Shown: positions 1 through 64,000 of the stretch, piece after piece
Position numbering within the stretch: position 1 is the stretch's first letter
Layout: every line of letters starts with the position of its first letter
Assembly (NCBI RefSeq): GCF_965277065.1
Contig: NZ_CBDIBT010000012.1
Span: 132 to 64,131, forward strand
Length of the DNA: 64,000 nt
Reading direction: 5' to 3'
Source of the DNA: Mycobacterium sp.
GTDB taxonomy: Bacteria > Actinomycetota > Actinomycetes > Mycobacteriales > Mycobacteriaceae
The notes under the pieces: generated by a model
What the model saw: only the letters and a program-made list of their open reading frames with translations
Told to the model about the DNA's origin: nothing
Database searches by the model: none
Position numbers and translations under genes: made by a program

Positions 1-326
1 GTCTCTGACGACCACCGTGCGCGGCGTGATCACCGGGCGCACCTGGAAAACACGTGTAGTCGACCGGCGGACCATCGCGCCGACACCGGCGAGCGGACGA
101 CCCGCGATCCACAGGGGTGAAGCGCATTCGCTAGCATCATTTGCAACCTGCCTAAGTACACCTAAGGGTATGGCTGATGAAGCAAAACTCAAGGTCAGAG
201 CGGCTTGCTACTGACGTAAGCCCGAGCGGGCTGTATCCGACTGTGTTTCACGATCTGATTCGACGGTCAATGGATCGTGGGGTCATTCAGTAGGGCCGTA
301 TCCGACGATGCCGGTCGGCATGGCGG

Positions 327-972
327 CTACTTTTTGTGCCCTTCTTCCAATGTGGGCTTGATGACTGTTGCGACCCTGTACTTCTTCACGCTGCCGTCGG
401 TGAGGATGAGTTGAGTGTGCTCGCCGACGTTGCAGATGGTGAAATGCCTTACCCGGTGTGCGATTCCACCTTCCCGGCAGTACGAGACGTCGACGGCGCC
501 GATGATCGCCACCTGCGGCTGCACCGCGCCCCGGCTGGTGCACTCCACCTTCGCGACCGATTGGCCGGCGATGTGCAGACATTGGCCGGCTACCCAGTCG
601 CAGTCGAGGCAGGTAGCGGCGGATTTGCCACCCGCCGACCAGGACAGGGTGAGGTCGGCGTCGTGCACGCATTGCGATTCCCTATCGACCCGGCCGATGA
701 CGCGATACGTACTGGCCGGCGAGCCACACGGTTCGTCCATCAGCTGCGGGGAGCCGTTGACCTTCCGCAGCGATACGCACGAGGAGGGCTGCCGCCGGAA
801 CAGGATCCGCGGCGCTGACCGGCAGCCGAGCGAAGTCGGTAGTGGGGTAGACGACGATCTGCGGTCCGCCCGCGCCCAACCACCCGATCACCCCGACGGT
901 GAGCGCCACCGCAGCGAATGCGGAAGGCCAGCGCCACCGATAGACAGCGTTGCGGCGCTCCGACGAGTTCAT
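327..972 (-). pseudogene. membrane-anchored Cys-rich hypothetical protein, apparently split across two frames
   Basis: ORF 682..972(-) gives a TM/signal-like N-terminus (WRWPSAFAAVALTVGVIGWLGAG) and then degenerates. ORF 327..740(-), in another frame, carries a protein-like Cys-rich continuation (..CVHDADLTLSWSAGGKSAATCLDCDW..). The overlap suggests one gene with a frameshift near 740-830. Function unknown. Confidence 0.3.
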
Positions 973-1210
973 CGCCCACCGATGTCGGCCGCGGGGACGG
1001 CGATGGTTCGCACTACCTCAACCACCATGACCGCCGTTACCTCCCGCCACGTCTCGCGCGCAGCCCGAACTGCGACTCCTCGCCGCTGATCGTATCCGGC
1101 GTCCAGGTACCGGCACCGGCATCAAACTCGACAGCATGCCGGCGCCTGTGCGCTGGAACATGCCCGCGACCGACCCGTGCATCCATGCGCCTGCCGACCG
1201 GTTCCGCAGG

Positions 1211-3061
1211 CTAGTGCGGGATTTTCGCCAGGATGGCGTTGGCGAGGTCGACGGCTTGGTTGCTTATGCCGATCCGGCAGGCCCACACGTCGGCGACCAT
1301 ATTGTTTTGGACGGCCACGGCCCGTTGGCAGGGACCCGTGGCCGGGTTGTTGTTCTTGACCGGCAGCTGCATCATGGAGAGCAGGTTGCCTTTTGCAGTG
1401 AGCGGTCCGAATTTCCATGGCACAGGAACGCTGTTCGGATACGTCGTCGTGAACTCCGTGCCCGAACATGACGCCCACTGCGCGGTTTGGGCAGTGAGCG
1501 AATTCTCCGCGACCGCCGCCGTCGGCAATTCGATGACTGCCTGAAACACTTCGAACGCGATCGGCACGTCGCCGGGCTCATGCACCGCCTGCGCACGCAC
1601 GGCGGTCCATCCGCCGGTCTCGACGTACACGGGCGCTTGCTCCGGGGCGAACGCACCGAGGCATTGCTTGCGGTCGATGACTCCCGTTTCATCTGTCATC
1701 TTGTCGGTCGCCTTAAAGATTGCCAGCTTCGTGGCGCCCATGATTTGTGCGACCTCCTCGGGAGTGGGCAGCAGGTTGTCGAGCGCGCTGGGCGGCAGCG
1801 GTGCGACCGGCGACGGCGACGGAGTTGACGACGTCGACACAGCAGGCGGCGGAGCTGACGTCGTCGACACAGCTTGCGACGGAGCGGCTTTGGGGTTGCC
1901 CTTGGAATGGTGCGCCAGTGTTACCACGCCCACCGCGGCACCGGCCAGCAGCACCGTGGCAGCCATCGCACCCAGGATGAGTCCGCGCCGCCGCCGCGGC
2001 CTGACCGGGGGAGGGGAGAGGACAGGTGCGCCCCACTGGGTGGGCGCGGCGGCGAACCCCTGCTGGGTGGGGTGTCCGCCGGTCTGCTGCCACCACTGCG
2101 GGCCGGTGGGAGGGGCGTCGCGATACGCACTGACCGCAGCAGCCGGCACCGGCTGCCAGGGTCGGGTCGTCAAGCGGGTGGTTGTGTGCACCAACGAGGA
2201 GGCGGCATCGGCCAGTTCACGTGCCGAGCCGAACCGCTGTGCGGGATCTTTCGCCATCGCCTTGGCGATCACCCCGTCCAGCGCCGGCGGCAGCCCGCCC
2301 ACGACATCGGACAGACGCGGCGGCGGCGCCTGCAGGTGGGCCATCATCACCGCGGCCGGCCCGTTTGCGGTGAAATACGGGGTTTTGCCGGTCAACAACC
2401 GAAACAGCGTGCAGCCCAACGAATACAGGTCGGCGCGCGCATCGAAAGTGCCGCCGGCGAGCACTTCGGGAGCGGTGTAGGCGACGGTGGCCATCAACGA
2501 GCCAGTCGCGGTCAGACCCGCATCATCGAGTCCGCGGGCGATTCCGAAATCGCCCAGCAGCACCCGCTCCTCACCAACGACCCCCGCCAGCAGGAAGTTG
2601 GCCGGCTTGATGTCGCGGTGCACCACCTGATGGGCATGGGCGAAGTCGAGCGCCTTCGCGACCTCGCTGACCACATACACCGCCCGCGCCGGGGTCATCG
2701 TTCCGCTCTTGAGTGCCGCGTCGGCGTCGGTGCCGTCGACGAGCTGCATCGCAATCCACAGCAGGCCGTCATCGGTGCGGCCCCGCCGGTAGATCGACAC
2801 GATGTTGGGGTGATCCAGCATCGAGGCCACGTCGGCCTCGCGGACGAACCGAGTCTGAAATTCCTCGTTGTGCGACAGCGCCGCGCTCAGCACCTTTAAC
2901 GCATCCCGGCGCGGCAACTCCGGGTTGGCCACCACATAGACCGCGCCCATGCCGCCCACACCCAGGAGCCGCTCGACCCGGTAGCCGGCCACCACCGAAC
3001 CCACAGGCAGCACACCCCACCCCCGATCGCCCACCCCGCTCATGGTCAGACAGCATGCCAC
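1211..3061 (-). CDS. transmembrane Ser/Thr protein kinase with PknH-like extracellular sensor domain
   Basis: Gly-loop [11 protein letters not shown], catalytic loop [11 protein letters not shown], one TM segment ([19 protein letters not shown]), and a Pro/Ser-rich linker. The C-terminal ~190 aa have paired Cys (..KQCLGAF.., ..WASCSG.., ..GPCQRA.., ..WACRIG..), typical of the PknH_C sensor fold. ATG at 3043 is an alternative start. Confidence 0.9.
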
Positions 3062-3263
3062 GACTGTGATCGGCGCGACGTCAAGGACGGGGAGGTCGCC
3101 GGTCCGGGCGGATCGTTAAAAGATCGCGGTGACGACTAAAGATCGCGGTGACGATCAGCCATCCCGCTACGGTGGCGTTCGTGGCGCGGCTGGCATTCGC
3201 CGTCCTCCGCGGAACAGGGCAATGAACCTGGTTGACCACCGATCCGCTTCGGTGCGGAAACTG

Positions 3264-3905
3264 CTATCGCGGACGGTCGACTTCGTAGGTCCCGGCGTCA
3301 TCCGTGACCACGACCGTGACATGGCGTTGCGCACCGTTAACGGCGACGTCGCACACGAAACTCGTGCCCTTCCTGGCGCTCGGGTTGCGGCCGTGGTTGC
3401 AGCTGACGTCGCCGACGGTGTTGGCGCCGTAGCCGCCGACCGGATCCGACAGTATCTGCGCGACCCCGGCCTGCACCCTAGAGACGTCGAGGACCCGACC
3501 GCCGTCACCGAGTTGGATTGCGCTGCGGATGATCACGGCCACTGACATCACGATCGCCAATGCTCCGGCGCCGATCAAGAGCCCACGGATCCGCCGGTCG
3601 TGGGCTGCGGTGTCGGCGCCCCCGCCCGGCGGGGGCCGGAGGTGCGGCTTGACCGGTGGCCACGGTGCGACGGGGCGCTGATGCCACGGGGCGACCGGCG
3701 GCGGTGGCATCGGGCGGTGCCCGCTCGGAGATCGGCCCGGGCCCGGGGCGGGAGGCGGCGGCCGGTGCGGGCTCGGCGGGGTGCGAGGCCGGGGTGATCG
3801 CGGTCGGGCGATCGCGGTGGGGTCATCGGAGGTCGGAGGGCGCAGATACCAGGGCTGCTCGGGCCCGGGTCGCGGGCCTTGGCCGGACGGTGGCGGGCGG
3901 TTCAC
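3264..3905 (-). CDS. Pro-rich membrane protein with C-terminal DUF4333-like domain
   Basis: This is the lower part of the 616-aa ORF 3264..5114. A GTG at 3905 overlaps (GTGA) the stop of the upstream peptidase frame. It has a Pro-rich N-terminus, a TM segment (LLIGAGALAIVMSVAVII), then ..VSRVQAGVAQILSDPVGGYG..VSCNHG..SFVCDVAVNG..TYEV, a pattern I associate with DUF4333. Start is uncertain. Confidence 0.55.
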   Translation of the reverse strand: MNRPPPSGQGPRPGPEQPWYLRPPTSDDPTAIARPRSPRPRTPPSPHRPPPPAPGPGRSPSGHRPMPPPPVAPWHQRPVAPWPPVKPHLRPPPGGGADTAAHDRRIRGLLIGAGALAIVMSVAVIIRSAIQLGDGGRVLDVSRVQAGVAQILSDPVGGYGANTVGDVSCNHGRNPSARKGTSFVCDVAVNGAQRHVTVVVTDDAGTYEVDRPR

Positions 3906-5362
3906 GGGAAGTTTCCGTAACACCCGCCAGCATCGCCGATCAGCCCGGACCGGAACGCGACGATACGGGTGAACCCGGCGGGCACGGTGTCGCCGTCGAC
4001 GTCGCTGGCCACCAGATGATTGGTCAACAACCCCGATATCGCCTCGTCGAGATCGCCGGCGGACAGCACCAAGGTGCCGCCCCGACGGCAGCGCGACCGG
4101 GTCGGACATGCCGCGCTGCGCGACACCGGTCAGGCACGCGGTCCGTAGCGCGGCCCGCTCCCCGGTCGGCGCGACGCCGTGCTGGTGCTGCACGGCCAGC
4201 ATGTAGCGCGATGTCACCACCGAGAAGGCGGTGTCATCGCCCTGCAGCAGTTCGCGGTTCTCTTGATCGGCGTAGGCACCCATCTGACGCAGTGCCGGCA
4301 GGTCGACGGTGATGGTGTTGGTCGCCGGGCAGTACGCGGCCGCCGGACTGGGCCGGGCGTCGGCGCACGTGACGGGTGTGCTCGCGGCCAGGGTAGGCGG
4401 CTGGCTGGGATGAAAGATCTGGTTGAGGGTCTCCATCAGCAGTTGCACGGCGTCCTCGGTGATAGCCATCTCGCCGCGGTCGGTGGAGGAGTAGGTCTGC
4501 AGCGACTGCGGCAAACCGGCACGGCGGCGGGCGATTTCGTCCTTGTCGATGGCCGCGCAGGTGCCGGCGTCACCGTCGAACCCTTCCTGGAAGGCGCCTA
4601 CCCGGTCCAGCGCGGAGCCGTGCGCACCATGCGCATTACCGGGTTCGTCGACGGGATCGCGCAGCGTGATCCCGCCGGCCAGGACGTGATCGAGCCCGTC
4701 GGTGGTGTTCATCGTGAACCGCGGGGAGTCGCCCTGAGCCACCCAGCGCAGGTAGACGCCGGCGACGCAGTCGGCCTGCTGCTCGCGCACGATGGTGCGG
4801 GTGAACGTGTGGACGGTGCGCGCCTGGCGCTGCACCGCGTGACCGATTTCATGCGCCAGCACCCCCGCGACCGCGATGTCGCCAAAGTACTTGCGCGCGC
4901 TGGGAATCAGAACGCCGCGGTCCCAGGACACCGAGTCGTCCCGGGCACAGAACGCGGCGTTAGCGTCCCGGGCGATGGCGGTTTTGCCGCACACCCGCGG
5001 GCTGGCCGGATTGGCCGAATCATAGGACCGCACCGCGGCCAGCGGCGTGTACTGGCCCGAGAAGGACTCAGGGTAGGTCGACGCCCAGAAGCTCTGAATG
5101 TCGTTGACCGCCAACAGGGCAAGCCGGTCGCCGTCGCCACCGTCGCCGCCTTCGACCTCGCCTACCGCTGCCGGCGCGCCGGCGCGGATGCCGTTGGGTC
5201 GGTCGCTGGTGGCAGGCCACCGACCCGGTCGGGGTCATAGATCATCGACGCCGCCCGGCCGCGGATCACCGCGGAGTCACACGCAGTCGTCATCGGGCTC
5301 AGGCACGCCAAGGCAAGGGCCGCGGCGGTCAGGACCGTGCCGCGGTCGCCGAAGCGAGGCAC
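3902..5362 (-). pseudogene. lipoprotein-type neutral zinc metallopeptidase (HEXXH), interrupted by two frameshifts
   Basis: It reads in three frames. Signal/lipobox (LTAAALALACLSP..TTAC) is in ORF 5162..5362. The catalytic body, with DIQSFW.. and HEIGHAV, is in ORF 3264..5114 down to about 4085. The C-terminal end (..GGTLVLSAGDLDEAISGLL..CYGNFP*) is in ORF 3902..4126. The junctions lie near 5165-5215 and 4078-4086 (G-run). Confidence 0.7.
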
Positions 5363-6027
5363 CGTGCCGGCGGTAGCCCATCCGATCCCTCCCGCCTCCG
5401 ATACTGGTCGCCCCGACGGTGTTTGGCCGCCACGCCCGCCCCGTTCACCCGACGCTAGCTCACCCGTCGTCGCTCAGCCCGCCCCCTTATGGAATCACCC
5501 CGACCCGGCCGCCGCGGCTCATTCGGGCGGGGCACAGTCGCGAGACCTCACGCGGAATCGTGGTCGTCATCAGCCGGGAGCTGCTGCGAGCGCGAGGTGT
5601 CGCTCTCGGCCCGGCGATCGGCGGCATAGATGATTCCGTCGATCTTGAGGTACAGCGTGGCCCCAATGCCGGTCGCCCGACTGTTGTCTGTGGCTGCGCG
5701 GTCCGCGTGCCAGACTTAGTCCGTGCCCAGCCGCACCGACATCGCGTGGCTTGCCCTGATGGTGGCGATGATGGGCTTGGTGGCCGCCTTCTGGCGCACC
5801 CGGCAGATCCGCAATGGCCAGGCCGACCCCATCATCTCCCCGGACTCGACCTCGATCGAGCGCCCGGCTTCACCGCCGTCCGCGATCCGGTGGGGCCTAG
5901 GCGCGACCCGACATCGAAGACGACCACGTCGGCCACCCCCTCCCATCTTCGGCGGAACCGTATCGGATCGGGGATCTGTCGCGTGATCACGGTCGGCGCG
6001 AGACGTCGCGGTAGCGCGGGCGCAGTG

Positions 6028-7400
6028 ATGCCGGCGGGACGGGCGTTGGTTCGCGTGACCGCGGGTGCCTGCGTCGCCGGCCTGGTATTCATCAGCGGAG
6101 CGTGTACGACGCACCCACCGGAAGCCGCCAAGGGTCCGGCAACACTGACCCCCGGGCCCAGCCCAACGGGGGAGTGCGGCCCGAATCAGTTGGCGCGCTG
6201 CGTGCCTGGGCTGGCTGACTTCAGCGAGGAATTCGTCGACGACATCCTCGTCGAGGCGCCCAAGCCGCCGTTCGCCACGTGGCCGCGTTCGACCACGGCG
6301 CCGGAGTCGTCGCCCGCCGACTGCCAGATCCTGCCGCGGCTGGGTGCGCGGACCGGTCCCGAACTCGCCGTGAGTTACCAGCCGGCGACCGATGCGTACG
6401 GGGTTCGGCGCGACCCGCGCTGTGCGGCGAAAGACACCGAGTGGGTCGAGGTCCGGCGGATGGCTGCCGACGCCGATGTCGATCTCGTGCGGGCGATGAC
6501 CGATTGGGCCCGCCAGTGTCCGATCTGGGCCGTCGCCCCCACCAGAGGGGACGGACGGATCCAGACCTGGTTGCTCGGTGAATCCGCCGACGCGCTGGCC
6601 CGCTACCAGTCCGGTGAGATCGCCAGGCAGTGGCGCCGCGTCACCCAGATGGCGGCCGCGGTGCTGCCCAACGGCGTGATCGCGCAGGCATGGTTCAGCA
6701 CCGACGATCCCTCGGCGACATCCCGCCGCGACACCCTCACCCAGCTGATCGACGCTGTGGGCCGGCACCGGCCGCGGTCGGCGCTGCCGCCTCGGCTTGC
6801 CGACTGGAGCCCGGGTCAAATCTCGACGCTGCTGCCGCCGCTGGCGGCAGGGGTCATCGTCGACGCACGGTCGGGCCAGGACGCGGACCCGCCGTGGAAC
6901 GGCTGTCTAAACACCGAATACCCACCTGAGCCGCGCCGGGACAGCGTGGCTGAACGGCGCGACACCGACCCGTCACGGTGGGGGCAGCCCACGGTGACGA
7001 TCGGCCGGGCCTACCCCGGAATCGACTATCTCGCTGACCTGCGGCGCGAGATCGCCACCTGCGCAGCGCATTCCACCGATAAACCCGAGCTGTGCGCGGA
7101 CCGGGAGGACCGCCGATACCTCACCACCGACACCTCACCACCGATGCCGCGCTCGCCGACGGCGAGGACACCGTGCGGTTCACGCACCGGTGGATGCGCG
7201 TGGAAAAGGTACAGGCTTACGACCGCTGCGACGAAGGCATTGAGATATACCGCGTCACCCAGGTGCGGGGCTTCCTCGTCGTCAGCAGCACAACGCATTC
7301 AGGCGGGCCCAAGGCAGCCCCCGGTCCGTCGCCGGCGATGCCGCTGCAAACTCTCGACGAACTCCAGGCCGCGACCGCGCACCAGCTCAAAGCCGCGTGA
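6028..7400 (+). pseudogene. putative secreted lipoprotein, disrupted by a 14-nt tandem duplication
   Basis: ATG at 6028 gives MPAGRALVRVTAGACVAGLVFISGAC (lipobox). The reading frame switches from ORF 5419..7416 to ORF 7092..7400 exactly at the direct repeat ACCTCACCACCGAC/ACCTCACCACCGAT (7118..7131 and 7132..7145). Removing one copy restores ..DRRYLTTDAALADGEDTVRFTH.. Function unknown. Confidence 0.6.
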
Positions 7401-7409
7401 ATTCAGCGT

Positions 7410-7832
7410 TCACTGACCGATCCAGCCGTACTGCGTGGCAGCAGATGGCGCCTGCGGCCCCGTCCAGCCCGGCGCGTGCTGCCTTCCGTCATGGTTGGCG
7501 CTCCACCACTGCGCGTAGTGCTGAGCCTGTGCGGCCTGCTGGCGCAACGTTTTTCGGGCTGAGCTGTTTCGCCACAGCGAGATCGGATTCCACACCAGCA
7601 GCGACGCCAGACTCCACCAGCCGAGCAACAGATTGTGCTGCTGGGCCTGGGTGATCGCGGCGTCGCACTGCGCGTAGGTGCCCGTGACGGTGCGGTACTG
7701 GTTGTACCAAAAAACGAGGGCTCCGAGGTGTTTGGTGACCCTTACCTGGAAGATCGGTTCTACCGGAGGCGCTGGCGGCGGCCCGCCGGGTTGGTTCGGT
7801 GCCCCGTAGGCACTGCTACCCGCTGGATACAC
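7410..7832 (-). CDS. Pro-rich small membrane protein (hypothetical)
   Basis: 140-aa ORF with a Pro/Gly-rich N-terminus and hydrophobic segments (HLGALVFWY, LLLGWWSLASLLVW). No recognisable catalytic motif. Confidence 0.5.
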   Translation of the reverse strand: MYPAGSSAYGAPNQPGGPPPAPPVEPIFQVRVTKHLGALVFWYNQYRTVTGTYAQCDAAITQAQQHNLLLGWWSLASLLVWNPISLWRNSSARKTLRQQAAQAQHYAQWWSANHDGRQHAPGWTGPQAPSAATQYGWIGQ

Positions 7833-7994
7833 GAGACCATCTCTTTCCGATCGGGGCTGCTCGTCCTCTGCAGGTTACGAGGTTGCGCAGCGACTCGCAG
7901 ACACTCGCCGCGCCGATCGGCCCCCGCCTCATCGCGCCGACATTACTGTCCACTCGCGCCGCTCACCGATACCGCCCCAAAACCGTTGCCCCGG

Positions 7995-8648
7995 TTACAT
8001 GTTCTGCGACTGCTCCAGTGCGGCAGCGACAATGGGCTGCGCCCACGCCGGCGTCGCGGTCAGATCGGGCGGCCCCACGATGCGGCCGCGCTGCATGTGC
8101 AACACCAGCATAGGCGTCGGCGCCTGCCCGGTCGCCGGGTCGGCGGTCGCCGAGTTGTCATACATCCGTAGCTCGGTGAGCAACGATAGCAGGTTGATCA
8201 GATTGATCCGGCTGTGTCGGTACCGGCGGCGGATCGCGGCCTCCGGAATGTCATGGCCGCCGCCGCGGACCCGCTGCCGCACCCGTTCGATGTGCGCCTC
8301 GACGCCATCCAGGCCCACAAAGAAGAGGCGAACCTCGCTACCGCGGGCAGCGGCGTCAGCTAACAGCGCGGGAATGGTGTTGCCGCCCAGCGTGGTCTCG
8401 AAGGCGAAGTCGAGCCCTTCGTCGATCGCACGCCGCAACAGCGTGCGGCCCTGCTCCCATGCCGCCGCGTTGGCCTCGGTCTGACTCAGCCCGGGGTTGG
8501 CCGCCAAGATCGCTCGGGCGGCCTCATCGGGGTTGTAGTACTCACCACCCTTATCGCGGATCGTGGCACCGACGACGCTGCTCTTCCCGGCGCCATTGAT
8601 CCCTGCCAGTACACGTACTTGAGCCGGTGTCGCGGTCGTGCCCACCAT
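7995..8648 (-). CDS. zeta-toxin-family P-loop kinase (TA toxin)
   Basis: Walker A GINGAGKS near the N-terminus. At ~217 aa, its size and layout (..FAFETTLGG.., ..LFFVGLD.., ..RVRQRVRGGGHDIPE..) fit zeta/PezT-like kinases. It sits 13 nt downstream of a Phd/YefM-like gene. Confidence 0.7.
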   Translation of the reverse strand: MVGTTATPAQVRVLAGINGAGKSSVVGATIRDKGGEYYNPDEAARAILAANPGLSQTEANAAAWEQGRTLLRRAIDEGLDFAFETTLGGNTIPALLADAAARGSEVRLFFVGLDGVEAHIERVRQRVRGGGHDIPEAAIRRRYRHSRINLINLLSLLTELRMYDNSATADPATGQAPTPMLVLHMQRGRIVGPPDLTATPAWAQPIVAAALEQSQNM

Positions 8649-8661
8649 GGGTCGCGCTGGA

Positions 8662-9015
8662 TTACCGCGACTGCGCGGTGCGCGCCGCCTTCACCGCGGC
8701 GGCGCCCATCTCCTCCGGAGAGGCATCGAATGCCGCGGCGACTCCAGCCTTGGCTTCGGCCGTCTGCATGGTGGCCAGCAGCGCGCTGAAGCGCTCACCG
8801 AGGTCGTCGAGGGCGGGTGTGGCTGAGGCGGTCAGAGCCTCGAACTCCGCGTACGACAGCAGCACTGCCCTGGGGGTGTCGTGCTTGGTGATCACCACCG
8901 CGCCATCCGCTGCGGCCTGCTCAAAGACGCTGCCGAACTCGTTTTTGAGGCGGCTGGCGGTGACCGCGGGGACATCGACCAGCTTGCCGTCGCGGTTGCG
9001 GAACGAAACGGTCAT
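8662..9015 (-). CDS. Phd/YefM-family antitoxin
   Basis: ATG at 9015 is preceded by GAGGAG. The N-terminus MTVSFRNRDGKLVDVPAVTASRLKNEFGSVFEQAAADGAVVITKHDTPRAVLLSYAEFEAL is the classic Phd/YefM fold signature. An acidic/Ala-rich C-terminal tail follows. Confidence 0.7.
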   Translation of the reverse strand: MTVSFRNRDGKLVDVPAVTASRLKNEFGSVFEQAAADGAVVITKHDTPRAVLLSYAEFEALTASATPALDDLGERFSALLATMQTAEAKAGVAAAFDASPEEMGAAAVKAARTAQSR

Positions 9016-9389
9016 GATGGTCTCCTCACTCGTGCCTACATCCAACAGTTTAGACCTTTTGCCCATTATGTGCGATTCGGACATTCTGGCCAGTTCAGTA
9101 TGTCACCGTTCACTCGCCGCGTCGCAGATACATCCGACCGGTTCGTCCAGCCGCCCAAACCTGCTTGCGAGCGCGACGTCGAAACCGGTCGGATCCACGA
9201 ACTCCGCGCGGCCGTCGCGAGGGTGTGGAACAGAGGACGCCGGATTCAGACTCCGGTGCCCTTGACGGGCACGCAGGTTCGACTCCTGCAGGACGTACAC
9301 ACGTAGTGGGGCCGTTGGTGAATCGCGTATCGCTCTTGGCTTTTACCCATGAGTTCCGGGTTCGTGTCCCAGGCGGCCCACTGACCTGC

Positions 9390-9460
9390 GCGCCGTTAGC
9401 TGAGTTGGGATAGCACCAGGCTCTTCATCTGGGGACTGGGTTCGAAACCCTCGCGGCGTA
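9390..9460 (+). tRNA. tRNA-Lys(CUU)-like element, degenerate (possible pseudo-tRNA or att remnant)
   Basis: Manual fold: acceptor GCGCCGT/GCGGCGT (two G-U pairs), D-arm GCTG..TAGC, anticodon stem CCAGG/TCTGG with loop CTCTTCA (CTT), and T-loop TTCGAAA. Against a functional tRNA: the T-stem has only 3 good pairs, position 37 is C, the length is ~71 nt, and no CCA is encoded. Confidence 0.4.
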
Positions 9461-9694
9461 CACGATAGTCACGCCCCTCGACTGTGCCCGCAATTCCGCC
9501 GCGTTGAAGCGGATTAACAGACGCAGCCCGACGGGTAGAGCCGTAGTCTCCAAAAGCAGCGGTCTCGGGAGTGTGAGCGTCGGGTCGCCCGGTAAACGAG
9601 TTCGTCCGATGCGCGATCACACGTAGGCAGGCCTACGCTGGCGCATCGTAACTACGTTAACTACACTGTTCGTCAGCACCGTAGTTATCGTAGT

Positions 9695-10654
9695 TTGGGA
9701 GATGCCGTGAAGCTGCAGCCAGAGCGGTTTAAAGATCTCGATAGCGGGGGCCTGTATTTCGTCCAGCCGGACCCCGAGCGCACTGGCGAGCAACCCGACG
9801 ATCAATCGGGTAGCGCGCTGGTGGGCTTGGTCGTGCGCGGGCCCGCGTCCGCCGACCGCCCAGGCGTCGGTGATCGCGACGCGTCGCTCCGCCGGATACA
9901 GGCCGATGTTAAACACCTGATCGGGGAGGGCCCGGTCGTCACCACAGAGCTGAGCGCGATCCTGGAGCCGGGTCAGGCAGCTCAACTGAAGACCGCACAC
10001 CTTGCGAACGTGGACGAGTTGCTTACTAAGGTCCGAAACCTCCTCGCCCACGACAACAGCCCCTTCAGTAGAGCAATGGTCCTTCACGGTCCGCGCGGGG
10101 ATATTGCCCACCACGCAGTGGCAGCGGAGGAAGGTCGGTCGTCGTCAGTTGCATTGCTGGACAGCATGATTGAGACAGCCCGCGCGCAGCTCCGGTTGCT
10201 GATTGAGTTCCGCGACACGCAGGCCGCCCCCGCCCACGAGGACGTGGCGGTCCAAACCGCGACCGGCCCCTTTCGGTACAGGCTGCCGTTGAGCCTGGAT
10301 GACACCTTCAGTTCGACCGAGGCGAGCACCATCCTTTCTCCCACAGGCAAACCCCACCGCACGATCGCGCAGAATCGTCGACGGGCCAACGAGCTGCTGG
10401 GGGTCAAGATAGGCAACCGCTACCGGTATCCGAAATTTCAGGTCGATCCTGCGAAGCACGAGATTCGCCCGGTCGTCGCGCATGCCAACCGCAGACTGGA
10501 AAGCGATGCCGACCCCTGGGGTGCCCTGGACTGGTGGTTTTCTGAAGACGAAGGTCTCGGCGGCCGGCGCCCGGTGGACCTGCTGCAACAACACGAATTA
10601 GGCGAGGACGTCGTCGATTTCGCTATCGACCGCAGTCAGCAAGGTATGGACTGA
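9695..10654 (+). CDS. Xre/MbcA/ParS-type antitoxin (HTH + DUF2384-like C-terminal domain)
   Basis: The C-terminal third (..RRANELLGVKIGNRYRYPKFQVD..PWGALDWWFSEDEGLGGRRPVDLLQQHELGEDVVDFAI) looks like an excisionase-type HTH plus the toxin-binding domain of RES-associated antitoxins. It ends 6 nt before the RES gene. The N-terminal extent is uncertain (alternative ATG at 10076). Confidence 0.6.
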   Translation: MGDAVKLQPERFKDLDSGGLYFVQPDPERTGEQPDDQSGSALVGLVVRGPASADRPGVGDRDASLRRIQADVKHLIGEGPVVTTELSAILEPGQAAQLKTAHLANVDELLTKVRNLLAHDNSPFSRAMVLHGPRGDIAHHAVAAEEGRSSSVALLDSMIETARAQLRLLIEFRDTQAAPAHEDVAVQTATGPFRYRLPLSLDDTFSSTEASTILSPTGKPHRTIAQNRRRANELLGVKIGNRYRYPKFQVDPAKHEIRPVVAHANRRLESDADPWGALDWWFSEDEGLGGRRPVDLLQQHELGEDVVDFAIDRSQQGMD

Positions 10655-10660
10655 AAGTCG

Positions 10661-11305
10661 GTGGCGACCAACGTCTACAACGGCACCGCTGCCGATCTGG
10701 AACCCATCACCAAAGGAAGCACGCTCTATCGGATTCGCGCTGCCGGCGCTACTTACGCGGCAAACTCGTTCAATCCCAGACCCAAGCCGCTGCACGACAC
10801 CGCCCAAGGTCGTTTCGAGCCCACCGACCCCGTGCTGGGTGGCTATCTCTATGTAGCGCCAACACTTCTCGGCGCCGTCGCCGAAGGCATATTGCGCAAC
10901 CAACCCATTCCCGCATCCCGCCTGGTGCCGAGATTGTGGTTGTCCAACAAGATGCTCGCGGTCCTCACCCTCAACGAAGACATTCCCGCGGCCGCTGCCT
11001 ACGGGTCACACGCCGCCAAACTGAACCTGGATTCGTCCTTCCTGTGCCGCGACTCCAGTGCCTACAGCGCCACCCGCACCGCGGGCACCGAGATCCTGCT
11101 GAATACCCCGGCTGCACGCGCGCTGGCCTACCCGTGCCGCAATTGCGAGTCCAAAGTCGCCCTGATGCTGATTGCACGCGCTGCCACGCCGGCGGTCAGT
11201 GTTCAAAGCGAAGTCGAAATCCTGAAAGATCCAGCGGCCGCTAGGCTCGTCGTTGACACCCTCGACCTCGGGTTCGGCCTCAAGTACGCCGGTCGGATGC
11301 CCTGA
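10661..11305 (+). CDS. RES-domain toxin (NAD+-targeting family)
   Basis: 214 aa. Candidate Arg (AQGRFEP), Glu (AVAEGIL) and Ser (CRNCESKVALML) blocks are in RES-like order, and it is tightly coupled to the Xre/DUF2384-like gene upstream. Confidence 0.65.
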   Translation: MATNVYNGTAADLEPITKGSTLYRIRAAGATYAANSFNPRPKPLHDTAQGRFEPTDPVLGGYLYVAPTLLGAVAEGILRNQPIPASRLVPRLWLSNKMLAVLTLNEDIPAAAAYGSHAAKLNLDSSFLCRDSSAYSATRTAGTEILLNTPAARALAYPCRNCESKVALMLIARAATPAVSVQSEVEILKDPAAARLVVDTLDLGFGLKYAGRMP

Positions 11306-11480
11306 CCGCGGCAGGCGCACTCTCAAAGGGTTCGAAATGTCAGCGAGTGGTTACCGGGGCGACCAAGATTTAGCCAGTGATTCCCGGTTATCAATGGAAA
11401 GGCTTCGGCAGTCTGCGCGCGAACGACCGGGCCGCACAGAGGCGATGGGCGGCTTGTTCTCGAAATGCAGGCATCGCCAG

Positions 11481-12785
11481 TCAGTGATCGGTCGGACGTA
11501 CAACGTAATTGCCGGGATCGTTTTGAGAGTTCAAGAAGTAGGTAGCTGCGGCCGCTTGTACGGCTTTTTGAAAGTCTTGATCAGCCGATGTGCCGCCGCG
11601 CCATACCTCTTCGCCGTCGATCATTAGGAGGTATTCGGGACCGCGGCGTTCCACGCGATACAACGGCATGAGATTTGTTTGGATGACGTTGCCATGCAGA
11701 GTTACCGCTATGCGGGTCTGGTGCCATTCTTCGTCGGCGGTCACCTGTTCTTCGTTCGCTGATTGCAGCACGCGAAGGCCGCGCCCGTTCGCGAAGTCCT
11801 GGTTGGTCCGGGCGATCGACGATATAAGTGCAGCAAGCGCCTCCCGGCGTCTTGCTAAATCTGAAATCCCTTGACTAACAACGACCTCGTCGACCTTCGC
11901 GAGGAGGTCGTCAAGGTCGCCGCTGCCTTTATGGGGTTGCATGGCTTTCTCTAATGCCGAGATAAGCTCTAGGCCTGTTTGGTACCGCCGCGAAAGGTCG
12001 TTTTGGAACGCCCTGTCGAAGGCGGACGAGATCCGGAGGATTTGGCGTTCATCGAGAACCGCGGCCAGGACCGCGCGGGTTTCTGGCCGCTGATGTGGCA
12101 TGCGCCCGGACTCGTCTGTCAAGACTCGAGGTTCGTGTCCAGTAATGGTGTAGAGGAATATCCCGGCCAGCTGAGTGACGTCACTTGCAGGATCCTGGCT
12201 ACCCGGTCGAGCGTGCTCTGGTAGGCGAAGGAATCGATTTCCGATCTCTTCGTTGACCCGGGTTAGGTCGTCCTCGGCAGCATTATTAAACGATAGGCCA
12301 AAGTCCACCAGCACTGGATTGACCAAATCGCGGCCCCGCAATACAACGTTGGCTGGCTTGATGTCGCGGTGAATGACGTTGTTCTCATGGCATCGAGTGA
12401 GAGCTTCGGCAAGCTCACGCGCACACTCCAAGGCTGCGTTGACATCTGGGGCATCGTTGCGCCGCACCCTATAGGTCCTGAGATCCACTCCGTCGACGAG
12501 TTCCATGCCCATGTACATGGGGGTGCCGCGTTCTAGCCAGATTTCGGCATTGTGGTCTATGAGGGTCGGCGGCCCGAGGCCGGCCAGAGTCTCGTAGGCG
12601 GTTACTTCACGCTTGAATCTGCCGCGGGCGCGGCGGTCGTTCACCCGGGTCTTATGCAGTGTCTTGATGAATACGCTCGGTTTACCGTCACCGTCGATCG
12701 GTCTGCCGATGAACGAGTCCCCTTGTCCGCCCTGTATGGGCGCAGCGCGCACGCGGATCCAGCGGTCTTCCCATCGCTTGGCCAT
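11481..12785 (-). CDS. cytoplasmic Hanks-type Ser/Thr kinase-like protein with unknown ~150-aa C-terminal domain
   Basis: Gly-rich loop IQGGQGDSFIG, Lys block VFIKTL, catalytic loop [16 protein letters not shown], and the APE-like RLPEH. No TM segment. The C-terminal part (..LRVLQSANEEQVTADEEWHQTRIAVTLHG..) has no motif I recognise. It is the last gene of the operon with the ATPase. Confidence 0.8.
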   Translation of the reverse strand: MAKRWEDRWIRVRAAPIQGGQGDSFIGRPIDGDGKPSVFIKTLHKTRVNDRRARGRFKREVTAYETLAGLGPPTLIDHNAEIWLERGTPMYMGMELVDGVDLRTYRVRRNDAPDVNAALECARELAEALTRCHENNVIHRDIKPANVVLRGRDLVNPVLVDFGLSFNNAAEDDLTRVNEEIGNRFLRLPEHARPGSQDPASDVTQLAGIFLYTITGHEPRVLTDESGRMPHQRPETRAVLAAVLDERQILRISSAFDRAFQNDLSRRYQTGLELISALEKAMQPHKGSGDLDDLLAKVDEVVVSQGISDLARRREALAALISSIARTNQDFANGRGLRVLQSANEEQVTADEEWHQTRIAVTLHGNVIQTNLMPLYRVERRGPEYLLMIDGEEVWRGGTSADQDFQKAVQAAAATYFLNSQNDPGNYVVRPTDH

Positions 12786-12824
12786 CCGATTCCTCCTGAG
12801 AGCCAGTCCAGTCCAGAAGGCTCT

Positions 12825-15380
12825 TCACTCTAAAAGGCCGCCCGGCCAATGCTTTCGATGATCTCGCGCGATTTTGTTCAAATTGCCGAACACCACCTTG
12901 AGGTCTGCGGTTGACGGAACGTCATCGTCGTGGCTGCCAGGGTTGAGTACCTGGGGAAAGGTCCGCCATAGCCCGCGTTCGGCGTTGCCGTCCACCACGA
13001 GCGGCAAAACTAGGGGTAGGAGGGCGCCCAGAGTCGAAGCCTTCGCTTCGATGTCCTCGACCGTCGTTGCTATGCCGGCGTGGGTTTGACCGGAGGCCAC
13101 GATCTGTTTGGCGAGCCGCTCCGCGGCGGTGCGCATTACGTTGCACGCAGGCCGTCGACCTCGGGCAGTCGGAGCGTAGAGGCTTTCCTGGGCTTCGAGC
13201 ATGAGCTGACCGAAAACGTCACACGTCTGCGTGGGCTCTGTGCCGTCAAGGATGTTGATGAGGTCGAGCTTGTAACCCAAGTAGTCGTTGCCGCCACCGT
13301 GGTTGGCCTGGGTCAGTTTCGCGAACTTGCTGTCAAAAGTTGTCAGAATGACTTGGGTGTCTGAAGCGAGCAACTGGCCCAGAGTGGTTTGGATGAACGA
13401 AAGGCGATGATCAGAGTCGCTGCCGGGAATGGGGTCGTCGAGCACCACAATCCGCGTTCCAAGTAGCTCGGTGCGCGCCAAAAAGATTGACAGGCCCAGA
13501 GCGTTCAGCTGGGAATCGCTGTAGACGCCAAGGGCTTCGCGTTCGACGGGGGTGCTGGTCGCGGCAATGCGGAGCGCGGCGACGAGGTTGACGAATAAGG
13601 CGCCGCCAGCGCGGCGCTTGATGCCGCCGAACCCCACAAGCTCGTCGGGACGGATGGTGGCCCACCATTTGGTGATGGTGTCGCTCATCTGGGTGAATTT
13701 GGTGTCCAGAACGGCACCGGCGGCCGCATTGAGCGCTTTCTCGGCTGTGTTGAGGCGTCGGATGATCTGTTGCCGCGTGCCCTCGCTGACCACATCGGTG
13801 ATCAGCTCGTTCCGGCACCGCACCAGGTTGGCGACCTCGCGAAGTCCCGAGACGGCCACACGCTCCCGAGAGGCCGCGTCGACGGCCGTGCGTAGCACGG
13901 TCGCTGAGCGGTTGTATTCCGTGACAGCCGTGCTGAGGTTGTCCGCGGCGGCAACAACATTGCGGTACCCGATCTCGAGGTCAGTCGCCACGGGGTGGCG
14001 GCCAGCCACGGCATCTCCGGCTTGTTCAAGCGCGCCCCGCAGCGCCGCGCAGGCTGTGGTGAGCGCGGTTGCGGCCACCGCGATGTCGGTGGCCTGCGTT
14101 CGGGCGCCAGCAGCCAAAGCGGCATCGATGCCGAGCCCACGGAGATTGTCGCTGGCAAGGGTGACTTGTTCGACGGTCCAACGGGCCGCCGCGGGCACGC
14201 TGGCCGAAGCGGCCGTGACGAGTCGGTCAAGACCATGCCGCATTTCGGCCAACGCTGCGGTCGTCGATCGTGCGGCCGAACTGAGGGACTGGGTGCGGCG
14301 CAGGTAGTCCCGAAGCTCCCCGATCCGGTTAGGGGTCAGGGCATCGCTGGTGCCGCAGACCGGGCAGTCGACAGGTTGCTCGAGCGTGCCGTATTCCTCA
14401 ATGCCCAGAACCGCTTCGAATAACGGCGTGTGCTGGGCGGCCTGGTGATCCAGCTCGTCCAACGCCGCGCGATACTCATCGAGGTTCGGAAACTCGGGAA
14501 CTGTTCCCAGCGGTCCGGTTGCGAACGCTGATAACGGAAATACCTGCTCGCGTTGGTCTTCCAGCGCGGCTACGAGCGCGTGACGCAGCGCATCGACGTC
14601 ATCGACGTCATCGACTTCAGCGCCACCGAGCGCGAGCACCGCGCGCCCTGCTGTCAGGAGCGCTGAATCTATAGCGGTCTTGGCCGCCTCGGTGGTGATG
14701 GGTTTCTTGGCCAGGGCGGCAATGCTCTCACCCGACGAGCCGGCAGGTGTCCCGGTCAAGGCTTTAAGCAGGCGGAAAGCACTCCCTGGTTGTTCGGCGT
14801 CGATGCGGCCACGTGCAGCGCGTACACGTTCCCGGAACAAGTCCAGATCAGTCAGCTCGAGTAAAGCCTTGAAATAGCCGACCCGCTGTTTTGGCTCGGT
14901 CGACAGCACGTGGCGCAACGTGTGCTGCAACAGCACCGGCGCGCGGACCGGGGGGTCGGCCAACGGCAGGCCCACGTGGTCGAGGTTGTTGGCTTTCACA
15001 CCGTCGACTAGGAGACGACTATCGCATTCGGCACCCTGGGAGAAGTCGGACAGCAGCTCGCGGCGGACCTCGTGGGTAGTGCCGGCGGCGTCCCGCACCA
15101 GGGCTTGGACGTACACATCGGTGTCAGCGGCCGGTAGGTGCGCGTTGCGCAGACTGTCGTGATACTCGGCCTTGGAACCGCCCAGCATCTCGCGGCGGCT
15201 GCTTCGCCCGCTGATGAGAAACTCGATAGCCTCAGTGAGGCTGGTCTTGCCTTGGCTATTACCAGCGTGAACGACCACCAGCGGCGCATCGAGCTGCAAC
15301 GTGCGGGCTTCAGTGCCGAAGGCGCGGAAGCCGCGGATCTCCAGCGAGACCAAGCGAGGCCCGGTCGTGCCGCCAGTCAA
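12825..15380 (-). CDS. Rad50/SbcC/SMC-like ABC-type ATPase with central CxxC hook
   Basis: N-terminal LEIRGFRAFG..VVHAGNSQGKTSLTEAI (Walker A). A long Ala/Leu/Glu-rich middle contains CPVCGT (zinc-hook-like). C-terminal signature-like SDSQLNALGLSIFLA and Walker B IVVLDDPIPGSD, plus an extra ~170-aa tail. The TTG start overlaps the stop of the small upstream ORF. Confidence 0.8.
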   Translation of the reverse strand: MTGGTTGPRLVSLEIRGFRAFGTEARTLQLDAPLVVVHAGNSQGKTSLTEAIEFLISGRSSRREMLGGSKAEYHDSLRNAHLPAADTDVYVQALVRDAAGTTHEVRRELLSDFSQGAECDSRLLVDGVKANNLDHVGLPLADPPVRAPVLLQHTLRHVLSTEPKQRVGYFKALLELTDLDLFRERVRAARGRIDAEQPGSAFRLLKALTGTPAGSSGESIAALAKKPITTEAAKTAIDSALLTAGRAVLALGGAEVDDVDDVDALRHALVAALEDQREQVFPLSAFATGPLGTVPEFPNLDEYRAALDELDHQAAQHTPLFEAVLGIEEYGTLEQPVDCPVCGTSDALTPNRIGELRDYLRRTQSLSSAARSTTAALAEMRHGLDRLVTAASASVPAAARWTVEQVTLASDNLRGLGIDAALAAGARTQATDIAVAATALTTACAALRGALEQAGDAVAGRHPVATDLEIGYRNVVAAADNLSTAVTEYNRSATVLRTAVDAASRERVAVSGLREVANLVRCRNELITDVVSEGTRQQIIRRLNTAEKALNAAAGAVLDTKFTQMSDTITKWWATIRPDELVGFGGIKRRAGGALFVNLVAALRIAATSTPVEREALGVYSDSQLNALGLSIFLARTELLGTRIVVLDDPIPGSDSDHRLSFIQTTLGQLLASDTQVILTTFDSKFAKLTQANHGGGNDYLGYKLDLINILDGTEPTQTCDVFGQLMLEAQESLYAPTARGRRPACNVMRTAAERLAKQIVASGQTHAGIATTVEDIEAKASTLGALLPLVLPLVVDGNAERGLWRTFPQVLNPGSHDDDVPSTADLKVVFGNLNKIARDHRKHWPGGLLE

Positions 15381-15544
15381 AGTGTCCGCCAGGTGGCGAT
15401 CACCGCGTCGAGCGCCTGGTCGAGATCATCCTCGGTGGTGGACTCGGCGACGGCTTCCGCGAGAGTCCGGGCATCGCGCGCGCCGCCGGTGTCGCCGACT
15501 AGGTGGGTCAGCAAGGCGTCAAGATTGGGCAGCAGCTCGCTCAT
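15377..15544 (-). CDS. 55-aa acidic small protein (below the ORF-track cutoff)
   Basis: Manual translation gives MSELLPNLDALLTHLVGDTGGARDARTLAEAVAESTTEDDLDQALDAVIATWRTL*. Its TGA overlaps the TTG start of the ATPase (CTTTGA), suggesting translational coupling. No strong RBS was seen. Confidence 0.4.
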   Translation of the reverse strand: MSELLPNLDALLTHLVGDTGGARDARTLAEAVAESTTEDDLDQALDAVIATWRTL

Positions 15545-15665
15545 TGAACGGCAGCCTAGCCGCTATCACCCGGGCTTTTTCGTAACCCGTGCACTTCGTC
15601 GACCGTTCGGGTGACCGTCAGCGAGGCGATTCGCGTTCTCAGCTTGGTTGAGCAGGGATTAACCC

Positions 15666-16697
15666 CTACAGCGGATTTCGCGCTACTGCGCTTCGTGTCT
15701 CGGTACCGGCGGCGGTGATATATCGCTGTGAGGTAGTCATCGATTCATGCCTCAGCAGCTTCATGAGTGTGTAGACGTTGACGTCGGAGTCGGCGAGTTC
15801 GGTGGCTTAGGTGTGGCGCAATTCGTGCACAAGTGCGCCAGGCACGGGCTGGGCGTCGGGGCCGGCGCGCTTGAACGCTCGCTTGATGCGTGATTGCAGC
15901 GTTCCCTGGGTAATACGTTCGCCGTCGCGGCCGACGAACAGTGGGGAGCGTGCAGACCATCGAGCCAGACCGGATCCTGCTGTCATTCTGTGCTTCTCGG
16001 CTTGCGGAAAGCGGATAGCGCGGCTTTCGAGATAAGTCTGAATGACCGCGAGGAGTTCGGCTTCGATAGGGACGCTGCGCTCCTTCCCGCCCTTACCCTT
16101 GACGTAGATGACAGCTGCGCCATCATCGGTCGTGCGGATGTCGCTGACATTGGCCCCTCGGAGCTCCTCGGCGCGCAGCCCGGCTAACAACGCGGTCAGG
16201 ATGATCGCGAGATCAATTTGGACCCAATCGGTTTGCCGCTTGGAGCCGTAATCCTGAGCCACGAACTCTAGCAGCGCTTCGACCGCGGTGCGGGGGAGCG
16301 CTTTGGGCAGGCTCTTGGCCAGCTTAGGCCGACCGACCAACTGCATAGGGTTGGCGGCTAGCTGTTCGCCGGTATAGAGGAAGGTGCACAACACATTCCA
16401 GGTCGACCAGCAGCGCTGGATAAACGCGGCTTCGTGATCGTGAGCGTAAGCGGCGAACGCCGCCCGCATCGAATCCCTAGTTATGTCAACTATATTCAAG
16501 CCAGCCGGATCACCGTCGGCGATCAGACTGGCGATGGCGATGAAGTCCTGGCGGTAGGCCTTCATGGTGTGCGCGGAAGGTTTGCGGGTCTGACGGTCGC
16601 GCAGGAACGCAGTGAACCACTCCGGGAACGGATCGGCCTCACCGGCATCCGGGCCGTCGGCCGACCCCGGGCGAGCACCATCGCGATTGTCGGACAC
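15666..16697 (-). pseudogene. tyrosine recombinase/integrase (XerC/D-like) with premature in-frame stop
   Basis: The ORF ends ..ALVHELRHT at TAA 15807..15809. The same frame continues ATELADSDVNVYTLMKLLRHESMTTSQRYITAAG..NPL* to TAG 15666..15668. The conserved His and the catalytic Tyr (QRY) therefore lie after the stop. Confidence 0.8.
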
Positions 16698-17006
16698 CTG
16701 CTCCGGTATCAGAATAAGATGGGTAATATATCCTATCCATCCAGTAGGCGAAAACGGTTGCCTAGCTGTGACTTTCCAGAGATATCTGCCAGGGGAGATG
16801 TGTGACCGTGACGAAACATCGCGTGGCCGCCGCGCCTGTTTTGATGCGGGCGCTACGCTGCCTGCATGAGCGACGGCTCCGCTAATGGTCTCGATACGGA
16901 TGACATGGTCGAGATTCTTTCAAAATAGCCGTATCGGCCGGTGATTCCTCACGCCTGCGATAGGTTGGCCTCGAAGTCGCGGGCTCCGACGATTGGAGGG
17001 CTATTT

Positions 17007-17456
17007 ATGTCCACTGTTGAATGCCGCTACTGCGATAAGTGCCACGGCATGTTCTACGACGGCTCGGACAAGAAGGGAGTATGTCCGTCCGGCCACGGGC
17101 ATCACGCCGAAGGCTACCGGTTCGAACTGCCAGTGAACAAGCCCGAAACACGGGTGGGTCAACCGCACTAGCGACTCTGTGGCACCCGCTTTGGGGTGTT
17201 CTATGACGGCTACCCCGACAAAGGACACTGCCCAGCCGGGAGCAGCCATCGCCAAGATTCCGACGACATGTTGCTCAACCACGACCTGCCGGAAACCAAT
17301 GGGGCGCAAGCGCAGTGGCGTTTCTGTAATCGCTGTCACGGCTTGTTTTATGACGGCTATCCCGACAAGGGACACTGCCCGGCCGGCGGCGGGCATCACG
17401 CGCAGGGTTTCAACTTCGTGCTGCCGCACCTCCCAGTCGGTGGGCCCATCGACTGA
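17007..17456 (+). pseudogene. three tandem Cys/His-rich ~50-aa modules, interrupted by an in-frame TAG
   Basis: GGAGGG RBS, then ATG at 17007. The repeats follow [W/Y]R[F/Y]CxxCHG[LM]FYDGxxDKGxCPxGxGHHAxGxxFxLP. ORFs 16941..17171 and 17196..17456 are in the same frame, and the TAG at 17169..17171 sits where the repeat has Trp (TGG). The middle repeat has also lost the second Cys and the His. Confidence 0.55.
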
Positions 17457-18039
17457 CGAAGCGACTCCCGACGACAAGATGCTCGCGCGCAGTCCTAACT
17501 GATGGGTACCGCGTTGACGATGTTCTGGCGCACCGTGTTCGCGCTGCCTCGACCGTGGCCGGGTCAGCCAAGTAAGCGCTCGACCGATGCCGCGGCCCCG
17601 GCGGTGGCCAGTGCCGGCTTGGCGGTTTGACCAGTACAAGCGTCGAGCTGTTGGCCGGCGCCTCTAGTATCCTGAACCAGCCGCGGTGCGGGTTGCGCGA
17701 CGCGGCCTTGTCGGTGCGCAGAGCAAACCGCCGATCGCCTTGGTTGTGTTAGCACGGGTAGGTTGCGGTGAAGCTGGATCGGCAGCCGGAGCGGCCGCCG
17801 GGGAGCTGACGATGGTCGGCGAATTGCGGAGCGTCGCGGACCATATAAAAGAAAACGGTGCACCGACGCAACCGACACCGACGATCGATCGACCACTAGC
17901 GCCGCCGCGTGGCTCGTGCCCGTCGATTGCTGGCGAACGCGGCTGCAAATTGTGATACGGCAGATCCGCGCGAGCGCAGCTGGTATTGAATACAGGTGCG
18001 TAAGTGGCGGTTCTGAGTGGTCAACATCGGGTGGAAGCG

Positions 18040-19941
18040 ATGAGCGCAGGCGAGGAAGCCTGGGTCGACCGTGCGCACTGCGCGCTGGGTGCGCTGGCAT
18101 CGATGACGATTCCGGCGACGCCGCAGGTCGTGCGGGAAATGGTGGCTGCACGCTTCGCACCGCAGTTCGACGAGGGTGATCGACTCTACAAAGAGGGCAA
18201 GCCGCACTGGCAGCAGCGGGTCGACGATGCGGTGAGCAGCCTGATCACCGCCAAGCTCGTCACGAGGACGGGGTCGGCGAAACGCGGCCGCACCGCCACG
18301 GATACCCGCGCCGCGGACGTCACCCCGACGCTGCGGTTGACCGCTGACGGTCAAAGCGGTGTGGCCGCCGCCTGCGAAAGAGCCGACACGCCCGGTGCAT
18401 CGCCCGTTACACAGAAGTCGATAGCGCCTCCCGACAACCGCCGTCCTATAAATGATCTGGTGATCGCCGGGGTGTTGACGCCGCCCCTGCGGCAGAAGAT
18501 CGCCAATGATCCTCGGCCTCGTGGACCTGATGCCGCGCCAGCACGATGGCCGGTGATGATCGAGCTCAACGCACGATTCAACTCGGGACCCGCTGCGGCC
18601 ATGCAGCGGGTAGAGCATCTGTGGCGACTCGTCGGCGGCTTCGAGGAGCCGGTGCTGCTCGCCGATCAGTACGGGGTCGGCGAACTAACCAGCGATCAGC
18701 TTGAGGGCGTGGTGTCGGCGGACACCGCCGGCGGCGACCGGCCGATGCGGGCGATCTACCGCATCTGGCCCGACTTCGACACTCATCGCCACGTCGATGT
18801 GTCGTCGTCGACGATCAAGGCCCAGCCTGCGCAACGATCCTTCAACGCGTTCGGCGATGGAATCGTCTGGGCCGTTGTGGATTCCGGTATTCAGGCTGAT
18901 CACCCGCACTTCCTGGGGTATCAGACGCTGACCGACGACACGGTGAAATCGCTTCATCGCGACTTCACTTGCGACAGCGACGATCCCACGCTCGCCCTGA
19001 TCGACCAAGACGGCCACGGCACCCATGTGGCCGGCATCATCGCGGGAGGACTGGAGAAGTGGCAATCCGCTGATCGCGCAGTGATCGCGACGGAGAAGCG
19101 CTTCAACGCCGGATCGCCCGACGGCGACTTTCCGGTCCTGCAGCCCCGCGAGGTGCAGGACATCGACAAACTCGCCGGCATGGCGCCCCACGCCAAGTTG
19201 GTCAGCCTGAAGGTGCTCGCCGAAGGAACGTGGACCACCCGCGTCAGCCGCGTCATACGCGCTCTGGCCTACATCCGCGAACAGAACGCCTCAAGCAGCA
19301 AGGTTCCGCTCATCCACGGCGTCAACCTGAGTCTGGGCTACGAATTCGCCGCGGACTGGTACGCCTGCGGGCAGAGCCCCCTGTGTACCGAGGTGGACAG
19401 GCTGGTGCGCTCCGGGGTCGTGGTGGTCGTGGCCGCGGGCAACACCGGATATGTCACCCTGAACCCCGAGTTCGCCAGCGACATAACCCATTTCAGTGCC
19501 GCGGTCACCATCAACGACCCCGGCAACGCCGAGCGCGCGATTACCGTCGGCTCTACCCACCGGGATTCTCCGCACACATTTGGCGTCTCTTACTTTTCCT
19601 CCCGCGGCCCGACCGGAGACGGCCGCGCCAAACCCGACCTTGTTGCTCCGGGGGAGCGCATCACGTCAGCCGCGGCGGGCAAGAACCTGCTCGCCGTCAA
19701 AGAAGCACACCCCGAGGGCATCGACGGTGCCGCCGTGTATGTCGAGGAAAGCGGCACAAGCATGGCCGCACCGCATGTGTCCGGGGCCATCGCCGCATTG
19801 TTGTCTGTGCGGAAGGAAATGATCGGCAACCCCGAGGAAGTCAAGCGCATCATGGTCGCCTCGGCGACGTCGCTGGGCCGAGATCCCGCGTTCCAGGGAG
19901 GTGGCCTCGTCGACCTCATGCGCGCACTGCAATCCGTTTAG
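18040..19941 (+). CDS. intracellular S8 (subtilisin-like) serine peptidase with N-terminal winged-helix-like extension
   Basis: Triad blocks VWAVVDSGIQADHPHF (Asp), DGHGTHVAGIIAG (His) and GTSMAAPHVSGAIAALL (Ser). No signal peptide. The first ~90 aa (..FAPQFDEGDRLYKEGKPHWQQRVDDAVSSLITAKLVTRTG) resemble Mrr_N-type wHTH domains. An alternative upstream start lies at 18004. Confidence 0.85.
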   Translation: MSAGEEAWVDRAHCALGALASMTIPATPQVVREMVAARFAPQFDEGDRLYKEGKPHWQQRVDDAVSSLITAKLVTRTGSAKRGRTATDTRAADVTPTLRLTADGQSGVAAACERADTPGASPVTQKSIAPPDNRRPINDLVIAGVLTPPLRQKIANDPRPRGPDAAPARWPVMIELNARFNSGPAAAMQRVEHLWRLVGGFEEPVLLADQYGVGELTSDQLEGVVSADTAGGDRPMRAIYRIWPDFDTHRHVDVSSSTIKAQPAQRSFNAFGDGIVWAVVDSGIQADHPHFLGYQTLTDDTVKSLHRDFTCDSDDPTLALIDQDGHGTHVAGIIAGGLEKWQSADRAVIATEKRFNAGSPDGDFPVLQPREVQDIDKLAGMAPHAKLVSLKVLAEGTWTTRVSRVIRALAYIREQNASSSKVPLIHGVNLSLGYEFAADWYACGQSPLCTEVDRLVRSGVVVVVAAGNTGYVTLNPEFASDITHFSAAVTINDPGNAERAITVGSTHRDSPHTFGVSYFSSRGPTGDGRAKPDLVAPGERITSAAAGKNLLAVKEAHPEGIDGAAVYVEESGTSMAAPHVSGAIAALLSVRKEMIGNPEEVKRIMVASATSLGRDPAFQGGGLVDLMRALQSV

Positions 19942-19964
19942 AACTGCGTCTGAAAGGCCTACCC

Positions 19965-21296
19965 ATGACCGATTTCATTGCCGGGCGCCCGCTGTGGCGA
20001 CTGATTTTCGACGCCGACGGCAACCCCGATCCGGCGACGGTGAGCGCCCTGACCGACGGCGTCAAGAACTCCGCGCTCACCGACGTAGTGATGTTCTCCC
20101 ACGGCTGGAATAATAACGAGGCGACCGCGTCCGCGCTGTACCAACGCTGGTTCGCCCTGTTGGCGGACCAAGTGGATTCCGGCCGCAAAATCGGTTTTGT
20201 CGGCATCCGTTGGCCCTCGGAGCTATGGCGCGATGAACCCATTCCGAACTTCGCGCCGGCACCGGCTTTGGTCGGCGCCGCCGCTCTCGGTGAGACAGCC
20301 TCCGTCGCTGTCGGTCCGCCGACCATCGATCGTGCGCAGCTCGCCGATCTCAAAGACATGTTTCCCAGCGGGGCGGCACAGCTGGACACCATCGCGGGCC
20401 TGTTCACTCAAGAACCGACCGAGGCTCGACTGTCCCAACTGTTCACCGCGATGCAGCACTTCAGCTCGGCCACCGCGTCGGGATTCAACGACGGCGAAGC
20501 CGATCCGTCTACCGTGCCCGGGATGCTTGGACCTGACCAGGTTCCCGCCGAGGTGTTCACCCGGTTCGCGGACCGGCTGGCCGAAGCCGGGGTGGACTTC
20601 GGCGGCGGCGGAGGGGCCGCCGGACTCGGCGAGCTGGGCGATAAGATCCTCAACGGCGCCAAGGAGGCGCTGCGCCAGCTCACCTATTGGCAAATGAAGA
20701 ACCGCGCCGGCACGATCGGCCAGCACGGCCTGGGGCCGGTGATCGGCCGGCTCGCCGATGCGGTGCCCGGACTGCGAGTGCATCTCATCGGGCACAGCTT
20801 CGGCGCCCGGGTGGTGTCCTTCGCGTTGGCCGGGCTGCCCGACGCACAACCGTCGCCGATCAAGTCGGTCACGCTGTTGGAGGGCGCCTATTCGCGGTTC
20901 GCCTTCACCGACCCCCTGCCCTTCCGGACAGGGGCCGGTGCACTGGCCAGGCGGCTCGCCCGTATCGATGGACCCATGGCAGTTTGCTATTCCAGTCACG
21001 ATAAGGCTCTGGGGGTCTTCTACCCCCTGGCATCCGCGGCCGCCGACGATGACGCGGCCGGTGCTGATGACCCGCTGGCACGGTGGCGTGCGATGGGCTC
21101 CAACGGCGCCTACAACGCCGCCACCCAAGAACTGGGGGCCGTCGGCACCACGTATCCATTCCAGACGGGACAGATTCTCAATCTTGATTCGTCAGCGGTG
21201 GTTGCGCAGGGTGATTCGCCGTCCGGCGCACACAGTGACATCTTCTATCCTCAGCTCGCGTGGGTCGCCGCCGCCGCTGGCGGACTGCGAAAGTAA
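19965..21296 (+). CDS. alpha/beta-hydrolase-fold protein (DUF900-like)
   Basis: ATG at 19965, 23 nt after the S8 stop. VVMFSHGWNNNEATA..FVGIRWPSE and nucleophile-elbow VHLIGHSFGARV. The upstream part of the 688-aa ORF 19230..21296 merely overlaps the S8 gene out of frame. Confidence 0.7.
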   Translation: MTDFIAGRPLWRLIFDADGNPDPATVSALTDGVKNSALTDVVMFSHGWNNNEATASALYQRWFALLADQVDSGRKIGFVGIRWPSELWRDEPIPNFAPAPALVGAAALGETASVAVGPPTIDRAQLADLKDMFPSGAAQLDTIAGLFTQEPTEARLSQLFTAMQHFSSATASGFNDGEADPSTVPGMLGPDQVPAEVFTRFADRLAEAGVDFGGGGGAAGLGELGDKILNGAKEALRQLTYWQMKNRAGTIGQHGLGPVIGRLADAVPGLRVHLIGHSFGARVVSFALAGLPDAQPSPIKSVTLLEGAYSRFAFTDPLPFRTGAGALARRLARIDGPMAVCYSSHDKALGVFYPLASAAADDDAAGADDPLARWRAMGSNGAYNAATQELGAVGTTYPFQTGQILNLDSSAVVAQGDSPSGAHSDIFYPQLAWVAAAAGGLRK

Positions 21297-21546
21297 TTGC
21301 CGCTGTTCACTGTTCCGATGCAGCTCCGCGCAGTCGACCAGCAGGCAAGGGTGGGCCGGGGTGCTCGACGGAGCCGCCTCGGGGCTTGCAGATGCTACTT
21401 GTCACGGTCACAGCACGCCCTCGCGGCTAGCTGCTGTCGTCAACGACCTTCACGGCGCGGACGCTTCGCTGCCACATACGCGGGTTAGGTTTGACGCGCA
21501 ATGGCACGATGCGCATTTAGCCGAGGACTGACCGCGGGGAGGACAT

Positions 21547-23691
21547 GTGCCCGAACCACTCGCACAAAAGACGACGAAAGTCCTCGGCGACGGCGCCCAT
21601 TTTCCCCTGGGCGCGACCGTGTCGGCCCAAGGCGTTAACTTCGCCGTCCAGTCGAAAACCGCCGCAGCGGCCTACGTACTGCTGTTCGACACTCCCGACG
21701 GGGCCGCGACCGACATCATCGAGATGACGCACCGCGACAGGGATGTGTGGCACGTCTTTGTCCACGGCCTGCGCCCTGGGCAGCTCTACAACTACAAGAT
21801 GGGCGGCGACTACGCGCCGGGGTTGGGTTTGCGGTTCAACGCGGCCAAGTTGCTACTTGATCCGTACGCCAAGGCCGTGGCCGGAAAGTTCCGCAACGCC
21901 GATAACCTTTTGCTTGGCTACGATCCCAACGCCGGGGGACAGGATTTGGTCGCCGATGCCCGCGACGACACGGCGGTTGTCCCCAAGGCCGTCGTGATCG
22001 ACGACGCCTTCGACTGGCAGGAGACGACGTCGCCGACCCTGGATCTGGCAGAACTGATCATCTATGAGACCCATCTGAAGGGCTTTACCGCGCACCCCTC
22101 GTCGGGGGTCGAGCCCCCGGGCACCTACCTGGGATTCATCGAGAAGATTCCCCACCTGACCCGGCTGGGCGTCAACGCCGTCGAACTCCTTCCGGTTCAT
22201 GAGCACTACGTTGATGACTTTCTGTGCGACGAAGGGTTAACCAACTACTGGGGATACAACTCGATCGGGTTTTTCGCCCCCGAATCCTCGTATGCGACGG
22301 GCCGTTCCCCGGGCTGCCAGGTCACCGAATTCAAGACCCTGGTCCGCGAGCTGCACCGCGCCGGCATCAAGGTGATTCTCGACGTGGTCTACAACCACAC
22401 CGGCGAAGGCAACGAGATGGGGCCGACCCTGTCGTTTCGCGGCCTGGACAACCCCTCCTATTACAGCCTCACCGGGCCGGCCGACGCATCCTGGCGCTAC
22501 TACATGAACTACTCGGGTTGCGGCAACAGCCTGCGCTTCGACAGCCCGGCAGTAATCAGGCTGGCCATGGATTCGCTGCGCTACTGGGTCGAGGTGATGA
22601 GAGTGGACGGCTTCCGCTTCGATCTGGCCTCCGTGCTCGGCCGTGACGACAGCGGCGGATTCACGTCGTCGGCACCGTTTTTCGATGCGGCTGCCCAGGA
22701 TCCGGTGCTCAACCGGCACCGCACCATCCTGATCGCCGAACCCTGGGACACCGGAACCTTTCAGGTCGGCAACTTTCCCGTCGACTGGTCGGAATGGAAC
22801 GGCAAATTCCGCGACACCGTCCGCAAGTTCGGCAAAGGGGATGCCGGGCTGGTGCCTGATCTGGCGGCGCGGCTGACCGGATCGGCCGATCTGTACGGTG
22901 ACGACGGGCGGTCGGCCTCCAACAGCATCAACTTCGTCACCTGCCATGACGGATTCACCCTCTACGACCTCGTCGGCTACAACGAAAAACACAATCAGCT
23001 CAACGGGGAAGGCAACCAGGACGGCTCCACCAACAACAATTCGTGGAACTGCGGCGCCGAAGGCGACACCGATGATCCAACGGTACTCGCCCTGCGTCGG
23101 CAGCAGATGAAAAACTTCGCCTGCTACCTCTTACTCGCCGCGGGCACGCCGATGATTCTGGGAGGCGACGAGTTCGCCCGCACCCAGCGCGGCAACAACA
23201 ACGCCTACTGTCAGGACAACGAGGTCAGCTGGCACGACTGGGATCAGGCGCAGCGCAATCACGATCTCGTCGACTTCTTCGGCAAGCTGATCGCGTTCAC
23301 CCGACGTTTCCCAATTCTGCAGCAGCGCAAGTTCTTCCAAGGCAAAGACCTCGACCACGACGGTATCGCGGATCTGACCTGGTTTAGTCCCGATTTGGGA
23401 CCTCCGGACTGGAACAACGCCGAGCTGCGCACGCTGTGCTATCAGCTCGACGCGGCCGGAGACCGCGCGGATATCGCCGCGACCCGTCTCTATATCATCC
23501 TGAACGCCCACTACGAATCGCAGGACTTCAGTCTTCCGCCGCTACCGCAGGGCACTGCCTGGTATCGGGCCATCGACACCGGCCTGCCGGCCGGCGAGGA
23601 TTTCGCTGCCGTCGGCACCGAAGTGCCCATCGAGCCCGCAGGCCATTACCTCGCGAATGCCCGCACCACGGTCGTCCTGCTGGCCAAATAG
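21547..23691 (+). CDS. glgX: glycogen debranching enzyme (GH13 isoamylase-type)
   Basis: 714 aa. N-terminal PLGATVSAQGVNFAVQS. GH13 conserved regions VILDVVYNHT, VDGFRFDLAS, IAEPWD and NFVTCHDGFTL. Confidence 0.9.
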   Translation: MPEPLAQKTTKVLGDGAHFPLGATVSAQGVNFAVQSKTAAAAYVLLFDTPDGAATDIIEMTHRDRDVWHVFVHGLRPGQLYNYKMGGDYAPGLGLRFNAAKLLLDPYAKAVAGKFRNADNLLLGYDPNAGGQDLVADARDDTAVVPKAVVIDDAFDWQETTSPTLDLAELIIYETHLKGFTAHPSSGVEPPGTYLGFIEKIPHLTRLGVNAVELLPVHEHYVDDFLCDEGLTNYWGYNSIGFFAPESSYATGRSPGCQVTEFKTLVRELHRAGIKVILDVVYNHTGEGNEMGPTLSFRGLDNPSYYSLTGPADASWRYYMNYSGCGNSLRFDSPAVIRLAMDSLRYWVEVMRVDGFRFDLASVLGRDDSGGFTSSAPFFDAAAQDPVLNRHRTILIAEPWDTGTFQVGNFPVDWSEWNGKFRDTVRKFGKGDAGLVPDLAARLTGSADLYGDDGRSASNSINFVTCHDGFTLYDLVGYNEKHNQLNGEGNQDGSTNNNSWNCGAEGDTDDPTVLALRRQQMKNFACYLLLAAGTPMILGGDEFARTQRGNNNAYCQDNEVSWHDWDQAQRNHDLVDFFGKLIAFTRRFPILQQRKFFQGKDLDHDGIADLTWFSPDLGPPDWNNAELRTLCYQLDAAGDRADIAATRLYIILNAHYESQDFSLPPLPQGTAWYRAIDTGLPAGEDFAAVGTEVPIEPAGHYLANARTTVVLLAK

Positions 23692-23906
23692 CCGCCGTTC
23701 GGCGCTGCCGAACTGTGTCCAATGCCCCCCGAGGCCAGGCACATCGTGTTGTAGGCCTGACGTGTCGGCACCGCGGACGGCTTGCGAATCGAGTAGCGCG
23801 CTACTCACGTATTTTTCGCCAGGCGGGTGCACGATATCGGGGAAGAGCTCATGATTTGTCGGAGGCCCGATCGCGGGCTCACCGCGTCGCGGAAGGGAAC
23901 TAGCTC

Positions 23907-25799
23907 ATGTCGGTTGTGCGCGCGAACAACACCGTTGTCGAGGTCAGTGCTTATGGCGGTGACGCCAAGACGCTGCTGGCGTTTGACCTTGTTGCCGACT
24001 CGGCGCGAACCGGGCTGGCGGGCTTCACGATTCAGGTGCATCCGCCGGGAAGCGATTTTTACTTCGTCGACAACAACCTGCGTCTGGCGGAGTCTTCCGC
24101 GCACGCCCAGGTCGCCGGGGAGACCCCCTTTTCCAGCGTGAACGCACCGATCCACAAGTTCCGTTGGGTCCACGTCCCCGGCCTGGTGCACCAGGGTGGA
24201 ACGCCGGCGTTCGGCACCTACACCTACGCGGTGACGCCACGGTATTTCACCGCCGCCGGCGCGTTGCAGGCGCTGGACCCCTCGACCAGCGTGTCGGTGA
24301 ACATCGACGTCGGCCCCTTCGCCAAGGGTGCGCTGCGCCTCGCCTTCACCCGCGGCTATGTCCAATCCCAGTCGTTCGTCCGGCATTTCGGCCCGACCGC
24401 GCACATTCGTCCGGCCGGGGACGATCTACTCTTTGACACCTCGGCGACCGCCGCGACCAACGCCGCAGGGCAGAGCTCCACCTACGCCCAGGAGTACGAC
24501 TGGTTGGGGTTCACCGCCCGCCAGCGAGTGTTCGAAATCCTGCACGAGGTGGCTGCCGATCCGTCGTTGACTCTGGATGTGTTCGCCTACGACCTCAACG
24601 AGCCCGATGTGTGCGCGCTGCTGCTCGAGTTGGGAAAAGCCAACCGGGTCCGGATCATCCTCGACGATGCGGCGCTGCACCACGACACCGCCAAACCCAC
24701 ACCCGAGGACCAGTTCGAGGCGACGTTCAAGGCGCAACCCGGCGGCGACTCGGCGATCAAGCGCGGTCATTTCGGCCGCTACGCCCATGACAAGGTTTTG
24801 GTCGTCTCCGACCAGAACGGGCCGCGTTCGGTGCTGACCGGTTCCACAAACTTCTCGGTGACCGGACTGTACGTCAACGCTAACCACGTCTTGGTGTTCG
24901 ACGACCGCCAGGTCGCCGCCACCTACGCCAACGTGTTCACCGAAGCCTGGAATACTGACGTCAAGGCCGCGCCGTTCGCCGCGTCCCAATGGGCCGCCGC
25001 GCCATTCACGTTCGGCGGGAACGATCAGGGCGTGCCAAGCACCTCGATCACGTTCTCCCCGCATTCCGCGCCGGTCGCCCAGACGATCCTGACAGGTCTG
25101 GTCGATCGCATCACCAGCGAAGGTGCGACCACGAGCACGCCGGTCGGGACGGTGTTCTTCGCCGTCATGGAGCTCAACGGAACCAGCGCCAACCCGGTCT
25201 ACACCGCCCTGAACGCCGTGCACAGCGACCCGAATACATTTAGCCTCGGCATATCGGACGCACCAGGAGGGGTGTCGTTGTATCCGGTCGGCGCGAAAAC
25301 CGGTGTGCTGGTCACCGGCAAGCCGGGCACCACGGTGCTTCCGCCGCCGTTCGACCAGGTGCCCACCATCGCCGGCCACGAAATCCACCACAAATTCGTC
25401 GTTTGTGGCTTCAACGGCGATGATCCGGTGGTCTACTGCGGATCCTCGAACCTGGCGCTGGGGGGCGAACAGGCCAACGGCGACAACCTGCTGGCCATTC
25501 ACGACGCCGATGTGGCCACCGCGTTCACCATCGAGGCGCTGCTGTTGGTCGATCACTACAACTTCCTGGACAGTGTCGGTAAGAACGCTCAAACGAACGG
25601 GGCGCCGGCGAGCCCGCCCCAGGCGAATCGCCAAGAGGCTGCCGTAGCCGCCGGTTGGTTCTTGGGCACCACCGATCAGTGGACCGACAAGTACTTCGAC
25701 CCCAACGATCTGCATTACATGGATCGGCGACTGTTCGGCGACGGCCCGGCCGTCCCGGCGGCCACGACGCCCGGCGCCGGCCGATCCGGCGACGCCTAG
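23907..25799 (+). CDS. phospholipase-D-superfamily protein with two HKD-type motifs
   Basis: Motif 1 is [22 protein letters not shown]. Motif 2 is IHHKFVVCGF..VYCGSSNLALGG. A ~200-aa beta-rich N-terminal domain of unknown type precedes them. No signal peptide. Confidence 0.8.
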   Translation: MSVVRANNTVVEVSAYGGDAKTLLAFDLVADSARTGLAGFTIQVHPPGSDFYFVDNNLRLAESSAHAQVAGETPFSSVNAPIHKFRWVHVPGLVHQGGTPAFGTYTYAVTPRYFTAAGALQALDPSTSVSVNIDVGPFAKGALRLAFTRGYVQSQSFVRHFGPTAHIRPAGDDLLFDTSATAATNAAGQSSTYAQEYDWLGFTARQRVFEILHEVAADPSLTLDVFAYDLNEPDVCALLLELGKANRVRIILDDAALHHDTAKPTPEDQFEATFKAQPGGDSAIKRGHFGRYAHDKVLVVSDQNGPRSVLTGSTNFSVTGLYVNANHVLVFDDRQVAATYANVFTEAWNTDVKAAPFAASQWAAAPFTFGGNDQGVPSTSITFSPHSAPVAQTILTGLVDRITSEGATTSTPVGTVFFAVMELNGTSANPVYTALNAVHSDPNTFSLGISDAPGGVSLYPVGAKTGVLVTGKPGTTVLPPPFDQVPTIAGHEIHHKFVVCGFNGDDPVVYCGSSNLALGGEQANGDNLLAIHDADVATAFTIEALLLVDHYNFLDSVGKNAQTNGAPASPPQANRQEAAVAAGWFLGTTDQWTDKYFDPNDLHYMDRRLFGDGPAVPAATTPGAGRSGDA

Positions 25800-25848
25800 C
25801 AGCGACCAACGAGTGAGAACCTACGAACAAACAGAAAGAGGGTCAAAC

Positions 25849-26226
25849 ATGCATTCGGTGACCTGGCTAGACAAGCCGGAAGACCACGACTTCCCTGCCG
25901 CCGCAGACTATCTGGACCTACTGGCCGAGCCGCACACAGTGACGGTATTAGTTGACAGGCTGCGCGGCGGAACACTCGTGCACAAGAAGGCCAAAGATCT
26001 GCTGCGGGCCGCGCAGCTTGCGCTGCTGCCCATCGACAACCCGCACGTCGCGGCCGATCTGGCCAAAGTCAAGCAGCGTAAACCACTTTCACCGATCCTG
26101 GCGGTGCGCGGCGACCTAGAGAGCGGGTGTGCGCTGCAAATCGCCGACGGCTACCACCGGGTCTGCGCCAGCTACCACACCGACGAAAACACCGACATCC
26201 CGGTCATCCTCGCTTCCCGGAGCTGA
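25849..26226 (+). CDS. small ParB/sulfiredoxin-fold-like protein
   Basis: RBS AGAAAGAGGG, then ATG at 25849. 125 aa with ..LSPILAVRG..LQIADGYHRVCA.., resembling the DGxHR core of ParB/Srx-like domains. It lies 49 nt downstream of the PLD gene. Confidence 0.45.
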   Translation: MHSVTWLDKPEDHDFPAAADYLDLLAEPHTVTVLVDRLRGGTLVHKKAKDLLRAAQLALLPIDNPHVAADLAKVKQRKPLSPILAVRGDLESGCALQIADGYHRVCASYHTDENTDIPVILASRS

Positions 26227-26487
26227 CCGCGAAGTCGGATCGGATGCGAACGCCCATTCCGGCTCGAGTGATGACCGCCGTCCGGTACGGGTAAGCGCCC
26301 TTGGCCCACTGATCGGCTGACGGTCACGAAGATGCACGGTTGACAATCAGCGGACGGCCGAGCCGGGGCGTCGACCGCGAGGATGTTCCTCGACTCGGGC
26401 TGCAGCAGATTTGAGTAGCGGACTACTGGCACAGGGCGCGGGGAAGCCGACGACCCTGGTGAACGGCAGCACTCGATAGGTAGGGCA

Positions 26488-27399
26488 GTGACGATGACGA
26501 ACATCCAGAACTTGAACTCGGTCGTGTTGGCCTGGCACGGCGTCGACGGCGACACCCGGATCTTCCGCGCCGAGATGACTACCTTCGACGGCGCTGCGCC
26601 TGCGGGCTGGTCAAGCGTTCGGGTGTACGGCGAGAGCTTCGCCGCGCCCGCGCTGGCCAGCCCCAACTTTGCGGCACTCATGGGGCCGCGGTCACCGTCG
26701 GCGGTACAACTCGCAAGACTTGATCCCGCCGGCCTCGGCCCTGGACCAGCGGTGCCGTCATCGTTTCAAACGACAACACGGCCCGCGGTGACCAGCAGCG
26801 ACGCTGGTCAGCTCACCTTGGCGTGGCGCCAACCTGATGGAGCGCTCGCCTCGTCGCAACATACAGGGGCAGGCTGGAGCCCGATCGTGACGGTGGGCCG
26901 CACCAGTCACAGCCCGGCGGTGGCGGCCGGTGGCGGCCGCGTCGTGCTGGCGTGGAAAACGGATAACGGCGTCCAAATCGAGGGCGCGACCACGACCGGG
27001 CAGACGCAACCCATGAATCCACGGCAAGGTGGCATGCTCACCGGGGACGCGCCGTCCTTGTGCTGGCGCGGAGGCACCTACTTGATGGCCTGGAAGGGTG
27101 TACCCGGTGATGAACGAATCTTTTGGTCGAGGTCCAACGATGGCCTGAACTGGGAGACCCCCCGCGAGGCCATACCCCAAGACGGCGGCATCAGGACCAT
27201 CGCCGGGCCGGCTATCACCGTGTGGCGATTCGGCTACATTCTGGTGTGGCGGGGCGTCACCGGTGACCAGAGGCTCTGGTGGTCCGCGCTCGCCCTCAAC
27301 GATGTCGGCGGCCGATGGAACACGCCGACGCCCGTCGGGCCCTCGAGCAACTCGAACTCCTCGCCTGCGCTGTTGAGTCTCTCGGTGGCAACATTGTGA
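26488..27399 (+). CDS. five-repeat Trp-rich beta-propeller-like protein
   Basis: Five ~45-55-aa repeats are built around [LV](A/V)W(K/R/H)G..GD.R(I/L)(F/W).. followed by ..W(S/E/N).. and (S/G/A)PA(L/V/I). No signal peptide is evident. Confidence 0.55.
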   Translation: MTMTNIQNLNSVVLAWHGVDGDTRIFRAEMTTFDGAAPAGWSSVRVYGESFAAPALASPNFAALMGPRSPSAVQLARLDPAGLGPGPAVPSSFQTTTRPAVTSSDAGQLTLAWRQPDGALASSQHTGAGWSPIVTVGRTSHSPAVAAGGGRVVLAWKTDNGVQIEGATTTGQTQPMNPRQGGMLTGDAPSLCWRGGTYLMAWKGVPGDERIFWSRSNDGLNWETPREAIPQDGGIRTIAGPAITVWRFGYILVWRGVTGDQRLWWSALALNDVGGRWNTPTPVGPSSNSNSSPALLSLSVATL

Positions 27400-27846
27400 C
27401 GCCTGACGCTGCTATCAGACTGGCGGGTCTTGGAAAGTTCGGCGTCCGATTCGGGCTTTCCTCACTGAACGGCCCGGGTGAGTCCGAACTCTCCGGAGCC
27501 GGACCCGTAGAAGGGCTTCGCAGCGAGAGTCGTCGGTGGTAAGTACAGGTAGCAGCGTAGACGGCCGGGTTTCGGCGTTCAGACTGCTGGGCGGCTACGC
27601 CGAGCAGGTTGCTGTCCCGGTGGCCGACGTGATCCGCAGTCCCCGCGGACGCTGAACCGGTGTCGCTACTGGTCACCCTCAACCTGATGTCTTCGCGTTG
27701 CTCGGCGTACCAATCCGTGCGGCAAACTTATCTCCCGGCTATTTGCCTGAGCGATTCGCCGTGCTAAGTGACCAGCATCTGGTTTGCTTGCGGTCACGCC
27801 ACTGCTATCTCGGTAGGCGACGCCTGCCACGACGAAGGCGGAGCAG

Positions 27847-29947
27847 ATGTCCCCAACCCCGCGGGTGATCTCAACATTCAAACATGCTGCAACGATCCAC
27901 GCGCTTGCGTACAGCCCCGACGGGCAACGGTTGGCCACCGCCAGCGACGACCGCTCCGTGCAGATCCGCGCGGTAGCCGACGGGTCGCTAGTGAGCACCC
28001 TGACCGCTGATGTTCCGCTCCAAGGCGTCTCTTTCTCACCGAACGGCACGCTCGCCGCGGCGACAGCTTCTCGGGCTGGCCCTCCGAAGGTGATCGTGTT
28101 CGATCCGGCCACAGGCAACCCGCTGTGGAATCTGGTACCGGTGACGAGCTGTGTTTTCAGCCCGGACAGCACCCGCGTTGTGCTCTCCGACGAGTCGATG
28201 GTGCGGGCCTGTGATGCGCGTAAGGGCGCCCAGCAGTGGCTTTTTCACGCGTCGGCCGGCCAGTTGCTCCAAGGCGCTGCGTGGAGTTTCGACGGACAGA
28301 CGGTCGCAGTCGGTATCAGCCGTACCAGCAACGTAATCGGTGGCGAGGCCGGCGGGCAGGTCGTACTGCTGGACGCGTCCTCGGGCTCTGTGGTTCGCAG
28401 TGTGGAACGGCAGACCAGTGTCCGTGCGGTCTCGTTTGCCGGTGATCACAATCTGCTCGCGTTCGGCGCCGACGACGTAGTTGGTATCGTGGGTCTGGCC
28501 ACCGACGCGGTGCGGGTACTCCCCAATCCGGCAGTGCCGCAGCATGGGAACCTTCGAGACGTCTTGTCGATTCGGTTCAGTCCGGACAACACGTTGATTG
28601 GCGTGGTCAGTGCCAGCCACCCGTTCGGAATGAACTTGGGGATCGAAGTGCTCAATGCCGAGTCTCTCGAATTGCTCCAAGGGATTTCTAGTTTCTCGTC
28701 GGTATTCGATTTCAGCCCCGATTCCCGCTGGGCCCTCAGCGTCGAACCCACGGGTTTCGATCCGAACCCTCTCAACCGCGGGCGCGCCCTCGATGTGCGG
28801 GTTTGGGATGTGGCTACCGGGGTTGAGCAGTTCACACTGTTGCAGGACACCGCCGATGGCATCGGGGCTGCGGTGTTTGGGCCCACCGGTGCGACGGCGG
28901 CGGTGGCCGCCGGTAATACCGCCACGGTGTTGCAGTTGCCGGTGCGGGAGCGTTTCAGGTTGCTCCACGATGGGCCGGTTCGTGCGGTGGCGTTTAGCCC
29001 CGATGGGTCCCAGGTGTTGACCGGTAGCCGCGATAGCACCGCGCGGGTGTTCGATGCGGCCGCGGGTAGCCAGCTGGTCACGTTCGCTCATGACGGCCCG
29101 GTCAACTCGGCGGTGTGGATTCCTGGTCAGCCGTCGGTGGCGACGGCCAGTGCTGATCACTTTGCGCGGATCTTCGATGTGGGCACCCCGGCGGTTGCGC
29201 GGGTGCGGGTGCCGCACGACGGGGCGGTCAACGTGGTGTGCGTCAGCGCCGATGGACGATGGTTGGCTAGTGGCGGGGATGACGGCATTGTCCATTTGAC
29301 CGAGGTGGCCAGCGGCAACCTGCTGCACAGTTTCTCTCATGCGCAGCAGGTGCATGCGGTGGCCTTCGGGACGCTGCCGGATGGGCGGGTGCTGTTGGCC
29401 ACCGGCGATGAGGGATTCGCACACCTGTTCGACACTGCCAGCGGGGCGACGTTGCAGGACCTTGTCAATGCTCAGGGGAAGGCGGTGGGCGCGGTGGCGT
29501 CCTAGCGCTGATGGCACATGGTTGGCCACCGGCTGTGCTGACGGGTCGGTGCGGGTGTTCAGCACCGATAGCGGCGCGCTGGTGTCGCATCAGGAAAGTA
29601 CAACGACGCCGGTGCGTGCGGTGGTGTTCAGCCCTGACGGTGCGCAGCTGGCGATCGGCTGGGGCGACGGCACGGCGCGAATTGTGGCCAGCGGTACGGG
29701 GACTGAGACGCAGCGGTTGAAAGGTCACACCGGGGCGGTGGAGGCGTTAGCGTACCGGGCGGGCACGCTGCTGGTGACTGGAAGTGCCGATCACACTGCG
29801 CAGGCGTTTGACGCCAGCACCGGTGCGCCGTTGGCCAGCTACAGTCACGACGGCGCGGTAAATGCCGTCAGTGTCGATCACCTAGGGTTGATGCTGGCCA
29901 CCGCAAGCGAGGACAAAACGGCCCGCCTCTATGCACTACCCAAGTGA
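27847..29947 (+). pseudogene. WD40-repeat protein, paralog 1, with a 1-nt insertion frameshift
   Basis: Repeats of ..SPDG..LAT(A/G)S.D.TAR(I/V)FD.. The frame breaks at 29500..29503 (GCGTCCTAGCGCTGATGGC, against GCGTTTAGTGCTGATGGC in paralog 2). The C-terminal third continues in ORF 29339..29947 from codon AGC at 29504 (SADGTWLATGCADG..). Confidence 0.75.
28791..29342 (+). repeat. near-identical ~550-nt block shared by the two WD40 genes (copy 1)
   Basis: It aligns without gaps to 31042..31593 (constant offset 2251). By eye there are only about ten mismatches, whereas flanking paralogous sequence is clearly more diverged. Confidence 0.85.
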
Positions 29948-30118
29948 CCGGTGGCGCGCCCGGTGGCGTTAGCCCTGACGGGTGCGCTGCCGGCCACAGG
30001 TGCCGGTCACGAACACCACCCGAAACCTTGAAGCGTCGTCACATTGAATGCCGACAGAAACACCCACCGAGCGCCAGCCGAGCTGGCCATAATCCGCACC
30101 GAAGAGTGAGCCAGACAG

Positions 30119-32188
30119 ATGTCCCCTGCCCCGCGGGTGATCGCCAAATTCAGCCACGCTGCACGTATCAATACGCTTGCTTACAGCCCCGACGGGCGAC
30201 GGCTGGCCACCGCCAGCGACGATCACACCGTGCAGATCCGCGCGGTAGCCGACGGGTCGTTGGTGAGCACGCTGACCGCCAATCAACCGCTCCAACACGT
30301 TTCATTCGCGCCCAACGGCAGTCTTGTTGCCGCGACCGGTTACCGACCTCAAACTCACGTCTCTGAGCTGCCCTCCGGTAGCGTTTTTACGTTCGATCCC
30401 GCGACCGGTACCCAGTCGTGGAAAGTGGAGGGACACTTTGACACACGATGCACCTTCAGTGCTGACGGCACACGCGCTGTACTTTCCAACAGTGCCGCAG
30501 TGGAGTCACGCGACCCGCACACCGGCACCCAGCAGTGGGTGTTCGCCGTACCGGCCAACCAAACATTCACTGACGCCTCGTTGAGCGGGGATGCCGCCAC
30601 CGTCGCGGTCGCCACCCGCGGCAACACACAAGCGGCGGGCAATCAAATCCTGCTGCTCGAGGCCGCCTCAGGCGCGGTACGCCGAAACGTCGAACGGTCG
30701 GCCCCCGTGCGTGCGGTGTCGTTTTCCGGTGATCGTGGTTTGCTGGCGTTCGGCACCGACGACGAAATTGGCATCGTGGACCTAGCCACCAACGCGGTGC
30801 GCGTACTTCCGAATCCGACGGTGCCGCAGCACGGCAACCTCCGCGAAGTCTTATCGATACGGTTCAGTCCAGACGATACGTTGATCGGTGTAGTCAGCGT
30901 CACCATCAACGGAATCAACCCGACGATCGACGTGCTCAGAGCCGACACCTTCGCCCTGCTTAACGAATTACCCAACGGATTCTCAGGGGTGTTCGGGTTC
31001 AGCCCCGATTCCCGCTGGGCCCTCAGCGCAGAAAACACTACCGATGCCCGGGTTTGGGATGTGGCTACCGGGGTTGAGCAGTTCACACTGTTGCAGGACA
31101 CCGCCGATGGCATCGGGGCTGCGGTGTTTGGGCCCACCGGTGCGACGGCGGCGGTGGCCGCCGGTAATACCGCCACGGTGTTGCAGTTGCCGGTGCGGGA
31201 GCGGTTCAGGTTGCTCCACGATGGGCCGGTTCGTGCGGTGGCGTTTAGCCCCGATGGGTCCCAGGTGTTGACCGGTAGCCGCGATAGCACCGCGCGGGTG
31301 TTCGATGCGGCCGCGGGTAGCCAGCTGGTCACGTTCGCTCATGACGGCCCGGTCAACTCGGCGGTGTGGATTCCTGGTCAGCCGTCGGTGGCGACGGCCA
31401 GTGCTGATCACTTTGCGCGGATCTTCGATGTGGGCACCCCGGCGGTTGCGCGGGTGCGGGTGCCGCATGACGGGGCGGTCAACGTGGTGTGCGTCGACGC
31501 CGATGGGCAATCGTTGGCTAGTGGCGGGGATGACGGCATTGTGCATTTGACCGAGGTGGCCAGCGGCAACCTGCTGCACAGTTTCTCTCATGCTGGGCCG
31601 GTGCGGGCGGCGGTGTTCAGTCCTGATGGCACCCGGTTGGCTAGCGGCGGGGATGACGGCATTGTGTTGTTGACCGAGGTGGCCAGTGGCAACCTGCTGC
31701 GCAGCTTCTCTCATGGTCCTAACAACGCGGTGCGTGCGGTGGCGTTTAGTGCTGATGGCACGCGGCTGGCCACCGGCTGTGAGGGCGGGTCGGCGCGGGT
31801 GTTCGGCACCGATAGCGACACGCCGGTGTGGCGGGTCGACGGTCTTGGGCCGGTGCGTGCGGTGGCATTCAGCCCCGACGGTGCTCAGCTGGCGCTGGGC
31901 AGCGCCGACTCCACGGCCCTGATTGTGGCGAGCGATTCGGGGCATGAGCTGCACCGGTTGTTAGGTCACAACGGGGCGGTGGAGGCGTTAGCGTATCGGG
32001 CGGGCACGCTGCTGGTGACCGGTAGTGCCGATCACACTGCGCGGGTGTTCGACACCAGCACGGGTGCGCCGTTGGCCAGCTACGGCCACGACGGCGCCGT
32101 GCATGCCGTCAGTGTCGATCACGCGGGGTTGATGCTGGCCACCGCGAGCGAGGACAAAACGGCCCGCCTCTATGCACTACCCGAATGA
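30119..32188 (+). CDS. WD40-repeat protein, paralog 2 (intact, ~14 repeats, no other domain)
   Basis: 689 aa that is WD40-like from the first residues (..YSPDGRRLATASDDHTVQIRAV..). It contains an internal tandem duplication (LASGGDDGIVHLTEVASGNLLHSFSH / LASGGDDGIVLLTEVASGNLLRSFSH). Confidence 0.85.
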   Translation: MSPAPRVIAKFSHAARINTLAYSPDGRRLATASDDHTVQIRAVADGSLVSTLTANQPLQHVSFAPNGSLVAATGYRPQTHVSELPSGSVFTFDPATGTQSWKVEGHFDTRCTFSADGTRAVLSNSAAVESRDPHTGTQQWVFAVPANQTFTDASLSGDAATVAVATRGNTQAAGNQILLLEAASGAVRRNVERSAPVRAVSFSGDRGLLAFGTDDEIGIVDLATNAVRVLPNPTVPQHGNLREVLSIRFSPDDTLIGVVSVTINGINPTIDVLRADTFALLNELPNGFSGVFGFSPDSRWALSAENTTDARVWDVATGVEQFTLLQDTADGIGAAVFGPTGATAAVAAGNTATVLQLPVRERFRLLHDGPVRAVAFSPDGSQVLTGSRDSTARVFDAAAGSQLVTFAHDGPVNSAVWIPGQPSVATASADHFARIFDVGTPAVARVRVPHDGAVNVVCVDADGQSLASGGDDGIVHLTEVASGNLLHSFSHAGPVRAAVFSPDGTRLASGGDDGIVLLTEVASGNLLRSFSHGPNNAVRAVAFSADGTRLATGCEGGSARVFGTDSDTPVWRVDGLGPVRAVAFSPDGAQLALGSADSTALIVASDSGHELHRLLGHNGAVEALAYRAGTLLVTGSADHTARVFDTSTGAPLASYGHDGAVHAVSVDHAGLMLATASEDKTARLYALPE
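31042..31593 (+). repeat. near-identical ~550-nt block shared by the two WD40 genes (copy 2)
   Basis: Counterpart of 28791..29342. Confidence 0.85.
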
Positions 32189-33242
32189 CCCAGTAGCCAG
32201 CGTCTTCGGTTACGCACCAAGTCGACCGAGTCTTGGGCGGATGTGCTGCGCGATTGTCGCCGCCTCGGCAAGACTGCCCCGGTGCTGATCCGGAATGTTG
32301 CTTCGGGTTCTGGAAGGGTGGTCCAGGAGGTTTTCCAATCGCCCGCGAACGAGGCTGCTGATTCACAAAGAGGCCAACATCCTTGTCGCACTGCACAAGT
32401 CAATACGCCCGGCCGTGCTGAACAGATCTAGACCGCGGAGGACATCGGCGGTGCTCAAGCGCGGTCAAGGCGTTTAGGTCGACCTCGGCGCCAGACAAGA
32501 TAGTTCAGGACCTCTATGTGCTGTCGAAGTTTTATCGAGGGTCACGAAAGGCATTGATTCGCCCAGGGCACGGTATCGCCGCGGCCTACAACCTGATTGG
32601 CGCCGCACCCATCCCCGGGTCGCGCGGTCGACGTACCGCATTTGGGGATCGTCGTGGTCCGCGTCGGCGCCATCTTCCGCCAAGACGGACCGCTCCAACG
32701 GCCCGTCAACATCACCCGCTCGGAACCGACAGAAATACGCAACAACGAGGTCGCCCGAGACCGCTGAATCCACAGGTCGTGACAATGCCGCACACAAAGA
32801 TCTGCTGGATGCTGCCGCAGGATACCGGTGCGCCGACACCTAGAATTTAGTCGCCGGAACTGTTTGAAGCGCTGGTCGCGGATGCTAAACCGGAAGGGCC
32901 CGGTTAACGGGCTGCCGCCGCTTTGCCGAACTCCACGGGTGACGGCAGCATTATGGATACGAAAGTTCTGGCTGAATTTTTCTCTGCTGCATTGCAATTG
33001 GTGTAGTTTCACCTCAAGGTTTACCAGCAAGCCGGGGAGTGATGCGATAGCCACACTCATGCACATAGTTGTGACTTTCCGGCGGGGAGTCTTCACGACT
33101 GTTCTGCTCTTGGCCGTTATTGCAGTTAGTTCTCTATGGCGCCAATGTTTCGTCCGCTTCAACAGGCCGGCGGTACAGGGTAACCGCAGTCGGCGCCCAC
33201 CTCGACGTTGTATTGTGCAATTCTTCTCGAACGAGTGCGAAT

Positions 33243-34049
33243 ATGAATATCTCGAGATCCGCGTCTTCACCGAGTGTTGATCCTGACCCGAGTCTTGAAT
33301 CCGCCGCTCCGGTACAGGTCTGGGCGGCGCCGGAGGTGGCTTCGGGGCGGGGTGTGCTCGACGGCGCATTCGCTGTGCTGGACGCTCTTGCTCACGCCGA
33401 CAACGGGCTTGGCCTGACCGCGCTGGCGCGCGTGACCGGGCTAGCCAAAACGTCCGCTCATCGGCTCGCTGAACAACTCGTCGCACTCGGTGCGGTGCAG
33501 TGTGTTGAGTGCCGCTATTACGTTGGGCCGCGGATGTTGCGCATCGGGCAGCGCTGGCAACCCAATCCGCTACTAAGGCTTGCCGCGCAGGCGCCGGTAC
33601 ATGCCCTTGCCGTGCAATCCCGCGCCATCGCGTCGCTGAGGATTCTGCACGAACATCGGCTCCGGTTTATCTGCGCTGCCGGGCCCCATGGTCACGCGCA
33701 TCTTCCCGACCCCGCCGACGCAGAATCGGTTGCCCGCACCGCCACTGGACGTATCCTTTACGCGGTCCAGCGCGCCTGTGATGTCGCGCTTCCCAACTGC
33801 TGGACGCCACGTGAATGGCACAACCTAAAGACGTCCCTCAGCGATCCGGGCGCGACCGTCGCCGACCGCCAGGAAGCGGTTGCTGGCGTGTGTTGTGTCT
33901 CGGCGCCCGTGTGGTGGCCGAATGCGATCTGCGCCGGCGCAGTCACCGTCACGGTCCACACGAATGATCTACCGGTGGGACTGGCCGCCCTAGTGTCGCG
34001 CACCGCGGCTCGGATTGAGGCTTCACTTCAGCGGGCGAGGGCCGAATAA
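33243..34049 (+). CDS. IclR-family transcriptional regulator
   Basis: ATG at 33243. Winged HTH GVLDGAFAVLDALA..GLGLTALARVTGLAKTSAHRLAEQLVALG, followed by an IclR-type effector domain (~268 aa). The upstream part of ORF 33120.. is unlikely to be coding. Confidence 0.75.
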   Translation: MNISRSASSPSVDPDPSLESAAPVQVWAAPEVASGRGVLDGAFAVLDALAHADNGLGLTALARVTGLAKTSAHRLAEQLVALGAVQCVECRYYVGPRMLRIGQRWQPNPLLRLAAQAPVHALAVQSRAIASLRILHEHRLRFICAAGPHGHAHLPDPADAESVARTATGRILYAVQRACDVALPNCWTPREWHNLKTSLSDPGATVADRQEAVAGVCCVSAPVWWPNAICAGAVTVTVHTNDLPVGLAALVSRTAARIEASLQRARAE

Positions 34050-34214
34050 CAGGATAGGTGGTTGCCGGCGCCCAGCCGCGCTGCGCCTGGCGGAGGCTGT
34101 GCGTCGGTCCACTCATCGGACCCGCCAGTTGCCCACATCACAAAGTAGGTATCGGGTGACTAAGGGGCTGGTCTCGCTGTTCTTCGTGCGTTGTAGAGAC
34201 GACCATGATCGGAG

Positions 34215-34547
34215 ATGCGCATGCCTGCTGACGCGACGGGGGAACACGCGAATGCGCCGCCGCGTCAACCAGCCAGCCCGGTCATCAGTGCCGCCAGCGG
34301 GCAGATCTTGATCACCGGTACCGGATTGCTGCCGAACCAATCGGTCACCCTCCGCATCATCAGCGAAGACATTGTGGACTACCTCACTTATGTCAGCGAT
34401 GCCAACGGATGCCTGTGTGCACCGTTCCCCGAAGCCGCAATCAGCGGGACCAAGTACATCGCTGTCACTGACCACCGGACCGACTCCGCCGCTGACGACG
34501 GCCTGCTATGGAGTAACACCGTCGTCGTTATGGGTACCGGCGTCTGA
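34215..34547 (+). CDS. small beta-rich hypothetical protein
   Basis: 110-aa ORF (..GQILITGTGLLPNQSVTLRIISEDIVDYLTYVSDANGCLCAPF..YIAVTDHRTD..). No recognisable motif. It lies between the regulator and the tail-like cluster. Confidence 0.4.
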   Translation: MRMPADATGEHANAPPRQPASPVISAASGQILITGTGLLPNQSVTLRIISEDIVDYLTYVSDANGCLCAPFPEAAISGTKYIAVTDHRTDSAADDGLLWSNTVVVMGTGV

Positions 34548-34959
34548 AACCGCGGGCCGTTGTCAGCGACGTCGCGGGTAATGTGTCGGTCTCGAGCTTG
34601 CTGGCGCGCGAAACATCGAGCCTTTCACAACTTCGACCGAGCTGCATTGGCCGCGAAACATTTCGCCCTCGTCATGTGGCCGCCGATACGTCACATCGCG
34701 CAGCGGAACTCGGTCCGTTGCCGGCCGCGCTACACGCCGGCATACCTTGGCTGCTGAGTCCGTGCAACCGGCGGCTGAGCAGGGCCGCGTGACTGTCTGT
34801 CGTCATCACCCTTCCAGCGACGTCAACACTTCCAGGTGGTGAGCACCCGGAACAGATGTGTTGCATCCCTGGTCAGTCCCGGCGACAGCTAGTCGCTGGC
34901 ACGCGAGGCGCGACGCGCAGCGAGCATGCCGGCGGGACATGCCGGGCGTCGACGAGACC

Positions 34960-34976
34960 GGTCCACTCAGCGGACC
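34960..34976. repeat. 17-nt palindromic motif GGTCCACTCAGCGGACC (second copy at 40935..40951)
   Basis: 16 of 17 positions are identical to GGTCCGCTCAGCGGACC inside the hairpin at 40929..40957. It lies ~280 nt upstream of the first gene of the tail-like cluster. Confidence 0.5.
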
Positions 34977-35256
34977 GCACTGTTGCCCAAGCCAGTGTGT
35001 AGACGCCCAATGGTTTCACCAGTTAAAGGAAGGACATGCATGCCGGGGCAGTGGCGGACGAATAGCTCGACAGCATGCATCCGGTCTTCATGCTGGCGCC
35101 GACTTGGCTTCCGTCCGGTGCAGCGGAACGCGCCGATAAGCCCGGCCTGGACGGTCAACGCTAAACGGCTTCAGCGCTCAGTCCGGTGCTACATTGCGGC
35201 CAGAGACGTCGGGAAATTCTGTTACTTGCCCGAAGCGACCGTTTGCGACGCGGACG

Positions 35257-35991
35257 ATGTCTAGCATCAGCGACCAGCTGATGTTCCGTTATCTTGAACC
35301 GGTTCAGCTGAACCAGCTTCTCGTCCCTCCGTCGGACGCCAATCGGCAGCAGGTGAGAGCGCTGCTAGCTCAGGTCTACGACCCCGGTCTTTTGACCGTG
35401 AAGTCGGTCGACGGCGTCACCGTGATGTCCCAGAGTTTCCAGGTGCCGGCCGTCGACTCGGCCACAGTACGCGGGACGTGGGAGAAGGTCAGCCCTTCGC
35501 CCGAACGTGCGAACTACAGCTTCGGCTTGCCAATCCCCGCCCAAACCAGCTGGGTCGACATGGCTCTGGATACAACCGTCAACGTCCGAGTCGCCGCCAC
35601 ATCCCCCGTCCTGGCCGCCGTCAGCTCAAGCGATGTCGCGGGGTCTTCACCGCGGGACTTCGGCAAGAAGTTCCAGCTCCAGTACGCCGAACCGCCCGCC
35701 TTCAACGCCGACGACCCCGCCGTCAAACGGACTTACGCCCTGCGCGTCTCGGTACTGTTTTTCCCCACCCTCGACATCGAGAGCGCTCTGCGCCGCATGG
35801 TTCAGGGCCGCCAAGCCCTCGATGCGCTGCGTTCTCATCCCGACACTTACGAGGGAGGAGATGTTCTGTCCTCCAGTGCTTGGCTGGGTGTGTTTCCCAC
35901 CAGCTTGTTCGTACCTAACGGGATCTCCCAGGACCAGGTGTCGACCCTCTTCGCGGCCGACAGCTTCGCTGCAGCGTTCGTCACAATCTGA
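35257..35991 (+). CDS. hypothetical protein, first gene of the contractile-tail-like cluster
   Basis: ATG at 35257 (MSSISDQLMFRYLEP..), 244 aa. No motif recognised, and it does not obviously look like the DUF4255/Afp16 cap family. Assigned to the cluster by position only. Confidence 0.5.
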   Translation: MSSISDQLMFRYLEPVQLNQLLVPPSDANRQQVRALLAQVYDPGLLTVKSVDGVTVMSQSFQVPAVDSATVRGTWEKVSPSPERANYSFGLPIPAQTSWVDMALDTTVNVRVAATSPVLAAVSSSDVAGSSPRDFGKKFQLQYAEPPAFNADDPAVKRTYALRVSVLFFPTLDIESALRRMVQGRQALDALRSHPDTYEGGDVLSSSAWLGVFPTSLFVPNGISQDQVSTLFAADSFAAAFVTI

Positions 35992-36016
35992 ACCGATTTC
36001 AACCAGGAGGCTGACC

Positions 36017-36196
36017 ATGGCAGACAAAACTCCAGACAAAGCCGGAGAGCAGGGCGACGTCAGCCCGTCCGCGACAGCGTCCGCCGCAGACGATGCTGAA
36101 CCTGCTGTAGAGCTCTCCCCGCCGCCCCAACACGACCTGCTCGAGCTGGAACGGCTTCGGTCTCGCCTGGTCAGGAAATTCCACGGAAGGAAATGA
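36017..36196 (+). CDS. 59-aa small protein preceding the sheath gene
   Basis: AGGAGG at 36005..36010, then ATG at 36017. MADKTPDKAGEQGD..PQHDLLELERLRSRLVRKFHGRK, an acidic/Pro-rich N-terminus with a basic helical C-terminus. It ends 3 nt before the sheath start. Confidence 0.5.
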   Translation: MADKTPDKAGEQGDVSPSATASAADDAEPAVELSPPPQHDLLELERLRSRLVRKFHGRK

Positions 36197-36199
36197 CCG

Positions 36200-37510
36200 A
36201 TGCCTGTCAAGTACATCGATGTCACGGCAAAAAGCGACCTTTTTGTTCCGGCGACGAGAGCCTTCGGTGACATTGCCATCGTCGGGAAGGGCGTAGGCGC
36301 GTCGGGTGCGTCGGGGCCGCACGAGTTCACCGACCCGGCCTCACCCATCGCCGCCTACCTCACCCGCTCGGTCGCGGACGCAGTCATAAAAAGCGGTAGC
36401 ACCACGGTCACCTCCGCGGCGAACGGTTTCGCTACCTCAGACGTCGGCCGTGCGGTAACCGGTACGGGGATCCTGAGCGGCACGACCATCGTCAAGGTCA
36501 CCAACGCTGGGAGCGTCGAACTGAGCGCCGCGTCGACGGGCGCCGGGACAGGCGTCGCCTTAAGTGGCCTCCCGGGCGAGCACAGCGACCTCGGCGACGC
36601 GATCGCGATGGCGTTCCGACAGTCCCCACCGCCGACGAGGGTCTGGGGTGTTCAGGTGGACGCCACCACGCCCGATTGGGACACGGCATTGACCGCAGTC
36701 GCGAAGCTCGACGTCCAGATCGTGGCACTGGCCAACACACCGCTGAACAGCTCCACCGCGCAGACAGTGGACAAGCTCGCCACCCACGTCAGTACGGTGT
36801 CCAACACCGGAGGCGACGGCAAGGAGCGGATCGGCGTCGCGATGCTCGACTCGTCCTTGACCGCCTCCGCGCAGGCCGCCCTCAACACCGGCACCGTGGC
36901 GAACGAACGCATGTTCCTGATCGCCCACCGGTCCAGTGAGGACGTGGCCGCTGCGGCGGCGGGTGTGATCGCTGGTGTCCAACCGCACATCTCGGTGCTC
37001 CTCAAGCCGATCAACATCAACCAGGACCCTTCTCGCGGTTTCTCCGACAGCGAAATCGACACCCTCGACAGCGCTTTCATCAACTGGGTCACCAGTCCCG
37101 TCCTGATCCCCGGGAGCGGCGTCTATCTCGGAGAGGGATACACCGCCAACCCGGGTCAGGGGAACAAAAAATATATCGACGTCGTGCGCACCCTGGACGA
37201 CATCAACTTCCGCGTGAAGGCCGAGCTCATTCAGGCCATGGGCAACTTGCGCGTAAGCCGTTCCGGGTTGCGGGCCATCGAAACGCTGGTTGAAGCGGTC
37301 CTCTCGCCGCTGATGGCGCAGGCGGTGATAGAGGATTATTCCGTTTTCATCCGTCTGCTGGTCTTGCTTAGTAAGGACCCGGCCTCATTGAGCGCGGCCG
37401 AACTGCAAGAGATCCAGGACGCCCAGGCCTCCCGGAAAATTGATATGGCCATCAACGTCACTTATGCCGGCGCAATCCACCGGCTCCATATCGATCTGGT
37501 CTTCAAGTAG
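36200..37510 (+). CDS. contractile tail sheath protein
   Basis: 436 aa. The C-terminal half (..FINWVTSPVLIPGSGVYLGEGYT..KKYIDVVRTLDDINFRVKAEL..GLRAIETLVEAVLSPL..VTYAGAIHRLHIDLVFK) parallels the conserved sheath C-terminal domain. It is followed directly by a tube-sized gene. Confidence 0.75.
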   Translation: MPVKYIDVTAKSDLFVPATRAFGDIAIVGKGVGASGASGPHEFTDPASPIAAYLTRSVADAVIKSGSTTVTSAANGFATSDVGRAVTGTGILSGTTIVKVTNAGSVELSAASTGAGTGVALSGLPGEHSDLGDAIAMAFRQSPPPTRVWGVQVDATTPDWDTALTAVAKLDVQIVALANTPLNSSTAQTVDKLATHVSTVSNTGGDGKERIGVAMLDSSLTASAQAALNTGTVANERMFLIAHRSSEDVAAAAAGVIAGVQPHISVLLKPININQDPSRGFSDSEIDTLDSAFINWVTSPVLIPGSGVYLGEGYTANPGQGNKKYIDVVRTLDDINFRVKAELIQAMGNLRVSRSGLRAIETLVEAVLSPLMAQAVIEDYSVFIRLLVLLSKDPASLSAAELQEIQDAQASRKIDMAINVTYAGAIHRLHIDLVFK

Positions 37511-37527
37511 CAGGCACAGGAGAGCTC

Positions 37528-37938
37528 ATGCCATCAACCGCACCCGACACCCTCAAGTGGGATACCCGGCTCACAGTCATGGTCGGCACCACGGTGGTGA
37601 CGCCCATCGAAAATTTCAACCCCACCTTCACCACGCCCGTCCAGACCCTGCACTCGCTGGAGGCCGACAACGTCGCCCACATCGTTCAGCCCCAAACCTT
37701 CACCTTCACCATGCAGGTCAAGGCGATCGGCCCGGTGGTAGCGACCCTGACCGACATCGCCCTCAAACACACGTCTTTTAGTGTGGCAATATCCGAGGCC
37801 AGCGGCACCGACTGGACCTTCCAAAAAGTCGCATTCCGCGACTGCTACATCACCTCGGTGAACAACACCATCCAGCCTGACCAATCTCCCAACGCGAGCT
37901 TCAATTGCATCTGCCTTGACATGGAAACCACGGTCTGA
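37528..37938 (+). CDS. tail tube protein (candidate)
   Basis: 136 aa, beta-rich, immediately downstream of the sheath gene. Size and position fit an inner-tube subunit. I do not see a diagnostic motif. Confidence 0.55.
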   Translation: MPSTAPDTLKWDTRLTVMVGTTVVTPIENFNPTFTTPVQTLHSLEADNVAHIVQPQTFTFTMQVKAIGPVVATLTDIALKHTSFSVAISEASGTDWTFQKVAFRDCYITSVNNTIQPDQSPNASFNCICLDMETTV

Positions 37939-37942
37939 CGTC

Positions 37943-38125
37943 ATGGCCGAGGACGAGAACCAGGAGCCCACGCCTGGGTCGGAGGCGGTGCTCGTTACCG
38001 CTGAAGGCCGGGACGTGCATTACCACTTCCCCGTTCACGTGGTCGTTGTCGGAGAACACAGCGACGACGTCACAAGCGAAATCGAGGCAAGCATCATGTC
38101 CAGCCTGTATTCGGCCCTCACCTAA
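37943..38125 (+). CDS. 60-aa protein carrying the shared N-terminal-type module
   Basis: ATG at 37943. ..RDVHYHFPVHVVVVGEHSDDVTSEIEASIMSSLYSALT. This module recurs at the N-termini of the next two giant ORFs. Confidence 0.5.
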   Translation: MAEDENQEPTPGSEAVLVTAEGRDVHYHFPVHVVVVGEHSDDVTSEIEASIMSSLYSALT

Positions 38126-38151
38126 GACGACCGTGCAGCGGTGCGAGTCTG

Positions 38152-40728
38152 ATGGCCGCCGTTCACTGCCACTTCCCGATCACAGTCCACGTCACCGGGC
38201 ACCTTGGCGCGGAGGCGCTTTACCAGCTCGCTGCCGAGGTGGAGCGGGCGGTGGCTGAGCGCATCGCGAGCGCGGAAACAGAGCTCTACCGGCACCCGGG
38301 TGCTCGCGCCGGCACGGGCGTCGTGCCAGGGAACCAGCGGGGTGAGGCGAGCACGGGCCTTGCGGGCGCCGACGAGATTGCCCGCCGCCCGGCCGGAACG
38401 AGGAAGCCAGTTGCCAGCGCAGGTGCGGCGGCGGCGCCGGGTCAGCGATTCCTGATCCATGTGACCGTCAACGAACCGGTCAGCGCCGCAGAGTTTTGTT
38501 TCCTGGCGGTCATGCAAGGCCTCGGCCTCGAACGGGACGAGGCCAAGCGGGTGATCGATTCGGGCACTCTTCGCTGCTACGGCTGGGCATCGACCTATGG
38601 CGTCGGACCCGAATGGGTTAACCATCCCATTCCCTTCTGGGTCGAATCCAGGCTCGCTCACCGCGCCGCGGAGACGCCGGTAGGCAGCATCTCCGACGTG
38701 GCTCTGGAACCCGGCGAACTTGCCGAAATCAGCGCCGAGGCCGATCAGCGATTCTGGGCGAAGATCGGCGAGTATCGGACTCTTTCGAAAACCGATCCGC
38801 GCGACGCCGCCTACCGTGAACTCTGGAAATCGGAGTACGACGCCCTACTGCGGGAGCGGCATCCGATCGCCACGGGGGGTGAGCCCGATGACGATCCGTT
38901 CTCTGCGGACCTGCGGCGCTTTGTCACAATCGCGGGCTTACCCACGGCGGCCCCACATCAGGAAATCGACCCTGAGCAGATGTACTGGATGCAGAAGGTG
39001 CAAGAGATTCTCGCCGGTATCAGCGAACGCGACTGGAAGCGACTGCAGCGCATCGGTCTGCCCCAGAGTGACTGGCAGGGGCTGTCTGCGTGGGTTTCCC
39101 GGTTCGTGGAGGATCAGCGCGCATTGGACCACGCGATCGAAAAGGTCGGACGAATGGACGAATTCGGCGGTCTCGACTCCGCGTACGAATCAATTCGCGG
39201 AGAAGGTCGAGGATCACGCGATGACGTTGAAGGGGAGGCATACGCTCGCTCCTCGGAACTGGACGAAGCCGCCGGAGCGTTTCGCGACAGGTTCCAGGTC
39301 CGAGCAGTTGAGATAACGCTCGAGATGCTGCGATATGCCGAGGTTGCGTTGGAGACGGTACGCGAACGAATGCACATTCGGCGGGAGCGGGAGTCGCTTT
39401 TCTCGGCGTTAGCCAACAACGATTCCGAGGTTTTGGCACGCGATCCCGCATTGAGCTATCCCGACATTCTCGAATCGGCGCATAACTCGACAACCCCGGA
39501 CGACCTCGGCGAGAGGTTGCGGGGCAGCATCTACCAGCAGATCGAGCGGATAAAGTTTGTCCGCGAGAACCTTGATGAAAAACCGAACGTCGTCTTCAAC
39601 TTCGACGTCGTGGTTGCAAACACGTTGGTCGAGCTTGGGCTCGGCGAATCGATCCACGCCGAAATCATCAAGAGAGGGTGGGGCTCGTCGGACGGCAGTT
39701 CTCTCTTTGAGAAGCTGCTCGAGCTGGGGAAGATGCTGCTGATTTTCGTACCCGTGATCGGTGAAATCTACGGCGCGATCGAAGGTTTTCAGGGATTCCG
39801 CGAGGCCGTGAAGGACTACGGTGCCCAGGATGATGCGTTTGAGCTCGGCCTGCGAACGACTGAGCCGAGCAAGGTGGGCATCCTATGGGGAACCGTCGGT
39901 CTCGTTGCGGGCGGTGTGCCGATTGCGCACTCAATCTCGAGTACTGCGAGGGGTTTTGGACAGTTCGAAACCGGTGTGGCCGGCGAAGCGACCACACTGG
40001 GGCGGGCCGAGACGGGCGCGGCGGCCGCCCAAACTGGTGAAGTCGTAGCACCGCAAACGGACGAAGTTCCAACACCCGGGGCGCGAGACGCAACAGAGGG
40101 GATAGAGGGCGGCGACAGCGCCGAAATACCGACTGCGGCTATCGATACGCAGCCTCCGCCAGACAAGCTCTTGCTGTTCCATGGCACAGATCAACCGGGC
40201 TTTACCGAGGGCAGAATCAACGTCGCTCATGCGGGGGGCGAGCACCAAGACCTGAGCCAGGGCTTCTATCTCACGGAGGACAGGGAGCTGGCGGAGGAAT
40301 ACGCCCACATGCGGAGCAAGCAACGCAGCGTGATTCCGAACGTCGACGAGCGTGGCCTCCACGGGATGACCTACACGCACGGTTGGGACGTCGCACTCGA
40401 GGACCTTGGAGACGTCGTGGACATCCGGCGCGGAGGGCAGGATCGCGCAGCTTGGGACGCATTTTTAGAGGAGCCGCCGTTCAGTGTTCCCATCCCGGGA
40501 ATGCCAACCCGACGAATCTATCTCCAGAAGCTCGGCGCCGACCGGCGCGGCATCGTGTTCGAGCAATTCCTGGGGTCGGTAGGCAAGTCCGACGCGGATG
40601 TGATTGTCGCGCCCCTCGGGGACGACGTTTTTATCGGTATCACAACGGGACAGGAATCGACACAGGTCGTCATCCGCTCACAGAAGGCGGCCGACGTACT
40701 CAACGCGATCATTAGGACTGCACAATGA
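38152..40728 (+). CDS. 858-aa multidomain protein at the tape-measure/cargo position, with a PARP/DUF3990-like C-terminal domain
   Basis: N-terminal module MAAVHCHFPITVHVTGHLGAEALYQLAAEVERAV. Helical middle. Two hydrophobic stretches (MLLIFVPVIGEIYGAI, VGILWGTVGLVAGGVPIA). C-terminal ..LLLFHGTDQPGF..DLSQGFYLTEDRELAEEYA..ADVIVAPLGDDVF..QVVIRSQKAADVL.., resembling H-Y-E type ART/DUF3990 layouts. Confidence 0.7.
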   Translation: MAAVHCHFPITVHVTGHLGAEALYQLAAEVERAVAERIASAETELYRHPGARAGTGVVPGNQRGEASTGLAGADEIARRPAGTRKPVASAGAAAAPGQRFLIHVTVNEPVSAAEFCFLAVMQGLGLERDEAKRVIDSGTLRCYGWASTYGVGPEWVNHPIPFWVESRLAHRAAETPVGSISDVALEPGELAEISAEADQRFWAKIGEYRTLSKTDPRDAAYRELWKSEYDALLRERHPIATGGEPDDDPFSADLRRFVTIAGLPTAAPHQEIDPEQMYWMQKVQEILAGISERDWKRLQRIGLPQSDWQGLSAWVSRFVEDQRALDHAIEKVGRMDEFGGLDSAYESIRGEGRGSRDDVEGEAYARSSELDEAAGAFRDRFQVRAVEITLEMLRYAEVALETVRERMHIRRERESLFSALANNDSEVLARDPALSYPDILESAHNSTTPDDLGERLRGSIYQQIERIKFVRENLDEKPNVVFNFDVVVANTLVELGLGESIHAEIIKRGWGSSDGSSLFEKLLELGKMLLIFVPVIGEIYGAIEGFQGFREAVKDYGAQDDAFELGLRTTEPSKVGILWGTVGLVAGGVPIAHSISSTARGFGQFETGVAGEATTLGRAETGAAAAQTGEVVAPQTDEVPTPGARDATEGIEGGDSAEIPTAAIDTQPPPDKLLLFHGTDQPGFTEGRINVAHAGGEHQDLSQGFYLTEDRELAEEYAHMRSKQRSVIPNVDERGLHGMTYTHGWDVALEDLGDVVDIRRGGQDRAAWDAFLEEPPFSVPIPGMPTRRIYLQKLGADRRGIVFEQFLGSVGKSDADVIVAPLGDDVFIGITTGQESTQVVIRSQKAADVLNAIIRTAQ

Positions 40729-40928
40729 TCGGCGAGCCGGCAGAACTAACAACATCGGATCTTCGGTCCGCCGCGCCCCGCGTCTGCCGAAGCGTTCCCC
40801 AAATAGGCAAGTAGTTGAGTGGTTCGACCGTCAGTGGCGTAGCTCGCTGGCGATTCCTTCTCGGCCGTAACACATTTCACCGTCACCAGGTTGTCGATTA
40901 GATCGCCGCTTGACGCACGCCGGCGGCT

Positions 40929-40957
40929 GCGTGTGGTCCGCTCAGCGGACCACACGC
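40929..40957. terminator. perfect 13-bp stem / 3-nt loop hairpin
   Basis: GCGTGTGGTCCGC-TCA-GCGGACCACACGC, with every pair Watson-Crick. It lies ~200 nt after the stop of the 858-aa ORF, inside the 655-nt gap. There is no clear U-tract, as is common for actinobacterial terminators. Confidence 0.4.
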
Positions 40958-41383
40958 TTGTCCGAACCGGCCCGATCGACGCGAAATGGTATACGCCGAG
41001 CTTCGGAGGAGGATTCATGGCCACGCGATGCGTATACGTAGCTCGGTGGCGGGCCGGGCGCCCGGCTGGTCATTGTCGCGCTTCGACCAACCGGGCCCCG
41101 TGTGGATTTGGCGGAGCGGGTGACAACGCTCCCGGTTGGCGTCGACGACCGTTGCCTCGTTTGTGCGAACGCACTTGTGGGCCGGCCCGGTGACGGGCAA
41201 TTGGCCCCTGGTCGAAGTGACGGACGGCGGAGACCAAATTCACCCAGGATGGCGTGGCGGGCGCACTCCTCGCAGCAATAGGTCGTACCCCTGAATGCAG
41301 GATCACCAGCGCATGAGCGACACAACTCCACGCGTGCGACTCCCGCCTTGCGTGCAGGAGGCAGCGGGCAAGGGGGCGGGCGG

Positions 41384-43906
41384 ATGGCGGTGACGATTCA
41401 CCCCCCACACGGCGTGACCTTCGAGGGCCCCGCCTCTGAAGAAGACCGCGGCCGGATCGAAACGGCGCTTCAGCATGCCGTGCGGCGGGCTCTTGCGAAG
41501 TCAGCGGCGCGGCAACTCCAAGATCTGACGGTTCGCCGGTCCGGCGAGATCGGCGAATGGCCCGACCTCGCCTGGGTCGGACCTGCCGATCGCGGCTACT
41601 TCGAACCCAGCGATGACGATCGGGGGGAGCTCACGGAGACCGGACTGCTGGAAAACATCCCGGCCACCGCGGCACAGCGGACCCAACACCTGATCGCAGC
41701 CGGCCAAATGGGTGCGGTCGCTGAGCCGTTCAAGGTCACTCAGGTCGGGCCCGCGGTCGGAGCCCAGGTGGTTCCCTGGTGGGAGGATCGGGGCGAGCCC
41801 ACCGGGATCGAACAGCCAGAACACCCCACGCCGACCACCCAGGCTGAGGGTATCCGGGTTGGCCCGAGCGGCCTGGAAGCCACGCTGATCGCCGTCACGC
41901 CGGGCAACCGCAACGTGTACCTGAGTTCACCGCATCACGCCGTCTCCAGCTCGTTCAGCACCGCCTACCAGTTCGGCCTAAACCTGTTCAAGGCCTCGTC
42001 TTTCGCCATCCTGCAGGGTCCGGGGCAAGGCAACGCGACCCAGTATTTGACGCTCGGAACCGAGCCCAGCGTCGACTCCGCCGACCTGGGCAACGCCGCC
42101 GTGCATGGATGGGAAGGCGCGCAGAAAGAGACCGCCGAGGGTGACGTCATCGACGTGCCCTCGCTCCTGCTGCCGTCAGATAGCTACGGAATCGGCAGCT
42201 ACACACTGCGCGGCTTGGTGACCGAGGACCGTCGCATCGTCTACCCCGACGCGCCGCCTACTCGGCAGTCGCTGGACGACGTCGAGACAGCGGCTCGACA
42301 GGGCGTGCAAATCCCCGCTGCCACTGACGCTCGCGAGCTGCTCTTCAACGACGTCGACAGGCTCGTGGAGCAATACTTCGCCGGCGACGACACTAGCCTC
42401 GGGAAAGCCGCCGATTACTTGAGCCGCTTCGACGCCAACGTCTTCGCGCTGGTTCCGTGGGACCATAAGGTCAAATACCTCGAGGTTTTGCTCGCAGCCT
42501 GGACGTGGCAGATGCGAAAGCAGGCCGTCGTCGCGATCTTCACGTCGCTGCGCAGCGACAGCGAGATCGACGCCGTCATCGACGAGCTGAAGCGGGCGGG
42601 ACGCTACGACCAGTTCATCAAGGACGTCGACTACGGACTTTACGACCTTCTTGTCACCCTGGGCGAATCATTCGCCCAGGACCGCAACGCAGTAGTTACC
42701 TTCGAGGGCCTCATCGAGCTGCTTGACAGCATGGGGATGGTCAGCGAGGCCCCGCCCGGTTACCTGACCCAGATCGTCGCGGAGCCTGGGGCCAAGCCGG
42801 TGCCTCCATCCGAGATGCTGGTCGAGGCCCATGATGCGGCGATGGGTTTGATCCGCGTTGGGGCGGAGCTGGGAGCGACCCTGCAGAGTATTTTCGATGA
42901 TCCCGACACGGTGATGCTGGGCATCGACGCAATGGCTGAGCTCATCGTCAACATTTGGCTGGCCAACGCCGGCTATCAGGCGGCCGCCGTGCAGATCGCC
43001 CGGACGCTGGCCAGGGTTGACAACAAAACTCGGGCTGCTCTCCGCGGTGCGGATCGACTTGGCGTGGACGAGTACGTGCTCGGGCGAATCAGGTGGCGCC
43101 TGCTCTGGGAGGTCGCCTCGCTGTTCGCTGAGGCCGACGCGGTCGTGGAGCCTGGGGTAGCCCTGACCCTGCCTAAAGCGGGACGCACCCACGCCCGGTC
43201 GGGCGAAGCGGTGGACGCCGAGGCCCAGGCCGATAGCGCGGCCCGACTGGCGGCGCTGCTCAACGATCGGAGTGCGACCTTCGGGAGCGTCGAAGAGACG
43301 GCCGAGTTGCTCTCCCACCTTCCCGAAGGCGACGTGCAGCGGCTGGGTCAGCTGCTGGAGTTCCACGGTCCCGAGCTGCACGCCGCCCTCGAGGACGCCG
43401 CGGCGAAAACTGAGGTGCTCAAGACGCTGGCCGACAAGAGCGGCGGGCTCAGCGAGGAATCTCTCGCGCTGTTCCAGCGTCTGGCGGGCCCGGACGGACT
43501 GGAGGTCGAGGCGTCCCGTCGCGTGGTCGCCGCCCTCCCCGCCGGCGAGGTCGCGAGGTTTGCCGCCACCCTGCAGCGCATCCCGCTGCACCGGCTAACA
43601 CCCGAAACGCGCGCTCCCATGCTCGAGCTGCTGGCGGCCAGCGCTCCGCGCATGGACACCTTGACTCAGGTCGGTGCGGAGACGTTCGCCGCCATCTATC
43701 GGCGGGTCGGCGGGAAGGCCGAGGCCGTGGACACTTATCTGCGAGCCATCCACGAGCTTCAGAAGCGTTTGACCGGTCCGGCGAAAGCCGCCGATCTGCG
43801 TCGCCTTCTCGACGCCCTGGAACGGGACGAGCCGGGTGCCTGGCTGACCGTGGATAAAGAGCGCCACCCACCGCCCTCTTCAACGACCTCGCTCGACGGA
43901 GCCTGA
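41384..43906 (+). CDS. 840-aa largely helical protein (tape-measure or cargo candidate)
   Basis: ATG at 41384. The N-terminus MAVTIHPPHGVTFEGPASEEDRGRIETALQHAVRRAL is related to the module of the two preceding ORFs. The C-terminal ~400 aa are Ala/Leu/Glu/Arg-rich and look helical. No catalytic motif recognised. Confidence 0.65.
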   Translation: MAVTIHPPHGVTFEGPASEEDRGRIETALQHAVRRALAKSAARQLQDLTVRRSGEIGEWPDLAWVGPADRGYFEPSDDDRGELTETGLLENIPATAAQRTQHLIAAGQMGAVAEPFKVTQVGPAVGAQVVPWWEDRGEPTGIEQPEHPTPTTQAEGIRVGPSGLEATLIAVTPGNRNVYLSSPHHAVSSSFSTAYQFGLNLFKASSFAILQGPGQGNATQYLTLGTEPSVDSADLGNAAVHGWEGAQKETAEGDVIDVPSLLLPSDSYGIGSYTLRGLVTEDRRIVYPDAPPTRQSLDDVETAARQGVQIPAATDARELLFNDVDRLVEQYFAGDDTSLGKAADYLSRFDANVFALVPWDHKVKYLEVLLAAWTWQMRKQAVVAIFTSLRSDSEIDAVIDELKRAGRYDQFIKDVDYGLYDLLVTLGESFAQDRNAVVTFEGLIELLDSMGMVSEAPPGYLTQIVAEPGAKPVPPSEMLVEAHDAAMGLIRVGAELGATLQSIFDDPDTVMLGIDAMAELIVNIWLANAGYQAAAVQIARTLARVDNKTRAALRGADRLGVDEYVLGRIRWRLLWEVASLFAEADAVVEPGVALTLPKAGRTHARSGEAVDAEAQADSAARLAALLNDRSATFGSVEETAELLSHLPEGDVQRLGQLLEFHGPELHAALEDAAAKTEVLKTLADKSGGLSEESLALFQRLAGPDGLEVEASRRVVAALPAGEVARFAATLQRIPLHRLTPETRAPMLELLAASAPRMDTLTQVGAETFAAIYRRVGGKAEAVDTYLRAIHELQKRLTGPAKAADLRRLLDALERDEPGAWLTVDKERHPPPSSTTSLDGA

Positions 43907-44011
43907 GCAGATGCCCTCGAACAGCCAGCGCCACGCTTGCCTCGCCATCCCCCCCAAGCCGGCGCGGCCCACCGCGAGCGGGGCCCTGGCGGTTTCGATC
44001 GGAGGTTTCCG

Positions 44012-44521
44012 ATGCCTGCTGGGGTGAACGTCCCGGTCCTGATTGGAGTGGTACCGCTCTTCACCGTCACCTCGATGACCCTCAACGAGGGTTACAAAGT
44101 GGCTCGGATCGCGGGCAGCACGCTGGCCCAACTGGTATCTCCCACCACCAAGACCATCGCCATCGAAGCAGTGCTATTGGGCTCTACCCGGCTGATCGTC
44201 AAGAAGGGGCTCGAGGCGATGGCCCTGACCTCGCGTGCCCTCGCTGCCGCGGCCGCGCCGGGCATGAAGCTGGCGGGTCTGCCGGTTGTCTCCGGGTTTA
44301 CCATCAGCGTTGACATGCAGATCACCAGCATGCGGTTCACTCAGAGCAATCAGAAGCGCGACGCGATCGACGTCAGCATCACCCTGGAGTACGTTCCTCG
44401 CTCCAGCCTGAGCGCGATCGTTGGGGAGGCCTTGGACATGGCGCTGGCCGGGGCCACCGCGGCCATCCCCAGCAGCAGCAACATGGTTTCCCTCAAGCGG
44501 CAGCTGGGCGGTGGAGTGTGA
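44012..44521 (+). CDS. tube-initiator / baseplate-proximal tube-like protein (candidate)
   Basis: GGAGG, then ATG at 44012. 169 aa, beta-rich (..FTISVDMQITSMRFTQSNQKRDAIDVSITLEYVP..). Its position directly upstream of the spike module corresponds to Afp7/gp48-54-like proteins. No LysM motif seen. Confidence 0.4.
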   Translation: MPAGVNVPVLIGVVPLFTVTSMTLNEGYKVARIAGSTLAQLVSPTTKTIAIEAVLLGSTRLIVKKGLEAMALTSRALAAAAAPGMKLAGLPVVSGFTISVDMQITSMRFTQSNQKRDAIDVSITLEYVPRSSLSAIVGEALDMALAGATAAIPSSSNMVSLKRQLGGGV

Positions 44522-44940
44522 GTGCGGATCTCCAGTTCTTTCAGCTACCCGTAGTCCCCGATGAGGGCCTGCCGCAGGTGTTCACCTGCCCGGTGGGCGC
44601 GGGAAGCTACGATTTCGCCCTCTACGCGAATCTCACGGTCCCCGACGACGACCCACCAGAGACCATGTACGACCTGTCCACATACGACCCGTCCACCTTC
44701 AAGGCCCCCGCCGAGCCGCTCTCCCCGGTCGGCTACCTGGTGCTGAGGGTGACGGCTCCGTCGCCGGCCGGCCCGCAGGTCATCCTGCTGCGCAAATTGG
44801 TGCCCGAACCCGGCTTAATCCACTACGGCGGCGCGCTGGCAGTCAAGGTTGTCCAGGCGAAGGTCGCGCGAGGCAACCTCAACGGGTTCGGGCACTACGG
44901 CTCGCAGATCACGATCGGGGTGGCGCAGCGATGGGCGTGA
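44518..44940 (+). CDS. hypothetical baseplate-associated protein
   Basis: 140 aa. The GTG start overlaps the preceding stop (GTGA), and its 3' end overlaps the spike gene by 10 nt. No motif recognised. Confidence 0.5.
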   Translation: MSADLQFFQLPVVPDEGLPQVFTCPVGAGSYDFALYANLTVPDDDPPETMYDLSTYDPSTFKAPAEPLSPVGYLVLRVTAPSPAGPQVILLRKLVPEPGLIHYGGALAVKVVQAKVARGNLNGFGHYGSQITIGVAQRWA

Positions 44941-46706
44941 TCCTGTGGTACCAGGTCGACTTCACCGAGCTGAAGACCAAGATCTCCAATGACGTCTACT
45001 CCGGCGACTACCTCGACGACGCGGAGATCAAGGTCGAATACGACATCGGCACGCCGGCCAGCTTCAACATCGAATTCAAGAACCTGCCGCTGGATGTGAA
45101 CAGGGCCATCGCGGACAAGCTGGCGAACTCTGGCACCGGGTCGCCGTCCGGCGTCGAAGTGGAGATCAAGCTGGGCTACCTTGATGATCCCGGAAGCCAG
45201 AAGCGCGTGATCAAGGGCCGTGTCCACAGCATGAAGGGCGGCACCCGGTTCCCCCCGTTGGGCCTGAAGTTGCTTGGCTACGAAGAAGCGGCCTATGCAC
45301 TGCTAACGAAATATGACCCCGACACAAAGCTGGCCCTGATCGCTGAGCCGGCCGCGACGCCGACCGGCGTGGTCGAACAGATCCTGGGCCTGGTAAACCT
45401 GAAGCCGGTCGGCGAGGTGACGCCCACGACGTGGTCCTTCGGTACAGCCGCGGAAGACGGGACACCCGCAAAGCCTTACAACCTCGAGGCACCGAATCTC
45501 TTTGCCCTGCTGAAGAACTTCGCTGACTATCTCGATGCCGAGATCCTCGTGCAAGATGGGGGCGCCCAATTCGGTGTCGCCATCGTCGAGCCGGCGAACA
45601 CGAGTATGCCGACAATTCCACCCAATCCGTCGGTTGTGCTATCACTGCTGACCGCCGAGAGTGCGCTCATTCGCACCAAGGACCTGGAAAGTGCGCGGCT
45701 GGCTGAGTTCAAGCCGTACGTTGTCGGCAGCCCCGCCAAGCAGCGGGTGATTACCGAGCCGGCCGATCAGACCGTGGTCGACTGCTTCGATTTCACCGTC
45801 CTTGGCTCGGCCACATTCCGGGCCGGGCAGCCGGTGATCGCCAGCGTCGACGGCTACGACAACCCGTTCAAGGCCTTCCGGATCTTGAAGGTCACCCACA
45901 CGTTCTCTCCCGTCAGGGGCTATGTCTGCACTGGGCGGGCAGCGACCTTCGACCCCGGTGGTAATAACCGAGCGGCAACCGAAAAGGCGCGGGTGGCGAC
46001 CGCGCCGGCCGTGGCGGATCTGATCGTCAAGACGATCAAGGAGGCCCAGGCAACCCTTCCCTCAGTGGATGTGGGGCGGGTGAAGACGGCGAATCCCGTC
46101 GACCGGGTGGCCGACCTCTACTTCGGCCAGGAGCGGAACCCCGGCGTGTCCACGCCCTGCGTCGACCTGGACGTGAAGGTGAGCAAGTCGGTCCTGTCCA
46201 GCAAACCCCTCGCCGCCCCCTTCGCCTGGCACAAGGTCGGCCTCACGGTGCCCGTATATGAAGGCATGCGGGCGCTCCTCAACCAGGGCCAGAGTTCGCG
46301 CAACAACGCAGTTGTCGCCGGCTTCCTCTGGGCCAACAATGCACCGAAGATGGATCGGCCCAAGTCGAACGACGGCGACTGGTGGCTTTGCCTGCCGACC
46401 GAGGTGTCCGGCGACCCTAAGCTGCCAACTGGTAAGGGGGTCAATGACCTGGTCTCCGCGAAGGGGCTCCGGGTGATCGAGGCGGTCGGACTCAAGGTGG
46501 TGGTGGGCAAGGACAGCTGCTCAGCCGTGGGGGAGCGACCCACCGAAGGAGACGCCGATGTCCTGCTGATCAGCCACTCCTCGGGCACCACCATTCAGAT
46601 CGACGCCCAGGGCAACGTCGCGGTGCAGGGTAAAGGGACGAGCGTCAGCCTTGCGTGCGGCGGGGCGACCCTGACGGTGGGGAGCGGGAAGGTGTCGATC
46701 TCATGA
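44931..46706 (+). CDS. baseplate hub/spike protein (gpD/VgrG-like)
   Basis: 591 aa. The N-terminal pattern (..AEIKVEYDIGTPASFNIEFKNLP..VEVEIKLGYLDDPGSQKRVIKGRVHSM..LKLLGYEEA) is typical of phage late-control-D/VgrG. The C-terminus has a beta-helix-like repeat (..TTIQIDAQGNVAVQGKGTSVSLACGGATLTVGSGKVSIS). Confidence 0.7.
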   Translation: MGVILWYQVDFTELKTKISNDVYSGDYLDDAEIKVEYDIGTPASFNIEFKNLPLDVNRAIADKLANSGTGSPSGVEVEIKLGYLDDPGSQKRVIKGRVHSMKGGTRFPPLGLKLLGYEEAAYALLTKYDPDTKLALIAEPAATPTGVVEQILGLVNLKPVGEVTPTTWSFGTAAEDGTPAKPYNLEAPNLFALLKNFADYLDAEILVQDGGAQFGVAIVEPANTSMPTIPPNPSVVLSLLTAESALIRTKDLESARLAEFKPYVVGSPAKQRVITEPADQTVVDCFDFTVLGSATFRAGQPVIASVDGYDNPFKAFRILKVTHTFSPVRGYVCTGRAATFDPGGNNRAATEKARVATAPAVADLIVKTIKEAQATLPSVDVGRVKTANPVDRVADLYFGQERNPGVSTPCVDLDVKVSKSVLSSKPLAAPFAWHKVGLTVPVYEGMRALLNQGQSSRNNAVVAGFLWANNAPKMDRPKSNDGDWWLCLPTEVSGDPKLPTGKGVNDLVSAKGLRVIEAVGLKVVVGKDSCSAVGERPTEGDADVLLISHSSGTTIQIDAQGNVAVQGKGTSVSLACGGATLTVGSGKVSIS

Positions 46707-47077
46707 GCTTCGTGCTGGTCGAGGGCGCCATCATCGGATGCAGCCACGGAGGGCAGCTCACACTCGGCTCCGGGGACGCACGCCTCAGCGTCGACGGCAA
46801 CGGCGCGATCACCTTCGGCATGGAGGCGGGCCTCAGTTTCGCTGCCGCCCACCCCCCGTGCACAAACAAGACCACCACCACCCCGCCGCCCGCCCCCCAG
46901 CCGGCCCCCTGTGTGACCTCGGCCGCCACCGCCGGCCAATCCACCAAACTGTCGGTGGGCAATCTGCCGGTGCTGCTCGACTCGGCCAATGGACCCACCG
47001 TGCCCGCGCTACTTCCGGCCGCCCCCGGCACCTGGAACGTCGTCAGCGCCGGCCAGGCCAAACTGGAGGCGATGTAA
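46703..47077 (+). CDS. PAAR-like/DUF4280-like spike-tip protein
   Basis: ATGA overlap with the spike gene. 124 aa: MSFVLVEGAIIGCSHGGQLTL..HPPCTNK..APCVTSA..LSVGNLPVLL..GTWNVVSAGQ, which matches the Cys spacing I associate with DUF4280. Confidence 0.55.
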   Translation: MSFVLVEGAIIGCSHGGQLTLGSGDARLSVDGNGAITFGMEAGLSFAAAHPPCTNKTTTTPPPAPQPAPCVTSAATAGQSTKLSVGNLPVLLDSANGPTVPALLPAAPGTWNVVSAGQAKLEAM

Positions 47078-47553
47078 TGGCCACTCCCGGCAATAGCGGC
47101 GCCCCCAGCCTGGGCCTGAGCTTGATGCTCAACGTCGGGGACCTGGTTTTCGACCCGGGAACAGGCGACCTTGACATCGTGCGGGAACAGCACGCTTTGT
47201 CCCAGGCCCTGCAGCTGGCGGTCCAGACGCAAGTCGGCTCCGACCGGATCAACGTCGGCTTCGGTTTCGACCAGCTCTCAGTAGGTGCGTACGCCTACGA
47301 CATTCACACCCGCAAGGAATACGTCAAGATGCAGCTGGTCAAGGCGGTCACCGGCGACCGCCGCGTCCGCGACGTCCGAGAAATCTTTTTCCGGGACGAC
47401 CCTCGCTACTTCGAACTGCACTCCATCGACGCCCTTTCTCAGCAGCAGATCATCGCCCGGGCCCGGGCCAGCCGCGAATACACCGTCTATGTAGTCATCG
47501 ACACCATCAGCAACGACACGCTGACCATCGAAGCCGGGGCCACCCTTGGCTGA
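47077..47553 (+). CDS. baseplate wedge protein, gp25/GPW-like
   Basis: TAATG overlap with the preceding gene. 158 aa with ..DIVREQHALSQALQLAVQTQVGSDRINVGFGFD..YVKMQLVKAVTGDRRVRDVREI.., resembling the GPW/gp25 fold family. Confidence 0.6.
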   Translation: MATPGNSGAPSLGLSLMLNVGDLVFDPGTGDLDIVREQHALSQALQLAVQTQVGSDRINVGFGFDQLSVGAYAYDIHTRKEYVKMQLVKAVTGDRRVRDVREIFFRDDPRYFELHSIDALSQQQIIARARASREYTVYVVIDTISNDTLTIEAGATLG

Positions 47554-47615
47554 ACTATGCGGTTGCGACCACCGGCCTGACGGCCGTCACCCCGTCTCGA
47601 CGCCGAGAGGGTCCA

Positions 47616-48932
47616 ATGACTGATCAACAATTCGGCGTAACCCAAGAGGGATTCGTCATCAAAGGGATCGACCGCATCATCGCCGACCAGCAGGCCCGCG
47701 CCCGGATCATGTTCGGCGACGACGTGAACCTGGACCTCAGCTCAGGAAGCGCCCTGCGCAAGGTGATCGACGCCGTCGCTTGGGAAGCACAGGAACTGTG
47801 GCGCAGCTTGGAGGGGCAGTACTACGCGAACTTCGTCACCACAGCCACCGGCCCAAGCCTGGACCTGTTGGGCACCGACCTGGGCATCGCCCGCCGCAAC
47901 CTGCAAGCCGCCGGCAAGGTGACGCTCACCTTATCGAACAACCCACCCGGACGCAGTTACGTCCTGCCGGAGGGCGCGGTGATCCGTGTGGTGGCCGGTA
48001 CGCCCGTCCTGTTCCGCACCACCGACCCGGTCACCATGGGTGCCCATACCGTGGCCACGGTGGGTGTGCAAGCAGTGCAGCGGGGCCCAGGGTCGAACCT
48101 GGCCGCTAATCATTCGCTCGAACTGGACCCCGCTTGGGCCACCCTCCACCTGAATCTGGGCGCGGCCACCATCAAGGCCGCGAACATTCAGGCGATCAGC
48201 GGCGGCGAACTCCTGGAGGCCGACTCCGACTTTCGGGCTCGCCTGATCGGACTGCCCCGCGCGTTGTGGACCCAGGATGCTCTCCTGGCCGCGATCCTCG
48301 ACCTGGACGGGGTGCGTGACGCCACCATCTTTGACCCACTGGGCGGAGTGGACGTCTCCCAGAGCTACTTCAATATGTTCCTGTTCGGGCAGCGCGCATT
48401 CGCGCTGGAGCGCCAGGTCGGTTCCCCGTACTACTTCGACGTGGTGGTCGCGGTCGAACCAGGATGGCCCTGGCTCACCAGCGCGGGCAGCATCGCCGGG
48501 GTTTACGACGGCGTGCTGGATGTGGTCAAACAGTGGCGGCCAGTGTCCATTTTCCCCAACATCGTCGAAGCCAACCAGGTCGACGTCGGCCTGCGGGCCA
48601 CATTGGTGGTGCAGCCCGGTCACGACCCGGACGCAATCAAGGGCCAGATGATTGACTCCCTGCACACCCGCGTCAACAACCTACAGTTGGGTCGGCAAGT
48701 CCGGTACTCCGACGCCATGCTGCTGGCCCGGAGTGCGTCGGGGGTGGTCGACGTGCAGAACCTGCACCTGCGGCGCTGCCCGCCAGCCTTCGGAGGAATC
48801 AACTTCTCCGGGGGGTTCTTCGACCAATCAGTCGAGTTAGCCGTTGGCGAGAACCTGACGTTGGGTCCCGACGAGATCGCCATCTTCACCGTCGACTCGA
48901 CCCTCAGTGACATCCAAGTGGTGAACCAATGA
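47616..48932 (+). CDS. baseplate J / gp6-like protein
   Basis: 438 aa. ..SGSALRKVIDAVAWEAQELWRSLEGQYYANFVTTATGPSLDLLGTDLGIARR.. is the characteristic Baseplate_J N-terminal region. Confidence 0.7.
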   Translation: MTDQQFGVTQEGFVIKGIDRIIADQQARARIMFGDDVNLDLSSGSALRKVIDAVAWEAQELWRSLEGQYYANFVTTATGPSLDLLGTDLGIARRNLQAAGKVTLTLSNNPPGRSYVLPEGAVIRVVAGTPVLFRTTDPVTMGAHTVATVGVQAVQRGPGSNLAANHSLELDPAWATLHLNLGAATIKAANIQAISGGELLEADSDFRARLIGLPRALWTQDALLAAILDLDGVRDATIFDPLGGVDVSQSYFNMFLFGQRAFALERQVGSPYYFDVVVAVEPGWPWLTSAGSIAGVYDGVLDVVKQWRPVSIFPNIVEANQVDVGLRATLVVQPGHDPDAIKGQMIDSLHTRVNNLQLGRQVRYSDAMLLARSASGVVDVQNLHLRRCPPAFGGINFSGGFFDQSVELAVGENLTLGPDEIAIFTVDSTLSDIQVVNQ

Positions 48933-51900
48933 GGGCGGTGGAATTCCTGGATGTCATGAGTCGGGGCCTGACCCCGGTTTACAACCGGGGCATGGAGCGA
49001 CTGGAACTCGGCTTTGGCGATAAGGCCGGTGACGGCAGTACCTCCGTCGCTGCGTACGACTTTCAGGCCTACGCCGACCTTTACGGCGGTCTACTGCCAG
49101 ACTCGCCTCGGTACCTGCTGACACCCGGTTTCACCACGGCGGATCCGCTCACAGTCCGGGTTTGGTTCAAGTCCGGCCCTAACGCGGCCGAGGCGCCAGC
49201 GGATGTCGCGATCCCGGCTGGGTGGTCGGCTGGCCGCGGCGTCGCCATCCCGATCCCCGGGCCCGCGTCCGGGATCACCAGCCAGCTACGCCTGACCCGC
49301 TTTCAGCCCCAACTCCCCGCCTCGCCCAACGCCGCCGACTGGGGCATCACCGTCCTGCTCGGTAATCTGGCCAAGCTGCTGTGGGTGGTGGGCTGGGAAT
49401 ACGAAGAACTGGCCGCCCAGATGGTCGACGTCGCCGCCCAGCGCAACGCCGCCGCCGCCCATGGGTTCAGTCTCGACCTGCTTGGTCGAGATCTGGGCGT
49501 TCCCCGCTTTCCGCCCACGCCTTACACGTGGGACCCCGACACCGTGGCCCTTTACCACTTCGATGACTTGCCGCCAACGCCCCAGTCGCCAGTACCCATG
49601 TTGTCCGACGAACGCAGCCGCTACCAGCCGACCGGCGGCCATCCCGGTCAGCTGGTGGTGGGCGGGGTCAGCGCCGAACCGGGGCACAGCGCTCAGCCCG
49701 GGCGGTTCAGCCAGGCCTTCCGGTTTGAAGTTCCGCAAAGCTACGTGCTCATCAAGGACCACACCGATTTCGCTCTTCCCGCGGGCTCCTCTTTCACGGT
49801 GGAGGCGATTATCAAGCCCGACCGGGCGGTTACCGCCACCGGCGCGGTAATCGCGAAGCGAGTGACGCTCAATACCGTCGGCGACCCCGGCTGGGCGCTG
49901 ACCATCGGCTCGTTCCGGGGCTTCGACCGCAACCTGCGCTTGTCCCTGTCCGACGGCGCCCAGGAGGTCGACCTCGAGTTGTTCTGCGACGCCGACCTCG
50001 GAGACGGGATCTTCCACCACGTGGCCGGGGTCGTTGAGCGCCGGGCCGGACCGCCCGCCGTCACGCTGGCACGGCTATACCTGGACGGGGTGGAAGTGGC
50101 TCGCCAGACGCTGGACACCCTGGGCGCGCTGAGCAATTCCGAGCCGATCCGCATCGGCTACGGGCTCGAGCTGGCGACTGCGGCGCCCACCGACGCCCAA
50201 TTCGTCGGGCTGGTCGATGAGGTGCGCATCTCTGCGGTGGCGCGGGACACCTTCAACCCGGTGGTCGGTGAGGGTGACGACCGGTACCGGCGCCGCCTGC
50301 GGGTCTTTCAGCGCTGGGTGCTGCCGACGCCCGACGCAATCCAGGCGGCGATCAACGAGTTGGCGGGTCCGGTCGCCAACGACCCCCATCCGTTTATCGT
50401 GGATGAGACTGTGCAGCCGACGGTGATAGGGACGCTGCCGCTGCGGGTGCTTCCGGCACGCCTGCAGCCAGGACAGGGCGTCAGCTCCGACGGTGACTTG
50501 CGCAGCACCGAGGCCCAGGCGGTGGGCAGCGCGGCCGACGACGACTTCGACCCTGCCTGGCTGCGCCGCCACCCTGACCAAGCCCATCTCAGCTTCAACG
50601 GCACCGACAGCAACCGGATGATGCAGCGAGTCGTCAGCCAGGCCCTCGACGCGCTGCTCGACCGAATAGCTGGCGTGTCGGGCACGCTCACCGTTCTCGG
50701 CGCCTACGACCCGTCCGCCACCGACCTGCGACGGGTTGGCCGGGCTCTACTACTTATCCACGACCACATCAGCCCCGGCGACCTGGCTGTCCACGCCCAC
50801 GCGGCCGGGTTCGGCTGGGCCCGCAACCTAGGCACCGGCCAGGCGCGGGTGGCCCAACCCGTGGGCGAGGTGTTCAGCATCACTCCGCTGCCGACCGGCC
50901 AGGATCCCCAGCCGCCCGATGTGGTCGAGGGAAACGACCTGAATCTTGGCGTCGACCCCGACATCCTTTCGCCAGGCTCGTCCAGGGTCGCCGACGCGCA
51001 GGGGAGCTGGTCACTGGTCCGCTGTGGATTCGGGGACGCCACATTGGCGGTCAGCCCCCGGCCCAAGCTGCACGCGCTGGCGGCCGGCAACGTCTCGGTG
51101 CATCTGGAGGTGATCCGTAAACAACACACCGCCGGAGGCAGCAGGCGGATCAGAATAGGGCTGGCCGACACCAGTCTGGCCGCTGGCCAGACGATCGGCG
51201 GCGACGGTCGCAGAAACGTCACTGAGGCCGACGCGGCAGGGGCGCCCAGCCCCGACTTCGACGAGCTGTACCTGCAGACAACGTCGTTCGACAACCTCTC
51301 CACCGCAGTCAGTTACGGGGCGGCACCGGGTAACCGGCGCATGCAGCGGGGTGCCGCCGACGCGCTGAGTCGGCTCATCAAGCTGTTGTCTGCCACTCCA
51401 GGGACCCTCTCGGTGGTCAAGGCTTACGATCCCGCGGGCATCGGCCTTATTAAACAGGGCCGGGCGCTTTGGCTGAGCCATTCGAGTCTTTCCGCCTCCG
51501 CCCTGGCAGCGCGGGCCTTCGCGGCGGGATTCGACTATCTGCGCATCGAGCCTGGCCCGCCCCAGATCGTGCAAGCGGCGGTGGCCGCGGGAGAGCTGAT
51601 TGGCGTGCACGGAGTGCGCGAGGTCCAGGTGGGGACGTCTATTCCCATAGCGGTCGAGCCGCAAGCCGCACCTATTGGAGTCTGCTTCTCGTCCGATGGC
51701 GCTCGGGCCTACGTCGCCGAGCAGAGCAGCAGCCGGATTAGCTCCTTCACGCTCACCGCCAGCCCGGCCAACGCCTTTCCCCAGATCGTCGCCGACTCTT
51801 CGGCGGCGGTCCTGCCGGATCCAGTGGCGATCGCCGTCGCCGGCGGCCACCTGTACGTCGTTCATCGTGAGCTGGGGGTGATCGCGGTGCTTGACCCCAC

Positions 51901-53071
51901 CACCTTGGCTACAGCCACGTCCTTCGCCGCGGGAGCGCGTCCGATCACGCTCGCTGCCGACGGCGATCGCCTCTTCGTCGGCTGCGCCGGGACCACGGTT
52001 CCGACGTCGATAACGTTGGGCGCCTACGACACGCAGAGCAACGGCCAGGTGGGCAGCCTTGTCTTGCCCGCCATCCCGACCTGCATCGCCCCGATTCCCG
52101 GCGGCACCGCGCTCTACGTGGCCACCGTCGACAACCGGATCTGCCAGGTCAACCGGGCCAACCTCACGCTGACCGGGGCGCCTTTCGCCACGGGGGCGAA
52201 ACCGAGCAGCGCAGTGGTCACACCGGACGGCAAAAAACTCTACGTGGCCTGTGCCGCCGATGACCCTGGCAACCAAAGCGGCACGATCCGGGCATACACG
52301 ACCGGCAATAACACCCAGGTGGCAGTGATAACCGGCTTCCCCAGGCAGACCCAGCCGGTCCGGCTGACCGTGGCGGCCGATCAGAAGTACCTGTATGTGG
52401 CGACTGTCGGTCAAACGGCCGACCAGACGGGGCGTGTGCACGTGGTCGACCTGGCCACCGACACATTGAAGCCTCAGATCTTCAACCCGGGCGGCACCTC
52501 AAGCGCGCTGGCGGTGAGCCCGTCGTCGGCCCCGTATCAGACCTGCCTGTTGGCGGCCTCCGCGGACGCCGGGACGATTACCCTTGGCGACCCCGACCCC
52601 TTGGCCGGCGTGCCGCCGCGGCCTCCGCGAGTGGCATACTCGCTTGTTCTCGGCGCCGGCGGCGGGGAACAGTTGTCCTGGTCCACCGTTCCGCTCAGCC
52701 GGGGCCGGGTTGAACTGGCTTCCCTTGTCCGACCCCACACCCGCGTCCGCGGTTTGGCGCCGGGCGCGGCACTGATCCGGGCCAGTTATCTGCGGGGTGA
52801 CGGGAACCTGCCCTACCAATTCGCGGTGCGCCTAAACCCGAGTCTGGAAGGCCAGGCCCGCGTGACCATCCGGAAAGACCAGTACGACCTAGTGATGAAC
52901 GTCCTCAATTGGTTTCACCCAATCGGGGTGGAGGTGAGAACGGACCGTCTAAGGACCCATGTGGTCGAGCTGGCGGAGCTCGGCGACCTCTTTCCCGGTT
53001 ACACCTTCCCCGTTTTCCGCAACCCCGGCGTACTTCAGCCGGGCCCACCGATCCGACCTCGTGAGGACTGA
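48929..53071 (+). CDS. giant baseplate protein: gpI/gp7-like N-terminus fused to a LamG-like lectin domain and a YVTN-type beta-propeller
   Basis: ATGA overlap with the J-like gene. N-terminal ..LAKLLWVVGWEYEELAAQ..AAAHGFSLDLLGRDLGVPRF (P2 gpI-like). LamG-type block ..FTVEAIIKPD..GWALTIG..FHHVAGVVE..LYLDGVEVA..VDEVRISAVAR. At least 6 repeats of ..DG..(L)YVA...... in the C-terminal third (SSDGARAYVAEQ, GGHLYVVHRE, DGDRLFVGCAG, GGTALYVATVD, DGKKLYVACAA, DQKYLYVATVG). Confidence 0.7.
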   Translation: MRAVEFLDVMSRGLTPVYNRGMERLELGFGDKAGDGSTSVAAYDFQAYADLYGGLLPDSPRYLLTPGFTTADPLTVRVWFKSGPNAAEAPADVAIPAGWSAGRGVAIPIPGPASGITSQLRLTRFQPQLPASPNAADWGITVLLGNLAKLLWVVGWEYEELAAQMVDVAAQRNAAAAHGFSLDLLGRDLGVPRFPPTPYTWDPDTVALYHFDDLPPTPQSPVPMLSDERSRYQPTGGHPGQLVVGGVSAEPGHSAQPGRFSQAFRFEVPQSYVLIKDHTDFALPAGSSFTVEAIIKPDRAVTATGAVIAKRVTLNTVGDPGWALTIGSFRGFDRNLRLSLSDGAQEVDLELFCDADLGDGIFHHVAGVVERRAGPPAVTLARLYLDGVEVARQTLDTLGALSNSEPIRIGYGLELATAAPTDAQFVGLVDEVRISAVARDTFNPVVGEGDDRYRRRLRVFQRWVLPTPDAIQAAINELAGPVANDPHPFIVDETVQPTVIGTLPLRVLPARLQPGQGVSSDGDLRSTEAQAVGSAADDDFDPAWLRRHPDQAHLSFNGTDSNRMMQRVVSQALDALLDRIAGVSGTLTVLGAYDPSATDLRRVGRALLLIHDHISPGDLAVHAHAAGFGWARNLGTGQARVAQPVGEVFSITPLPTGQDPQPPDVVEGNDLNLGVDPDILSPGSSRVADAQGSWSLVRCGFGDATLAVSPRPKLHALAAGNVSVHLEVIRKQHTAGGSRRIRIGLADTSLAAGQTIGGDGRRNVTEADAAGAPSPDFDELYLQTTSFDNLSTAVSYGAAPGNRRMQRGAADALSRLIKLLSATPGTLSVVKAYDPAGIGLIKQGRALWLSHSSLSASALAARAFAAGFDYLRIEPGPPQIVQAAVAAGELIGVHGVREVQVGTSIPIAVEPQAAPIGVCFSSDGARAYVAEQSSSRISSFTLTASPANAFPQIVADSSAAVLPDPVAIAVAGGHLYVVHRELGVIAVLDPTTLATATSFAAGARPITLAADGDRLFVGCAGTTVPTSITLGAYDTQSNGQVGSLVLPAIPTCIAPIPGGTALYVATVDNRICQVNRANLTLTGAPFATGAKPSSAVVTPDGKKLYVACAADDPGNQSGTIRAYTTGNNTQVAVITGFPRQTQPVRLTVAADQKYLYVATVGQTADQTGRVHVVDLATDTLKPQIFNPGGTSSALAVSPSSAPYQTCLLAASADAGTITLGDPDPLAGVPPRPPRVAYSLVLGAGGGEQLSWSTVPLSRGRVELASLVRPHTRVRGLAPGAALIRASYLRGDGNLPYQFAVRLNPSLEGQARVTIRKDQYDLVMNVLNWFHPIGVEVRTDRLRTHVVELAELGDLFPGYTFPVFRNPGVLQPGPPIRPRED

Positions 53072-53074
53072 ATC

Positions 53075-53704
53075 ATGACCATCTCCTACACGCGAACCTT
53101 CGCCCACACCGACTGGGTCGACAACGTCGACCGGGTTCAAGCGGGCGGCGACAACGGCTTCAACGGACGCTTTCATAGCGTGGAGGCCGAATTCGACGTC
53201 GTCTCAGGCGTTTTCAATCAAGTCGGCACTCAGCTCGGGACGCTGGAGCAGCAAGTTTCAGCGCTCGGCACAGGAATCGCACGGACGGTCAGCATCGCGC
53301 CGGTGCTCGCCGCGGCGGGCCCGACGGGCTGGGATACCTCGAGCCCCGGCGTTGCTCGCAAGCCGTCGACCGCCACCAGCGCTCACGGCGCCGTGGCCGT
53401 GGCGCTGCCAGCGGGTGCCCAGATCACGGCGTTTCGGGCTCTCGGTAACAATGCGGGAACGGGTTCGATCCTCCTCGACTTGATGGGTCAGGGCCTCGAC
53501 GGCCAGGGTCAGGCACCCGTCGTGCGCATCACTATCAACGCCCAGCAGGCCCCATTCGACATCACGAAGAATCCCGTCGGCGGCTCCGGTCGCGATTTCA
53601 TCGACCCCGATTCGTCCTACTTCATCCTCGCGCGCCTAGATAATGCCGGGGCCGCCGACAACGTCTTCCTCACCGGCTTCCAGGTGCTCTACCAAGCCCG
53701 GTGA
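53075..53704 (+). CDS. tail-fibre-like protein (candidate)
   Basis: 209 aa. N-terminal ..FAHTDWVDNVDRVQAGGDNGFNGRFHSVEAEFDVVSGVFNQVGTQLGTLEQQVSAL (coiled-coil-like), followed by a beta-rich C-terminus. Its position after the wedge genes fits. Confidence 0.45.
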   Translation: MTISYTRTFAHTDWVDNVDRVQAGGDNGFNGRFHSVEAEFDVVSGVFNQVGTQLGTLEQQVSALGTGIARTVSIAPVLAAAGPTGWDTSSPGVARKPSTATSAHGAVAVALPAGAQITAFRALGNNAGTGSILLDLMGQGLDGQGQAPVVRITINAQQAPFDITKNPVGGSGRDFIDPDSSYFILARLDNAGAADNVFLTGFQVLYQAR

Positions 53705-53738
53705 GGCATCCACCGCTCATGAGTGAGGAGAAGAAATA

Positions 53739-54761
53739 ATGACCTGCAATAACCCTTCCGGAGAGACGCCGGGCATTTTAGTTGCTTGGCAAGACCAACC
53801 CGCTGATAACGGTGTCCGGCCGCTACCGGCAGCCGACGCGTATTGGACCAGCCCCAACGTCCGCCTCGCCGCGCCAAATGATGTGGCCGGTCTGATGAAC
53901 CCCGCGAACGCCAGCTGGGACATCCCGTGGGACGGCCACGTGGACGTGGGCACTGGATACACGCTATTGGTCAGGGTCCGCAATACCGACTCGAGTGTTC
54001 GGGCCGCGCCGTTGCACCTCGATGGGTGGGTGTCGGACTATACGGCGGGCGGCGTCGGCCCGGGATCGGCGATCCTGGATTCCAGTCACAACCCCGTCCA
54101 GTTCAGCGGGGCTGACGACGCCACCGACCTGCAGCCCGGGAACGTGCTGGTGCTGACGGGTGCACCGATGTGGACGCCGACCGTCTCCCAGACCAACATC
54201 AACGGCGGCCATGTCTGTGTGGCGGTCAACGTCTACAACGACCCAACCGCCAACGCCCCGGCCGATGGTGGACCTGTGGTTTCTGGCTTTCTCGATCCCA
54301 CCTGCGACCGAAGGTACGGGCAGCGCAACGTCCAGATCGTCACGGTCGGGGCCGGACAGCAGATCCGATTTCCCTTCATGGTGGCCGCGACCCGAGAGCG
54401 CCCGCTGGACGCGCGCGTCGAGGTCCTGCGTGCCGAACTACGGGAGGGTGCGGATGGTGCGCTTCAGCGTGTGCCGGTACTCGAACAGGCTGCCCGCATT
54501 CATGCGCTCACCGAACTCCGACGGCCCGACGGCGACCCGCTCGCTCATCTGGATATCGTCCATGAACGCGAAGGTCGTGGGAACCACACAAGTGTCCACG
54601 TGGAGCCGGGCGCGCGTGCACACCTGTACGTGACGCTGGAGGCGAAGGGCCAAAAGCCCGGCGAGGCTTACGCGTTCGACATCGTGACCACGGACATCAA
54701 GGCCAACGTCCGGTATGGCGCGGCGCGGGTGTACGTGCTGGTCACCGGTAAACCGCGATAG
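53739..54761 (+). CDS. beta-rich hypothetical protein, last gene of the cluster
   Basis: 340 aa (..AYWTSPNVRLAAPND..GYTLLVRVRNTD..HVCVAVNVYNDP..). No motif recognised. It is followed by ~1.2 kb without a convincing ORF. Confidence 0.5.
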   Translation: MTCNNPSGETPGILVAWQDQPADNGVRPLPAADAYWTSPNVRLAAPNDVAGLMNPANASWDIPWDGHVDVGTGYTLLVRVRNTDSSVRAAPLHLDGWVSDYTAGGVGPGSAILDSSHNPVQFSGADDATDLQPGNVLVLTGAPMWTPTVSQTNINGGHVCVAVNVYNDPTANAPADGGPVVSGFLDPTCDRRYGQRNVQIVTVGAGQQIRFPFMVAATRERPLDARVEVLRAELREGADGALQRVPVLEQAARIHALTELRRPDGDPLAHLDIVHEREGRGNHTSVHVEPGARAHLYVTLEAKGQKPGEAYAFDIVTTDIKANVRYGAARVYVLVTGKPR

Positions 54762-55995
54762 CCTGTCGCATCGCGCGCGGCGCGCCTCTGACGGACGGAC
54801 CGGCCATCTGCCGCACTGCCGCGTTTGGCGAGGATGTCGCGCTGGCAACAGGTAGTCGACGGCCTGAACTGTCCGCATCGCCGAGGCGCAGGCCCATCGG
54901 CTCGCCCGGGAGACCTTCCACCGCAACTCCTGCCTGGCCAGGTCACGGCAGCCCTCGGCGAGATGGTCGGCTCGCGGAGGCCGACGTAGGGTGGTCCGTG
55001 GGCGACGACGGCCTCACCGATACATGGATGCGCTTACCGGGCGCTTGGGCTCTGGGAACGACCGACCACCGGGTGCCGGACAGACCGCTCGGTCGGCGAG
55101 ATCAGTCGTGCGGAAGCCGCGACCACTTCGGAGTCCGGCTTTCAACCCAAATACGGGCAATCGTTGAATATATCGCGGTATGCGTTCATCATCGCCAGAG
55201 CCATCCTTCTCGGGCTGGTTGCCAACGGTGTTGCGGTTCCCGACAGTTAGTGCCGTGGTCCAATCCCCGATAATCTCCACGGGCGATCACCCCGGCAAGT
55301 AGTTCTGATCAGGGGGGGCTGGCTTAAACTGTTGTCCGCCAATTAGAGCTGCGCCGGATTCTGGACCCCGGCACCCGGTCCGCTGATTGGCGGAGCTCGT
55401 GCCCAAACTCTTCCTTGGCGCATACTGCTCTAACCTGGGTGTGCGCGATTCGCTGAACTTCTTGCAGGCAATCCAGATATACCGGCAAACATTGGGACGA
55501 GTGAGAGTGGCCTCAGTTCGTCCTCTGACCAGATCACTCACCCGTCAAATCTGGTTGGACAAGTCACTCCCTAACGACGCCTACGATCGCTCGCAAACAG
55601 TCGCTTGAAAACATAAGAAGGGTAATTGGATGGACTGCTCGCTGACGACAGTATCTCGTCTTGGTGTACGGCAATTTCAGGCCGTACTTGCATGTGATCG
55701 AGGGCGACCCTGCCAGCGTGGTTGCGCCTGTACTGGCGAACGTGTACGCAAGCTATGACTCCGCAGGGCGACAGAGACCTAACTTGAAATCCAGTTCACT
55801 GCACTAGACACCGCATTCTCCTCCGCTGAGGACCCACGTGTCCGATTCATTTTGCGAAGGCCACTACGATCCAGCAGGCTTTGGTGATGTTCGCTCGCAG
55901 TCGTCGTCGAGATTTGTACAAAATTCGGCTGCCAACACACTTCAAACGCCGACCATGCGCGCTACCGATGCCTCTGTGTTGGCGATCCGATCAAT

Positions 55996-56301
55996 TCAGA
56001 GCTGGCCAACACAATCGGCAAAAGATTTCATGAGCAACGCCCATGAGGCGCCGCCGAGAAACGCGATCAACGCACCCGCAGTTGTAGCGTTGAGGGCTTT
56101 AGTCAAAATGACGCCCAGAGTGGTCGTTGCGAAAGGTGCAAGTACCGTCACCAGCCCCCTCGAGTTGGCGTCCAAGTTATTCCACCAGTTGACTACCGCC
56201 TGTATTCCGTCGGCACCCAACTTCTTGAGGTCGTCAATGATTGCGTCGACCGTCGTTCCAATCTTGTTGGCGAAACAGTTGCCAAAGTCATCGACTGACA
56301 C
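55996..56301 (-). CDS. small membrane protein (hypothetical)
   Basis: 101 aa. GGAG, then a GTG start 8 nt after the upstream stop. The C-terminal half is hydrophobic (LVTVLAPFATTTLGVIL.. AGALIAFLGGASWALLM). AT-richer codon usage than the rest of the window. Confidence 0.45.
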   Translation of the reverse strand: MSVDDFGNCFANKIGTTVDAIIDDLKKLGADGIQAVVNWWNNLDANSRGLVTVLAPFATTTLGVILTKALNATTAGALIAFLGGASWALLMKSFADCVGQL

Positions 56302-56309
56302 CGGTACTC

Positions 56310-56639
56310 CTACACTTGGCCTTGAGCAGCGCTAAAGGCTTCCTGGGCGATGGACAGCCTCTCGGAAAATGTTTTGCCGGAAGTGGCGTCGAATGCCTCG
56401 AAAAGGCCACCGAGGTCCGGGGTGACGTTCAGCTCAGGTGAAGCCAACACCGAGCACACGGGCTCCTGCGCCGACCCTTCATCAAACCCTTCCCGGACGG
56501 CGGCATCCAAGCTGAAGAACCAGTCATTGGCCTTCTGCAGCTCCGTACCGACGGTGCCAGAATCCGACGGTAAAGCGCTTGCGGCAGTCTGGATTCCGCG
56601 CTGGGTCAGCTGTGCTGCAAAGTCATCGGCGAATGCCAT
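56310..56639 (-). CDS. small soluble acidic protein (hypothetical), upstream partner of the membrane protein
   Basis: 109 aa (MAFADDFAAQLTQRGIQTAASALPSD..). Tandem with 55996..56301. No motif recognised. Confidence 0.45.
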   Translation of the reverse strand: MAFADDFAAQLTQRGIQTAASALPSDSGTVGTELQKANDWFFSLDAAVREGFDEGSAQEPVCSVLASPELNVTPDLGGLFEAFDATSGKTFSERLSIAQEAFSAAQGQV

Positions 56640-57588
56640 ATCTCTCCCTGCAGGCGGTAGCGAAAAACTCGGACATAGGAGTTGACGCTAGCAGGCAGAC
56701 GAATACAGCGCGGCGTTTCCCCGGTATCGCATTTTTCCGATGTCCGTTCGCTCGAAATCAACCTGGCGGAGCTCGTTGTAAACGATCAATTAGCGTCGCG
56801 TTCACCTCGCGCACTGCTGAGCTCATACTTCAGGGCCGTTGTTGTGGCGCAAACAACGGCTAAGCAACAAAAATCATGTGGTGACTATCGCACCTGCGTT
56901 GGCTCAGGCCGCATGCGCGGCTGCCCAAGCCGCCAAAGGCGATGGTCTTTATGGCCACGTGGCCCTCCCGACGCCATTGGGTGAGCACGCCGGCAGACCA
57001 CATGAATAATGGCCAGGCTCTCATTTTCACCTGCTGAGGCGGCCGCTGGCAAGGCTAAGCGAGTCGACTGGTGTTGATTATTCATGCGCGGCCGGCCACC
57101 GAAGCCATAAGCGCATAGTGACAGCCACACGCACCCCTACCTAGAAGTATTCATCGCGGCGGGGGAGCCAGATCATGGTGCTCAAGCAGGCTCGCCTCCG
57201 TCAAGACCAGTAGCGAGGCGGCGATGTATGGAAGGTGATCAGCGGAGGGCAGGCCAGCGGCGTTTGGACTGATTCGGCAGCAAAAAGGCTGCTCATCTGG
57301 CTTCTGTGTCGAAGAAGCGCTGTCATGAAATTATCCGAGGACTTAGCCGCGATGGCCGAATTCATCGTTAACTCGCTTCCCCATACCGCAGCGAGATACG
57401 GTAACGAAGTAGCGGGTGATAAGCCCAGTTCAATTTGATAGTGGGAGACTCCCTCATGCAACTAAGGGTTTTCATGTCACGGTCCACACTTCGTTGTTGG
57501 GGTTAATCTCGTGGGCGGACGCGCAACGCGAGGACAATTCGCTGGCCAGCGCCTTACTAAGCCGGATCACCCTCTACGATGAAACTCA

Positions 57589-58060
57589 ATGCCAAAACAC
57601 ACCGCAGCCAACCCGCTCAGTCTCCTCACCCACCGCGGCCAGGTTGACTACGGCTGGCACCCGGATCTGCCTGGCGCTAGCGACCATTTCTACTGAGCCC
57701 CAATGGTGCAGGCTTTGCCTGCATCCGTCGATCTGCGCGCCATTTGCGCTGCGGTCTATGATCAAGGCCAGCTGGGGAGCTGCACCGCCAACGCTATCGC
57801 GGCAGCCCTCGAGTTCGATCGCAAGAGAGCTTGACCGATTTCGGTGCCGCCTCTTCATCTATTACAAACGAGCGCACAATTGGCAGTCACAACATGCGAG
57901 GTGGCGTCGACCGATCCGTCGCCGCACCGACACGCAGCCGTTTCATCGACGCGGCCCGCGAAGGCGCTGAGGCTGTTCACCGAGGACCTTCGTCCATTAC
58001 CTGCACCAGCGGACTCTCTGCGCGCGGATGCCGCCGCGCATTTAATCGAAGCGGACCGAA
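57589..58060 (+). pseudogene. papain-like (C1 family) cysteine peptidase relic
   Basis: Reads ..VDYGWHPDLPGASDHFY*APMVQALPASVDLRAICAAVYDQGQLGSCTANAIAAALEFDRKRA*. The Q..GSC active-site block is flanked by in-frame TGAs. The expected continuation RLFIYY / NERTIGSHN is split over two other frames (extra A in TACAAACGAG). It is truncated near 58040-58060, so the end is approximate. Confidence 0.6.
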
Positions 58061-58452
58061 CCTATCTTTTTGATCTGTCCGGCCGCCGGACCCAGCGTCA
58101 CCAGCATGTCCACGAAATGGGCGTTGCCGTTGTCTGCATTTTGGAAGTCGAGCGGGGCGAAGCCGACCAGCCGGTCGCAGTTTGTGTCGTCATCGTGGCA
58201 CTGGTTGAACTTCTTGTTGGTCACCCGATAATTGAGGGGTCCGCCCCAGGTGGCTGAACCTGACTCGGCATAAAATTGGGCGAATCGGTTCACGTCGTAC
58301 AACTGAACGTTCCAAAGTCTGAAGGTCTGACCGGGCTGGATGGCCCACCACCCTTGCTTGCGGAACGGGTGCGGGCCGCCGCAGGCCTTATCACCGTAAT
58401 CGAATGCGAGCCAAATGGGTTTGTTGTAATGATTCAAGACGTTGAGCGCCAC
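58042..58452 (-). CDS. DUF1036-like hypothetical protein
   Basis: 136 aa. ..KPIWLAFDYGDKACGGPHPFRKQGWWAIQPGQTF.. resembles the GW..GWW.I.PG core I associate with DUF1036. No signal peptide. Confidence 0.4.
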   Translation of the reverse strand: MALNVLNHYNKPIWLAFDYGDKACGGPHPFRKQGWWAIQPGQTFRLWNVQLYDVNRFAQFYAESGSATWGGPLNYRVTNKKFNQCHDDDTNCDRLVGFAPLDFQNADNGNAHFVDMLVTLGPAAGQIKKIGSVRFD

Positions 58453-58477
58453 GATGGTCCCGTCTGTACCCGGTCAG

Positions 58478-58660
58478 TCACGAATTGTCGTCGGCGTCGC
58501 TGCCGGACACGCTGGCGGGTGCCTCGTCTTCGGTGAACGGCGTATCCCGTTCATAGTCTTCGCCTTCCGGCGCCGTCGCAGCCTGTTCAAGTGCCGTATC
58601 GCCGTCAGGAGGTAGCTCGCCGAGCGCCCCGTGGGCCGGTGAAGGCTTCGGTGTTGGCAT
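58478..58660 (-). CDS. 60-aa highly acidic small ORF
   Basis: MPTPKPSP..EGEDYERDTPFTEDEAPASVSGSDADDNS. It ends 25 nt upstream of the DUF1036-like gene. Coding status is uncertain. Confidence 0.25.
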   Translation of the reverse strand: MPTPKPSPAHGALGELPPDGDTALEQAATAPEGEDYERDTPFTEDEAPASVSGSDADDNS

Positions 58661-59050
58661 TTCACGGTCCGTTCGCGATGGGGGCTAAAAGACGGATTAA
58701 TGCTGGCACGTCTGTGCCACGCCCGCTGGGAATTGGCCTTTTTGTTGGGGATTCGGTGCACTGATCTGCTGCGGGAGTAGCCGACGGTCTTCCGCGGATC
58801 GGGCAGCGTCGTGGGGCAGCCAGGATGCAGCAAACCATTCATGCCCTTGTGCCAAAAAAATAACCTTGTTTGCTTCGCACACGACATCATGGAAGTGCGC
58901 TGAAAGAGCGCTGGCGTTTGCGCTGTGGGCCGCCGAGTCGGCTCGTCGGATGCGCCGCTCTGGACCGCCCCGAGCGTGTCTTGCCGATTGGCGATTATGC
59001 GGGTCGATGTCACCACCCGCGCACTGAACAATTTCTCGGCGCCGCTGTCG

Positions 59051-59689
59051 CTAGATCAATGCCGCGCGCCCAATGGCGATCGGGCGGTAGGAATACTCGG
59101 CGTCAGCTGGGGGCGCAAAGAGGTAAGCGATCGGACGACCGTCGCCGTCGACCCGCGCATGAATGAACCCCGAGCCGACGCCAGTCGTTCCCGTCGGTGA
59201 GGGCTGCCCACCGGGCATTCGGGTGTCGTCAAAATGCGCCGCGGCGGCCGAGTCGTAGATGCGTACCTTGAAGAATTCGCCGCTACCATCGAGCGTCGGG
59301 GGTTCGGCGAGGAGCATGACGTGGCCGGTGTCTTCATGGGTCCGGATGGTGGGGAAACGCCACGCCATGACGTCACCGCGACGGGCGTCTGACAGCCTGT
59401 CGACTCTGCCCCAGTCGCCAGACGATTGAGGTGAAAGTGACGCGAAAAAGTTGAAGTACTCGAAGGCACGAGGCCGTGTGCGGCCATCTTCCTTTGGCAC
59501 TAACGCGTAGTGCTGAGGCGCCGCGTTCTTCAGGATGTAACCGACGAAGCCGTTGCAATCGCAATCATAAACGCCGGTGCTGGGATCGATCTTGTCGACG
59601 TGTTGATAATAAGTGTGGGTGTGCCCGTCGACAATGGACTCGGCCATCGAGGCCATGTTTTCAGGCAAGGGCATAGTCGCGATTCCCAA
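59051..59689 (-). CDS. hypothetical protein with a possible papain-fold (NlpC/P60-like) Cys/His pair
   Basis: 212 aa. ..VYDCDCNGFVGYIL.. (Cys in a DCxGFV-like context) and ..TGHVMLLAE.. (His) are spaced ~85 aa apart. This is weak, motif-only evidence. Confidence 0.35.
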   Translation of the reverse strand: MGIATMPLPENMASMAESIVDGHTHTYYQHVDKIDPSTGVYDCDCNGFVGYILKNAAPQHYALVPKEDGRTRPRAFEYFNFFASLSPQSSGDWGRVDRLSDARRGDVMAWRFPTIRTHEDTGHVMLLAEPPTLDGSGEFFKVRIYDSAAAAHFDDTRMPGGQPSPTGTTGVGSGFIHARVDGDGRPIAYLFAPPADAEYSYRPIAIGRAALI

Positions 59690-60094
59690 TCTCTTCCGAT
59701 GCGGTTTGGCAATACATTAATCCCGAGCATTTGATCGAACCCTGTTAGCCGCAAGGACCCAGCCCGAGCGCTTGCCAGACAGCAAATGTCACGAAAACAG
59801 CGCGTCCGAAAGCAACGGCGCCGCTGCGTGTGATTCGCCGTGAATAACGCTGCTCCAGGCTGGCCTGCCGCCCCATTCGGCGCGGACTATGCGCCTGCCG
59901 CTGTAACGCAGTCATGCTTCATTTACCTTCTCGCGGAACGACTTCGGACCTTGTCATGCCCTTTACGGCATTGCGCCGTGTGCGCGACCGGCGGGTTCCG
60001 ATTCAGGAAGTCCAGCTGATTCCAGATCAGCCCACCTATCCTTGCGGCCCGGGTTGCGAGAGAATCAGAATCAACACGATGAGAGGCGGCAGCG

Positions 60095-61591
60095 ATGGCT
60101 GGGCTGGAGTCAATTGACCACGTGATCGTCCTCATGCTCGAGAACCGTTCCTTCGACCACTTACTCGGCTATCTCTACCCCAAATCCGGCGACTTCGACG
60201 GACTCGACGGTACCGAGTCCAACCGCGACCCCGCCGGCACCGCAGTCTCCGTTCACCCGATTACTCCGGAGAACCAGAATGCCTACTACTACCCGTTGGC
60301 GAACCCCACCGAAGGATTCAAGGCGACCAACGAACAGCTGTTTAGTTCCGCCTCTGCCCCCGCCGACGGGAAAGCAGACAACGACGGCTTCGTCACCAGC
60401 TTCGCCTCCGAGATCGCCAATCCTTCACATCCGCTCGACCCCAAACTCGTCGGTGTCGAACCTTCTTCGATTATGGGCATGTATTCGCCCCAGACGCTGC
60501 CCGTACTCTGCGGGCTGGCCAAGGGCTTTGCCGTTTGTGACCGCTGGTTCGCATCGGTTCCGACGCAGACCTTTCCCAACCGGGCCTTCGCGGTCGCCGG
60601 CACGTCGCTGGGCTACACCGACAACTCAGCCCATGGCGTGCCGGCGTTCAACACGCCGTCGGTGTTCGGGAAACTCGCCGACGCCGGCCAGACTTGGACG
60701 ATCTACGGCTACTCCAAACGCCCCCTGACGGCCAACGACTTTCCCGATACCGTCCACCCCGGTCCCGGGTGCACGGTGCAGGCGGGGTTCGACAAATTTC
60801 AGCGTGACGCGACCAGCGGGCAGTTGGCAGCCTTGAGCTACATCGAGCCCGAATGGGCCACCTATCCCCGCCGCCACGGCCCTCCGAGCAACGACCACAA
60901 CTTTCAAGTGCAGAACGACCAGCATCCGGTCTCGAATCTGGCCGTGGGCGAGAAATTCATCTACGACGTTTACGCGGCGCTGCGCAGCAACCAGGCTGTC
61001 TGGGAGAAGAGCTTGCTCATCATCACCTACGACGAACACGGCGGGAACTACGATCACGTGCCTCCCGCAACCGGTGCCACCCCACCCGACGACATCATCG
61101 GGGCATCAGGATTCGACTTCACCCGCTTCGGAGTCCGGGTGCCAGCGGTCATCGTCTCCCCGTTAATTCCCGCCGGAACCGTCGTGCGGGCCCCCGTCGG
61201 GAGCCCACCCTACGACCACACGTCGATCATCGCGACTCTGCGAGCCCGTTTCAATCTGGGCACGCTCGGCAAGCGGGACGCCGTCGCCCCGCACCTCGGG
61301 CCCGTCCTCACCCTGCCCGAGCCTCGCACCGACGACCCACTGGAGGGTGTCACTCCGCCCACTGCGGCGGATCCCGTCCTGCAGCCCGGGTCCGCGCCGA
61401 TTGGTGAGGCGCCCAGTTCGTTCCTCGAGGCGAAGGCCATCGCCGCGGCCAAGCTGCCGGTTCCCTCCCAACCGATCGAAAACCCCGAGCTGACGGTTGC
61501 CACACTGTGCACCGCGGCCCAGCAAGATGCCTTCATTCAGGATCGGCTGCAGGCCTGGGAAGCGGCCGGCAAGCCACTCACCAACATATGA
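60095..61591 (+). CDS. phosphoesterase-family protein (phospholipase C / AcpA-like), no signal peptide
   Basis: [21 protein letters not shown] at the N-terminus and [17 protein letters not shown] later are the two hallmark blocks of the phosphoesterase (PLC/acid phosphatase) family. No Tat or Sec leader is visible. Confidence 0.75.
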
Positions 61592-61666
61592 CCCGCGCCT
61601 CGGGGACGGTCGTGCGAACTGCCGTTGAGCGTCAGGCCTATCGATCGACACCAGGGCGACCTACGG

Positions 61667-61972
61667 TCAAACGGCCGGGGCCGGAAGCGCCCGCGCGGTC
61701 AGGGCTGCAAGCAATGGCCTGACCGCGTCGGGAATTTCTGGTTCTTGCCAGCGGCAGGTGCGGGTGCGGGTGCCGTCAGTGAGGGTCAGCTCGTAGCTGA
61801 ACGCGTCGGGCATCGCGGCTGCACGATCCTGCACGCCCGGCGTGTCGGCCAGGAGATCAGCGATGATCGTGCCATCCTCGGACGGCAAATCGCCGCTGTC
61901 GACACTGGCCGTCATGTCGATGCCGGCCAGTCCGCCAGATCTCCGGTAGTCGATGTGTACCGGAGCTGACAT
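61667..61972 (-). CDS. emfourin-like protealysin inhibitor
   Basis: ATG at 61972. MSAPVHIDYRRSGGLAGIDMTASVDSGDLPSEDG..PDAFSYELTLTDG..IPDAVRPLL, ~100 aa. It lies 26 nt downstream of an M4 protease, which is the arrangement described for protealysin/emfourin. Confidence 0.6.
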   Translation of the reverse strand: MSAPVHIDYRRSGGLAGIDMTASVDSGDLPSEDGTIIADLLADTPGVQDRAAAMPDAFSYELTLTDGTRTRTCRWQEPEIPDAVRPLLAALTARALPAPAV

Positions 61973-61998
61973 GCTGCCAGGATAGACCGGTTCGCCAA

Positions 61999-63051
61999 TC
62001 AGCGAACCGGGACCTTGACCGCCTCCCACCCCGCACTGACCGCGTCGGCTTCGGCGCTAGTGCTTCCATACCGTATACGCGCCTGGTTGAGAGTTATGGC
62101 GGCGAACGAGGCGAACGTAGCGTTGGGCAGCAGGCGTGGATTGGTCAAAGTGTCGTACCAAATGGTGCCCGCTGCCTTCCATGCCGGGCCGCCGAGTTTG
62201 TCGGCGATGACGTAAAAAGCGCGGTTGGGAATTCCGGAGTTAATGTGAACGCCGCCGTTATCGGAAGTGGTCTGCAGGTAATGATCCATGTCGGCGGGCT
62301 GATTGTCGTGTGCGTGGGCGGTGCCAGGCGCTTTCATCGATCGCAGCGCCGGCTCCAGCAACGGTCCGACGATGTCGGCGCCGACCAGCCAGTCAGCTTG
62401 CGCAGCGGTTTGGTTTAGGTGGAATTGCTTGACCAGGGATCCGAAAACATCGGAGATGGATTCGTTCAGAGCACCGGACTGTCCGGAATAAACGAGATTC
62501 GCCGTGTGCTGGGTGACCCCGTGGGTTAATTCGTGTCCGATGACATCGAGGCCTTTGGTGGTGTCGGTGAGGAGCCGTCCGTCGCCGTCACCGAAAAACA
62601 TCTGACCTTGGCCGTCCCAGAACGCGTTGTCGTAGTCGGTGGCGAAGTGGACCAGACCGTTGATCGGCATGCCTTGCGCGTCGATTGAGTCGCGCGCGAA
62701 CACCTCCCAATAGAACTTGTAGGTAATACCGAAATTGTCGTAGGCAGCGTTCACCGAATCATCAGCGGCTTCGGGGTCGCCCTCTGAGCGCGCCAGCGTC
62801 CCCGGAACTCGTTCCGGCGAGTGTGTCTGATCATAAATCGATCGGTGAGGTGTGCCGCCCAGCGGTGCGGCCAGCAGCGCCGAAGGCGCAATCGCGCCTC
62901 GCCGGCCGGCCACTTCCGCGCGACCTTGGCGGAAAGTCTGATCGAGTTCGATCGTGCCCAAAATCGCCGCCAAATCCTCGGACGTCGCATCTCGCGCTAC
63001 CGACAGCAGCACGTCGGGGGAGAGAATGCAGCCCAGCGGGTTTCGTGTCAT
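61999..63051 (-). CDS. M4 (thermolysin-like, protealysin-type) zinc metallopeptidase
   Basis: VIGHELTHGVTQHTANLVYSGQSGALNESISDVFG (HEXXH..NEXXSD). Short propeptide with MTRNPLGCILSPDVLL, typical of protealysin-like enzymes lacking a signal peptide. An alternative start lies at 63099. Confidence 0.85.
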   Translation of the reverse strand: MTRNPLGCILSPDVLLSVARDATSEDLAAILGTIELDQTFRQGRAEVAGRRGAIAPSALLAAPLGGTPHRSIYDQTHSPERVPGTLARSEGDPEAADDSVNAAYDNFGITYKFYWEVFARDSIDAQGMPINGLVHFATDYDNAFWDGQGQMFFGDGDGRLLTDTTKGLDVIGHELTHGVTQHTANLVYSGQSGALNESISDVFGSLVKQFHLNQTAAQADWLVGADIVGPLLEPALRSMKAPGTAHAHDNQPADMDHYLQTTSDNGGVHINSGIPNRAFYVIADKLGGPAWKAAGTIWYDTLTNPRLLPNATFASFAAITLNQARIRYGSTSAEADAVSAGWEAVKVPVR

Positions 63052-63635
63052 GACATGTTCTCCGTTTCTTGTCCGTCGTGAATCATTGATCAAATTCATG
63101 GTGAAGCGTTCATCATCAGTACATCGCGGCCACGCGTATGGAGGCGCTTATTTGAGTTGGTCAGTCGGTATCCTCTCAACCTGGCAAATGAAAAATGTCG
63201 GCCGGAAAGGCATCGTCGGGGATGAACGCTACACGGACGCGTGAATTTCGACGAGAGTAGTCCACTACTCGATGTCATCGATTCATTCACGACTTACTTA
63301 GTTATCCGAAGTCAAATAGAACCCATTGAATATTCATACGATCTCGGCCCCGACCATCTGTGCTCTGGTGATAAGTAGTGTTCGATGGGGGCCGCCGTGA
63401 TGGGGCTGGGGTCAGCCGGGCGGTGGGGGAGCCACCCCGTGTAGCCGGACTGTGTGAGGTTCGGCAATTCGACCGCCGGTTCCCCGGGCTCAGCCGTTGA
63501 TGTGCGCGCGGCAGAAGCGCTCTAGGTCGACGATGAGACCGCCAAACAGCCGCCCGCGGCGGTCACAACGGGTTTCGCATGCGTCGATTTCGCACGCGCG
63601 CCCTTCACGAAGGCACATGCCACAGAAGACCGTTG

Positions 63636-63989
63636 TCAGCAGTGGGCGCCGTTGATGCGTGCGCTGGCGATCGAACCGTACAGTGTCGCCGGAAAGTTGA
63701 ACATGGCGCTCCAGTTCGACTCGGCGCCCTGCGGACAGGTCGGGCTGACCAGCTTGCCGCTGGTGAACAGAACGGTTCCGTTGCTGCCGATCAGCGAGAC
63801 TCCGTTGCGAATCACCCATGCGTCGTCGTCGCCGCTCGATCCGATGGACGCATTGAAATACGCGGTCCCGTTGGCTTCGATGACAAGGTTGATGCCCTCC
63901 ATCGTGCAGTCGCCGACTCGTATCGCGTTTCGCCAGGACAGTGTTTTCTGCGCCACACGGGCGCGGGCTGACTCCGCGAGGGGGGCCAT
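63636..63989 (-). CDS. hypothetical beta-rich protein
   Basis: 117-aa ORF (..GINLVIEANGTAYFNASIGSSGDDDAWVIRNGVSLIGSNGTVLFTSG..). No motif recognised. It is close to the window edge. Confidence 0.35.
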   Translation of the reverse strand: MAPLAESARARVAQKTLSWRNAIRVGDCTMEGINLVIEANGTAYFNASIGSSGDDDAWVIRNGVSLIGSNGTVLFTSGKLVSPTCPQGAESNWSAMFNFPATLYGSIASARINGAHC

Positions 63990-64000
63990 TTCGCTTTCGG

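Follow-up and report, generated by a model that had tools for sequence, protein, structure and literature searches.

The three genes at positions 11481-15544 of the window (the whole stretch of 64,000 nucleotides of Mycobacterium sp. DNA that was analysed) are probably two independent mobile cassettes that abut each other: an acidic protein with a divergent ATPase of the RloC superfamily, and a stand-alone kinase of the PD-T4-6 type. From the sequence comparisons, cassette A (15544-12825) comprises the 55-residue acidic protein and the 851-residue ATPase, and cassette B (12785-11481) the kinase, which is not part of A; the locus as a whole then reads as a divergent RloC-like variant beside a known kinase type. 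The features of the locus are:

15807..16697, minus strand: truncated tyrosine recombinase, XerC-like, lacking its C-terminal end
15377..15544, minus strand: ORF of the 55-residue acidic protein (ATG start; pI about 4.05)
12825..15380, minus strand: ORF of the 851-residue ATPase (TTG start), with a Rad50-type ABC head, a zinc-hook insert and a C-terminal HEPN-like domain
15243..15269, minus strand: Walker A, residues 38-46 of the ATPase (HAGNSQGKT); N41, S42, G44 and K45 are invariant in 19 divergent members
14355..14366, minus strand: zinc-hook motif C339-P-V-C342; both cysteines are invariant in 19 divergent members
13431..13451, minus strand: Walker B, residues 644-650 (IVVLDDP); D648, D649, P650 and D655 are invariant in 19 members
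12849..13217, minus strand: C-terminal all-helical domain of the ATPase, residues 722-844, a predicted anticodon-nuclease (HEPN/DUF4145-type) domain
12787..12820, minus strand: junction between the ATPase and kinase cassettes, unique to this locus (blastn)
11481..12785, minus strand: ORF of the 434-residue Hanks-type Ser/Thr kinase (ATG start), with a family-specific C-terminal domain
10661-11305: RES-domain protein (Pfam, 2.4e-8)

The three reading frames are real genes rather than chance ORFs, because more than 150 homologues of corresponding length are found for each of them, and because both the sequence and the position of the small ORF are conserved. They are found on the minus strand in the layout given by the original prediction, and the close spacing and translational coupling described there are seen as a 4-nucleotide overlap (TTGA) between the stop of the 55-residue ORF and the start of the ATPase, and as a gap of 39 nucleotides between the ATPase and the kinase, with GGAGGA 7 nucleotides upstream of the kinase ATG. 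No terminator is predicted between the ATPase and the kinase, and the kinase may be cotranscribed with the ATPase in this genome. The translations contain all the motifs quoted earlier (HAGNSQGKT, YSDSQLNALG, VVLDDP and CPVCGT in the ATPase; HRDIKPAN and DFG in the kinase), in agreement with the proposed anatomy of a small acidic protein, a Rad50/SMC-like zinc-hook ABC ATPase and a competent-looking Hanks-type kinase that has a further domain at its C terminus. The mobile, defence-type context is likewise confirmed, including the decayed integrase on one flank; of the RES-Xre toxin-antitoxin module proposed for the other flank, the RES domain is present, but its 319-residue partner has no Xre-type match in Pfam.

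The grouping of the three genes into one uncharacterised system with a kinase effector does not hold when other genomes are compared. The kinase adjoins the ATPase in none of 28 related genome loci, it is absent beside the nearest ATPase relative (88% identical), and it is absent from all six loci of three distant ATPase relatives; conversely, none of the five loci holding four relatives of the kinase has the ATPase nearby. The borders seen by blastn coincide with the gene borders. The block shared with the nearest ATPase locus (16295-12821) covers the 3' part of the recombinase, the small ORF and the ATPase, and the homology stops at position 12821, 4 nucleotides past the ATPase stop; homology to the nearest kinase locus begins at 12786, and this block is the kinase ORF alone, to within 1 nucleotide. 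Elsewhere, the downstream neighbours of the ATPase are unrelated genes, among them integrase, transposase and resolvase genes. Pairing an ABC sensor with an effector is a common logic among defence systems, and a single new system, with an SMC/ABC sensor in control of a protein kinase as effector and the 55-residue protein as an accessory, would fit this logic, the shared strand, the short distances between the genes, the lack of a predicted terminator and the surroundings that resemble a defence island. Given the missing co-occurrence and the cassette borders, such a system is nevertheless very improbable; moreover, the kinase C-terminal domain is common to stand-alone relatives, and a separate effector is not needed for the ATPase, because this protein carries its own C-terminal nuclease-like domain.

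The kinase and the ATPase can both be assigned by profile searches to named types: the kinase matches the PADLOC models for PD-T4-6, and the ATPase is homologous to RloC-type proteins combining ABC head, zinc hook and anticodon nuclease. In the PADLOC search proposed earlier, the kinase has a full-length PD-T4-6 match, the ATPase has partial LmuB matches and the 55-residue protein has none. The kinase matches Pfam Pkinase (3e-16), has the HRD and DFG motifs, and matches the PD-T4-6 model PDLC04046 with E=7e-126 and 419 bits over profile positions 8-421 of 427, in a group of models (PDLC04039-04063) known to over-call housekeeping kinases. Its C-terminal domain, previously noted as unknown, is indeed present, and it is covered by the PD-T4-6 model (E=4.7e-15 for this domain alone). 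Kinase relatives stand alone in varied contexts, some beside GmrSD, Fic or type I restriction-modification (R-M) genes. PD-T4-6 is a single-gene Ser/Thr kinase defence system from Escherichia coli (Vassallo et al. 2022, PMC9519451). As in PD-T4-6, the kinase of the window is a stand-alone cytoplasmic Hanks-type protein of about 430 residues with a non-kinase C-terminal domain, and it is classified here, by the PADLOC model, as an independent, predicted single-gene cassette of this type.

The ATPase matches AAA_23/SMC_N in Pfam, and its AF2 model (pLDDT 86.6) consists of an ABC head, an insert of helices with the hook at its tip, and a C-domain that is also helical; the top structural match found with Foldseek is Rad50 (7zr1, E=9e-13). 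In the secondary structure of the model, the CPVC sequence lies between helices 328-331 and 350-362, inside the helical insert of residues 177-576, and the arm is modelled as an antiparallel helical arm that ends in a CPVC zinc hook; the counterpart in RloC-type relatives is CP[FMY]C. In Walker B, DD replaces DE, followed by the D-loop residue D655 and by H658, and this LDDP form is likewise present in the RloC-type relatives. Among members at about 30% identity, the signature SDSQ is invariant and H658, the switch histidine, is nearly so.

The tail of the ATPase, for which only a profile search was proposed earlier, is present and is now predicted to be a nuclease-like domain that aligns with the C-domains of AAA_13/DUF4145 proteins (hhalign 97.2%, E=3e-11), with the R-x3-E and SH positions aligned. 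Its AF2 model has a pLDDT of 87.7, it occurs only at the C terminus of proteins of about 805-863 residues (166 clusters), and R750, E754, K758, H817 and D818 are invariant in 19 divergent members (about 30% identity). No PDB match is found for this domain at the sequence level. With Foldseek, HEPN proteins are most of the top dozen PDB matches (2q00, 2jpu, 1wwp, 1wol, 1ufb, 7bxo, 6m6w and 3o10), with probabilities up to 1.00 and TM values of 0.5-0.68, but with E-values that are all weak (at least 0.1). The HEPN fold is a four-helix up-down bundle; its sequence motifs are Ex3[KR] in helix one and Rx4-6H ahead of the final helix (PMC3710099). The HEPN-like E754-x3-K758 is present and invariant; the canonical Rx4-6H is absent, as the sequence is N813-P-G-S-H817 and there is no arginine 4-6 residues upstream of the histidine. 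PrrC- and RloC-type domains are described as atypical among HEPN domains in the same sense (PMC3710099), and the C-domain is predicted to carry the PrrC/RloC-style catalytic set R750-x3-E754...H817.

[quoted passage not shown] Its published definition combines an ABC head, a coiled-coil insert with CxxC and the triad R-x3-E-x36-52-H, often with a serine before the histidine (PMC2610378). The ATPase has the head motifs (GNSQGKT, SDSQ, LDDP, D655 and H658), R750-X3-E754 and S816-H817; the Glu-His spacer is 62 residues, as compared with the published 36-52 and with 51-52 in the bridging RloC-type relatives. Aligned at full length with AAA_13-type proteins, the ATPase reaches 99.9% in hhalign (E=5.6e-34, 649 columns), and its C-domain also aligns with a clade named 'wobble nucleotide-excising tRNase' by JGI (88%, E=3e-6); the link to RloC thereby has proteins with JGI and Pfam labels as its intermediates. 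A Bradyrhizobium relative of the ATPase has close homologues with the same JGI name and remoter ones with AAA_13 and DUF4145. The Pfam AAA_13 model, whose family covers PrrC and RloC, scores 14.4 bits with the ATPase against a cutoff of 36, in the Walker B region only, and 26.9 bits with the best member of the ATPase family; no PrrC- or RloC-named model in PADLOC or NCBIfam is matched by the ATPase.

By analogy with RloC, the ATPase is most likely an anticodon nuclease that senses DNA damage or phage. The hook-dimerised ATPase would monitor DNA for ends, damage or phage replication intermediates, and a change of conformation that depends on ATP and DNA would set free the RNase at its C terminus. 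This RNase would then cut tRNA anticodon loops, shut down translation and abort the infection.

The conserved unit, as judged from genome neighbourhoods, is the pair of the 55-residue acidic protein and the ATPase. The small ORF immediately precedes the ATPase gene at every one of the 26 genome loci that could be evaluated, and it is also found beside ATPase relatives of about 30% identity; it usually overlaps the ATPase start. The protein has an N-terminal LLPNLxxLL motif and a C-terminal tryptophan, and no match to it is found in Pfam, PADLOC, NCBIfam or PHROG. We infer that it is a family-specific partner or regulator of the ATPase; its most likely role would be that of an antitoxin-like inhibitor, or of a gate of the nuclease or of the DNA-binding surface. 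It is possible, although only tentatively proposed, that the acidic protein and the hook-bearing ABC/HEPN protein form a distinct two-component immune module, so far without a name, that is carried by actinobacterial mobile elements. The small protein would then act as the switch, for example as a plug of antitoxin type or as a mimic of nucleic acid; its displacement by phage infection or DNA damage would arm the RloC-type tRNase. If true, RloC-type enzymes, whose activation is poorly understood, would gain a genetically tractable regulator. An atypical tRNA-Lys pair is found on the same island, and a possibility is that it is related to the substrate of the predicted nuclease.

Two other readings of cassette A have been weighed against an RloC-type nuclease with its partner, and each is considered unlikely. 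A derivative of Lamassu (ABC-3C), in which an LmuB-like Rad50-type sensor would have a small middle component akin to LmuC and would carry the effector as a fusion in place of a separate LmuA, is suggested by the best PADLOC matches of the ATPase, which are LmuB models (2e-14, 4e-14 and 2e-11), although these cover only parts of the protein; LmuB (9hqu_A) is also matched structurally (Foldseek, E=3e-8, rank 24), but below Rad50 and SMC heads. The CPVCG hook fits the 'CPxCG' reported for LmuB (PMC10586767), Walker B lacks the catalytic glutamate as in many LmuB proteins, and the small partner recalls LmuC, which is likewise small and binds close to the hook (bioRxiv 2025.03.14.643221); the 55-residue protein, however, matches no LmuC model, and it is with RloC-type domains that the C-terminal domain aligns. 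An LmuA-type effector gene is found neither in the window nor at the other loci: the LmuA and LmuC models match none of the genes of the window and none of 10 downstream ORFs that were scanned one by one, and neither is one of the most frequent neighbour families at 24 loci. The order of the genes is also different, the small gene coming first.

Cassette A could also serve a purpose other than immunity, as a toxin-antitoxin (addiction) module that stabilises a mobile element or as an SbcC/Rad50-like factor of the element for DNA repair or maintenance, with about the same low probability as the Lamassu derivation. Type II toxin-antitoxin systems usually have a small acidic gene first, coupled to a toxic gene, and the small acidic gene coupled to a large, potentially toxic protein has this layout. 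The neighbours are mostly mobile-element genes, integrases being the commonest (the 122 neighbouring ORFs include seven integrases, three resolvases, transposases, ParA and a TrwC relaxase), and some members are named 'SbcCD subunit C' by their sources. Yet an Mre11/SbcD partner is found neither in the window nor among the 122 neighbouring ORFs, a pure repair role fits poorly with the RloC homology and with the invariance of the nuclease-like residues, some members adjoin R-M-like or Mrr genes or AbiE, and addiction and abortive defence are compatible with each other.

When compared with known systems, the ATPase shares with Rad50/SbcC the zinc hook and the best structural match of head and arm, but its arm is far shorter, it has a nuclease-like domain added at the C terminus, and its module is patchily distributed on mobile elements. 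With LmuB/LmuC of Lamassu it has in common the Rad50-like ABC ATPase, the CPxCG hook, a Walker B that is degenerate, the presence of a small accessory protein and a presumed abortive logic; it differs in the fusion of the effector-like domain to the ATPase itself, in the lack of an LmuA gene, in the gene order and in the partial nature of the LmuB matches. PrrC is a tRNA-Lys anticodon nuclease that is silenced by EcoprrI, and it resembles the predicted protein in combining an ABC head with a C-terminal HEPN-type anticodon nuclease with an Arg-Glu-His triad, and in having a latent activity held in check by a partner, for which a candidate exists here. PrrC, however, has no coiled-coil or zinc-hook insert and sits within a type Ic R-M operon, whereas the candidate silencer of the window is the 55-residue acidic protein and no PrrC model is matched; the head may be nearer to that of Lamassu/Rad50 than to that of PrrC, because the best PADLOC scores are with LmuB models (2e-14). 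The likeness to RloC extends over one polypeptide with an ABC head, a Rad50-like CxxC-hook insert, the LDDP Walker B and a helical C-domain with R-x3-E...[S]H, with similar lengths (851 residues as compared with 804 for RloC) and with an occasional linkage of the ATPase family to R-M-like genes. It differs from RloC in that its head scores as AAA_23/SMC_N and LmuB-like, in that the close relatives retrieved are all actinobacterial, and in its obligate coupled 55-residue acidic partner, which is not seen coupled to two RloC-type relatives.

The original prediction proposed that three minus-strand genes form a defence system outside the named ones, with a protein kinase as the effector. These open reading frames are found exactly at the coordinates that it gave, all the motifs that it quoted are present in the translations, and its description of the anatomy and context (ORFs, motifs and the truncated recombinase beside them) is right.

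Genes and sites of the region
15377-15544, minus strand: 55-aa acidic protein (ORF call)
12825-15380, minus strand: 851-aa ATPase with a TTG start (ORF call; Pfam AAA_23/SMC_N)
12787-12820: cassette junction of 34 nt, lying between the two DNA homology blocks
11481-12785, minus strand: 434-aa kinase (ORF call; Pfam Pkinase)
10661-11305, plus strand: RES-domain protein (Pfam RES)
15807-16697: XerC-like recombinase, C-terminally truncated (Pfam/NCBIfam-type profile match)

The ATPase start and the stop of the small ORF share 4 nt (TTGA). The ATPase and the kinase are separated by 39 nt; a GGAGGA stands 7 nt 5' of the kinase ATG, and no terminator-like site is found between these two genes. Full-length homologues of the ATPase number more than 250, with lengths of about 840-860 aa, and the organism-named ones are from Actinomycetota; a scan with one genome per species gives 28 loci, in Mycobacterium, Mycolicibacterium, Nakamurella, Cellulomonas, Microbacterium, Leucobacter, Corynebacterium, Arthrobacter and others. 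When these loci are searched with the three window proteins (tblastn), the kinase adjoins the ATPase in none of the 28; in one of them an unrelated kinase lies 5 kb away. At L029, the locus of an 88%-identical ATPase, the order is integrase fragment, 55-aa ORF and ATPase, followed by genes unlike those of the window, and downstream of the ATPase in other loci there are integrases, a DDE transposase, a resolvase, signal peptidase II, a methyltransferase and unknowns. A variable third gene, as in the Lamassu effectors, is therefore rejected, the downstream genes being unrelated mobile-element or housekeeping genes. Relatives of the kinase (at 82%, 60%, 52% and 50% identity) are solitary, with no ATPase near them, and have unrelated neighbourhoods, which include GmrSD and Fic (in M. 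marinum), a type I R-M operon, an IS110 transposase and core genes.

The DNA homology between the window and L029 extends from 16295 to 12821, stopping 4 nt past the ATPase stop, and the block shared with the 82% kinase relative's locus spans 12786-11480, coinciding with the kinase ORF to within 1 nt. The ends of these blocks, at 12821 and 12786, argue that two cassettes with separate histories abut across the 34-nt junction. The trio is not conserved across genomes, a check that the original prediction had itself asked for, and the proposed kinase-effector system is unsupported, as the homology blocks end at the gene borders. Nor do the parts of the trio stand outside the named kinds, when the match of the kinase with PD-T4-6 and the homology of the ATPase with RloC-type proteins are considered. 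The "new three-gene kinase-effector system" was a tempting but false candidate, which is now off the list, and close gene spacing inside a defence island is not evidence for a functional unit.

The kinase matches the PADLOC PD-T4-6 model PDLC04046 across the whole profile (E=7e-126), and its non-kinase C-terminal domain alone also matches this model (E=4.7e-15). Because PADLOC calls of PD-T4-6 are notoriously broad, the kinase is filed as PD-T4-6-type, short of a proven orthologue.

Several other genes are observed in the flanks. The RES-domain part of the predicted RES-Xre module is confirmed, but the Xre label of the partner is not reproduced: the 319-aa ORF directly upstream of the RES gene (9695-10654, plus strand) has no Pfam Xre/MbcA match, only a weak one with Rv2175c_C (E=0.006). 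Its C-terminus (WWFSEDEGLGGRRPVDLL) resembles, as judged by eye only, the toxin-binding domain of an antitoxin. A zeta-toxin/AAA_33-like protein (7995-8648, minus strand) lies downstream of a Phd/YefM-type antitoxin (8662-9084, minus strand), and the two make up a further toxin-antitoxin-like pair, which lies immediately outside the tRNA genes. On the other side, a 645-aa S8 subtilase (18004-19941, plus strand) matches the PADLOC 'subtilase' model (1e-51) and has weaker matches with the IetS/IteS anti-phage peptidase models; it is possibly a further gene of defence type on this island. The translations of two small ORFs (16941-17171 and 17196-17456, plus strand) have repeated Cys/His-rich units of the form C-x2-C-H-G-[ML]-F-Y-D-G...K-G-x-C-P-[SA]-G...H-H.

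The 55-aa protein and the ATPase, on the other hand, remain together. The small protein is encoded directly 5' of the ATPase in 22 loci (tblastn), and a motif search adds diverged copies in four more, such that it is present in 26 of the 26 loci whose upstream region is intact; outside these are L009, which is cut by a contig end, and L028, in which the gene is disrupted. The copies are of 53-56 aa with a pI of about 4.1, sharing the motif LLPNLxxLL...DAR...W, and the small ORF mostly overlaps the ATPase start; relatives at about 30% identity also retain a 55-57-aa ORF with PNLxxLL. In a survey of 24 non-redundant loci, covering 122 neighbouring ORFs, no recurrent third partner is seen, and the commonest neighbour families are mobile-element genes (7 phage-type integrases, 3 resolvases, transposases, ParA and a TrwC relaxase), together with DNA methylases (3). 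As judged from these sequence comparisons, the conserved unit is a two-gene module of the 55-aa acidic protein and the ATPase, with the small partner being obligate, and because of its commonest neighbours the module is considered to be cargo of mobile elements, mostly actinobacterial. The 55-aa protein and the isolated C-terminal domain of the ATPase have no matches in Pfam, PADLOC, NCBIfam and PHROGs, and the curated models (Pfam, NCBIfam, PADLOC 2.0) hold no module-specific name, giving only generic ATPase or partial LmuB matches.

Some distant loci differ in their surroundings. In L035 (1468-7499) and L036 (20-5655), with a 33%-identity relative, the small ORF and the ATPase come directly after a DUF499 (+HEPN_Swt1) gene of an R-M-like cluster, and in L037 and L038 an Mrr_cat gene is upstream. 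The 'rlo' of RloC stands for restriction-linked ORF, and the R-M/Mrr linkage in L035-L038 recalls the origin of this name. In L028 (4648-7824, Pseudoclavibacter helvolus) the ATPase gene is split by an opposite-strand 436-aa ORF (6114-7424); this looks like an insertion sequence, because a second ORF of identical length is found at 3159-4469.

The fold and the invariant residues of the ATPase are listed here, as seen in the AlphaFold model (63-sequence alignment, pLDDT 86.6) and in the alignment of 19 members, with identities down to 28%.

Features of the 851-aa ATPase
Bipartite ABC head (AlphaFold model)
Residues 177-576: helical insert, with CPVC 339-342 between helices 328-331 and 350-362 (AlphaFold model)
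Residues 722-844: all-helical C-terminal domain (AlphaFold model)
N41, S42, G44, K45: Walker A, invariant (19 members)
C339, C342: hook, invariant (19 members)
S621, S623, Q624: signature, invariant (19 members)
D648, D649, P650, D655: Walker B and D-loop, invariant (19 members)
R750, E754, K758, H817, D818: C-terminal domain, invariant (19 members)

When the model is compared with PDB structures (Foldseek), Rad50 (7zr1) is the top match (E=9e-13), followed by heads of SMC, cohesin and condensin; the list also includes Lamassu LmuB (rank 24), JetC and MukB. A sequence search of the PDB gives only weak Rad50/SMC head matches, and none for the C-terminal domain. Modelled alone (pLDDT 87.7, pTM 0.83), this domain has mostly HEPN proteins among its top dozen PDB matches (SsR10, ST0689, TT1696, HepT and sacsin HEPN; TM 0.5-0.68), with weak E-values and none strong; its comparison with viral structures is uninformative. 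An exhaustive HMMER search with its profile gives 166 clusters at 50% identity; the domain sits only at the C-terminus of proteins of about 805-863 aa, or their fragments, and so forms a single fixed architecture with the ATPase.

RloC combines an ABC head, into which a Rad50-like coiled-coil/CxxC segment is inserted, with a C-terminal anticodon nuclease (PMC2610378). The bridge to RloC-labelled proteins is the single, distant and split relative found in plasmids by tblastn, which is from Bradyrhizobium; the same search finds no ATPase in phages. This relative (L041, Bradyrhizobium septentrionale plasmid NZ_CP147713.1, 4826-7429) has a CPMC hook, LDDP and RVLSE...DPAHH. Its close homologues carry the JGI label 'wobble nucleotide-excising tRNase', and its remoter ones are AAA_13 proteins, some also with DUF4145, a domain that is matched weakly in the C-terminal domain of one member of the window ATPase's own family. 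For the L041 relative, which is proteobacterial, the annotation has two genes (401 and 405 aa) with the break near mid-arm, and either a frameshift or a true two-gene form may explain this; a 66-aa ORF is upstream, and AbiEi/AbiEii adjoin. In the AAA_13-type bridge proteins the hook is CP[FY]C, and LDDP and R-x3-E-x51/52-[SA]H are present. Four of these RloC-like proteins (P0441, P0443, P0444 and P0446, 664-700 aa) start, as called, at a position corresponding to residue 113 in the window ATPase and have no Walker A motif, from either mis-called gene starts or N-terminal truncation. In hhalign comparisons the window family aligns with the AAA_13 proteins over the full length (99.9%, E=5.6e-34, 649 columns), and its C-terminal domain with those of the AAA_13/DUF4145 proteins (97.2%, E=3e-11, 116 columns), pairing RxAAERLxK with RKAxERLxK and NPGSHD with NPNSHD, and with the JGI-named clade (88%, E=3e-6). 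These alignments and the shared motifs point to the window ATPase belonging, as a divergent member, to the RloC superfamily.

At the edge of the lower-GC island there are two tandem tRNA-Lys calls on the plus strand, 9309-9381 (UUU) and 9390-9461 (CUU), and tRNA-Lys is the classic substrate of PrrC and RloC. Both look atypical: the first has 36 bits in Rfam and the second is missed by Rfam, neither has a cloverleaf MFE fold, and the second apparently has a pyrimidine at position 37. In a PLSDB megablast of window positions 9000-17000, the tRNA stretch alone matches, with Mycobacterium and Mycolicibacterium megaplasmids at 80-92% identity. The idea that the tRNA genes travel with the module is dropped, since tRNA-Lys is absent near all 27 other loci, and for this reason a link between the pair and the module is speculative.

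By analogy with RloC, the hook-dimerised ABC head would sense DNA damage, DNA ends or phage DNA, on which ATP binding or hydrolysis would unleash the C-terminal RNase, which would cut tRNA anticodon loops and so halt translation (PMC2610378, PMC3458546, PMC3874168; HEPN survey PMC3710099). Most simply, the acidic 55-aa protein would be a gate or an antitoxin-like inhibitor; the main alternative is that it is an LmuC-like structural accessory near the hook. If the 55-aa partner does gate a tRNase, the module would be a simple means of studying the control of RloC-type nucleases by Rad50-like sensors, and mycobacterial genomic islands would gain a function in defence or addiction.

The conserved two-gene module has no specific name in any of the libraries scanned here, and is predicted to pair a divergent, RloC-like ABC/zinc-hook/HEPN nuclease with a small acidic protein as its obligate partner. 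This partner appears specific to the branch of the window ATPase and to the Bradyrhizobium relative, because a coupled small ORF is absent in both of the two RloC-type relatives inspected. No PrrC or RloC model is matched in PADLOC/NCBIfam, and the Pfam family of RloC, AAA_13, reaches only 14.4 bits with the window ATPase (cutoff 36), in the Walker B region only. The RloC nuclease has the motif Arg-X3-Glu-X36-52-His, in which Ser often precedes His, and in the 804-aa Geobacillus RloC the key residues are C291, R692, E696 and H737 (PMC2610378). The window ATPase has the corresponding C339/C342 and R750-X3-E754-X62-S816-H817, with a spacer of 62 as compared with the 36-52 of RloC.

Follow-up and report, generated by a model that had tools for sequence, protein, structure and literature searches.

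A contractile phage-tail-like gene cluster with predicted toxin domains in its tape-measure module, from a Mycobacterium genome

A cluster at 35257-54761 on the + strand of a 64,000-nucleotide stretch of Mycobacterium sp. DNA (the window) encodes, with a probability that we put at about 0.7, a complete, single-shot, headless contractile particle of a separate lineage with toxins built into its tape-measure module. A sheath, a gp25-type initiator, a gp6/J wedge, a Dit-like initiator and a VgrG-type spike are present within a conserved gene set, and the proposal of a stand-alone contractile phage-tail-like cluster, made in a sequence-only reading of this DNA, is upheld. Because the order of g01 to g14 is kept in more than 60 independent genomes, the cluster is not a product of chance.

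Results

Layout and surroundings of the cluster

An ORF check together with our own count gave 16 co-directional, tightly spaced genes, all on the + strand. The sequence-only reading was correct in coordinates and strand but counted 17 ORFs, a number that is reached when a non-conserved ORF at 34215-34547 is included; the start/stop overlaps that it listed at 44518, 44931, 46703, 47077 and 48929 are genuine. The otherwise compact operon is broken by a 655 bp non-coding spacer between g05 and g06 (40729-41383), in which we found neither a credible ORF nor homology to related loci.

The region around the cluster is island-like and lower in GC. A tyrosine recombinase gene, truncated, lies 19 kb upstream (15807-16697, - strand), where it adjoins two tRNA-Lys genes and toxin-antitoxin genes. 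The earlier statement that no integrase is nearby is thus true of the immediate neighbourhood but not at that distance. Toxin-antitoxin and defence-like genes abound in the neighbourhood, and actinobacterial markers are found in the flanking genes (PknH_C, DUF4333 and an LppU/SCO3897-family lipoprotein). When ten window proteins were checked against the collection, each either formed a singleton at 90% identity or was missing from it. The window GlgX came closest to proteins from metagenomes, and its best named relatives were Acidobacteria MAGs, at ~70%.

Sheath, tube and upstream small proteins

The first gene, g01 (35257-35991), codes for a conserved 244-aa protein that is syntenic in most related loci, always 5' of the sheath gene, and for which 1.84 billion proteins yielded no more than 65 representative clusters. 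Its AF2 model is confident (pLDDT 88, pTM 0.81) and gave no significant structural match in PDB or BFVD; judged from this model, g01 is not a recognisable cap or terminator. Immediately 5' of the sheath gene is g01b (36017-36196), which at 59 aa is absent from length-filtered ORF lists. It is preceded by a GGAGG ribosome-binding site, carries an ELERLRxRL motif in a basic C-terminal helix, and has weak, position-consistent matches 5' of the sheath gene in other loci (L023/L068, L024, L032, L034, L054, L059 and L070).

The contractile sheath is encoded by g02 (36200-37510), which matched phrog_279 tail sheath (E 2.5e-12) and DUF2586 (E 2.5e-4). The sole PDB match of its family profile was a 450-aa chain from the neck and helical tail of Shigella myophage Sf14 (9c39/9c3b, E 0.011), and its 528 homologues are named 'hypothetical'. 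The 136-aa gene g03 (37528-37938) comes straight after the sheath gene in every locus, distant ones included, a position that points to the inner tube. It had no Pfam, PHROG or significant PDB match, its best PDB matches being to the Hcp family and non-significant (E 0.7-0.9). Of the paired labels of sheath and tube given earlier, the first is borne out by the phrog_279 and Sf14 profile matches, whereas for the second the evidence is position.

Baseplate, spike and fibre components

We ran a family-wide Pfam/PHROG consensus scan on 131 homologues. The most conserved protein, g07 (44012-44521), is 70-78% identical to its Streptomyces counterparts and is a Dit-like tube initiator or hub adaptor; 19 of the family members scanned carried Pfam Dit_like, each of them traceable to the 22 g07 homologues, and the window protein itself matched weakly. 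Between g07 and the spike gene lies the syntenic g08 (44518-44940), a 140-aa baseplate-core protein with no PDB sequence match, which could be a plug or hub adaptor.

Although Pfam did not detect the spike, the AF2 model of g09 (44931-46706; pLDDT 71) resembles a VgrG-type fused hub and spike. Its top Foldseek matches were AlgoCIS 7aef_q (1.4e-15), Anabaena CIS 7b5h and PVC 6j0m_A, followed by S. coelicolor CIS 9gtr_q, T6SS VgrG, Afp8 6rbk_C, Mu gp44 and T4 gp27. The next gene 3', g10 (46703-47077), has invariant C13, H15, C53 and C70; two family members matched PAAR_motif (E 1.3e-4) and one matched CIS_spike_tip, and its position suggests a PAAR/DUF4280-like tip. In the family of g11 (47077-47553), the gp25-type sheath initiator, Pfam Sheath_initiator was found in 15 members and GPW_gp25 in six, and the baseplate families phrog_975, 120, 2669 and 43 in 12-20 members (best E 4e-14). 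The wedge protein g12 (47616-48932) matched Pfam Baseplate_J (E 9.5e-15) and phrog_6 (E 4.3e-45).

The 1380-aa product of g13 (48929-53071), a wedge or peripheral protein that keeps its position and length from locus to locus, matched Laminin_G_3 (E 2e-14) and a Lactonase-type propeller (E 2.9e-6), and its place in the gene order suggests a gp7-like wedge at the N-terminus. The fibre-like g14 (53075-53704) is conserved in all loci and has a conserved N-terminal attachment motif; the scan gave phrog_817 tail fibre for nine members, which we assign to the g14 group. The last gene, g15 (53739-54761), encodes a variable distal protein with matches of just 26-31% in nine loci and no Pfam or PHROG family match, a candidate receptor-binding protein; by position, both g14 and g15 may be fibres or receptor binders.

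Most of the labels given from the sequence held. The gp25-like (g11) and tube-initiator-like (g07) labels agree with the family-level Pfam/PHROG matches, the gp6/J-like label (g12) with Baseplate_J and phrog_6, and the gpD/VgrG-like spike with the match of the g09 model to eCIS and T6SS spikes at E 1e-15. The DUF4280/PAAR-like tip (g10) and gpI/gp7-like (g13) labels are consistent with position and weak matches, and the fibre-like label (g14) with weak matches.

The giant ORFs and their toxin tips

The two giant ORFs occupy the tape-measure position, as had been claimed; however, they are not plain tape measures, since variable toxin domains end them. From their sequences, we regard them as probable tape-measure-derived carriers of polymorphic toxin domains.

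Preceding them is g04 (37943-38125), a 60-aa module found in nearly all loci. In distant loci its N-terminal extension bears the sequence GGxVxETGxAxVHEGE, which matches a motif that annotated tape-measure proteins of haloviruses carry close to the C-terminus. All seven weak tblastn matches to the extension fell inside annotated tape-measure genes, near their C-termini (tblastn E 0.4; hhalign probability 83%), and the strand-Gly-helix downstream of it is colinear with the extreme C-terminus of those proteins. The VHxGE motif has been lost from the window's own g04. The module thus appears to be a stand-alone counterpart of the C-terminus of a phage tape-measure protein.

At its N-terminus, g05 (ORF-A, 38152-40728) carries a paralogue of g04 (jackhmmer, E 9e-20 and 5e-5), the two giving adjacent significant jackhmmer matches in nearly every locus. 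A hydrophobic segment lies near residues 520-536, and residues ~670-858 (nt 40159-40725) form an ART-like toxin domain. This matched DUF3990, a member of the ADP-ribosyltransferase clan (PMC7955679), at E 3e-5 with the whole protein and 8e-6 with the C-terminal 450 aa, the score being under the Pfam gathering score (24 vs 32 bits). The domain shares 43% identity (E 1e-40) with the C-terminus of ORF-B in locus L037, such that the ART-like tip is carried on ORF-A in the window and on ORF-B in L037.

In most actinobacterial loci the ORF preceding g07 shares ~30% identity with g06 (ORF-B, 41384-43906), which is likewise in the tape-measure position. Over the last 450 aa, g06 is 50% identical to ten Streptomyces loci with AHH nuclease tips, its last 200 aa cluster with L024 only, and it had no Pfam match and no recognised toxin. 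The N-terminus may be a third, diverged g04-like module, as seen by eye and in marginal matches in six other loci.

The last 200 residues of the big ORFs fell into 18 BLAST clusters. AHH nuclease was present in 21 of 64 C-termini and PT-TG in six, with DUF3990 in the window; AHH and PT-TG recurred in single-protein scans. A Tox-REase-9 tip was seen in Arthrobacter and an AHH tip in one Streptomyces locus. The nuclease-tipped ORFs, whose stop codon abuts g07, are not followed by an immunity gene. The unit of g04 and big ORFs moves together. Most actinobacteria have it between the tube gene and g07; in Acidobacteria, Planctomycetes, Alphaproteobacteria and an S. canus plasmid it is placed at the cluster 3' end.

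Distribution of related loci

Matching gene order was found in 64 species representatives, which rules out that the cluster is a rarity of one genome. These comprise 25 Streptomyces (S. venezuelae included), seven Kitasatospora, 13 other Actinomycetota and 19 non-actinobacteria, and none is from Mycobacteriaceae; related clusters were additionally found on one linear plasmid and in MAGs. Nearly all genes of the related loci are labelled "hypothetical protein". On sequence grounds, we conclude that the cluster belongs to a widespread family without annotation, which has its centre in Streptomyces and Kitasatospora.

S. venezuelae holds a family member (L011/L065) besides its canonical CIS. Once the canonical sheath gene was deleted, lysates contained no sheath-like particles (PMC10066040), and the family is therefore likely to be silent or rare under those conditions.

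Discussion

We propose that g05 and, more divergently, g06 each start with a g04 paralogous module that leads through a long linker to an exchangeable toxin domain. The g04-like modules would dock together in the hub/spike cavity as the baseplate assembles, and the long proteins may extend up the tube lumen, where they would set or accompany tail length. Contraction of the sheath would then push spike and tube into the target and expel the lumen proteins, the delivered cargo being the ADP-ribosyltransferase-like domain of g05 and the g06 tip. Because there is no ATPase, the particle would not be recycled. The route to the target would lie outside the cluster's coding, through either producer lysis or firing from inside the cell; no release function, holin or endolysin cassette is encoded in the cluster.

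Of the other explanations, the one that survives best, though we think it unlikely, is a cytoplasmic system like Streptomyces CIS-Sc that stays inside the producer and is fired there under stress, the nuclease or ART toxins that it had sequestered then killing the producer's cell as regulated cell death or abortive defence. Streptomyces provides a precedent (PMC10066040), as do the tape-measure-related effectors Sle1/Sle2 (PMC13277306); the cluster is without signal peptides, lysis genes and immunity genes, and the abundance of toxin-antitoxin and defence-like genes around it would also fit. However, fibre-like and lectin/propeller domains and a fast-varying distal protein fit external target recognition, polymorphic tip variation is the pattern of weapons against other cells, and no CisA-like membrane-anchor protein was seen.

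More doubtful is an R-type tailocin of the classical kind, in which a headless tail, once released, punctures and depolarises the membrane of related bacteria, with the giant ORFs as rulers and their C-terminal domains as accessories, such as parts active on wall or membrane. The lack of an ATPase, the tape-measure-like module that, as in P2-type tails, follows the tube and precedes the baseplate, the resemblance of g04 to a tape-measure C-terminus, and the fibre-like g14 and variable g15 are all in keeping with this. Yet the tips belong to toxin families that act in the cytoplasm (AHH nuclease, Tox-REase-9, ART-like), the PT-TG pre-toxin domain is a hallmark of polymorphic toxins, and the spike is a fused VgrG as in eCIS and T6SS, whereas P2/Mu-type pyocins have a separate hub and spike. 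The missing holin or endolysin cassette also counts against it, as does the failure to find a related phage: among 50,697 phage genomes the sheath had no relative and the J protein only ~30% partial matches, and the spike had no relative in IMG/VR.

We consider it very improbable that the cluster is what remains of a decaying prophage, namely the tail module left by a lost myovirus and now without function. The tRNA-Lys genes, truncated recombinase and lower-GC island-like stretch, and the spacer inside the operon, might be read in this way, but all 14 core genes (g01 and g02-g14) are intact, and the conservation of their order and protein identity (30-78%) across phyla points to purifying selection. 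Pfam and NCBIfam scans of the flanking ORFs gave no capsid, portal, terminase or lysis genes, and no head, packaging or lysis genes were seen up to 35 kb upstream, up to 9 kb downstream or beside any relative examined, which confirms the earlier claim of their absence; neighbours are non-phage and different in each genome examined. The lack of similar phages among the 50,697 genomes, and of an attR copy of the tRNA ends in the window, likewise speaks against a remnant.

Equally improbable is a canonical Afp/PVC-type eCIS with an ATPase and cap too divergent or encoded elsewhere: eCIS spikes best match the g09 model, CIS_spike_tip was found in one g10 homologue and the CIS Sheath_initiator family in 15 g11 homologues, but no Walker A motif (G/AxxxxGK[ST]) is present in any cluster protein or + frame at 35.2-54.8 kb, AAA+ and DUF4255 matched neither the window cluster nor the precomputed Pfam lists or annotations of relatives, no cap or terminator was recognised (g01, the only unassigned cap-sized protein, has a confident fold matching no solved one), there is neither a LysM hub nor a DUF4157 effector partner, and the Pfam sheath family PF04984 misses the window sheath and is recorded for 2 of 120 listed homologues. 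The absence of a detectable ATPase and cap, first reported from the sequence, accordingly holds in the window and family-wide.

We therefore favour the headless, toxin-carrying contractile particle, and standard annotation would appear to overlook a lineage of toxin-loaded injection machines present in many soil bacteria. Judged by its genes, this lineage is distinct from Afp/PVC-type eCIS, from T6SS and from P2/Mu-type tailocins.

Organisation of the gene cluster

Between 35.2 and 54.8 kb, the + strand of the window carries a tight series of co-directional genes with high third-position GC. The sequence-only reading had counted 17 ORFs in this run; we found that the co-directional arrangement stands, as do the overlapping start and stop codons placed at 44518, 44931, 46703, 47077 and 48929, which were seen again when the sequence was checked, but that the count does not, the number of genes being 16 and the ORF at 34215-34547 showing no conservation in related loci. 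A 59-aa ORF, g01b (36017-36196), has a GGAGG ribosome-binding site and is skipped by length-filtered ORF lists.

The otherwise tight operon contains a 655-bp gap (40729-41383) separating the two giant ORFs g05 and g06 (ORF-A and ORF-B, which we also call carriers), just 3' of the ADP-ribosyltransferase (ART)-like tip of g05. No credible ORF was present in the ORF listing of this gap when it was inspected for an immunity gene or gene remnant, and tblastx and blastn comparisons with all of the related loci returned compositional noise only; the gap may have been left by recombination, or it may be what remains of an immunity gene that decayed.

Structural components

When individual proteins were scanned against Pfam, PHROGs and NCBIfam, the three collections used for all family scans, the searches were mostly silent. 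The exceptions were the sheath g02, which matched phrog_279 (tail sheath, E 2.5e-12), g12, which matched Baseplate_J (E 9.5e-15) and phrog_6 (E 4e-45), g13, encoded at the position of a gp7/gpI wedge gene, which has LamG and beta-propeller domains, and g11, for which weak gp25 matches were obtained. For a family consensus, we also ran the scans on 131 sequences from related loci, each homologous to one of seven small proteins. Dit_like was found in 19 scanned members, attributable to 22 homologues of g07, while the g11 family matched Sheath_initiator (15 members), GPW_gp25 (6 members) and four baseplate PHROGs (12-20 members). Nine members of the g14 family matched a tail-fibre PHROG, and the g10 family, in which four Cys/His residues are invariant, matched PAAR_motif in two members and CIS_spike_tip in one.

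The 591-aa spike protein g09 was undetected by Pfam, and it was modelled with AlphaFold from 24 homologues (pLDDT 71). It can be seen from Foldseek comparisons that the model resembles the full-length spikes of AlgoCIS (E 1.4e-15), the Anabaena CIS, PVC, the S. coelicolor CIS and Afp, with E values of 1e-15 to 1e-10 for Alg8, Pvc8, Cis8 and Afp8, and that it also resembles T6SS VgrG and the hub proteins Mu gp44 and T4 gp27. Since the matches are to full-length spikes, the model indicates that g09 is a fused VgrG-type hub and spike. Between them, phrog_279, Foldseek on the g09 model, the g11 family consensus and Baseplate_J bear out the sheath, spike, gp25 and J assignments that had been made from the DNA alone, and the genes for the sheath, the sheath initiator, the J wedge, the Dit-like initiator and the VgrG-type spike are conserved as one unit.

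A profile of the sheath family gave one PDB match (E 0.011), to a 450-aa chain of the Shigella myophage Sf14 that is modelled in the neck and in the helical tail, and which we take to be the Sf14 sheath. No profile supported g03, which is called the tube because a gene for ~135 aa directly follows the sheath gene in every relative, and hhalign gave no match between the tube and g07 families. Profile searches of PDB sequences with g01, g07, the tube, g08, g10 and g04 likewise gave no significant match. We conclude that the tube, PAAR, gp7 and cap assignments are weak or positional. The sheath of the window and of part of the family (432-445 aa) contains a ~70-residue insertion rich in Gly, Thr and Ser (36335-36575, residues ~45-125), which is missing from members of 366-370 aa and which fits a variable surface domain.

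ATPase, cap, head and lysis genes

No Walker A motif was found in any frame of 35.2-54.8 kb, in agreement with the sequence-only reading. AAA+, DUF4255, LysM and DUF4157 domains were absent from the cluster and from the annotated or precomputed gene lists of its relatives, and DUF4157 was additionally absent from the window proteins, from 10 full-length giant ORFs and from the last 450 residues of 64 giant ORFs from relatives. The obvious candidate for a cap is g01, which is conserved and encoded 5' of the sheath. Its family is tiny, with 65 representative clusters among 1.84 billion proteins, and its model is confident (pLDDT 88, pTM 0.81); significance was reached neither in the PDB, where the best structural match had E 0.085, nor in BFVD, where it had E 0.0097 and was an uncharacterised Marseillevirus protein. 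Pfam gave no match to a DUF4255-type cap, for which the structure comparison covered the g01 model.

Head and packaging genes had been reported to be missing nearby, and this held for the 35 kb upstream, for the 9 kb downstream up to the end of the contig and for the surroundings of the relatives. Lysis families (holin/endolysin) were not found in the cluster or its flanks, where several small ORFs are without annotation, and neither ClpV, TssJLM nor TssB/TssC was detected among the cluster proteins and the scanned flanking ORFs; the sheath gene is single.

A tape-measure-like module in g04 and the long ORFs

The 60-aa protein g04 is found in nearly all loci, and in distant lineages it has the N-terminal extension GGxVxETGxAxVHEGExxxPAPGS. 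When the extended form was used in tblastn searches of phage genomes, all seven matches were annotated halovirus tape-measure genes, at a weak E value of 0.4. The match lies ~60-90 residues before the tape-measure C-terminus, and the rest of g04, a strand-Gly-helix, lines up colinearly with the extreme C-terminus; hhalign of g04 with the tape-measure protein gave a probability of 83%. The near-C-terminal VHxGE motif and the colinear end are both on g04 and absent from the long ORFs, and Pfam tape-measure families gave no match. We regard the tape-measure link, which is made through short motifs, as weak.

Begun with the N-terminus of g05, an iterative profile search gave two adjacent significant matches in almost every locus, one to g04 (E 1e-5 to 1e-12) and the other to the long ORF that follows, at its start (E 1e-13 to 1e-23); it is the strand-helix of which the long ORFs have paralogous N-terminal copies. 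A third, weaker copy of the module is present at the start of the second long ORF, or in tandem where the two ORFs are fused, and marginal matches were seen at the expected place in six other loci. The block of g04 and long ORFs lies between the tube and g07 in most actinobacteria, and after g14 in other phyla and on a Streptomyces canus plasmid. Tape-measure genes are known in two positions, P2-like and Afp14-like, which the two positions of the block would echo.

Toxin tips and immunity

We found that the C-terminal 450-aa segments of the long ORFs matched the AHH nuclease in 21 of 64 cases and the PT-TG pre-toxin in 6 of 64, while DUF3990, a member of the ADP-ribosyltransferase clan (PMC7955679), was matched once in 64, by g05 of the window (E 8e-6). 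Tox-REase-9 was found in an ORF of Arthrobacter sp. Leaf337, and the last 200 residues fell into 18 BLAST clusters. The g05 tip retains HGT and GFYLT motifs and shares 43% identity (E 1e-40) with the ORF-B tip of a related locus, L037; therefore one tip rides on different carriers. The region of g06 before its tip is 50% identical to AHH-tipped Streptomyces proteins, and its extreme tip is common only to L024, a locus of an uncultured Actinomycetota metagenome-assembled genome (MAG). No adjacent immunity gene was found, and the stop codon of the Streptomyces toxin ORF abuts g07. The long ORFs, like polymorphic toxins, have a conserved N-terminal part and recombining C-terminal toxin domains, and these comparisons show modules of apparent tape-measure descent joined to predicted polymorphic toxin tips.

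Distribution of the family and kinship with phages

Homologues of the sheath (528) and the spike (178) are named 'hypothetical protein' almost throughout. Loci were found by a pattern scan with two peptide patterns, using one genome per GTDB species, and because recovery hung on these two patterns the distribution is a lower bound. The scan recovered 64 loci: 25 in Streptomyces, S. venezuelae ATCC 10712 among them, 7 in Kitasatospora, 13 in other Actinomycetota, and 19 in Acidobacteriota, Planctomycetota, Alpha- and Gammaproteobacteria and Cyanobacteria together. With the spike protein as the only query the genomes yielded no match; an alignment query succeeded. The gene order g01-sheath-tube-...-g07-g08-spike-g10-g11-g12-g13-g14 is conserved at protein identities of 30-78%, one copy of the cluster is on a 269-kb linear S. 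canus plasmid, and the neighbouring genes are different in every genome and are non-phage. We found no description of the lineage in the literature, which is not proof of absence.

In tblastn searches of 50,697 phage genomes, the sheath had no match and J was ~30% identical over its N-terminal half only; the spike had no relative in IMG/VR. Three IMG/VR contigs of low GC content (36-39%), L073, L074 and L075, encode a tube and a sheath that is 32-34% identical; L074 and L075 carry J too, and L074 also has a g07-like gene. In L073, the two ORFs that were tested upstream resemble genes for a methyltransferase and a glycosyltransferase, not genes for a head, and therefore offer no evidence of phage origin. 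All three contigs may be cellular clusters mis-filed as viral.

Two accessory genes were seen in relatives of the cluster. In Acidobacteria and Alphaproteobacteria a protein of 860-930 aa with an N-terminal signal-peptide-like sequence and no counterpart in the window is encoded between g14 and the module of g04 and carriers (L032 17420-20164, L034 17503-20298, L056 17649-20219). Upstream of the cluster, at a distance of a few kb, Arthrobacter sp. Leaf337 (L068 2908-4767) and the S. canus plasmid (L070 15330-17210) carry a gene for a DNA/RNA non-specific endonuclease of ~620 aa, which may be an accessory effector; the window has none.

A family member is present in a chromosome arm of S. venezuelae ATCC 10712 (locus L011, also L065; 370739-392580), distinct from the published CIS-Sv cluster vnz_28865-vnz_28935, and is not mentioned in the CIS-Sv paper (PMC10066040). 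When the canonical cis2 sheath gene was deleted, S. venezuelae lysates no longer contained any sheath-like particles (PMC10066040), and therefore the second cluster is not visibly active in standard culture.

Host and genomic neighbourhood

The mycobacterial angle is the weakest part of the sequence-only reading; our main result is the family-wide picture together with the toxin-tipped tape-measure module. Ten window proteins that were looked up were singletons at 90% identity or missing from the collection. The flanks have actinobacterial signatures (PknH_C, DUF4333, an LppU/SCO3897-family lipoprotein and a kinase resembling M. smegmatis StpK7), none of the 64 related loci is from Mycobacteriaceae, and among named genomes the sheath, gp25, J and g13 proteins are closest to the uncultured Actinomycetota MAG and a 'Mycobacteriales bacterium' MAG (L024/L066). 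For a GlgX copy at 21547-23691 the nearest sequences are unnamed metagenome proteins (up to 85%), and its best named relatives, at ~70%, are from Acidobacteria/Bryobacterales MAGs and not from actinobacteria or mycobacteria; the contig of the best relative is not syntenic with the window. Either this gene was transferred, or it reflects poor sampling of the host lineage. We therefore place the host among the actinomycetes at large.

The stretch at 8-17 kb (features 7995-16697) looks like a variable island of conflict genes. It holds a zeta toxin/Phd antitoxin pair (7995-9084, - strand), two adjacent tRNA-Lys genes detected by ARAGORN (anticodons TTT and CTT; 9309-9461), an unannotated 319-aa ORF followed by a RES-domain toxin (10661-11305), an 851-aa SMC/RecF-like ATPase (12825-15380, - strand) and, near the two tRNA genes, a C-terminally truncated tyrosine recombinase (15807-16697, - strand). 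The tRNA-Lys pair, which borders an island-like stretch of lower GC content, is atypical in that only the first reaches the Rfam gathering score (36 bits), and an Rfam scan of the window returned one tRNA only. Neither tRNA-Lys 3' end has a second copy (attR) within the window, the contig of which stops 9 kb downstream of the cluster. Just upstream of the cluster are genes for two WD40 beta-propeller proteins of 552 and 689 aa (27847-32188) and an IclR-type regulator (33120-34049); the regulator at that place differs in relatives, being BTAD in Arthrobacter and PucR-like in one Streptomyces locus.

Proposed mode of action and significance

We tentatively propose that the family forms a class of its own among contractile injection systems, with no ATPase or recognisable cap, which would span Actinomycetota and several Gram-negative phyla and in which a tape-measure gene would have been turned into a platform for polymorphic-toxin delivery. 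Free g04 would combine with its paralogues, with which one or two long lumen proteins begin, into a mixed plug in the spike/hub cavity that anchors the carriers, the nuclease or ADP-ribosyltransferase tips of which would be swapped by recombination. We give this proposal, with all of its parts taken jointly, a probability of roughly 0.35. If it is true, model Streptomyces such as S. venezuelae would have a second, overlooked contractile weapon; to our knowledge, only one CIS has been described in this well-studied genus. The probable mode of action of the particle would be assembly on a baseplate with the g04-like modules in its hub cavity, the long carriers filling the tube lumen; contraction would then expel carriers and tips into the target, and the particle would not be recycled.

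Surveys of contractile injection systems use profiles derived from Afp/PVC or T6SS, and an AAA+ ATPase and a cap are commonly taken as hallmarks. This cluster family has neither, and most of its genes are below Pfam and PHROG detection; because the hallmarks are absent and the genes escape these collections, the family is named 'hypothetical' in every annotated genome examined. Fusion of toxins to tape-measure-derived carriers within the structural operon would be a different cargo-loading route and would tie polymorphic toxins directly, and in a testable way, to the tape-measure proteins of phages, and it would suggest a design rule for payload engineering, namely exchange of the C-terminal tip. 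With no immunity gene next to the nuclease and ART tips, questions arise of producer self-protection and of targets.

Comparison with known systems

Judged by its genes, the cluster would work like an eCIS or a tailocin, yet it fits none of the Afp/PVC-type eCIS, R-type tailocins, T6SS or prophages. With Afp/PVC-type eCIS (Afp, PVC, AlgoCIS, the Anabaena tCIS and Streptomyces CIS-Sc/SLP) it shares sheath and tube without a head, here as genes alone, a fused VgrG-type spike (Afp8), for which eCIS spikes are the best Foldseek matches, a PAAR-like tip, a gp25/gp6/gp7-type baseplate, toxin cargo and a stand-alone chromosomal operon. It falls outside that group because there is no AAA+ ATPase (Afp15; CDC48-like), no DUF4255 cap (Afp16) and no DUF4157 effector adaptor; it also differs in having no LysM hub (Afp7), a single sheath gene and a single tube gene, cargo fused to the tape-measure module itself and the conserved orphans g01, g01b and g08, and most of its genes are too divergent for Pfam eCIS and sheath models.

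R-type tailocins (pyocin R2, carotovoricin and diffocin) resemble the cluster in having no ATPase, and hence a single shot, in the tape-measure-like gene between tube and baseplate (the actinobacterial arrangement) and in the fibre-like proteins at the 3' end. The cluster is outside the tailocins because no relationship to P2, Mu or any other sequenced phage could be detected, because it has no lysis cassette and because its spike is fused, where tailocins have a separate gpD-like hub and gpV-like spike. Its enzymatic toxin domains, on proteins in the predicted lumen position, argue against tailocin-style membrane puncture without enzymatic cargo. The T6SS shares the VgrG/PAAR spike, the contractile sheath and tube and AHH- and ART-type effectors, whereas the cluster has no ClpV, no detected TssA-type cap and no membrane-complex match among scanned window ORFs or the Pfam lists and annotation of relatives, and it has a tape-measure-like module that the T6SS does not.

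Tape-measure-related CIS effectors are already known, namely Sle1/Sle2 of the Streptomyces lividans SLP (PMC13277306) and an S. davawensis effector (PMC11126660). These too have a long helical tape-measure-like carrier and a variable C-terminal functional domain, are packed in the particle, as is predicted for the carriers of the cluster, and have a small partner protein encoded adjacently. All of them, however, are of the canonical eCIS lineage and are found away from the tape-measure slot, and Sle1, the gene of which is not part of the structural operon, has a DUF4157 partner; unlike Sle1/Sle2, the carriers of the cluster sit in the tape-measure slot, their partner g04 is a putative tape-measure C-terminal module, and their tips are classical polymorphic-toxin domains (AHH, Tox-REase-9 and ART-like). 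Polymorphic toxin systems, including PVC-metallopeptidase and MuF-type phage-borne toxins (PMC3482391), have the same constant N-terminal trafficking part with recombining tips, the same PT-TG and the same AHH, restriction-endonuclease-fold and ART toxin families, and many PVC-type toxins, like those of the cluster, are without adjacent immunity genes (Zhang et al., 2012, PMC3482391). The cluster differs from them in that its constant part appears to be a tape-measure-derived module of a contractile tail, a form of trafficking absent from the secretion-route table of that survey (Zhang et al., 2012, PMC3482391).

Follow-up and report, generated by a model that had tools for sequence, protein, structure and literature searches.

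Three consecutive open reading frames (ORFs) in a divergent contractile injection system (CIS) of a Mycobacterium species share a module of approximately 37 residues, which is the final part of a 60-aa protein (S) and the first part of an 858-aa (C) and an 840-aa protein (T). The pattern of sequence conservation suggests that, as a leader, this module probably marks proteins for packing inside the tube. The window is the whole stretch of DNA that was analyzed, 64,000 nucleotides of contig NZ_CBDIBT010000012.1, and all genes discussed lie on its forward strand.

Gene organization

The contractile-tail cluster starts with a sheath-like protein of 436 residues (36200..37510), which matches the PHROG 279 tail sheath (E 2.5e-12) and, weakly, DUF2586, and whose gene keeps its position in all related loci. 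A tube-like protein of 136 residues follows (37528..37938), the best conserved protein in this lineage, for which Pfam, PHROG and NCBIfam gave no match. The sheath and tube of this lineage escape standard models. The tube-like protein was the marker used to find related loci; its identity is 69-77% across metagenomic loci and 65-69% to 12 Streptomyces/Kitasatospora loci. The gene order sheath, tube, S, optional C, T and baseplate is constant in 21 related loci, which represent two clades and come from soil metagenomes and Streptomyces/Kitasatospora genomes. The locus is a divergent actinobacterial CIS, and head genes were not found.

The three ORFs lie where a preliminary description of this DNA had placed them, S at 37943..38125, C at 38152..40728 and T at 41384..43906. 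S is a small acidic protein, assigned from its translation, a GC3 of 0.77 and a family alignment. C is a polymorphic cargo effector in an optional slot between S and T, occupied in the window and in L003, L006/L007 and L009, vacant in L002, L004, L005 and L011, and holding a cargo remnant in L001. T, 840 residues counted from an ATG, is encoded in the tape-measure position directly upstream of the baseplate genes, and synteny places it there in all loci. The gene has the position and length expected of a tape measure, being long and lying between the tube/S and hub genes, and hydrophobic segments occur in T proteins. There are 14 full-length homologues. Relatives of T carry variable C-terminal toxin domains, such as the AHH domain of P0012 and of T in L014; such an extension has been lost from T of the window. 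A search of PDB sequences with the T profile gave no relevant match.

The preliminary description had allowed that the large ORFs might be ordinary phage tape measures, yet neither C nor T matches a tape-measure family in Pfam, PHROG or NCBIfam. It had further suggested that the 858-aa protein was either tape-measure-like or a cargo toxin. The second suggestion agrees with the optional slot, whilst the first falls away as it is the 840-aa ORF that sits in the tape-measure position.

Immediately 3′ of T there is a 194-aa protein (43937..44521) with a weak match to Pfam Dit_like (E 0.004) and a conserved 169-aa orthologue at the same place in every locus. This protein may be the tube initiator, which would also make it a possible docking partner of the module. 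The 655-nt spacer between C and T (40729..41383) has no coding signature by codon-position GC and ORF check and no Pfam matches. It keeps 69-81% nucleotide identity in L001, and contains a 13-bp perfect hairpin (40929-40957; dG -41 kcal/mol, z -4.2).

The shared module

The module consists of a strand, h-x-h-H-[F/P]-P-x-x-V-x-h-x-G, and then an amphipathic helix. The amphipathic nature of this helix is read from the sequence. The first copy (38012..38122) comprises residues 24-60 of S, DVHYHFPVHVVVVGEHSDDVTSEIEASIMSSLYSALT, aligns by hhalign to the leaders of C and T and is matched by the module hidden Markov model (HMM) with an E value of 2e-17. The second (38158..38268; E 6e-15) comprises residues 3-39 of C, AVHCHFPITVHVTGHLGAEALYQLAAEVERAVAERIA, where the helix extends to about residue 48, and the third (41387..41497; E 5e-15) residues 2-38 of T, AVTIHPPHGVTFEGPASEEDRGRIETALQHAVRRALA. 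All proteins whose genes lie between tube and baseplate have the module, at the N-terminus except in S, where it is C-terminal.

The preliminary description had aligned the three segments by eye. S and C are significantly similar in a direct comparison (BLASTP E 8e-5). Pairwise comparison of T with S or C gave no significance, but the similarity of T becomes significant when orthologue alignments replace the single ORFs. The hhalign P values are then 6e-7 for S-C, 3e-5 for S-T and 1e-4 for C-T, all in a common H-x-P...G...helix register; the hhalign probability is only 72% for S-T and 58% for C-T, although the P values and two controls are good. Column shuffling reached the observed score in 0 of 300 shuffles for each of the three pairs. 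The S and C profiles were also scored against 60-column windows along the T alignment, 57 of them besides the N-terminal one; both peaked on the N-terminal window of T, with scores of 24.4 and 23.2, compared to at most 12.9 for non-overlapping windows. The eye was therefore right about a shared module. Its distribution had been proposed as a check; a six-frame search of the window and 26 loci with the module HMM gave matches confined to S, C and T ORFs.

The module is retained where little else is. The leader is the sole common part of seven cargo proteins with otherwise unrelated bodies, Ntox5 (E 1e-47 in the L003 cargo), ART-like and others. The C leader shares 35-58% identity with the six other cargo leaders (BLASTP E 1e-5 to 1e-13) and the similarity ends by about residue 85. 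Across the two clades, T proteins can be aligned in the leader and nowhere else, despite tube proteins that are 65-69% identical. Leader-only ORFs in L013, L014, L016 and L019 have kept the leader after the cargo body was lost. These observations, with the restriction of the module to positions immediately 3′ of the tube gene, are in keeping with the suggestion in the preliminary description of a loading or docking tag.

The module exists in three paralogous types (S-, C- and T-type), each maintained across the clades, and L015 encodes a C-type and a T-type leader in tandem in one polypeptide. Codon differences within the module are mostly third-position or synonymous, and point therefore to constraint at the protein level. 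His6, Pro8, Phe13 and Gly15 of the T module are invariant in 13 homologues, and the histidine, proline and glycine of the module are invariant or nearly so.

Could the module be simply a historical trace with no specific function, left as cargo genes recombined into the 5′ end of T, with S as a fragment? Cargo genes do insert immediately 5′ of T, and their loss or decay is frequent, as can be seen from the remnant in L001 and from the leader-only ORFs. Against this, the module has been kept through synonymous turnover whilst similarity in the remainder of T and C has faded below detection, S is full-length in two clades, and the three residue types named above hardly vary. We regard this reading as very improbable.

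The extent of the tag may differ from that of the module. S of the window lacks a 17-residue 'VHxGExIV' motif segment present in its relatives and the leader of the 858-aa protein lacks a downstream YxVPSY motif found in many relatives, so the tag may be larger or composite.

The cargo protein and its toxin module

By its sequence, C is a modular polymorphic effector with a leader, the chassis of a DUF4157 effector, a hydrophobic hairpin and a putative toxin domain of the ADP-ribosyltransferase (ART) superfamily. The chassis, at about residues 99-633 (38446..40050), was delineated by BLASTP against P0002-P0004, to which C shows 44-56% identity over residues 76/100-626/633. Those three proteins, orphan effectors and paralogues that are nearest to the chassis in sequence, carry eCIS_core at the exact position of the C leader. 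A hydropathy scan places the hairpin at approximately residues 518-546 and 575-595 (39703-39936), the two hydrophobic segments that the preliminary description had recognized.

The C-terminal module occupies about residues 669-858 (40156..40725) and has 104 representative homologues, 25 of them with E values below 1e-30. Its match to DUF3990 (PF13151) is sub-threshold (E 3e-5, 24.1 bits against a cut-off of 32.2) and spans just positions 3-51 of the 152 in the model; 20 of the 46 homologues scanned match DUF3990 at E <= 1e-3, with a best E value of 2.7e-6. DUF3990 itself belongs to the ART clan of Pfam (PMC7955679) and occurs as the toxin tip of Rhs proteins (PMC7955679, PMC4524185). In a profile search of PDB sequences (E <= 10), 44 of 45 matches are ARTs of the DT/ExoA/PARP/Tpt1 kind, with the aligned part confined to the first 80 or so residues. 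An AF2 model of the module (pLDDT 91) has a divergent C-terminal half with three inserted helices. The best Foldseek matches of this model are RES toxins, tankyrases and PARP1, with TM 0.38-0.43. Nearly all of the top 50 belong to the ART superfamily (NatT, VPA0770, tankyrase, PARP1), but the support is weak, at E >= 0.025 and TM 0.35-0.43.

Like DUF3990 and the DT/PARP group, the module combines a predicted ART-like fold with an H-G-T strand, G-F-Y and Y-X10-Y. In alignments of 46 and 32 homologues His677-Gly678 is invariant and Thr679 nearly so, giving the H-G-[ST] histidine that the DT/PARP group has at the end of strand 1; the segment aligns with YHGT of exotoxin A-like toxins and FHGT of PARP14. 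Tyr706 of G-F-Y is invariant. Tyr717, 11 residues on in A-x-x-Y-A, is part of the family consensus and aligns with rGlYvagdpalAygYA in 9g7m, an exotoxin A-like protein, so that the Y-X10-Y NAD-binding motif of the DT/PARP group is present. In that group the two tyrosines stack on nicotinamide.

The module departs from DUF3990 and the DT/PARP enzymes in its C-terminal half, where Gln838 and Arg842, on strand 6 of the model, are invariant and there is no conserved catalytic glutamate. The DT/PARP group has this glutamate at the start of strand 5; the homologue alignments contain no invariant glutamate, so the full H-Y-E triad is lacking. The ART/DUF3990-like C-terminus put forward in the preliminary description is thus upheld by the histidine, the Y-X10-Y pair and the ART matches, but not by an invariant glutamate or a DUF3990 score above cut-off; the 'EEYA' stretch quoted there does not supply the catalytic glutamate and holds the second tyrosine of the NAD-binding motif. 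Asp816, just before strand 5 of the model, is conserved at 90% or more in alignment A6 and below 90% in A7. Mapped by strand order alone, this residue and the invariant Gln838 and Arg842 are candidates for the place of the glutamate.

We doubt the alternative that the domain is non-catalytic, or has a different activity, with just an ART-like N-terminal half. The missing glutamate, the restriction of ART sequence matches to the first 80 or so residues and a TM score of about 0.4 would agree with it, as would the giant proteins in which the domain is internal and followed by 140-880 further residues. The H-G-T and G-F-Y-X10-Y elements of the DT/PARP NAD-binding signature are nonetheless conserved family-wide, the PDB sequence matches and leading fold matches are dominated by ART-superfamily enzymes, and the domain takes the C-terminal place in polymorphic-toxin architectures, following N-terminal parts with PT-HINT, WXG100 or eCIS_core. 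Sequence and model together support membership of the ART superfamily, with a distant relation to DUF3990; our own reading of the sequences is that the module would form a distinct sister family of DUF3990.

Among the 46 scanned homologues 13 carry eCIS_core, whilst in P0048 and P0038 the toxin module comes with C-type and T-type leaders in place of it. The chassis and toxin module of C both occur, then, fused to DUF4157 in other proteins. A look for an adjacent immunity gene had been suggested by the preliminary description; none adjoins the toxin of the 858-aa protein.

A proposed role and comparison with known systems

DUF4157, or eCIS_core (PF13699), the N-terminal domain of eCIS-associated effectors, is exemplified by Cgo1/2 of AlgoCIS, Tme of S. 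davawensis and Sle2 of S. lividans. Tme, an effector related to tape measures, begins with DUF4157; its gene immediately precedes the baseplate genes, and the protein co-purifies with spike and tube initiator (PMC11126660). Sle2 is a small DUF4157-only protein whose binding partners are the tube initiator and the Sle1 N-terminus (PMC13277306). The deployment of DUF4157 parallels that of our module, each being found in cargo toxins, where it is N-terminal or nearly so, at the start of a tape-measure-like effector encoded just before the baseplate genes, and in a small stand-alone protein (PMC11126660, PMC13277306, bioRxiv 10.64898/2026.05.27.728243). We infer from this analogy that T resembles Tme and S resembles Sle2. 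Like Tme/Sle1-type effectors, T and C combine an extended helical body with segments that are hydrophobic or transmembrane and with a variable toxin, AHH, Ntox5 or ART-like (PMC11126660, PMC13277306), and the T gene likewise lies directly upstream of tube-initiator and spike genes. They differ in that a new leader replaces DUF4157 or the DUF4157 partner. The module has approximately 37 residues and no HExxH, whereas DUF4157 is a metallopeptidase-like domain of approximately 80 residues. Comparison with an 18-sequence DUF4157 alignment revealed no relationship (hhalign P 0.14-0.77), the module has no Pfam match even at E <= 10, and eCIS_core is absent from S, C and T and from the Pfam-annotated loci L001-L003.

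On balance we favour, from sequence and analogy, a model in which the module would be the address tag of this lineage. At the start of assembly it would anchor the residents of the lumen, T as a tape-measure-like protein and C as optional cargo, to a structural partner that is itself conserved, most likely the tube-initiator/hub complex, whose genes follow just downstream. Polymerization of the tube around docked T and C would come next, and contraction would expel both. The module would stand in, without homology, for DUF4157/eCIS_core of canonical systems, in keeping with the eCIS_core that the nearest relatives of the chassis carry in place of the leader and that 13 of the 46 toxin-module homologues possess. 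S, a module-only protein like Sle2, might serve as an adaptor, fill a site or chaperone the leaders. Once expelled, the C-terminal NAD-utilizing toxin may be helped into the target by the hydrophobic hairpin. Since cargo is absent in four loci where S and T still have the module, the module could primarily serve the assembly of T.

Long-tailed phages encode tail assembly chaperones between the tube and tape-measure genes, and S might be such a chaperone, acting outside the particle as a counterpart of lambda gpG/gpGT or P2 gpE/E′. The module would then be a homotypic pairing surface by which S mimics and binds the N-termini of T and C, keeps them soluble and passes them to the growing tube. 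S is, like those proteins, small, very acidic (12 Asp/Glu versus 1 Lys/Arg) and encoded exactly between the tube and tape-measure-position genes; its start codon is 4 nt past the tube gene stop, and orthologues are conserved in all loci that cover the region. No homology of S to gpG/gpGT or gpE/E′ was found, however, nor to any chaperone family in Pfam or NCBIfam. Tail assembly chaperones are not known to share a motif with their tape-measure protein, and the idea overlaps the adaptor version of the docking tag. We judge it possible but rather unlikely.

It is less likely still, in our estimation, that the module is an oligomerization element that no other part of the machine recognizes, the strand-helix units of all three proteins co-assembling into one mixed bundle along the tail axis, with the result that cargo rides on the tape-measure-like protein. 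The conservation of all three module types across clades, the tandem leaders in L015, the persistence of leader-only C-type ORFs and the amphipathic helix are what might be expected of such a bundle. Loci with S and T only (L002, L004, L005 and L011) speak against it, and bundling is compatible with docking to the hub rather than exclusive of it. A speculative combination, to which we give modest credence, has S-, C- and T-type modules forming a hetero-oligomeric 'lumen initiator' on the hub, with cargo co-assembly free of an ATPase.

Cargo proteins of other systems also join a system-specific N-terminal tag to unrelated bodies in the tube lumen, as documented for PVC (Pdp1/Pnf), Afp18 and AlgoCIS (PMC9054023; bioRxiv 10.1101/2023.11.13.566157; bioRxiv 10.64898/2026.05.27.728243). 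Tags of that kind are disordered and polar, lack conserved residues and require an AAA+ ATPase (Pvc15/Alg15, with Afp15 the Afp counterpart). The module, in contrast, has invariant His, Pro and Gly, conserved hydrophobic strand residues and a strand-helix pattern, and is also found on the tape-measure-position protein and a mini-protein. No AAA+ ATPase was found among the larger ORFs of the window or in L002/L003. The leader thus does not fit an ATPase-dependent loading sequence of the PVC/Afp/AlgoCIS type, and this contrast with known eCIS loading signals counts against the tag model.

Implications

In polymorphic toxin and type VI secretion systems a conserved N-terminal domain such as PAAR, MIX, FIX, RIX or LXG/WXG100 sets the delivery route and the C-terminal toxins are swapped. 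The module follows the same logic of a fixed N-terminal part and exchanged toxins, but it serves another delivery machine, is much shorter than those markers and is also carried by a structural protein, that in the tape-measure position. If the hetero-oligomeric 'lumen initiator' is correct, a leader of approximately 40-50 residues would be the portable, structured loading tag of a previously unrecognized CIS lineage, and would have replaced the DUF4157 'eCIS core' by convergence, without homology to it. The lineage bearing the module occurs in Streptomyces that are amenable to experiment, S. venezuelae ATCC 10712 among them.

The contractile-tail gene cluster

A run of consecutive contractile-tail genes occupies approximately 36.2-54.8 kb of the + strand. 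It starts with a sheath-like protein (PHROG 279, E 2.5e-12) and a tube-like protein of 136 residues (37528-37938), followed by three genes denoted S (60 residues, 37943-38125), C (858 residues, 38152-40728) and T (840 residues, 41384-43906). Beyond T are a weakly Dit-like protein of 194 residues (43937-44521) that is a candidate tube initiator, proteins of 140 (44518-44940), 591 (44931-46706, a hub/spike candidate) and 271 residues, a Baseplate_J protein (E 9.5e-15) and, listed last in the run, a Laminin_G protein of 1380 residues, all encoded on the same strand. The GC content of the window is about 60-70% and flanking ORFs match Pfam models for a PknH-type kinase, subtilase and isoamylase, compatible with an actinobacterial chromosome.

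A prophage was considered and rejected. Pfam scans detected no head genes, terminase or AAA+ ATPase among the larger ORFs of the window, tblastn with tube and sheath found no relatives among 50,697 phage genomes, and a scan of IMG/VR with the tube alignment gave no match. In our reading the cluster encodes a divergent, domesticated contractile injection system (CIS).

Two further features of the region are noted. Three successive, partly overlapping ORFs (552, 202 and 689 residues; 27847-32188, + strand), all with WD40 repeats, are located just 5' of the CIS cluster and an IclR-type regulator; a single large WD40 gene split by frameshifts, or a tandem family, could account for them. The 271-residue ORF (46738-47553) corresponds to two genes in relatives (126-129 and 157 residues, for example L002:15695-16548) and is possibly a gene fusion. 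Its C-terminal half matches baseplate wedge PHROGs. The counterpart of its N-terminal part in related locus L004 reads 'LVKGAIIQCTHGGQLQL', a protein that we take to resemble a PAAR/DUF4280-like spike tip.

A module common to three proteins

The preliminary description proposed, from alignment by eye, that S, C and T share an N-terminal module, and the proposal is borne out by profile comparisons, two controls and a dedicated HMM. Pairwise BLASTP is significant for S against C (E 8e-5) and matches T to neither. Family alignments drawn from related loci (seven S, four C and 15 T sequences) were compared with hhalign, giving P 6e-7 and a probability of 92% for S-C, P 3e-5 and 72% for S-T, and P 1e-4 and 58% for C-T, the latter two probabilities being moderate. 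The register is identical in all three pairs: H-x-P, four residues, V-x-h-x-G, then a helix. When columns were shuffled the observed score was reached in none of 300 trials for each pair (z about 7-13). The S and C profiles peak on the N-terminal window of T, with scores of 24.4 and 23.2, as against 12.9 or less for non-overlapping windows; this control comprised 57 other 60-column windows of the T alignment, largely helical. An HMM of 37 columns, run against all stop-to-stop ORFs of the window and of 26 loci with all six frames included, matches only S, C and T ORFs, with E values of 2e-17, 6e-15 and 5e-15 for the three in the window. From these comparisons we conclude that S, C and T share a homologous module, which in the loci scanned is limited to their genes.

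Codon differences in the module are mainly third-position or synonymous, which indicates that constraint acts on the protein; a regulatory or RNA-level origin of the common leader is rejected on the same grounds. The module matches no Pfam model, even at E <= 10, and no NCBIfam model. A likeness of 'DFSxVRVHTD...' suggested a remnant of DUF4157, and this too was rejected, with hhalign P values of 0.14-0.77 against 18 DUF4157 segments.

A second motif, Y-x-[VL]-P-S-Y-x-x-G(G), follows many leaders, so that the tag in its functional form may exceed 37 residues. In both clades the motif occurs in many of the T and C proteins, some 30-45 residues past the leader: at about 75-95 in the T family (P0007-P0017), at residues 70-85 of L017:10744-12555, 72-85 of L009:8316-10001, 70-80 of P0048 and 68-78 of P0038. 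C does not have it, and the T of the window has a degenerate version ('YFEPSDDDRG').

The mini-protein S of the window is without a 17-residue segment present in relatives (L002:9730-9963, L003:7716-7949 and L017, about 10420-10679), representing most of a 'YVxxSGLAVVHxGExIV' / 'GLIEVHQGDRVVPAPGS' motif. S copies of the S. venezuelae type (L013, L014) are likewise short.

Related loci and the cargo slot

The 14 homologues of T are all metagenomic, and their contigs together with a metagenome scan provide loci L001-L012. The tube alignment finds 12 loci in Streptomyces and Kitasatospora genomes, including S. venezuelae ATCC 10712 (CP192597, about 378-398 kb) and the strains of L017-L024, with tube proteins sharing 65-69% identity with that of the window. 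Gene order is invariable: sheath, tube, S, optional C, T, a protein of 169-194 residues, then baseplate. The C slot is vacant in L002, L004, L005 and L011 and holds unrelated proteins in the window, L003 (carrying Ntox5, E 1e-47), L006/L007 and L009, while in most loci of the Streptomyces clade it is occupied by a conserved protein of about 600 residues.

When seven cargo proteins were compared all against all by BLASTP, alignments were confined to residues 1-60 or thereabouts, at 32-66% identity, except in an orthologous pair and for P0048, where the toxin domain is shared as well. The 38-residue leader is the sole part common to the T proteins of the two clades. In four Streptomyces/Kitasatospora genomes the C gene has shrunk to a leader-only ORF of 66-89 residues (L013:10628-10846, L014:10629-10829, L016:6752-6994 and L019:10680-10946), and in L015:4406-8119 leaders of C and T type stand in tandem at the start of one protein of 1237 residues. 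Leader-only ORFs, and bodies that have been exchanged or have diverged, argue that it is the module and not the protein bodies that selection retains. That the module is a functionless relic we consider very improbable.

The most closely related contig (L001:1-916, compared with 40600-41500 of the window) retains a remnant of the 858-residue cargo gene, in which a piece of the chassis ('...RTLSKTDPRDAA...') lies within about 200 nt of the frameshifted 3' end of the toxin domain. The same non-coding spacer of about 600 nt follows, at 69-81% nucleotide identity to the window. Cargo genes thus decay in place.

The protein at the tape-measure position

T occupies the position of a tape-measure protein in the gene order. 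Searches of Pfam, PHROGs, NCBIfam and PDB sequences matched it to no tape-measure family, and an ordinary tape-measure protein was rejected on that basis. Its relatives reach 958-1195 residues because variable C-terminal domains have been added: an AHH domain in P0012 and the T protein of L014, and in most others a recurrent domain with a 'VDVEVK' motif. The window's T and its closest relative, P0006, carry no such extension. The common form, 'D-I-x-(x)n-GRxVDVEVK' in the C-terminal 250 or so residues of P0007-P0010, P0013, P0014 and P0016, has no Pfam match and looks like a PD-(D/E)xK nuclease motif.

Tme of S. davawensis is a tape-measure-related effector with TM helices and a C-terminal nuclease, encoded just upstream of baseplate genes; it has an N-terminal DUF4157 and co-purifies with spike and tube initiator (PMC11126660). 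The T family resembles Tme in position and probably in architecture, but the N-terminus of Tme is DUF4157 whereas that of T is the new leader.

The cargo protein and its predicted toxin domain

C consists of the leader (residues 1-48), an Ala/Gly/Pro-rich linker (49-98), a chassis (about 99-633) and a mobile toxin domain (about 669-858). No relationship to T was found past the leader and one was rejected. The chassis, 44-56% identical to metagenomic proteins P0002-P0004, includes a hydrophobic hairpin (518-546 and 575-595) that its relatives also possess. P0002-P0004 begin with eCIS_core (DUF4157) and end in toxins other than that of C, Ntox1 among them; two of the three are located outside CIS clusters. 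These orphans (L025:2577-6434 and L026:4390-8133) are found one among metabolic genes and the other beside a resolvase-like gene.

An exhaustive search for the toxin domain gives 104 representative homologues, 25 below 1e-30, mostly at the C-termini of proteins of 400-3000 residues. Among 46 that were scanned, 20 have weak DUF3990 matches, 13 carry eCIS_core, and others have PT-HINT, WXG100 or CdiA_C. Two homologues bear the lineage's own leaders, P0048 of C type and P0038 of T type. Comparison of these architectures indicates that in other proteins this chassis and this toxin carry DUF4157 where C carries the leader.

DUF3990 is a member of the ART clan of Pfam (PMC7955679), and Rhs toxins can carry it as their tip (PMC4524185). 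Against PDB sequences, 44 of the 45 matches (E <= 10) of the family profile are diphtheria-toxin, exotoxin A, PARP and Tpt1 enzymes, the best with E 0.004, and the alignment spans H-G-T and G-F-Y-X10-Y. AF2 predicts the domain with pLDDT 91 from the family alignment; the model from the sequence alone (pLDDT 38) was not usable. The top 50 Foldseek matches in the PDB are nearly all of the ART superfamily, namely RES toxins NatT and VPA0770, tankyrases and PARP1, with weak scores (E >= 0.025, TM 0.35-0.43). His677 and Tyr706 are invariant and Tyr717 is conserved. The alignments contain no invariant glutamate; Asp816 is at the start of strand 5 of the model and the invariant Gln838 and Arg842 are on strand 6. 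The DUF3990/ART-like character originally ascribed to this C-terminus is supported by profile and by the His/Tyr pair, weakly by fold, and not by a glutamate; 'EEYA' is thus the second tyrosine motif (Tyr717) and not the catalytic glutamate. We regard the domain as a putative new family of the ART superfamily, sister to DUF3990.

In giant homologues of 1100-2900 residues (P0040, P0052, P0056, P0057, P0062-P0068 and P0079-P0083) another 340-880 residues lie beyond the ART-like domain, which is internal there; it is therefore not in every case a toxin at the terminus, and could be one effector domain among several.

The adjacent immunity gene that the preliminary description had suggested seeking is not found between C and T: the spacer has no ORF with a coding GC pattern, no Pfam match and no promoter-like site, and an immunity gene there was rejected. 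It does contain, 200 nt past the C stop, a perfect 13-bp GC-rich hairpin (GCGTGTGGTCCGC-TCA-GCGGACCACACGC, 40929-40957), with no T tract; the 71 nt that surround it have a folding energy of -41 kcal/mol (z -4.2). The spacer is conserved in L001, where the cargo gene is a deleted remnant. The hairpin might terminate or attenuate transcription between the cargo gene and T; a repeat element is the alternative.

A proposal for loading

DUF4157 proteins associate with tube initiator and spike, and Sle2, a small DUF4157-only protein, is the link between the tube initiator and Sle1, a tape-measure-like effector (PMC11126660, PMC13277306). Cargo of AlgoCIS, PVC and Afp needs a disordered sequence at its N-terminus for loading, and an AAA+ ATPase as well (bioRxiv 10.64898/2026.05.27.728243; PMC9054023; bioRxiv 10.1101/2023.11.13.566157).

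By analogy, on balance we lean towards docking and co-assembly. As assembly starts, the module would attach T, and cargo if present, to a conserved partner; no gene for a loader ATPase was found among the larger ORFs of the window or in L002/L003. The best candidate for this partner is the complex of hub and tube initiator, whose genes lie immediately 3' of T. The tube would grow around docked T and cargo. S, consisting of a module alone, would serve as an adaptor in the manner of Sle2, or else as a site-filler or a chaperone. Firing would expel the proteins of the lumen, the hydrophobic hairpin of C perhaps helping toxin delivery. That S is a gpG-like chaperone pairing with the leaders is possible, if rather unlikely; that the modules bundle with one another, cargo riding on T, is doubtful. 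Neither is fully exclusive of docking to the hub, with which both are partly compatible.

Significance

How cargo enters CIS tubes is still poorly understood (bioRxiv 10.64898/2026.05.27.728243). Known loading tags are disordered, poorly conserved and dependent on an AAA+ ATPase; what DUF4157 contributes is unclear. The leader described here differs in being short, conserved in sequence and probably structured, and no such ATPase was found in this lineage, among the window's larger ORFs or in L002/L003. As recognised across the compared loci, it marks the tape-measure-like protein, every cargo protein and the mini-protein. Loading tags at the N-terminus, effectors with DUF4157 and effectors related to tape measures are each already known; a literature search revealed no short conserved module that is common to a protein at the tape-measure position, cargo and a mini-protein and that replaces DUF4157 in a CIS lineage with components missed by current models.

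Analysis of the toxin domain defines a putative new toxin family of the ART superfamily with 104 representative members, and it shows exchange of effector chassis and toxin modules between DUF4157-type and leader-type delivery routes. If our interpretation of the leader holds, the lineage would offer a clean system for testing co-assembly loading, a rule for finding its effectors in genomes and a candidate portable tag for engineering.
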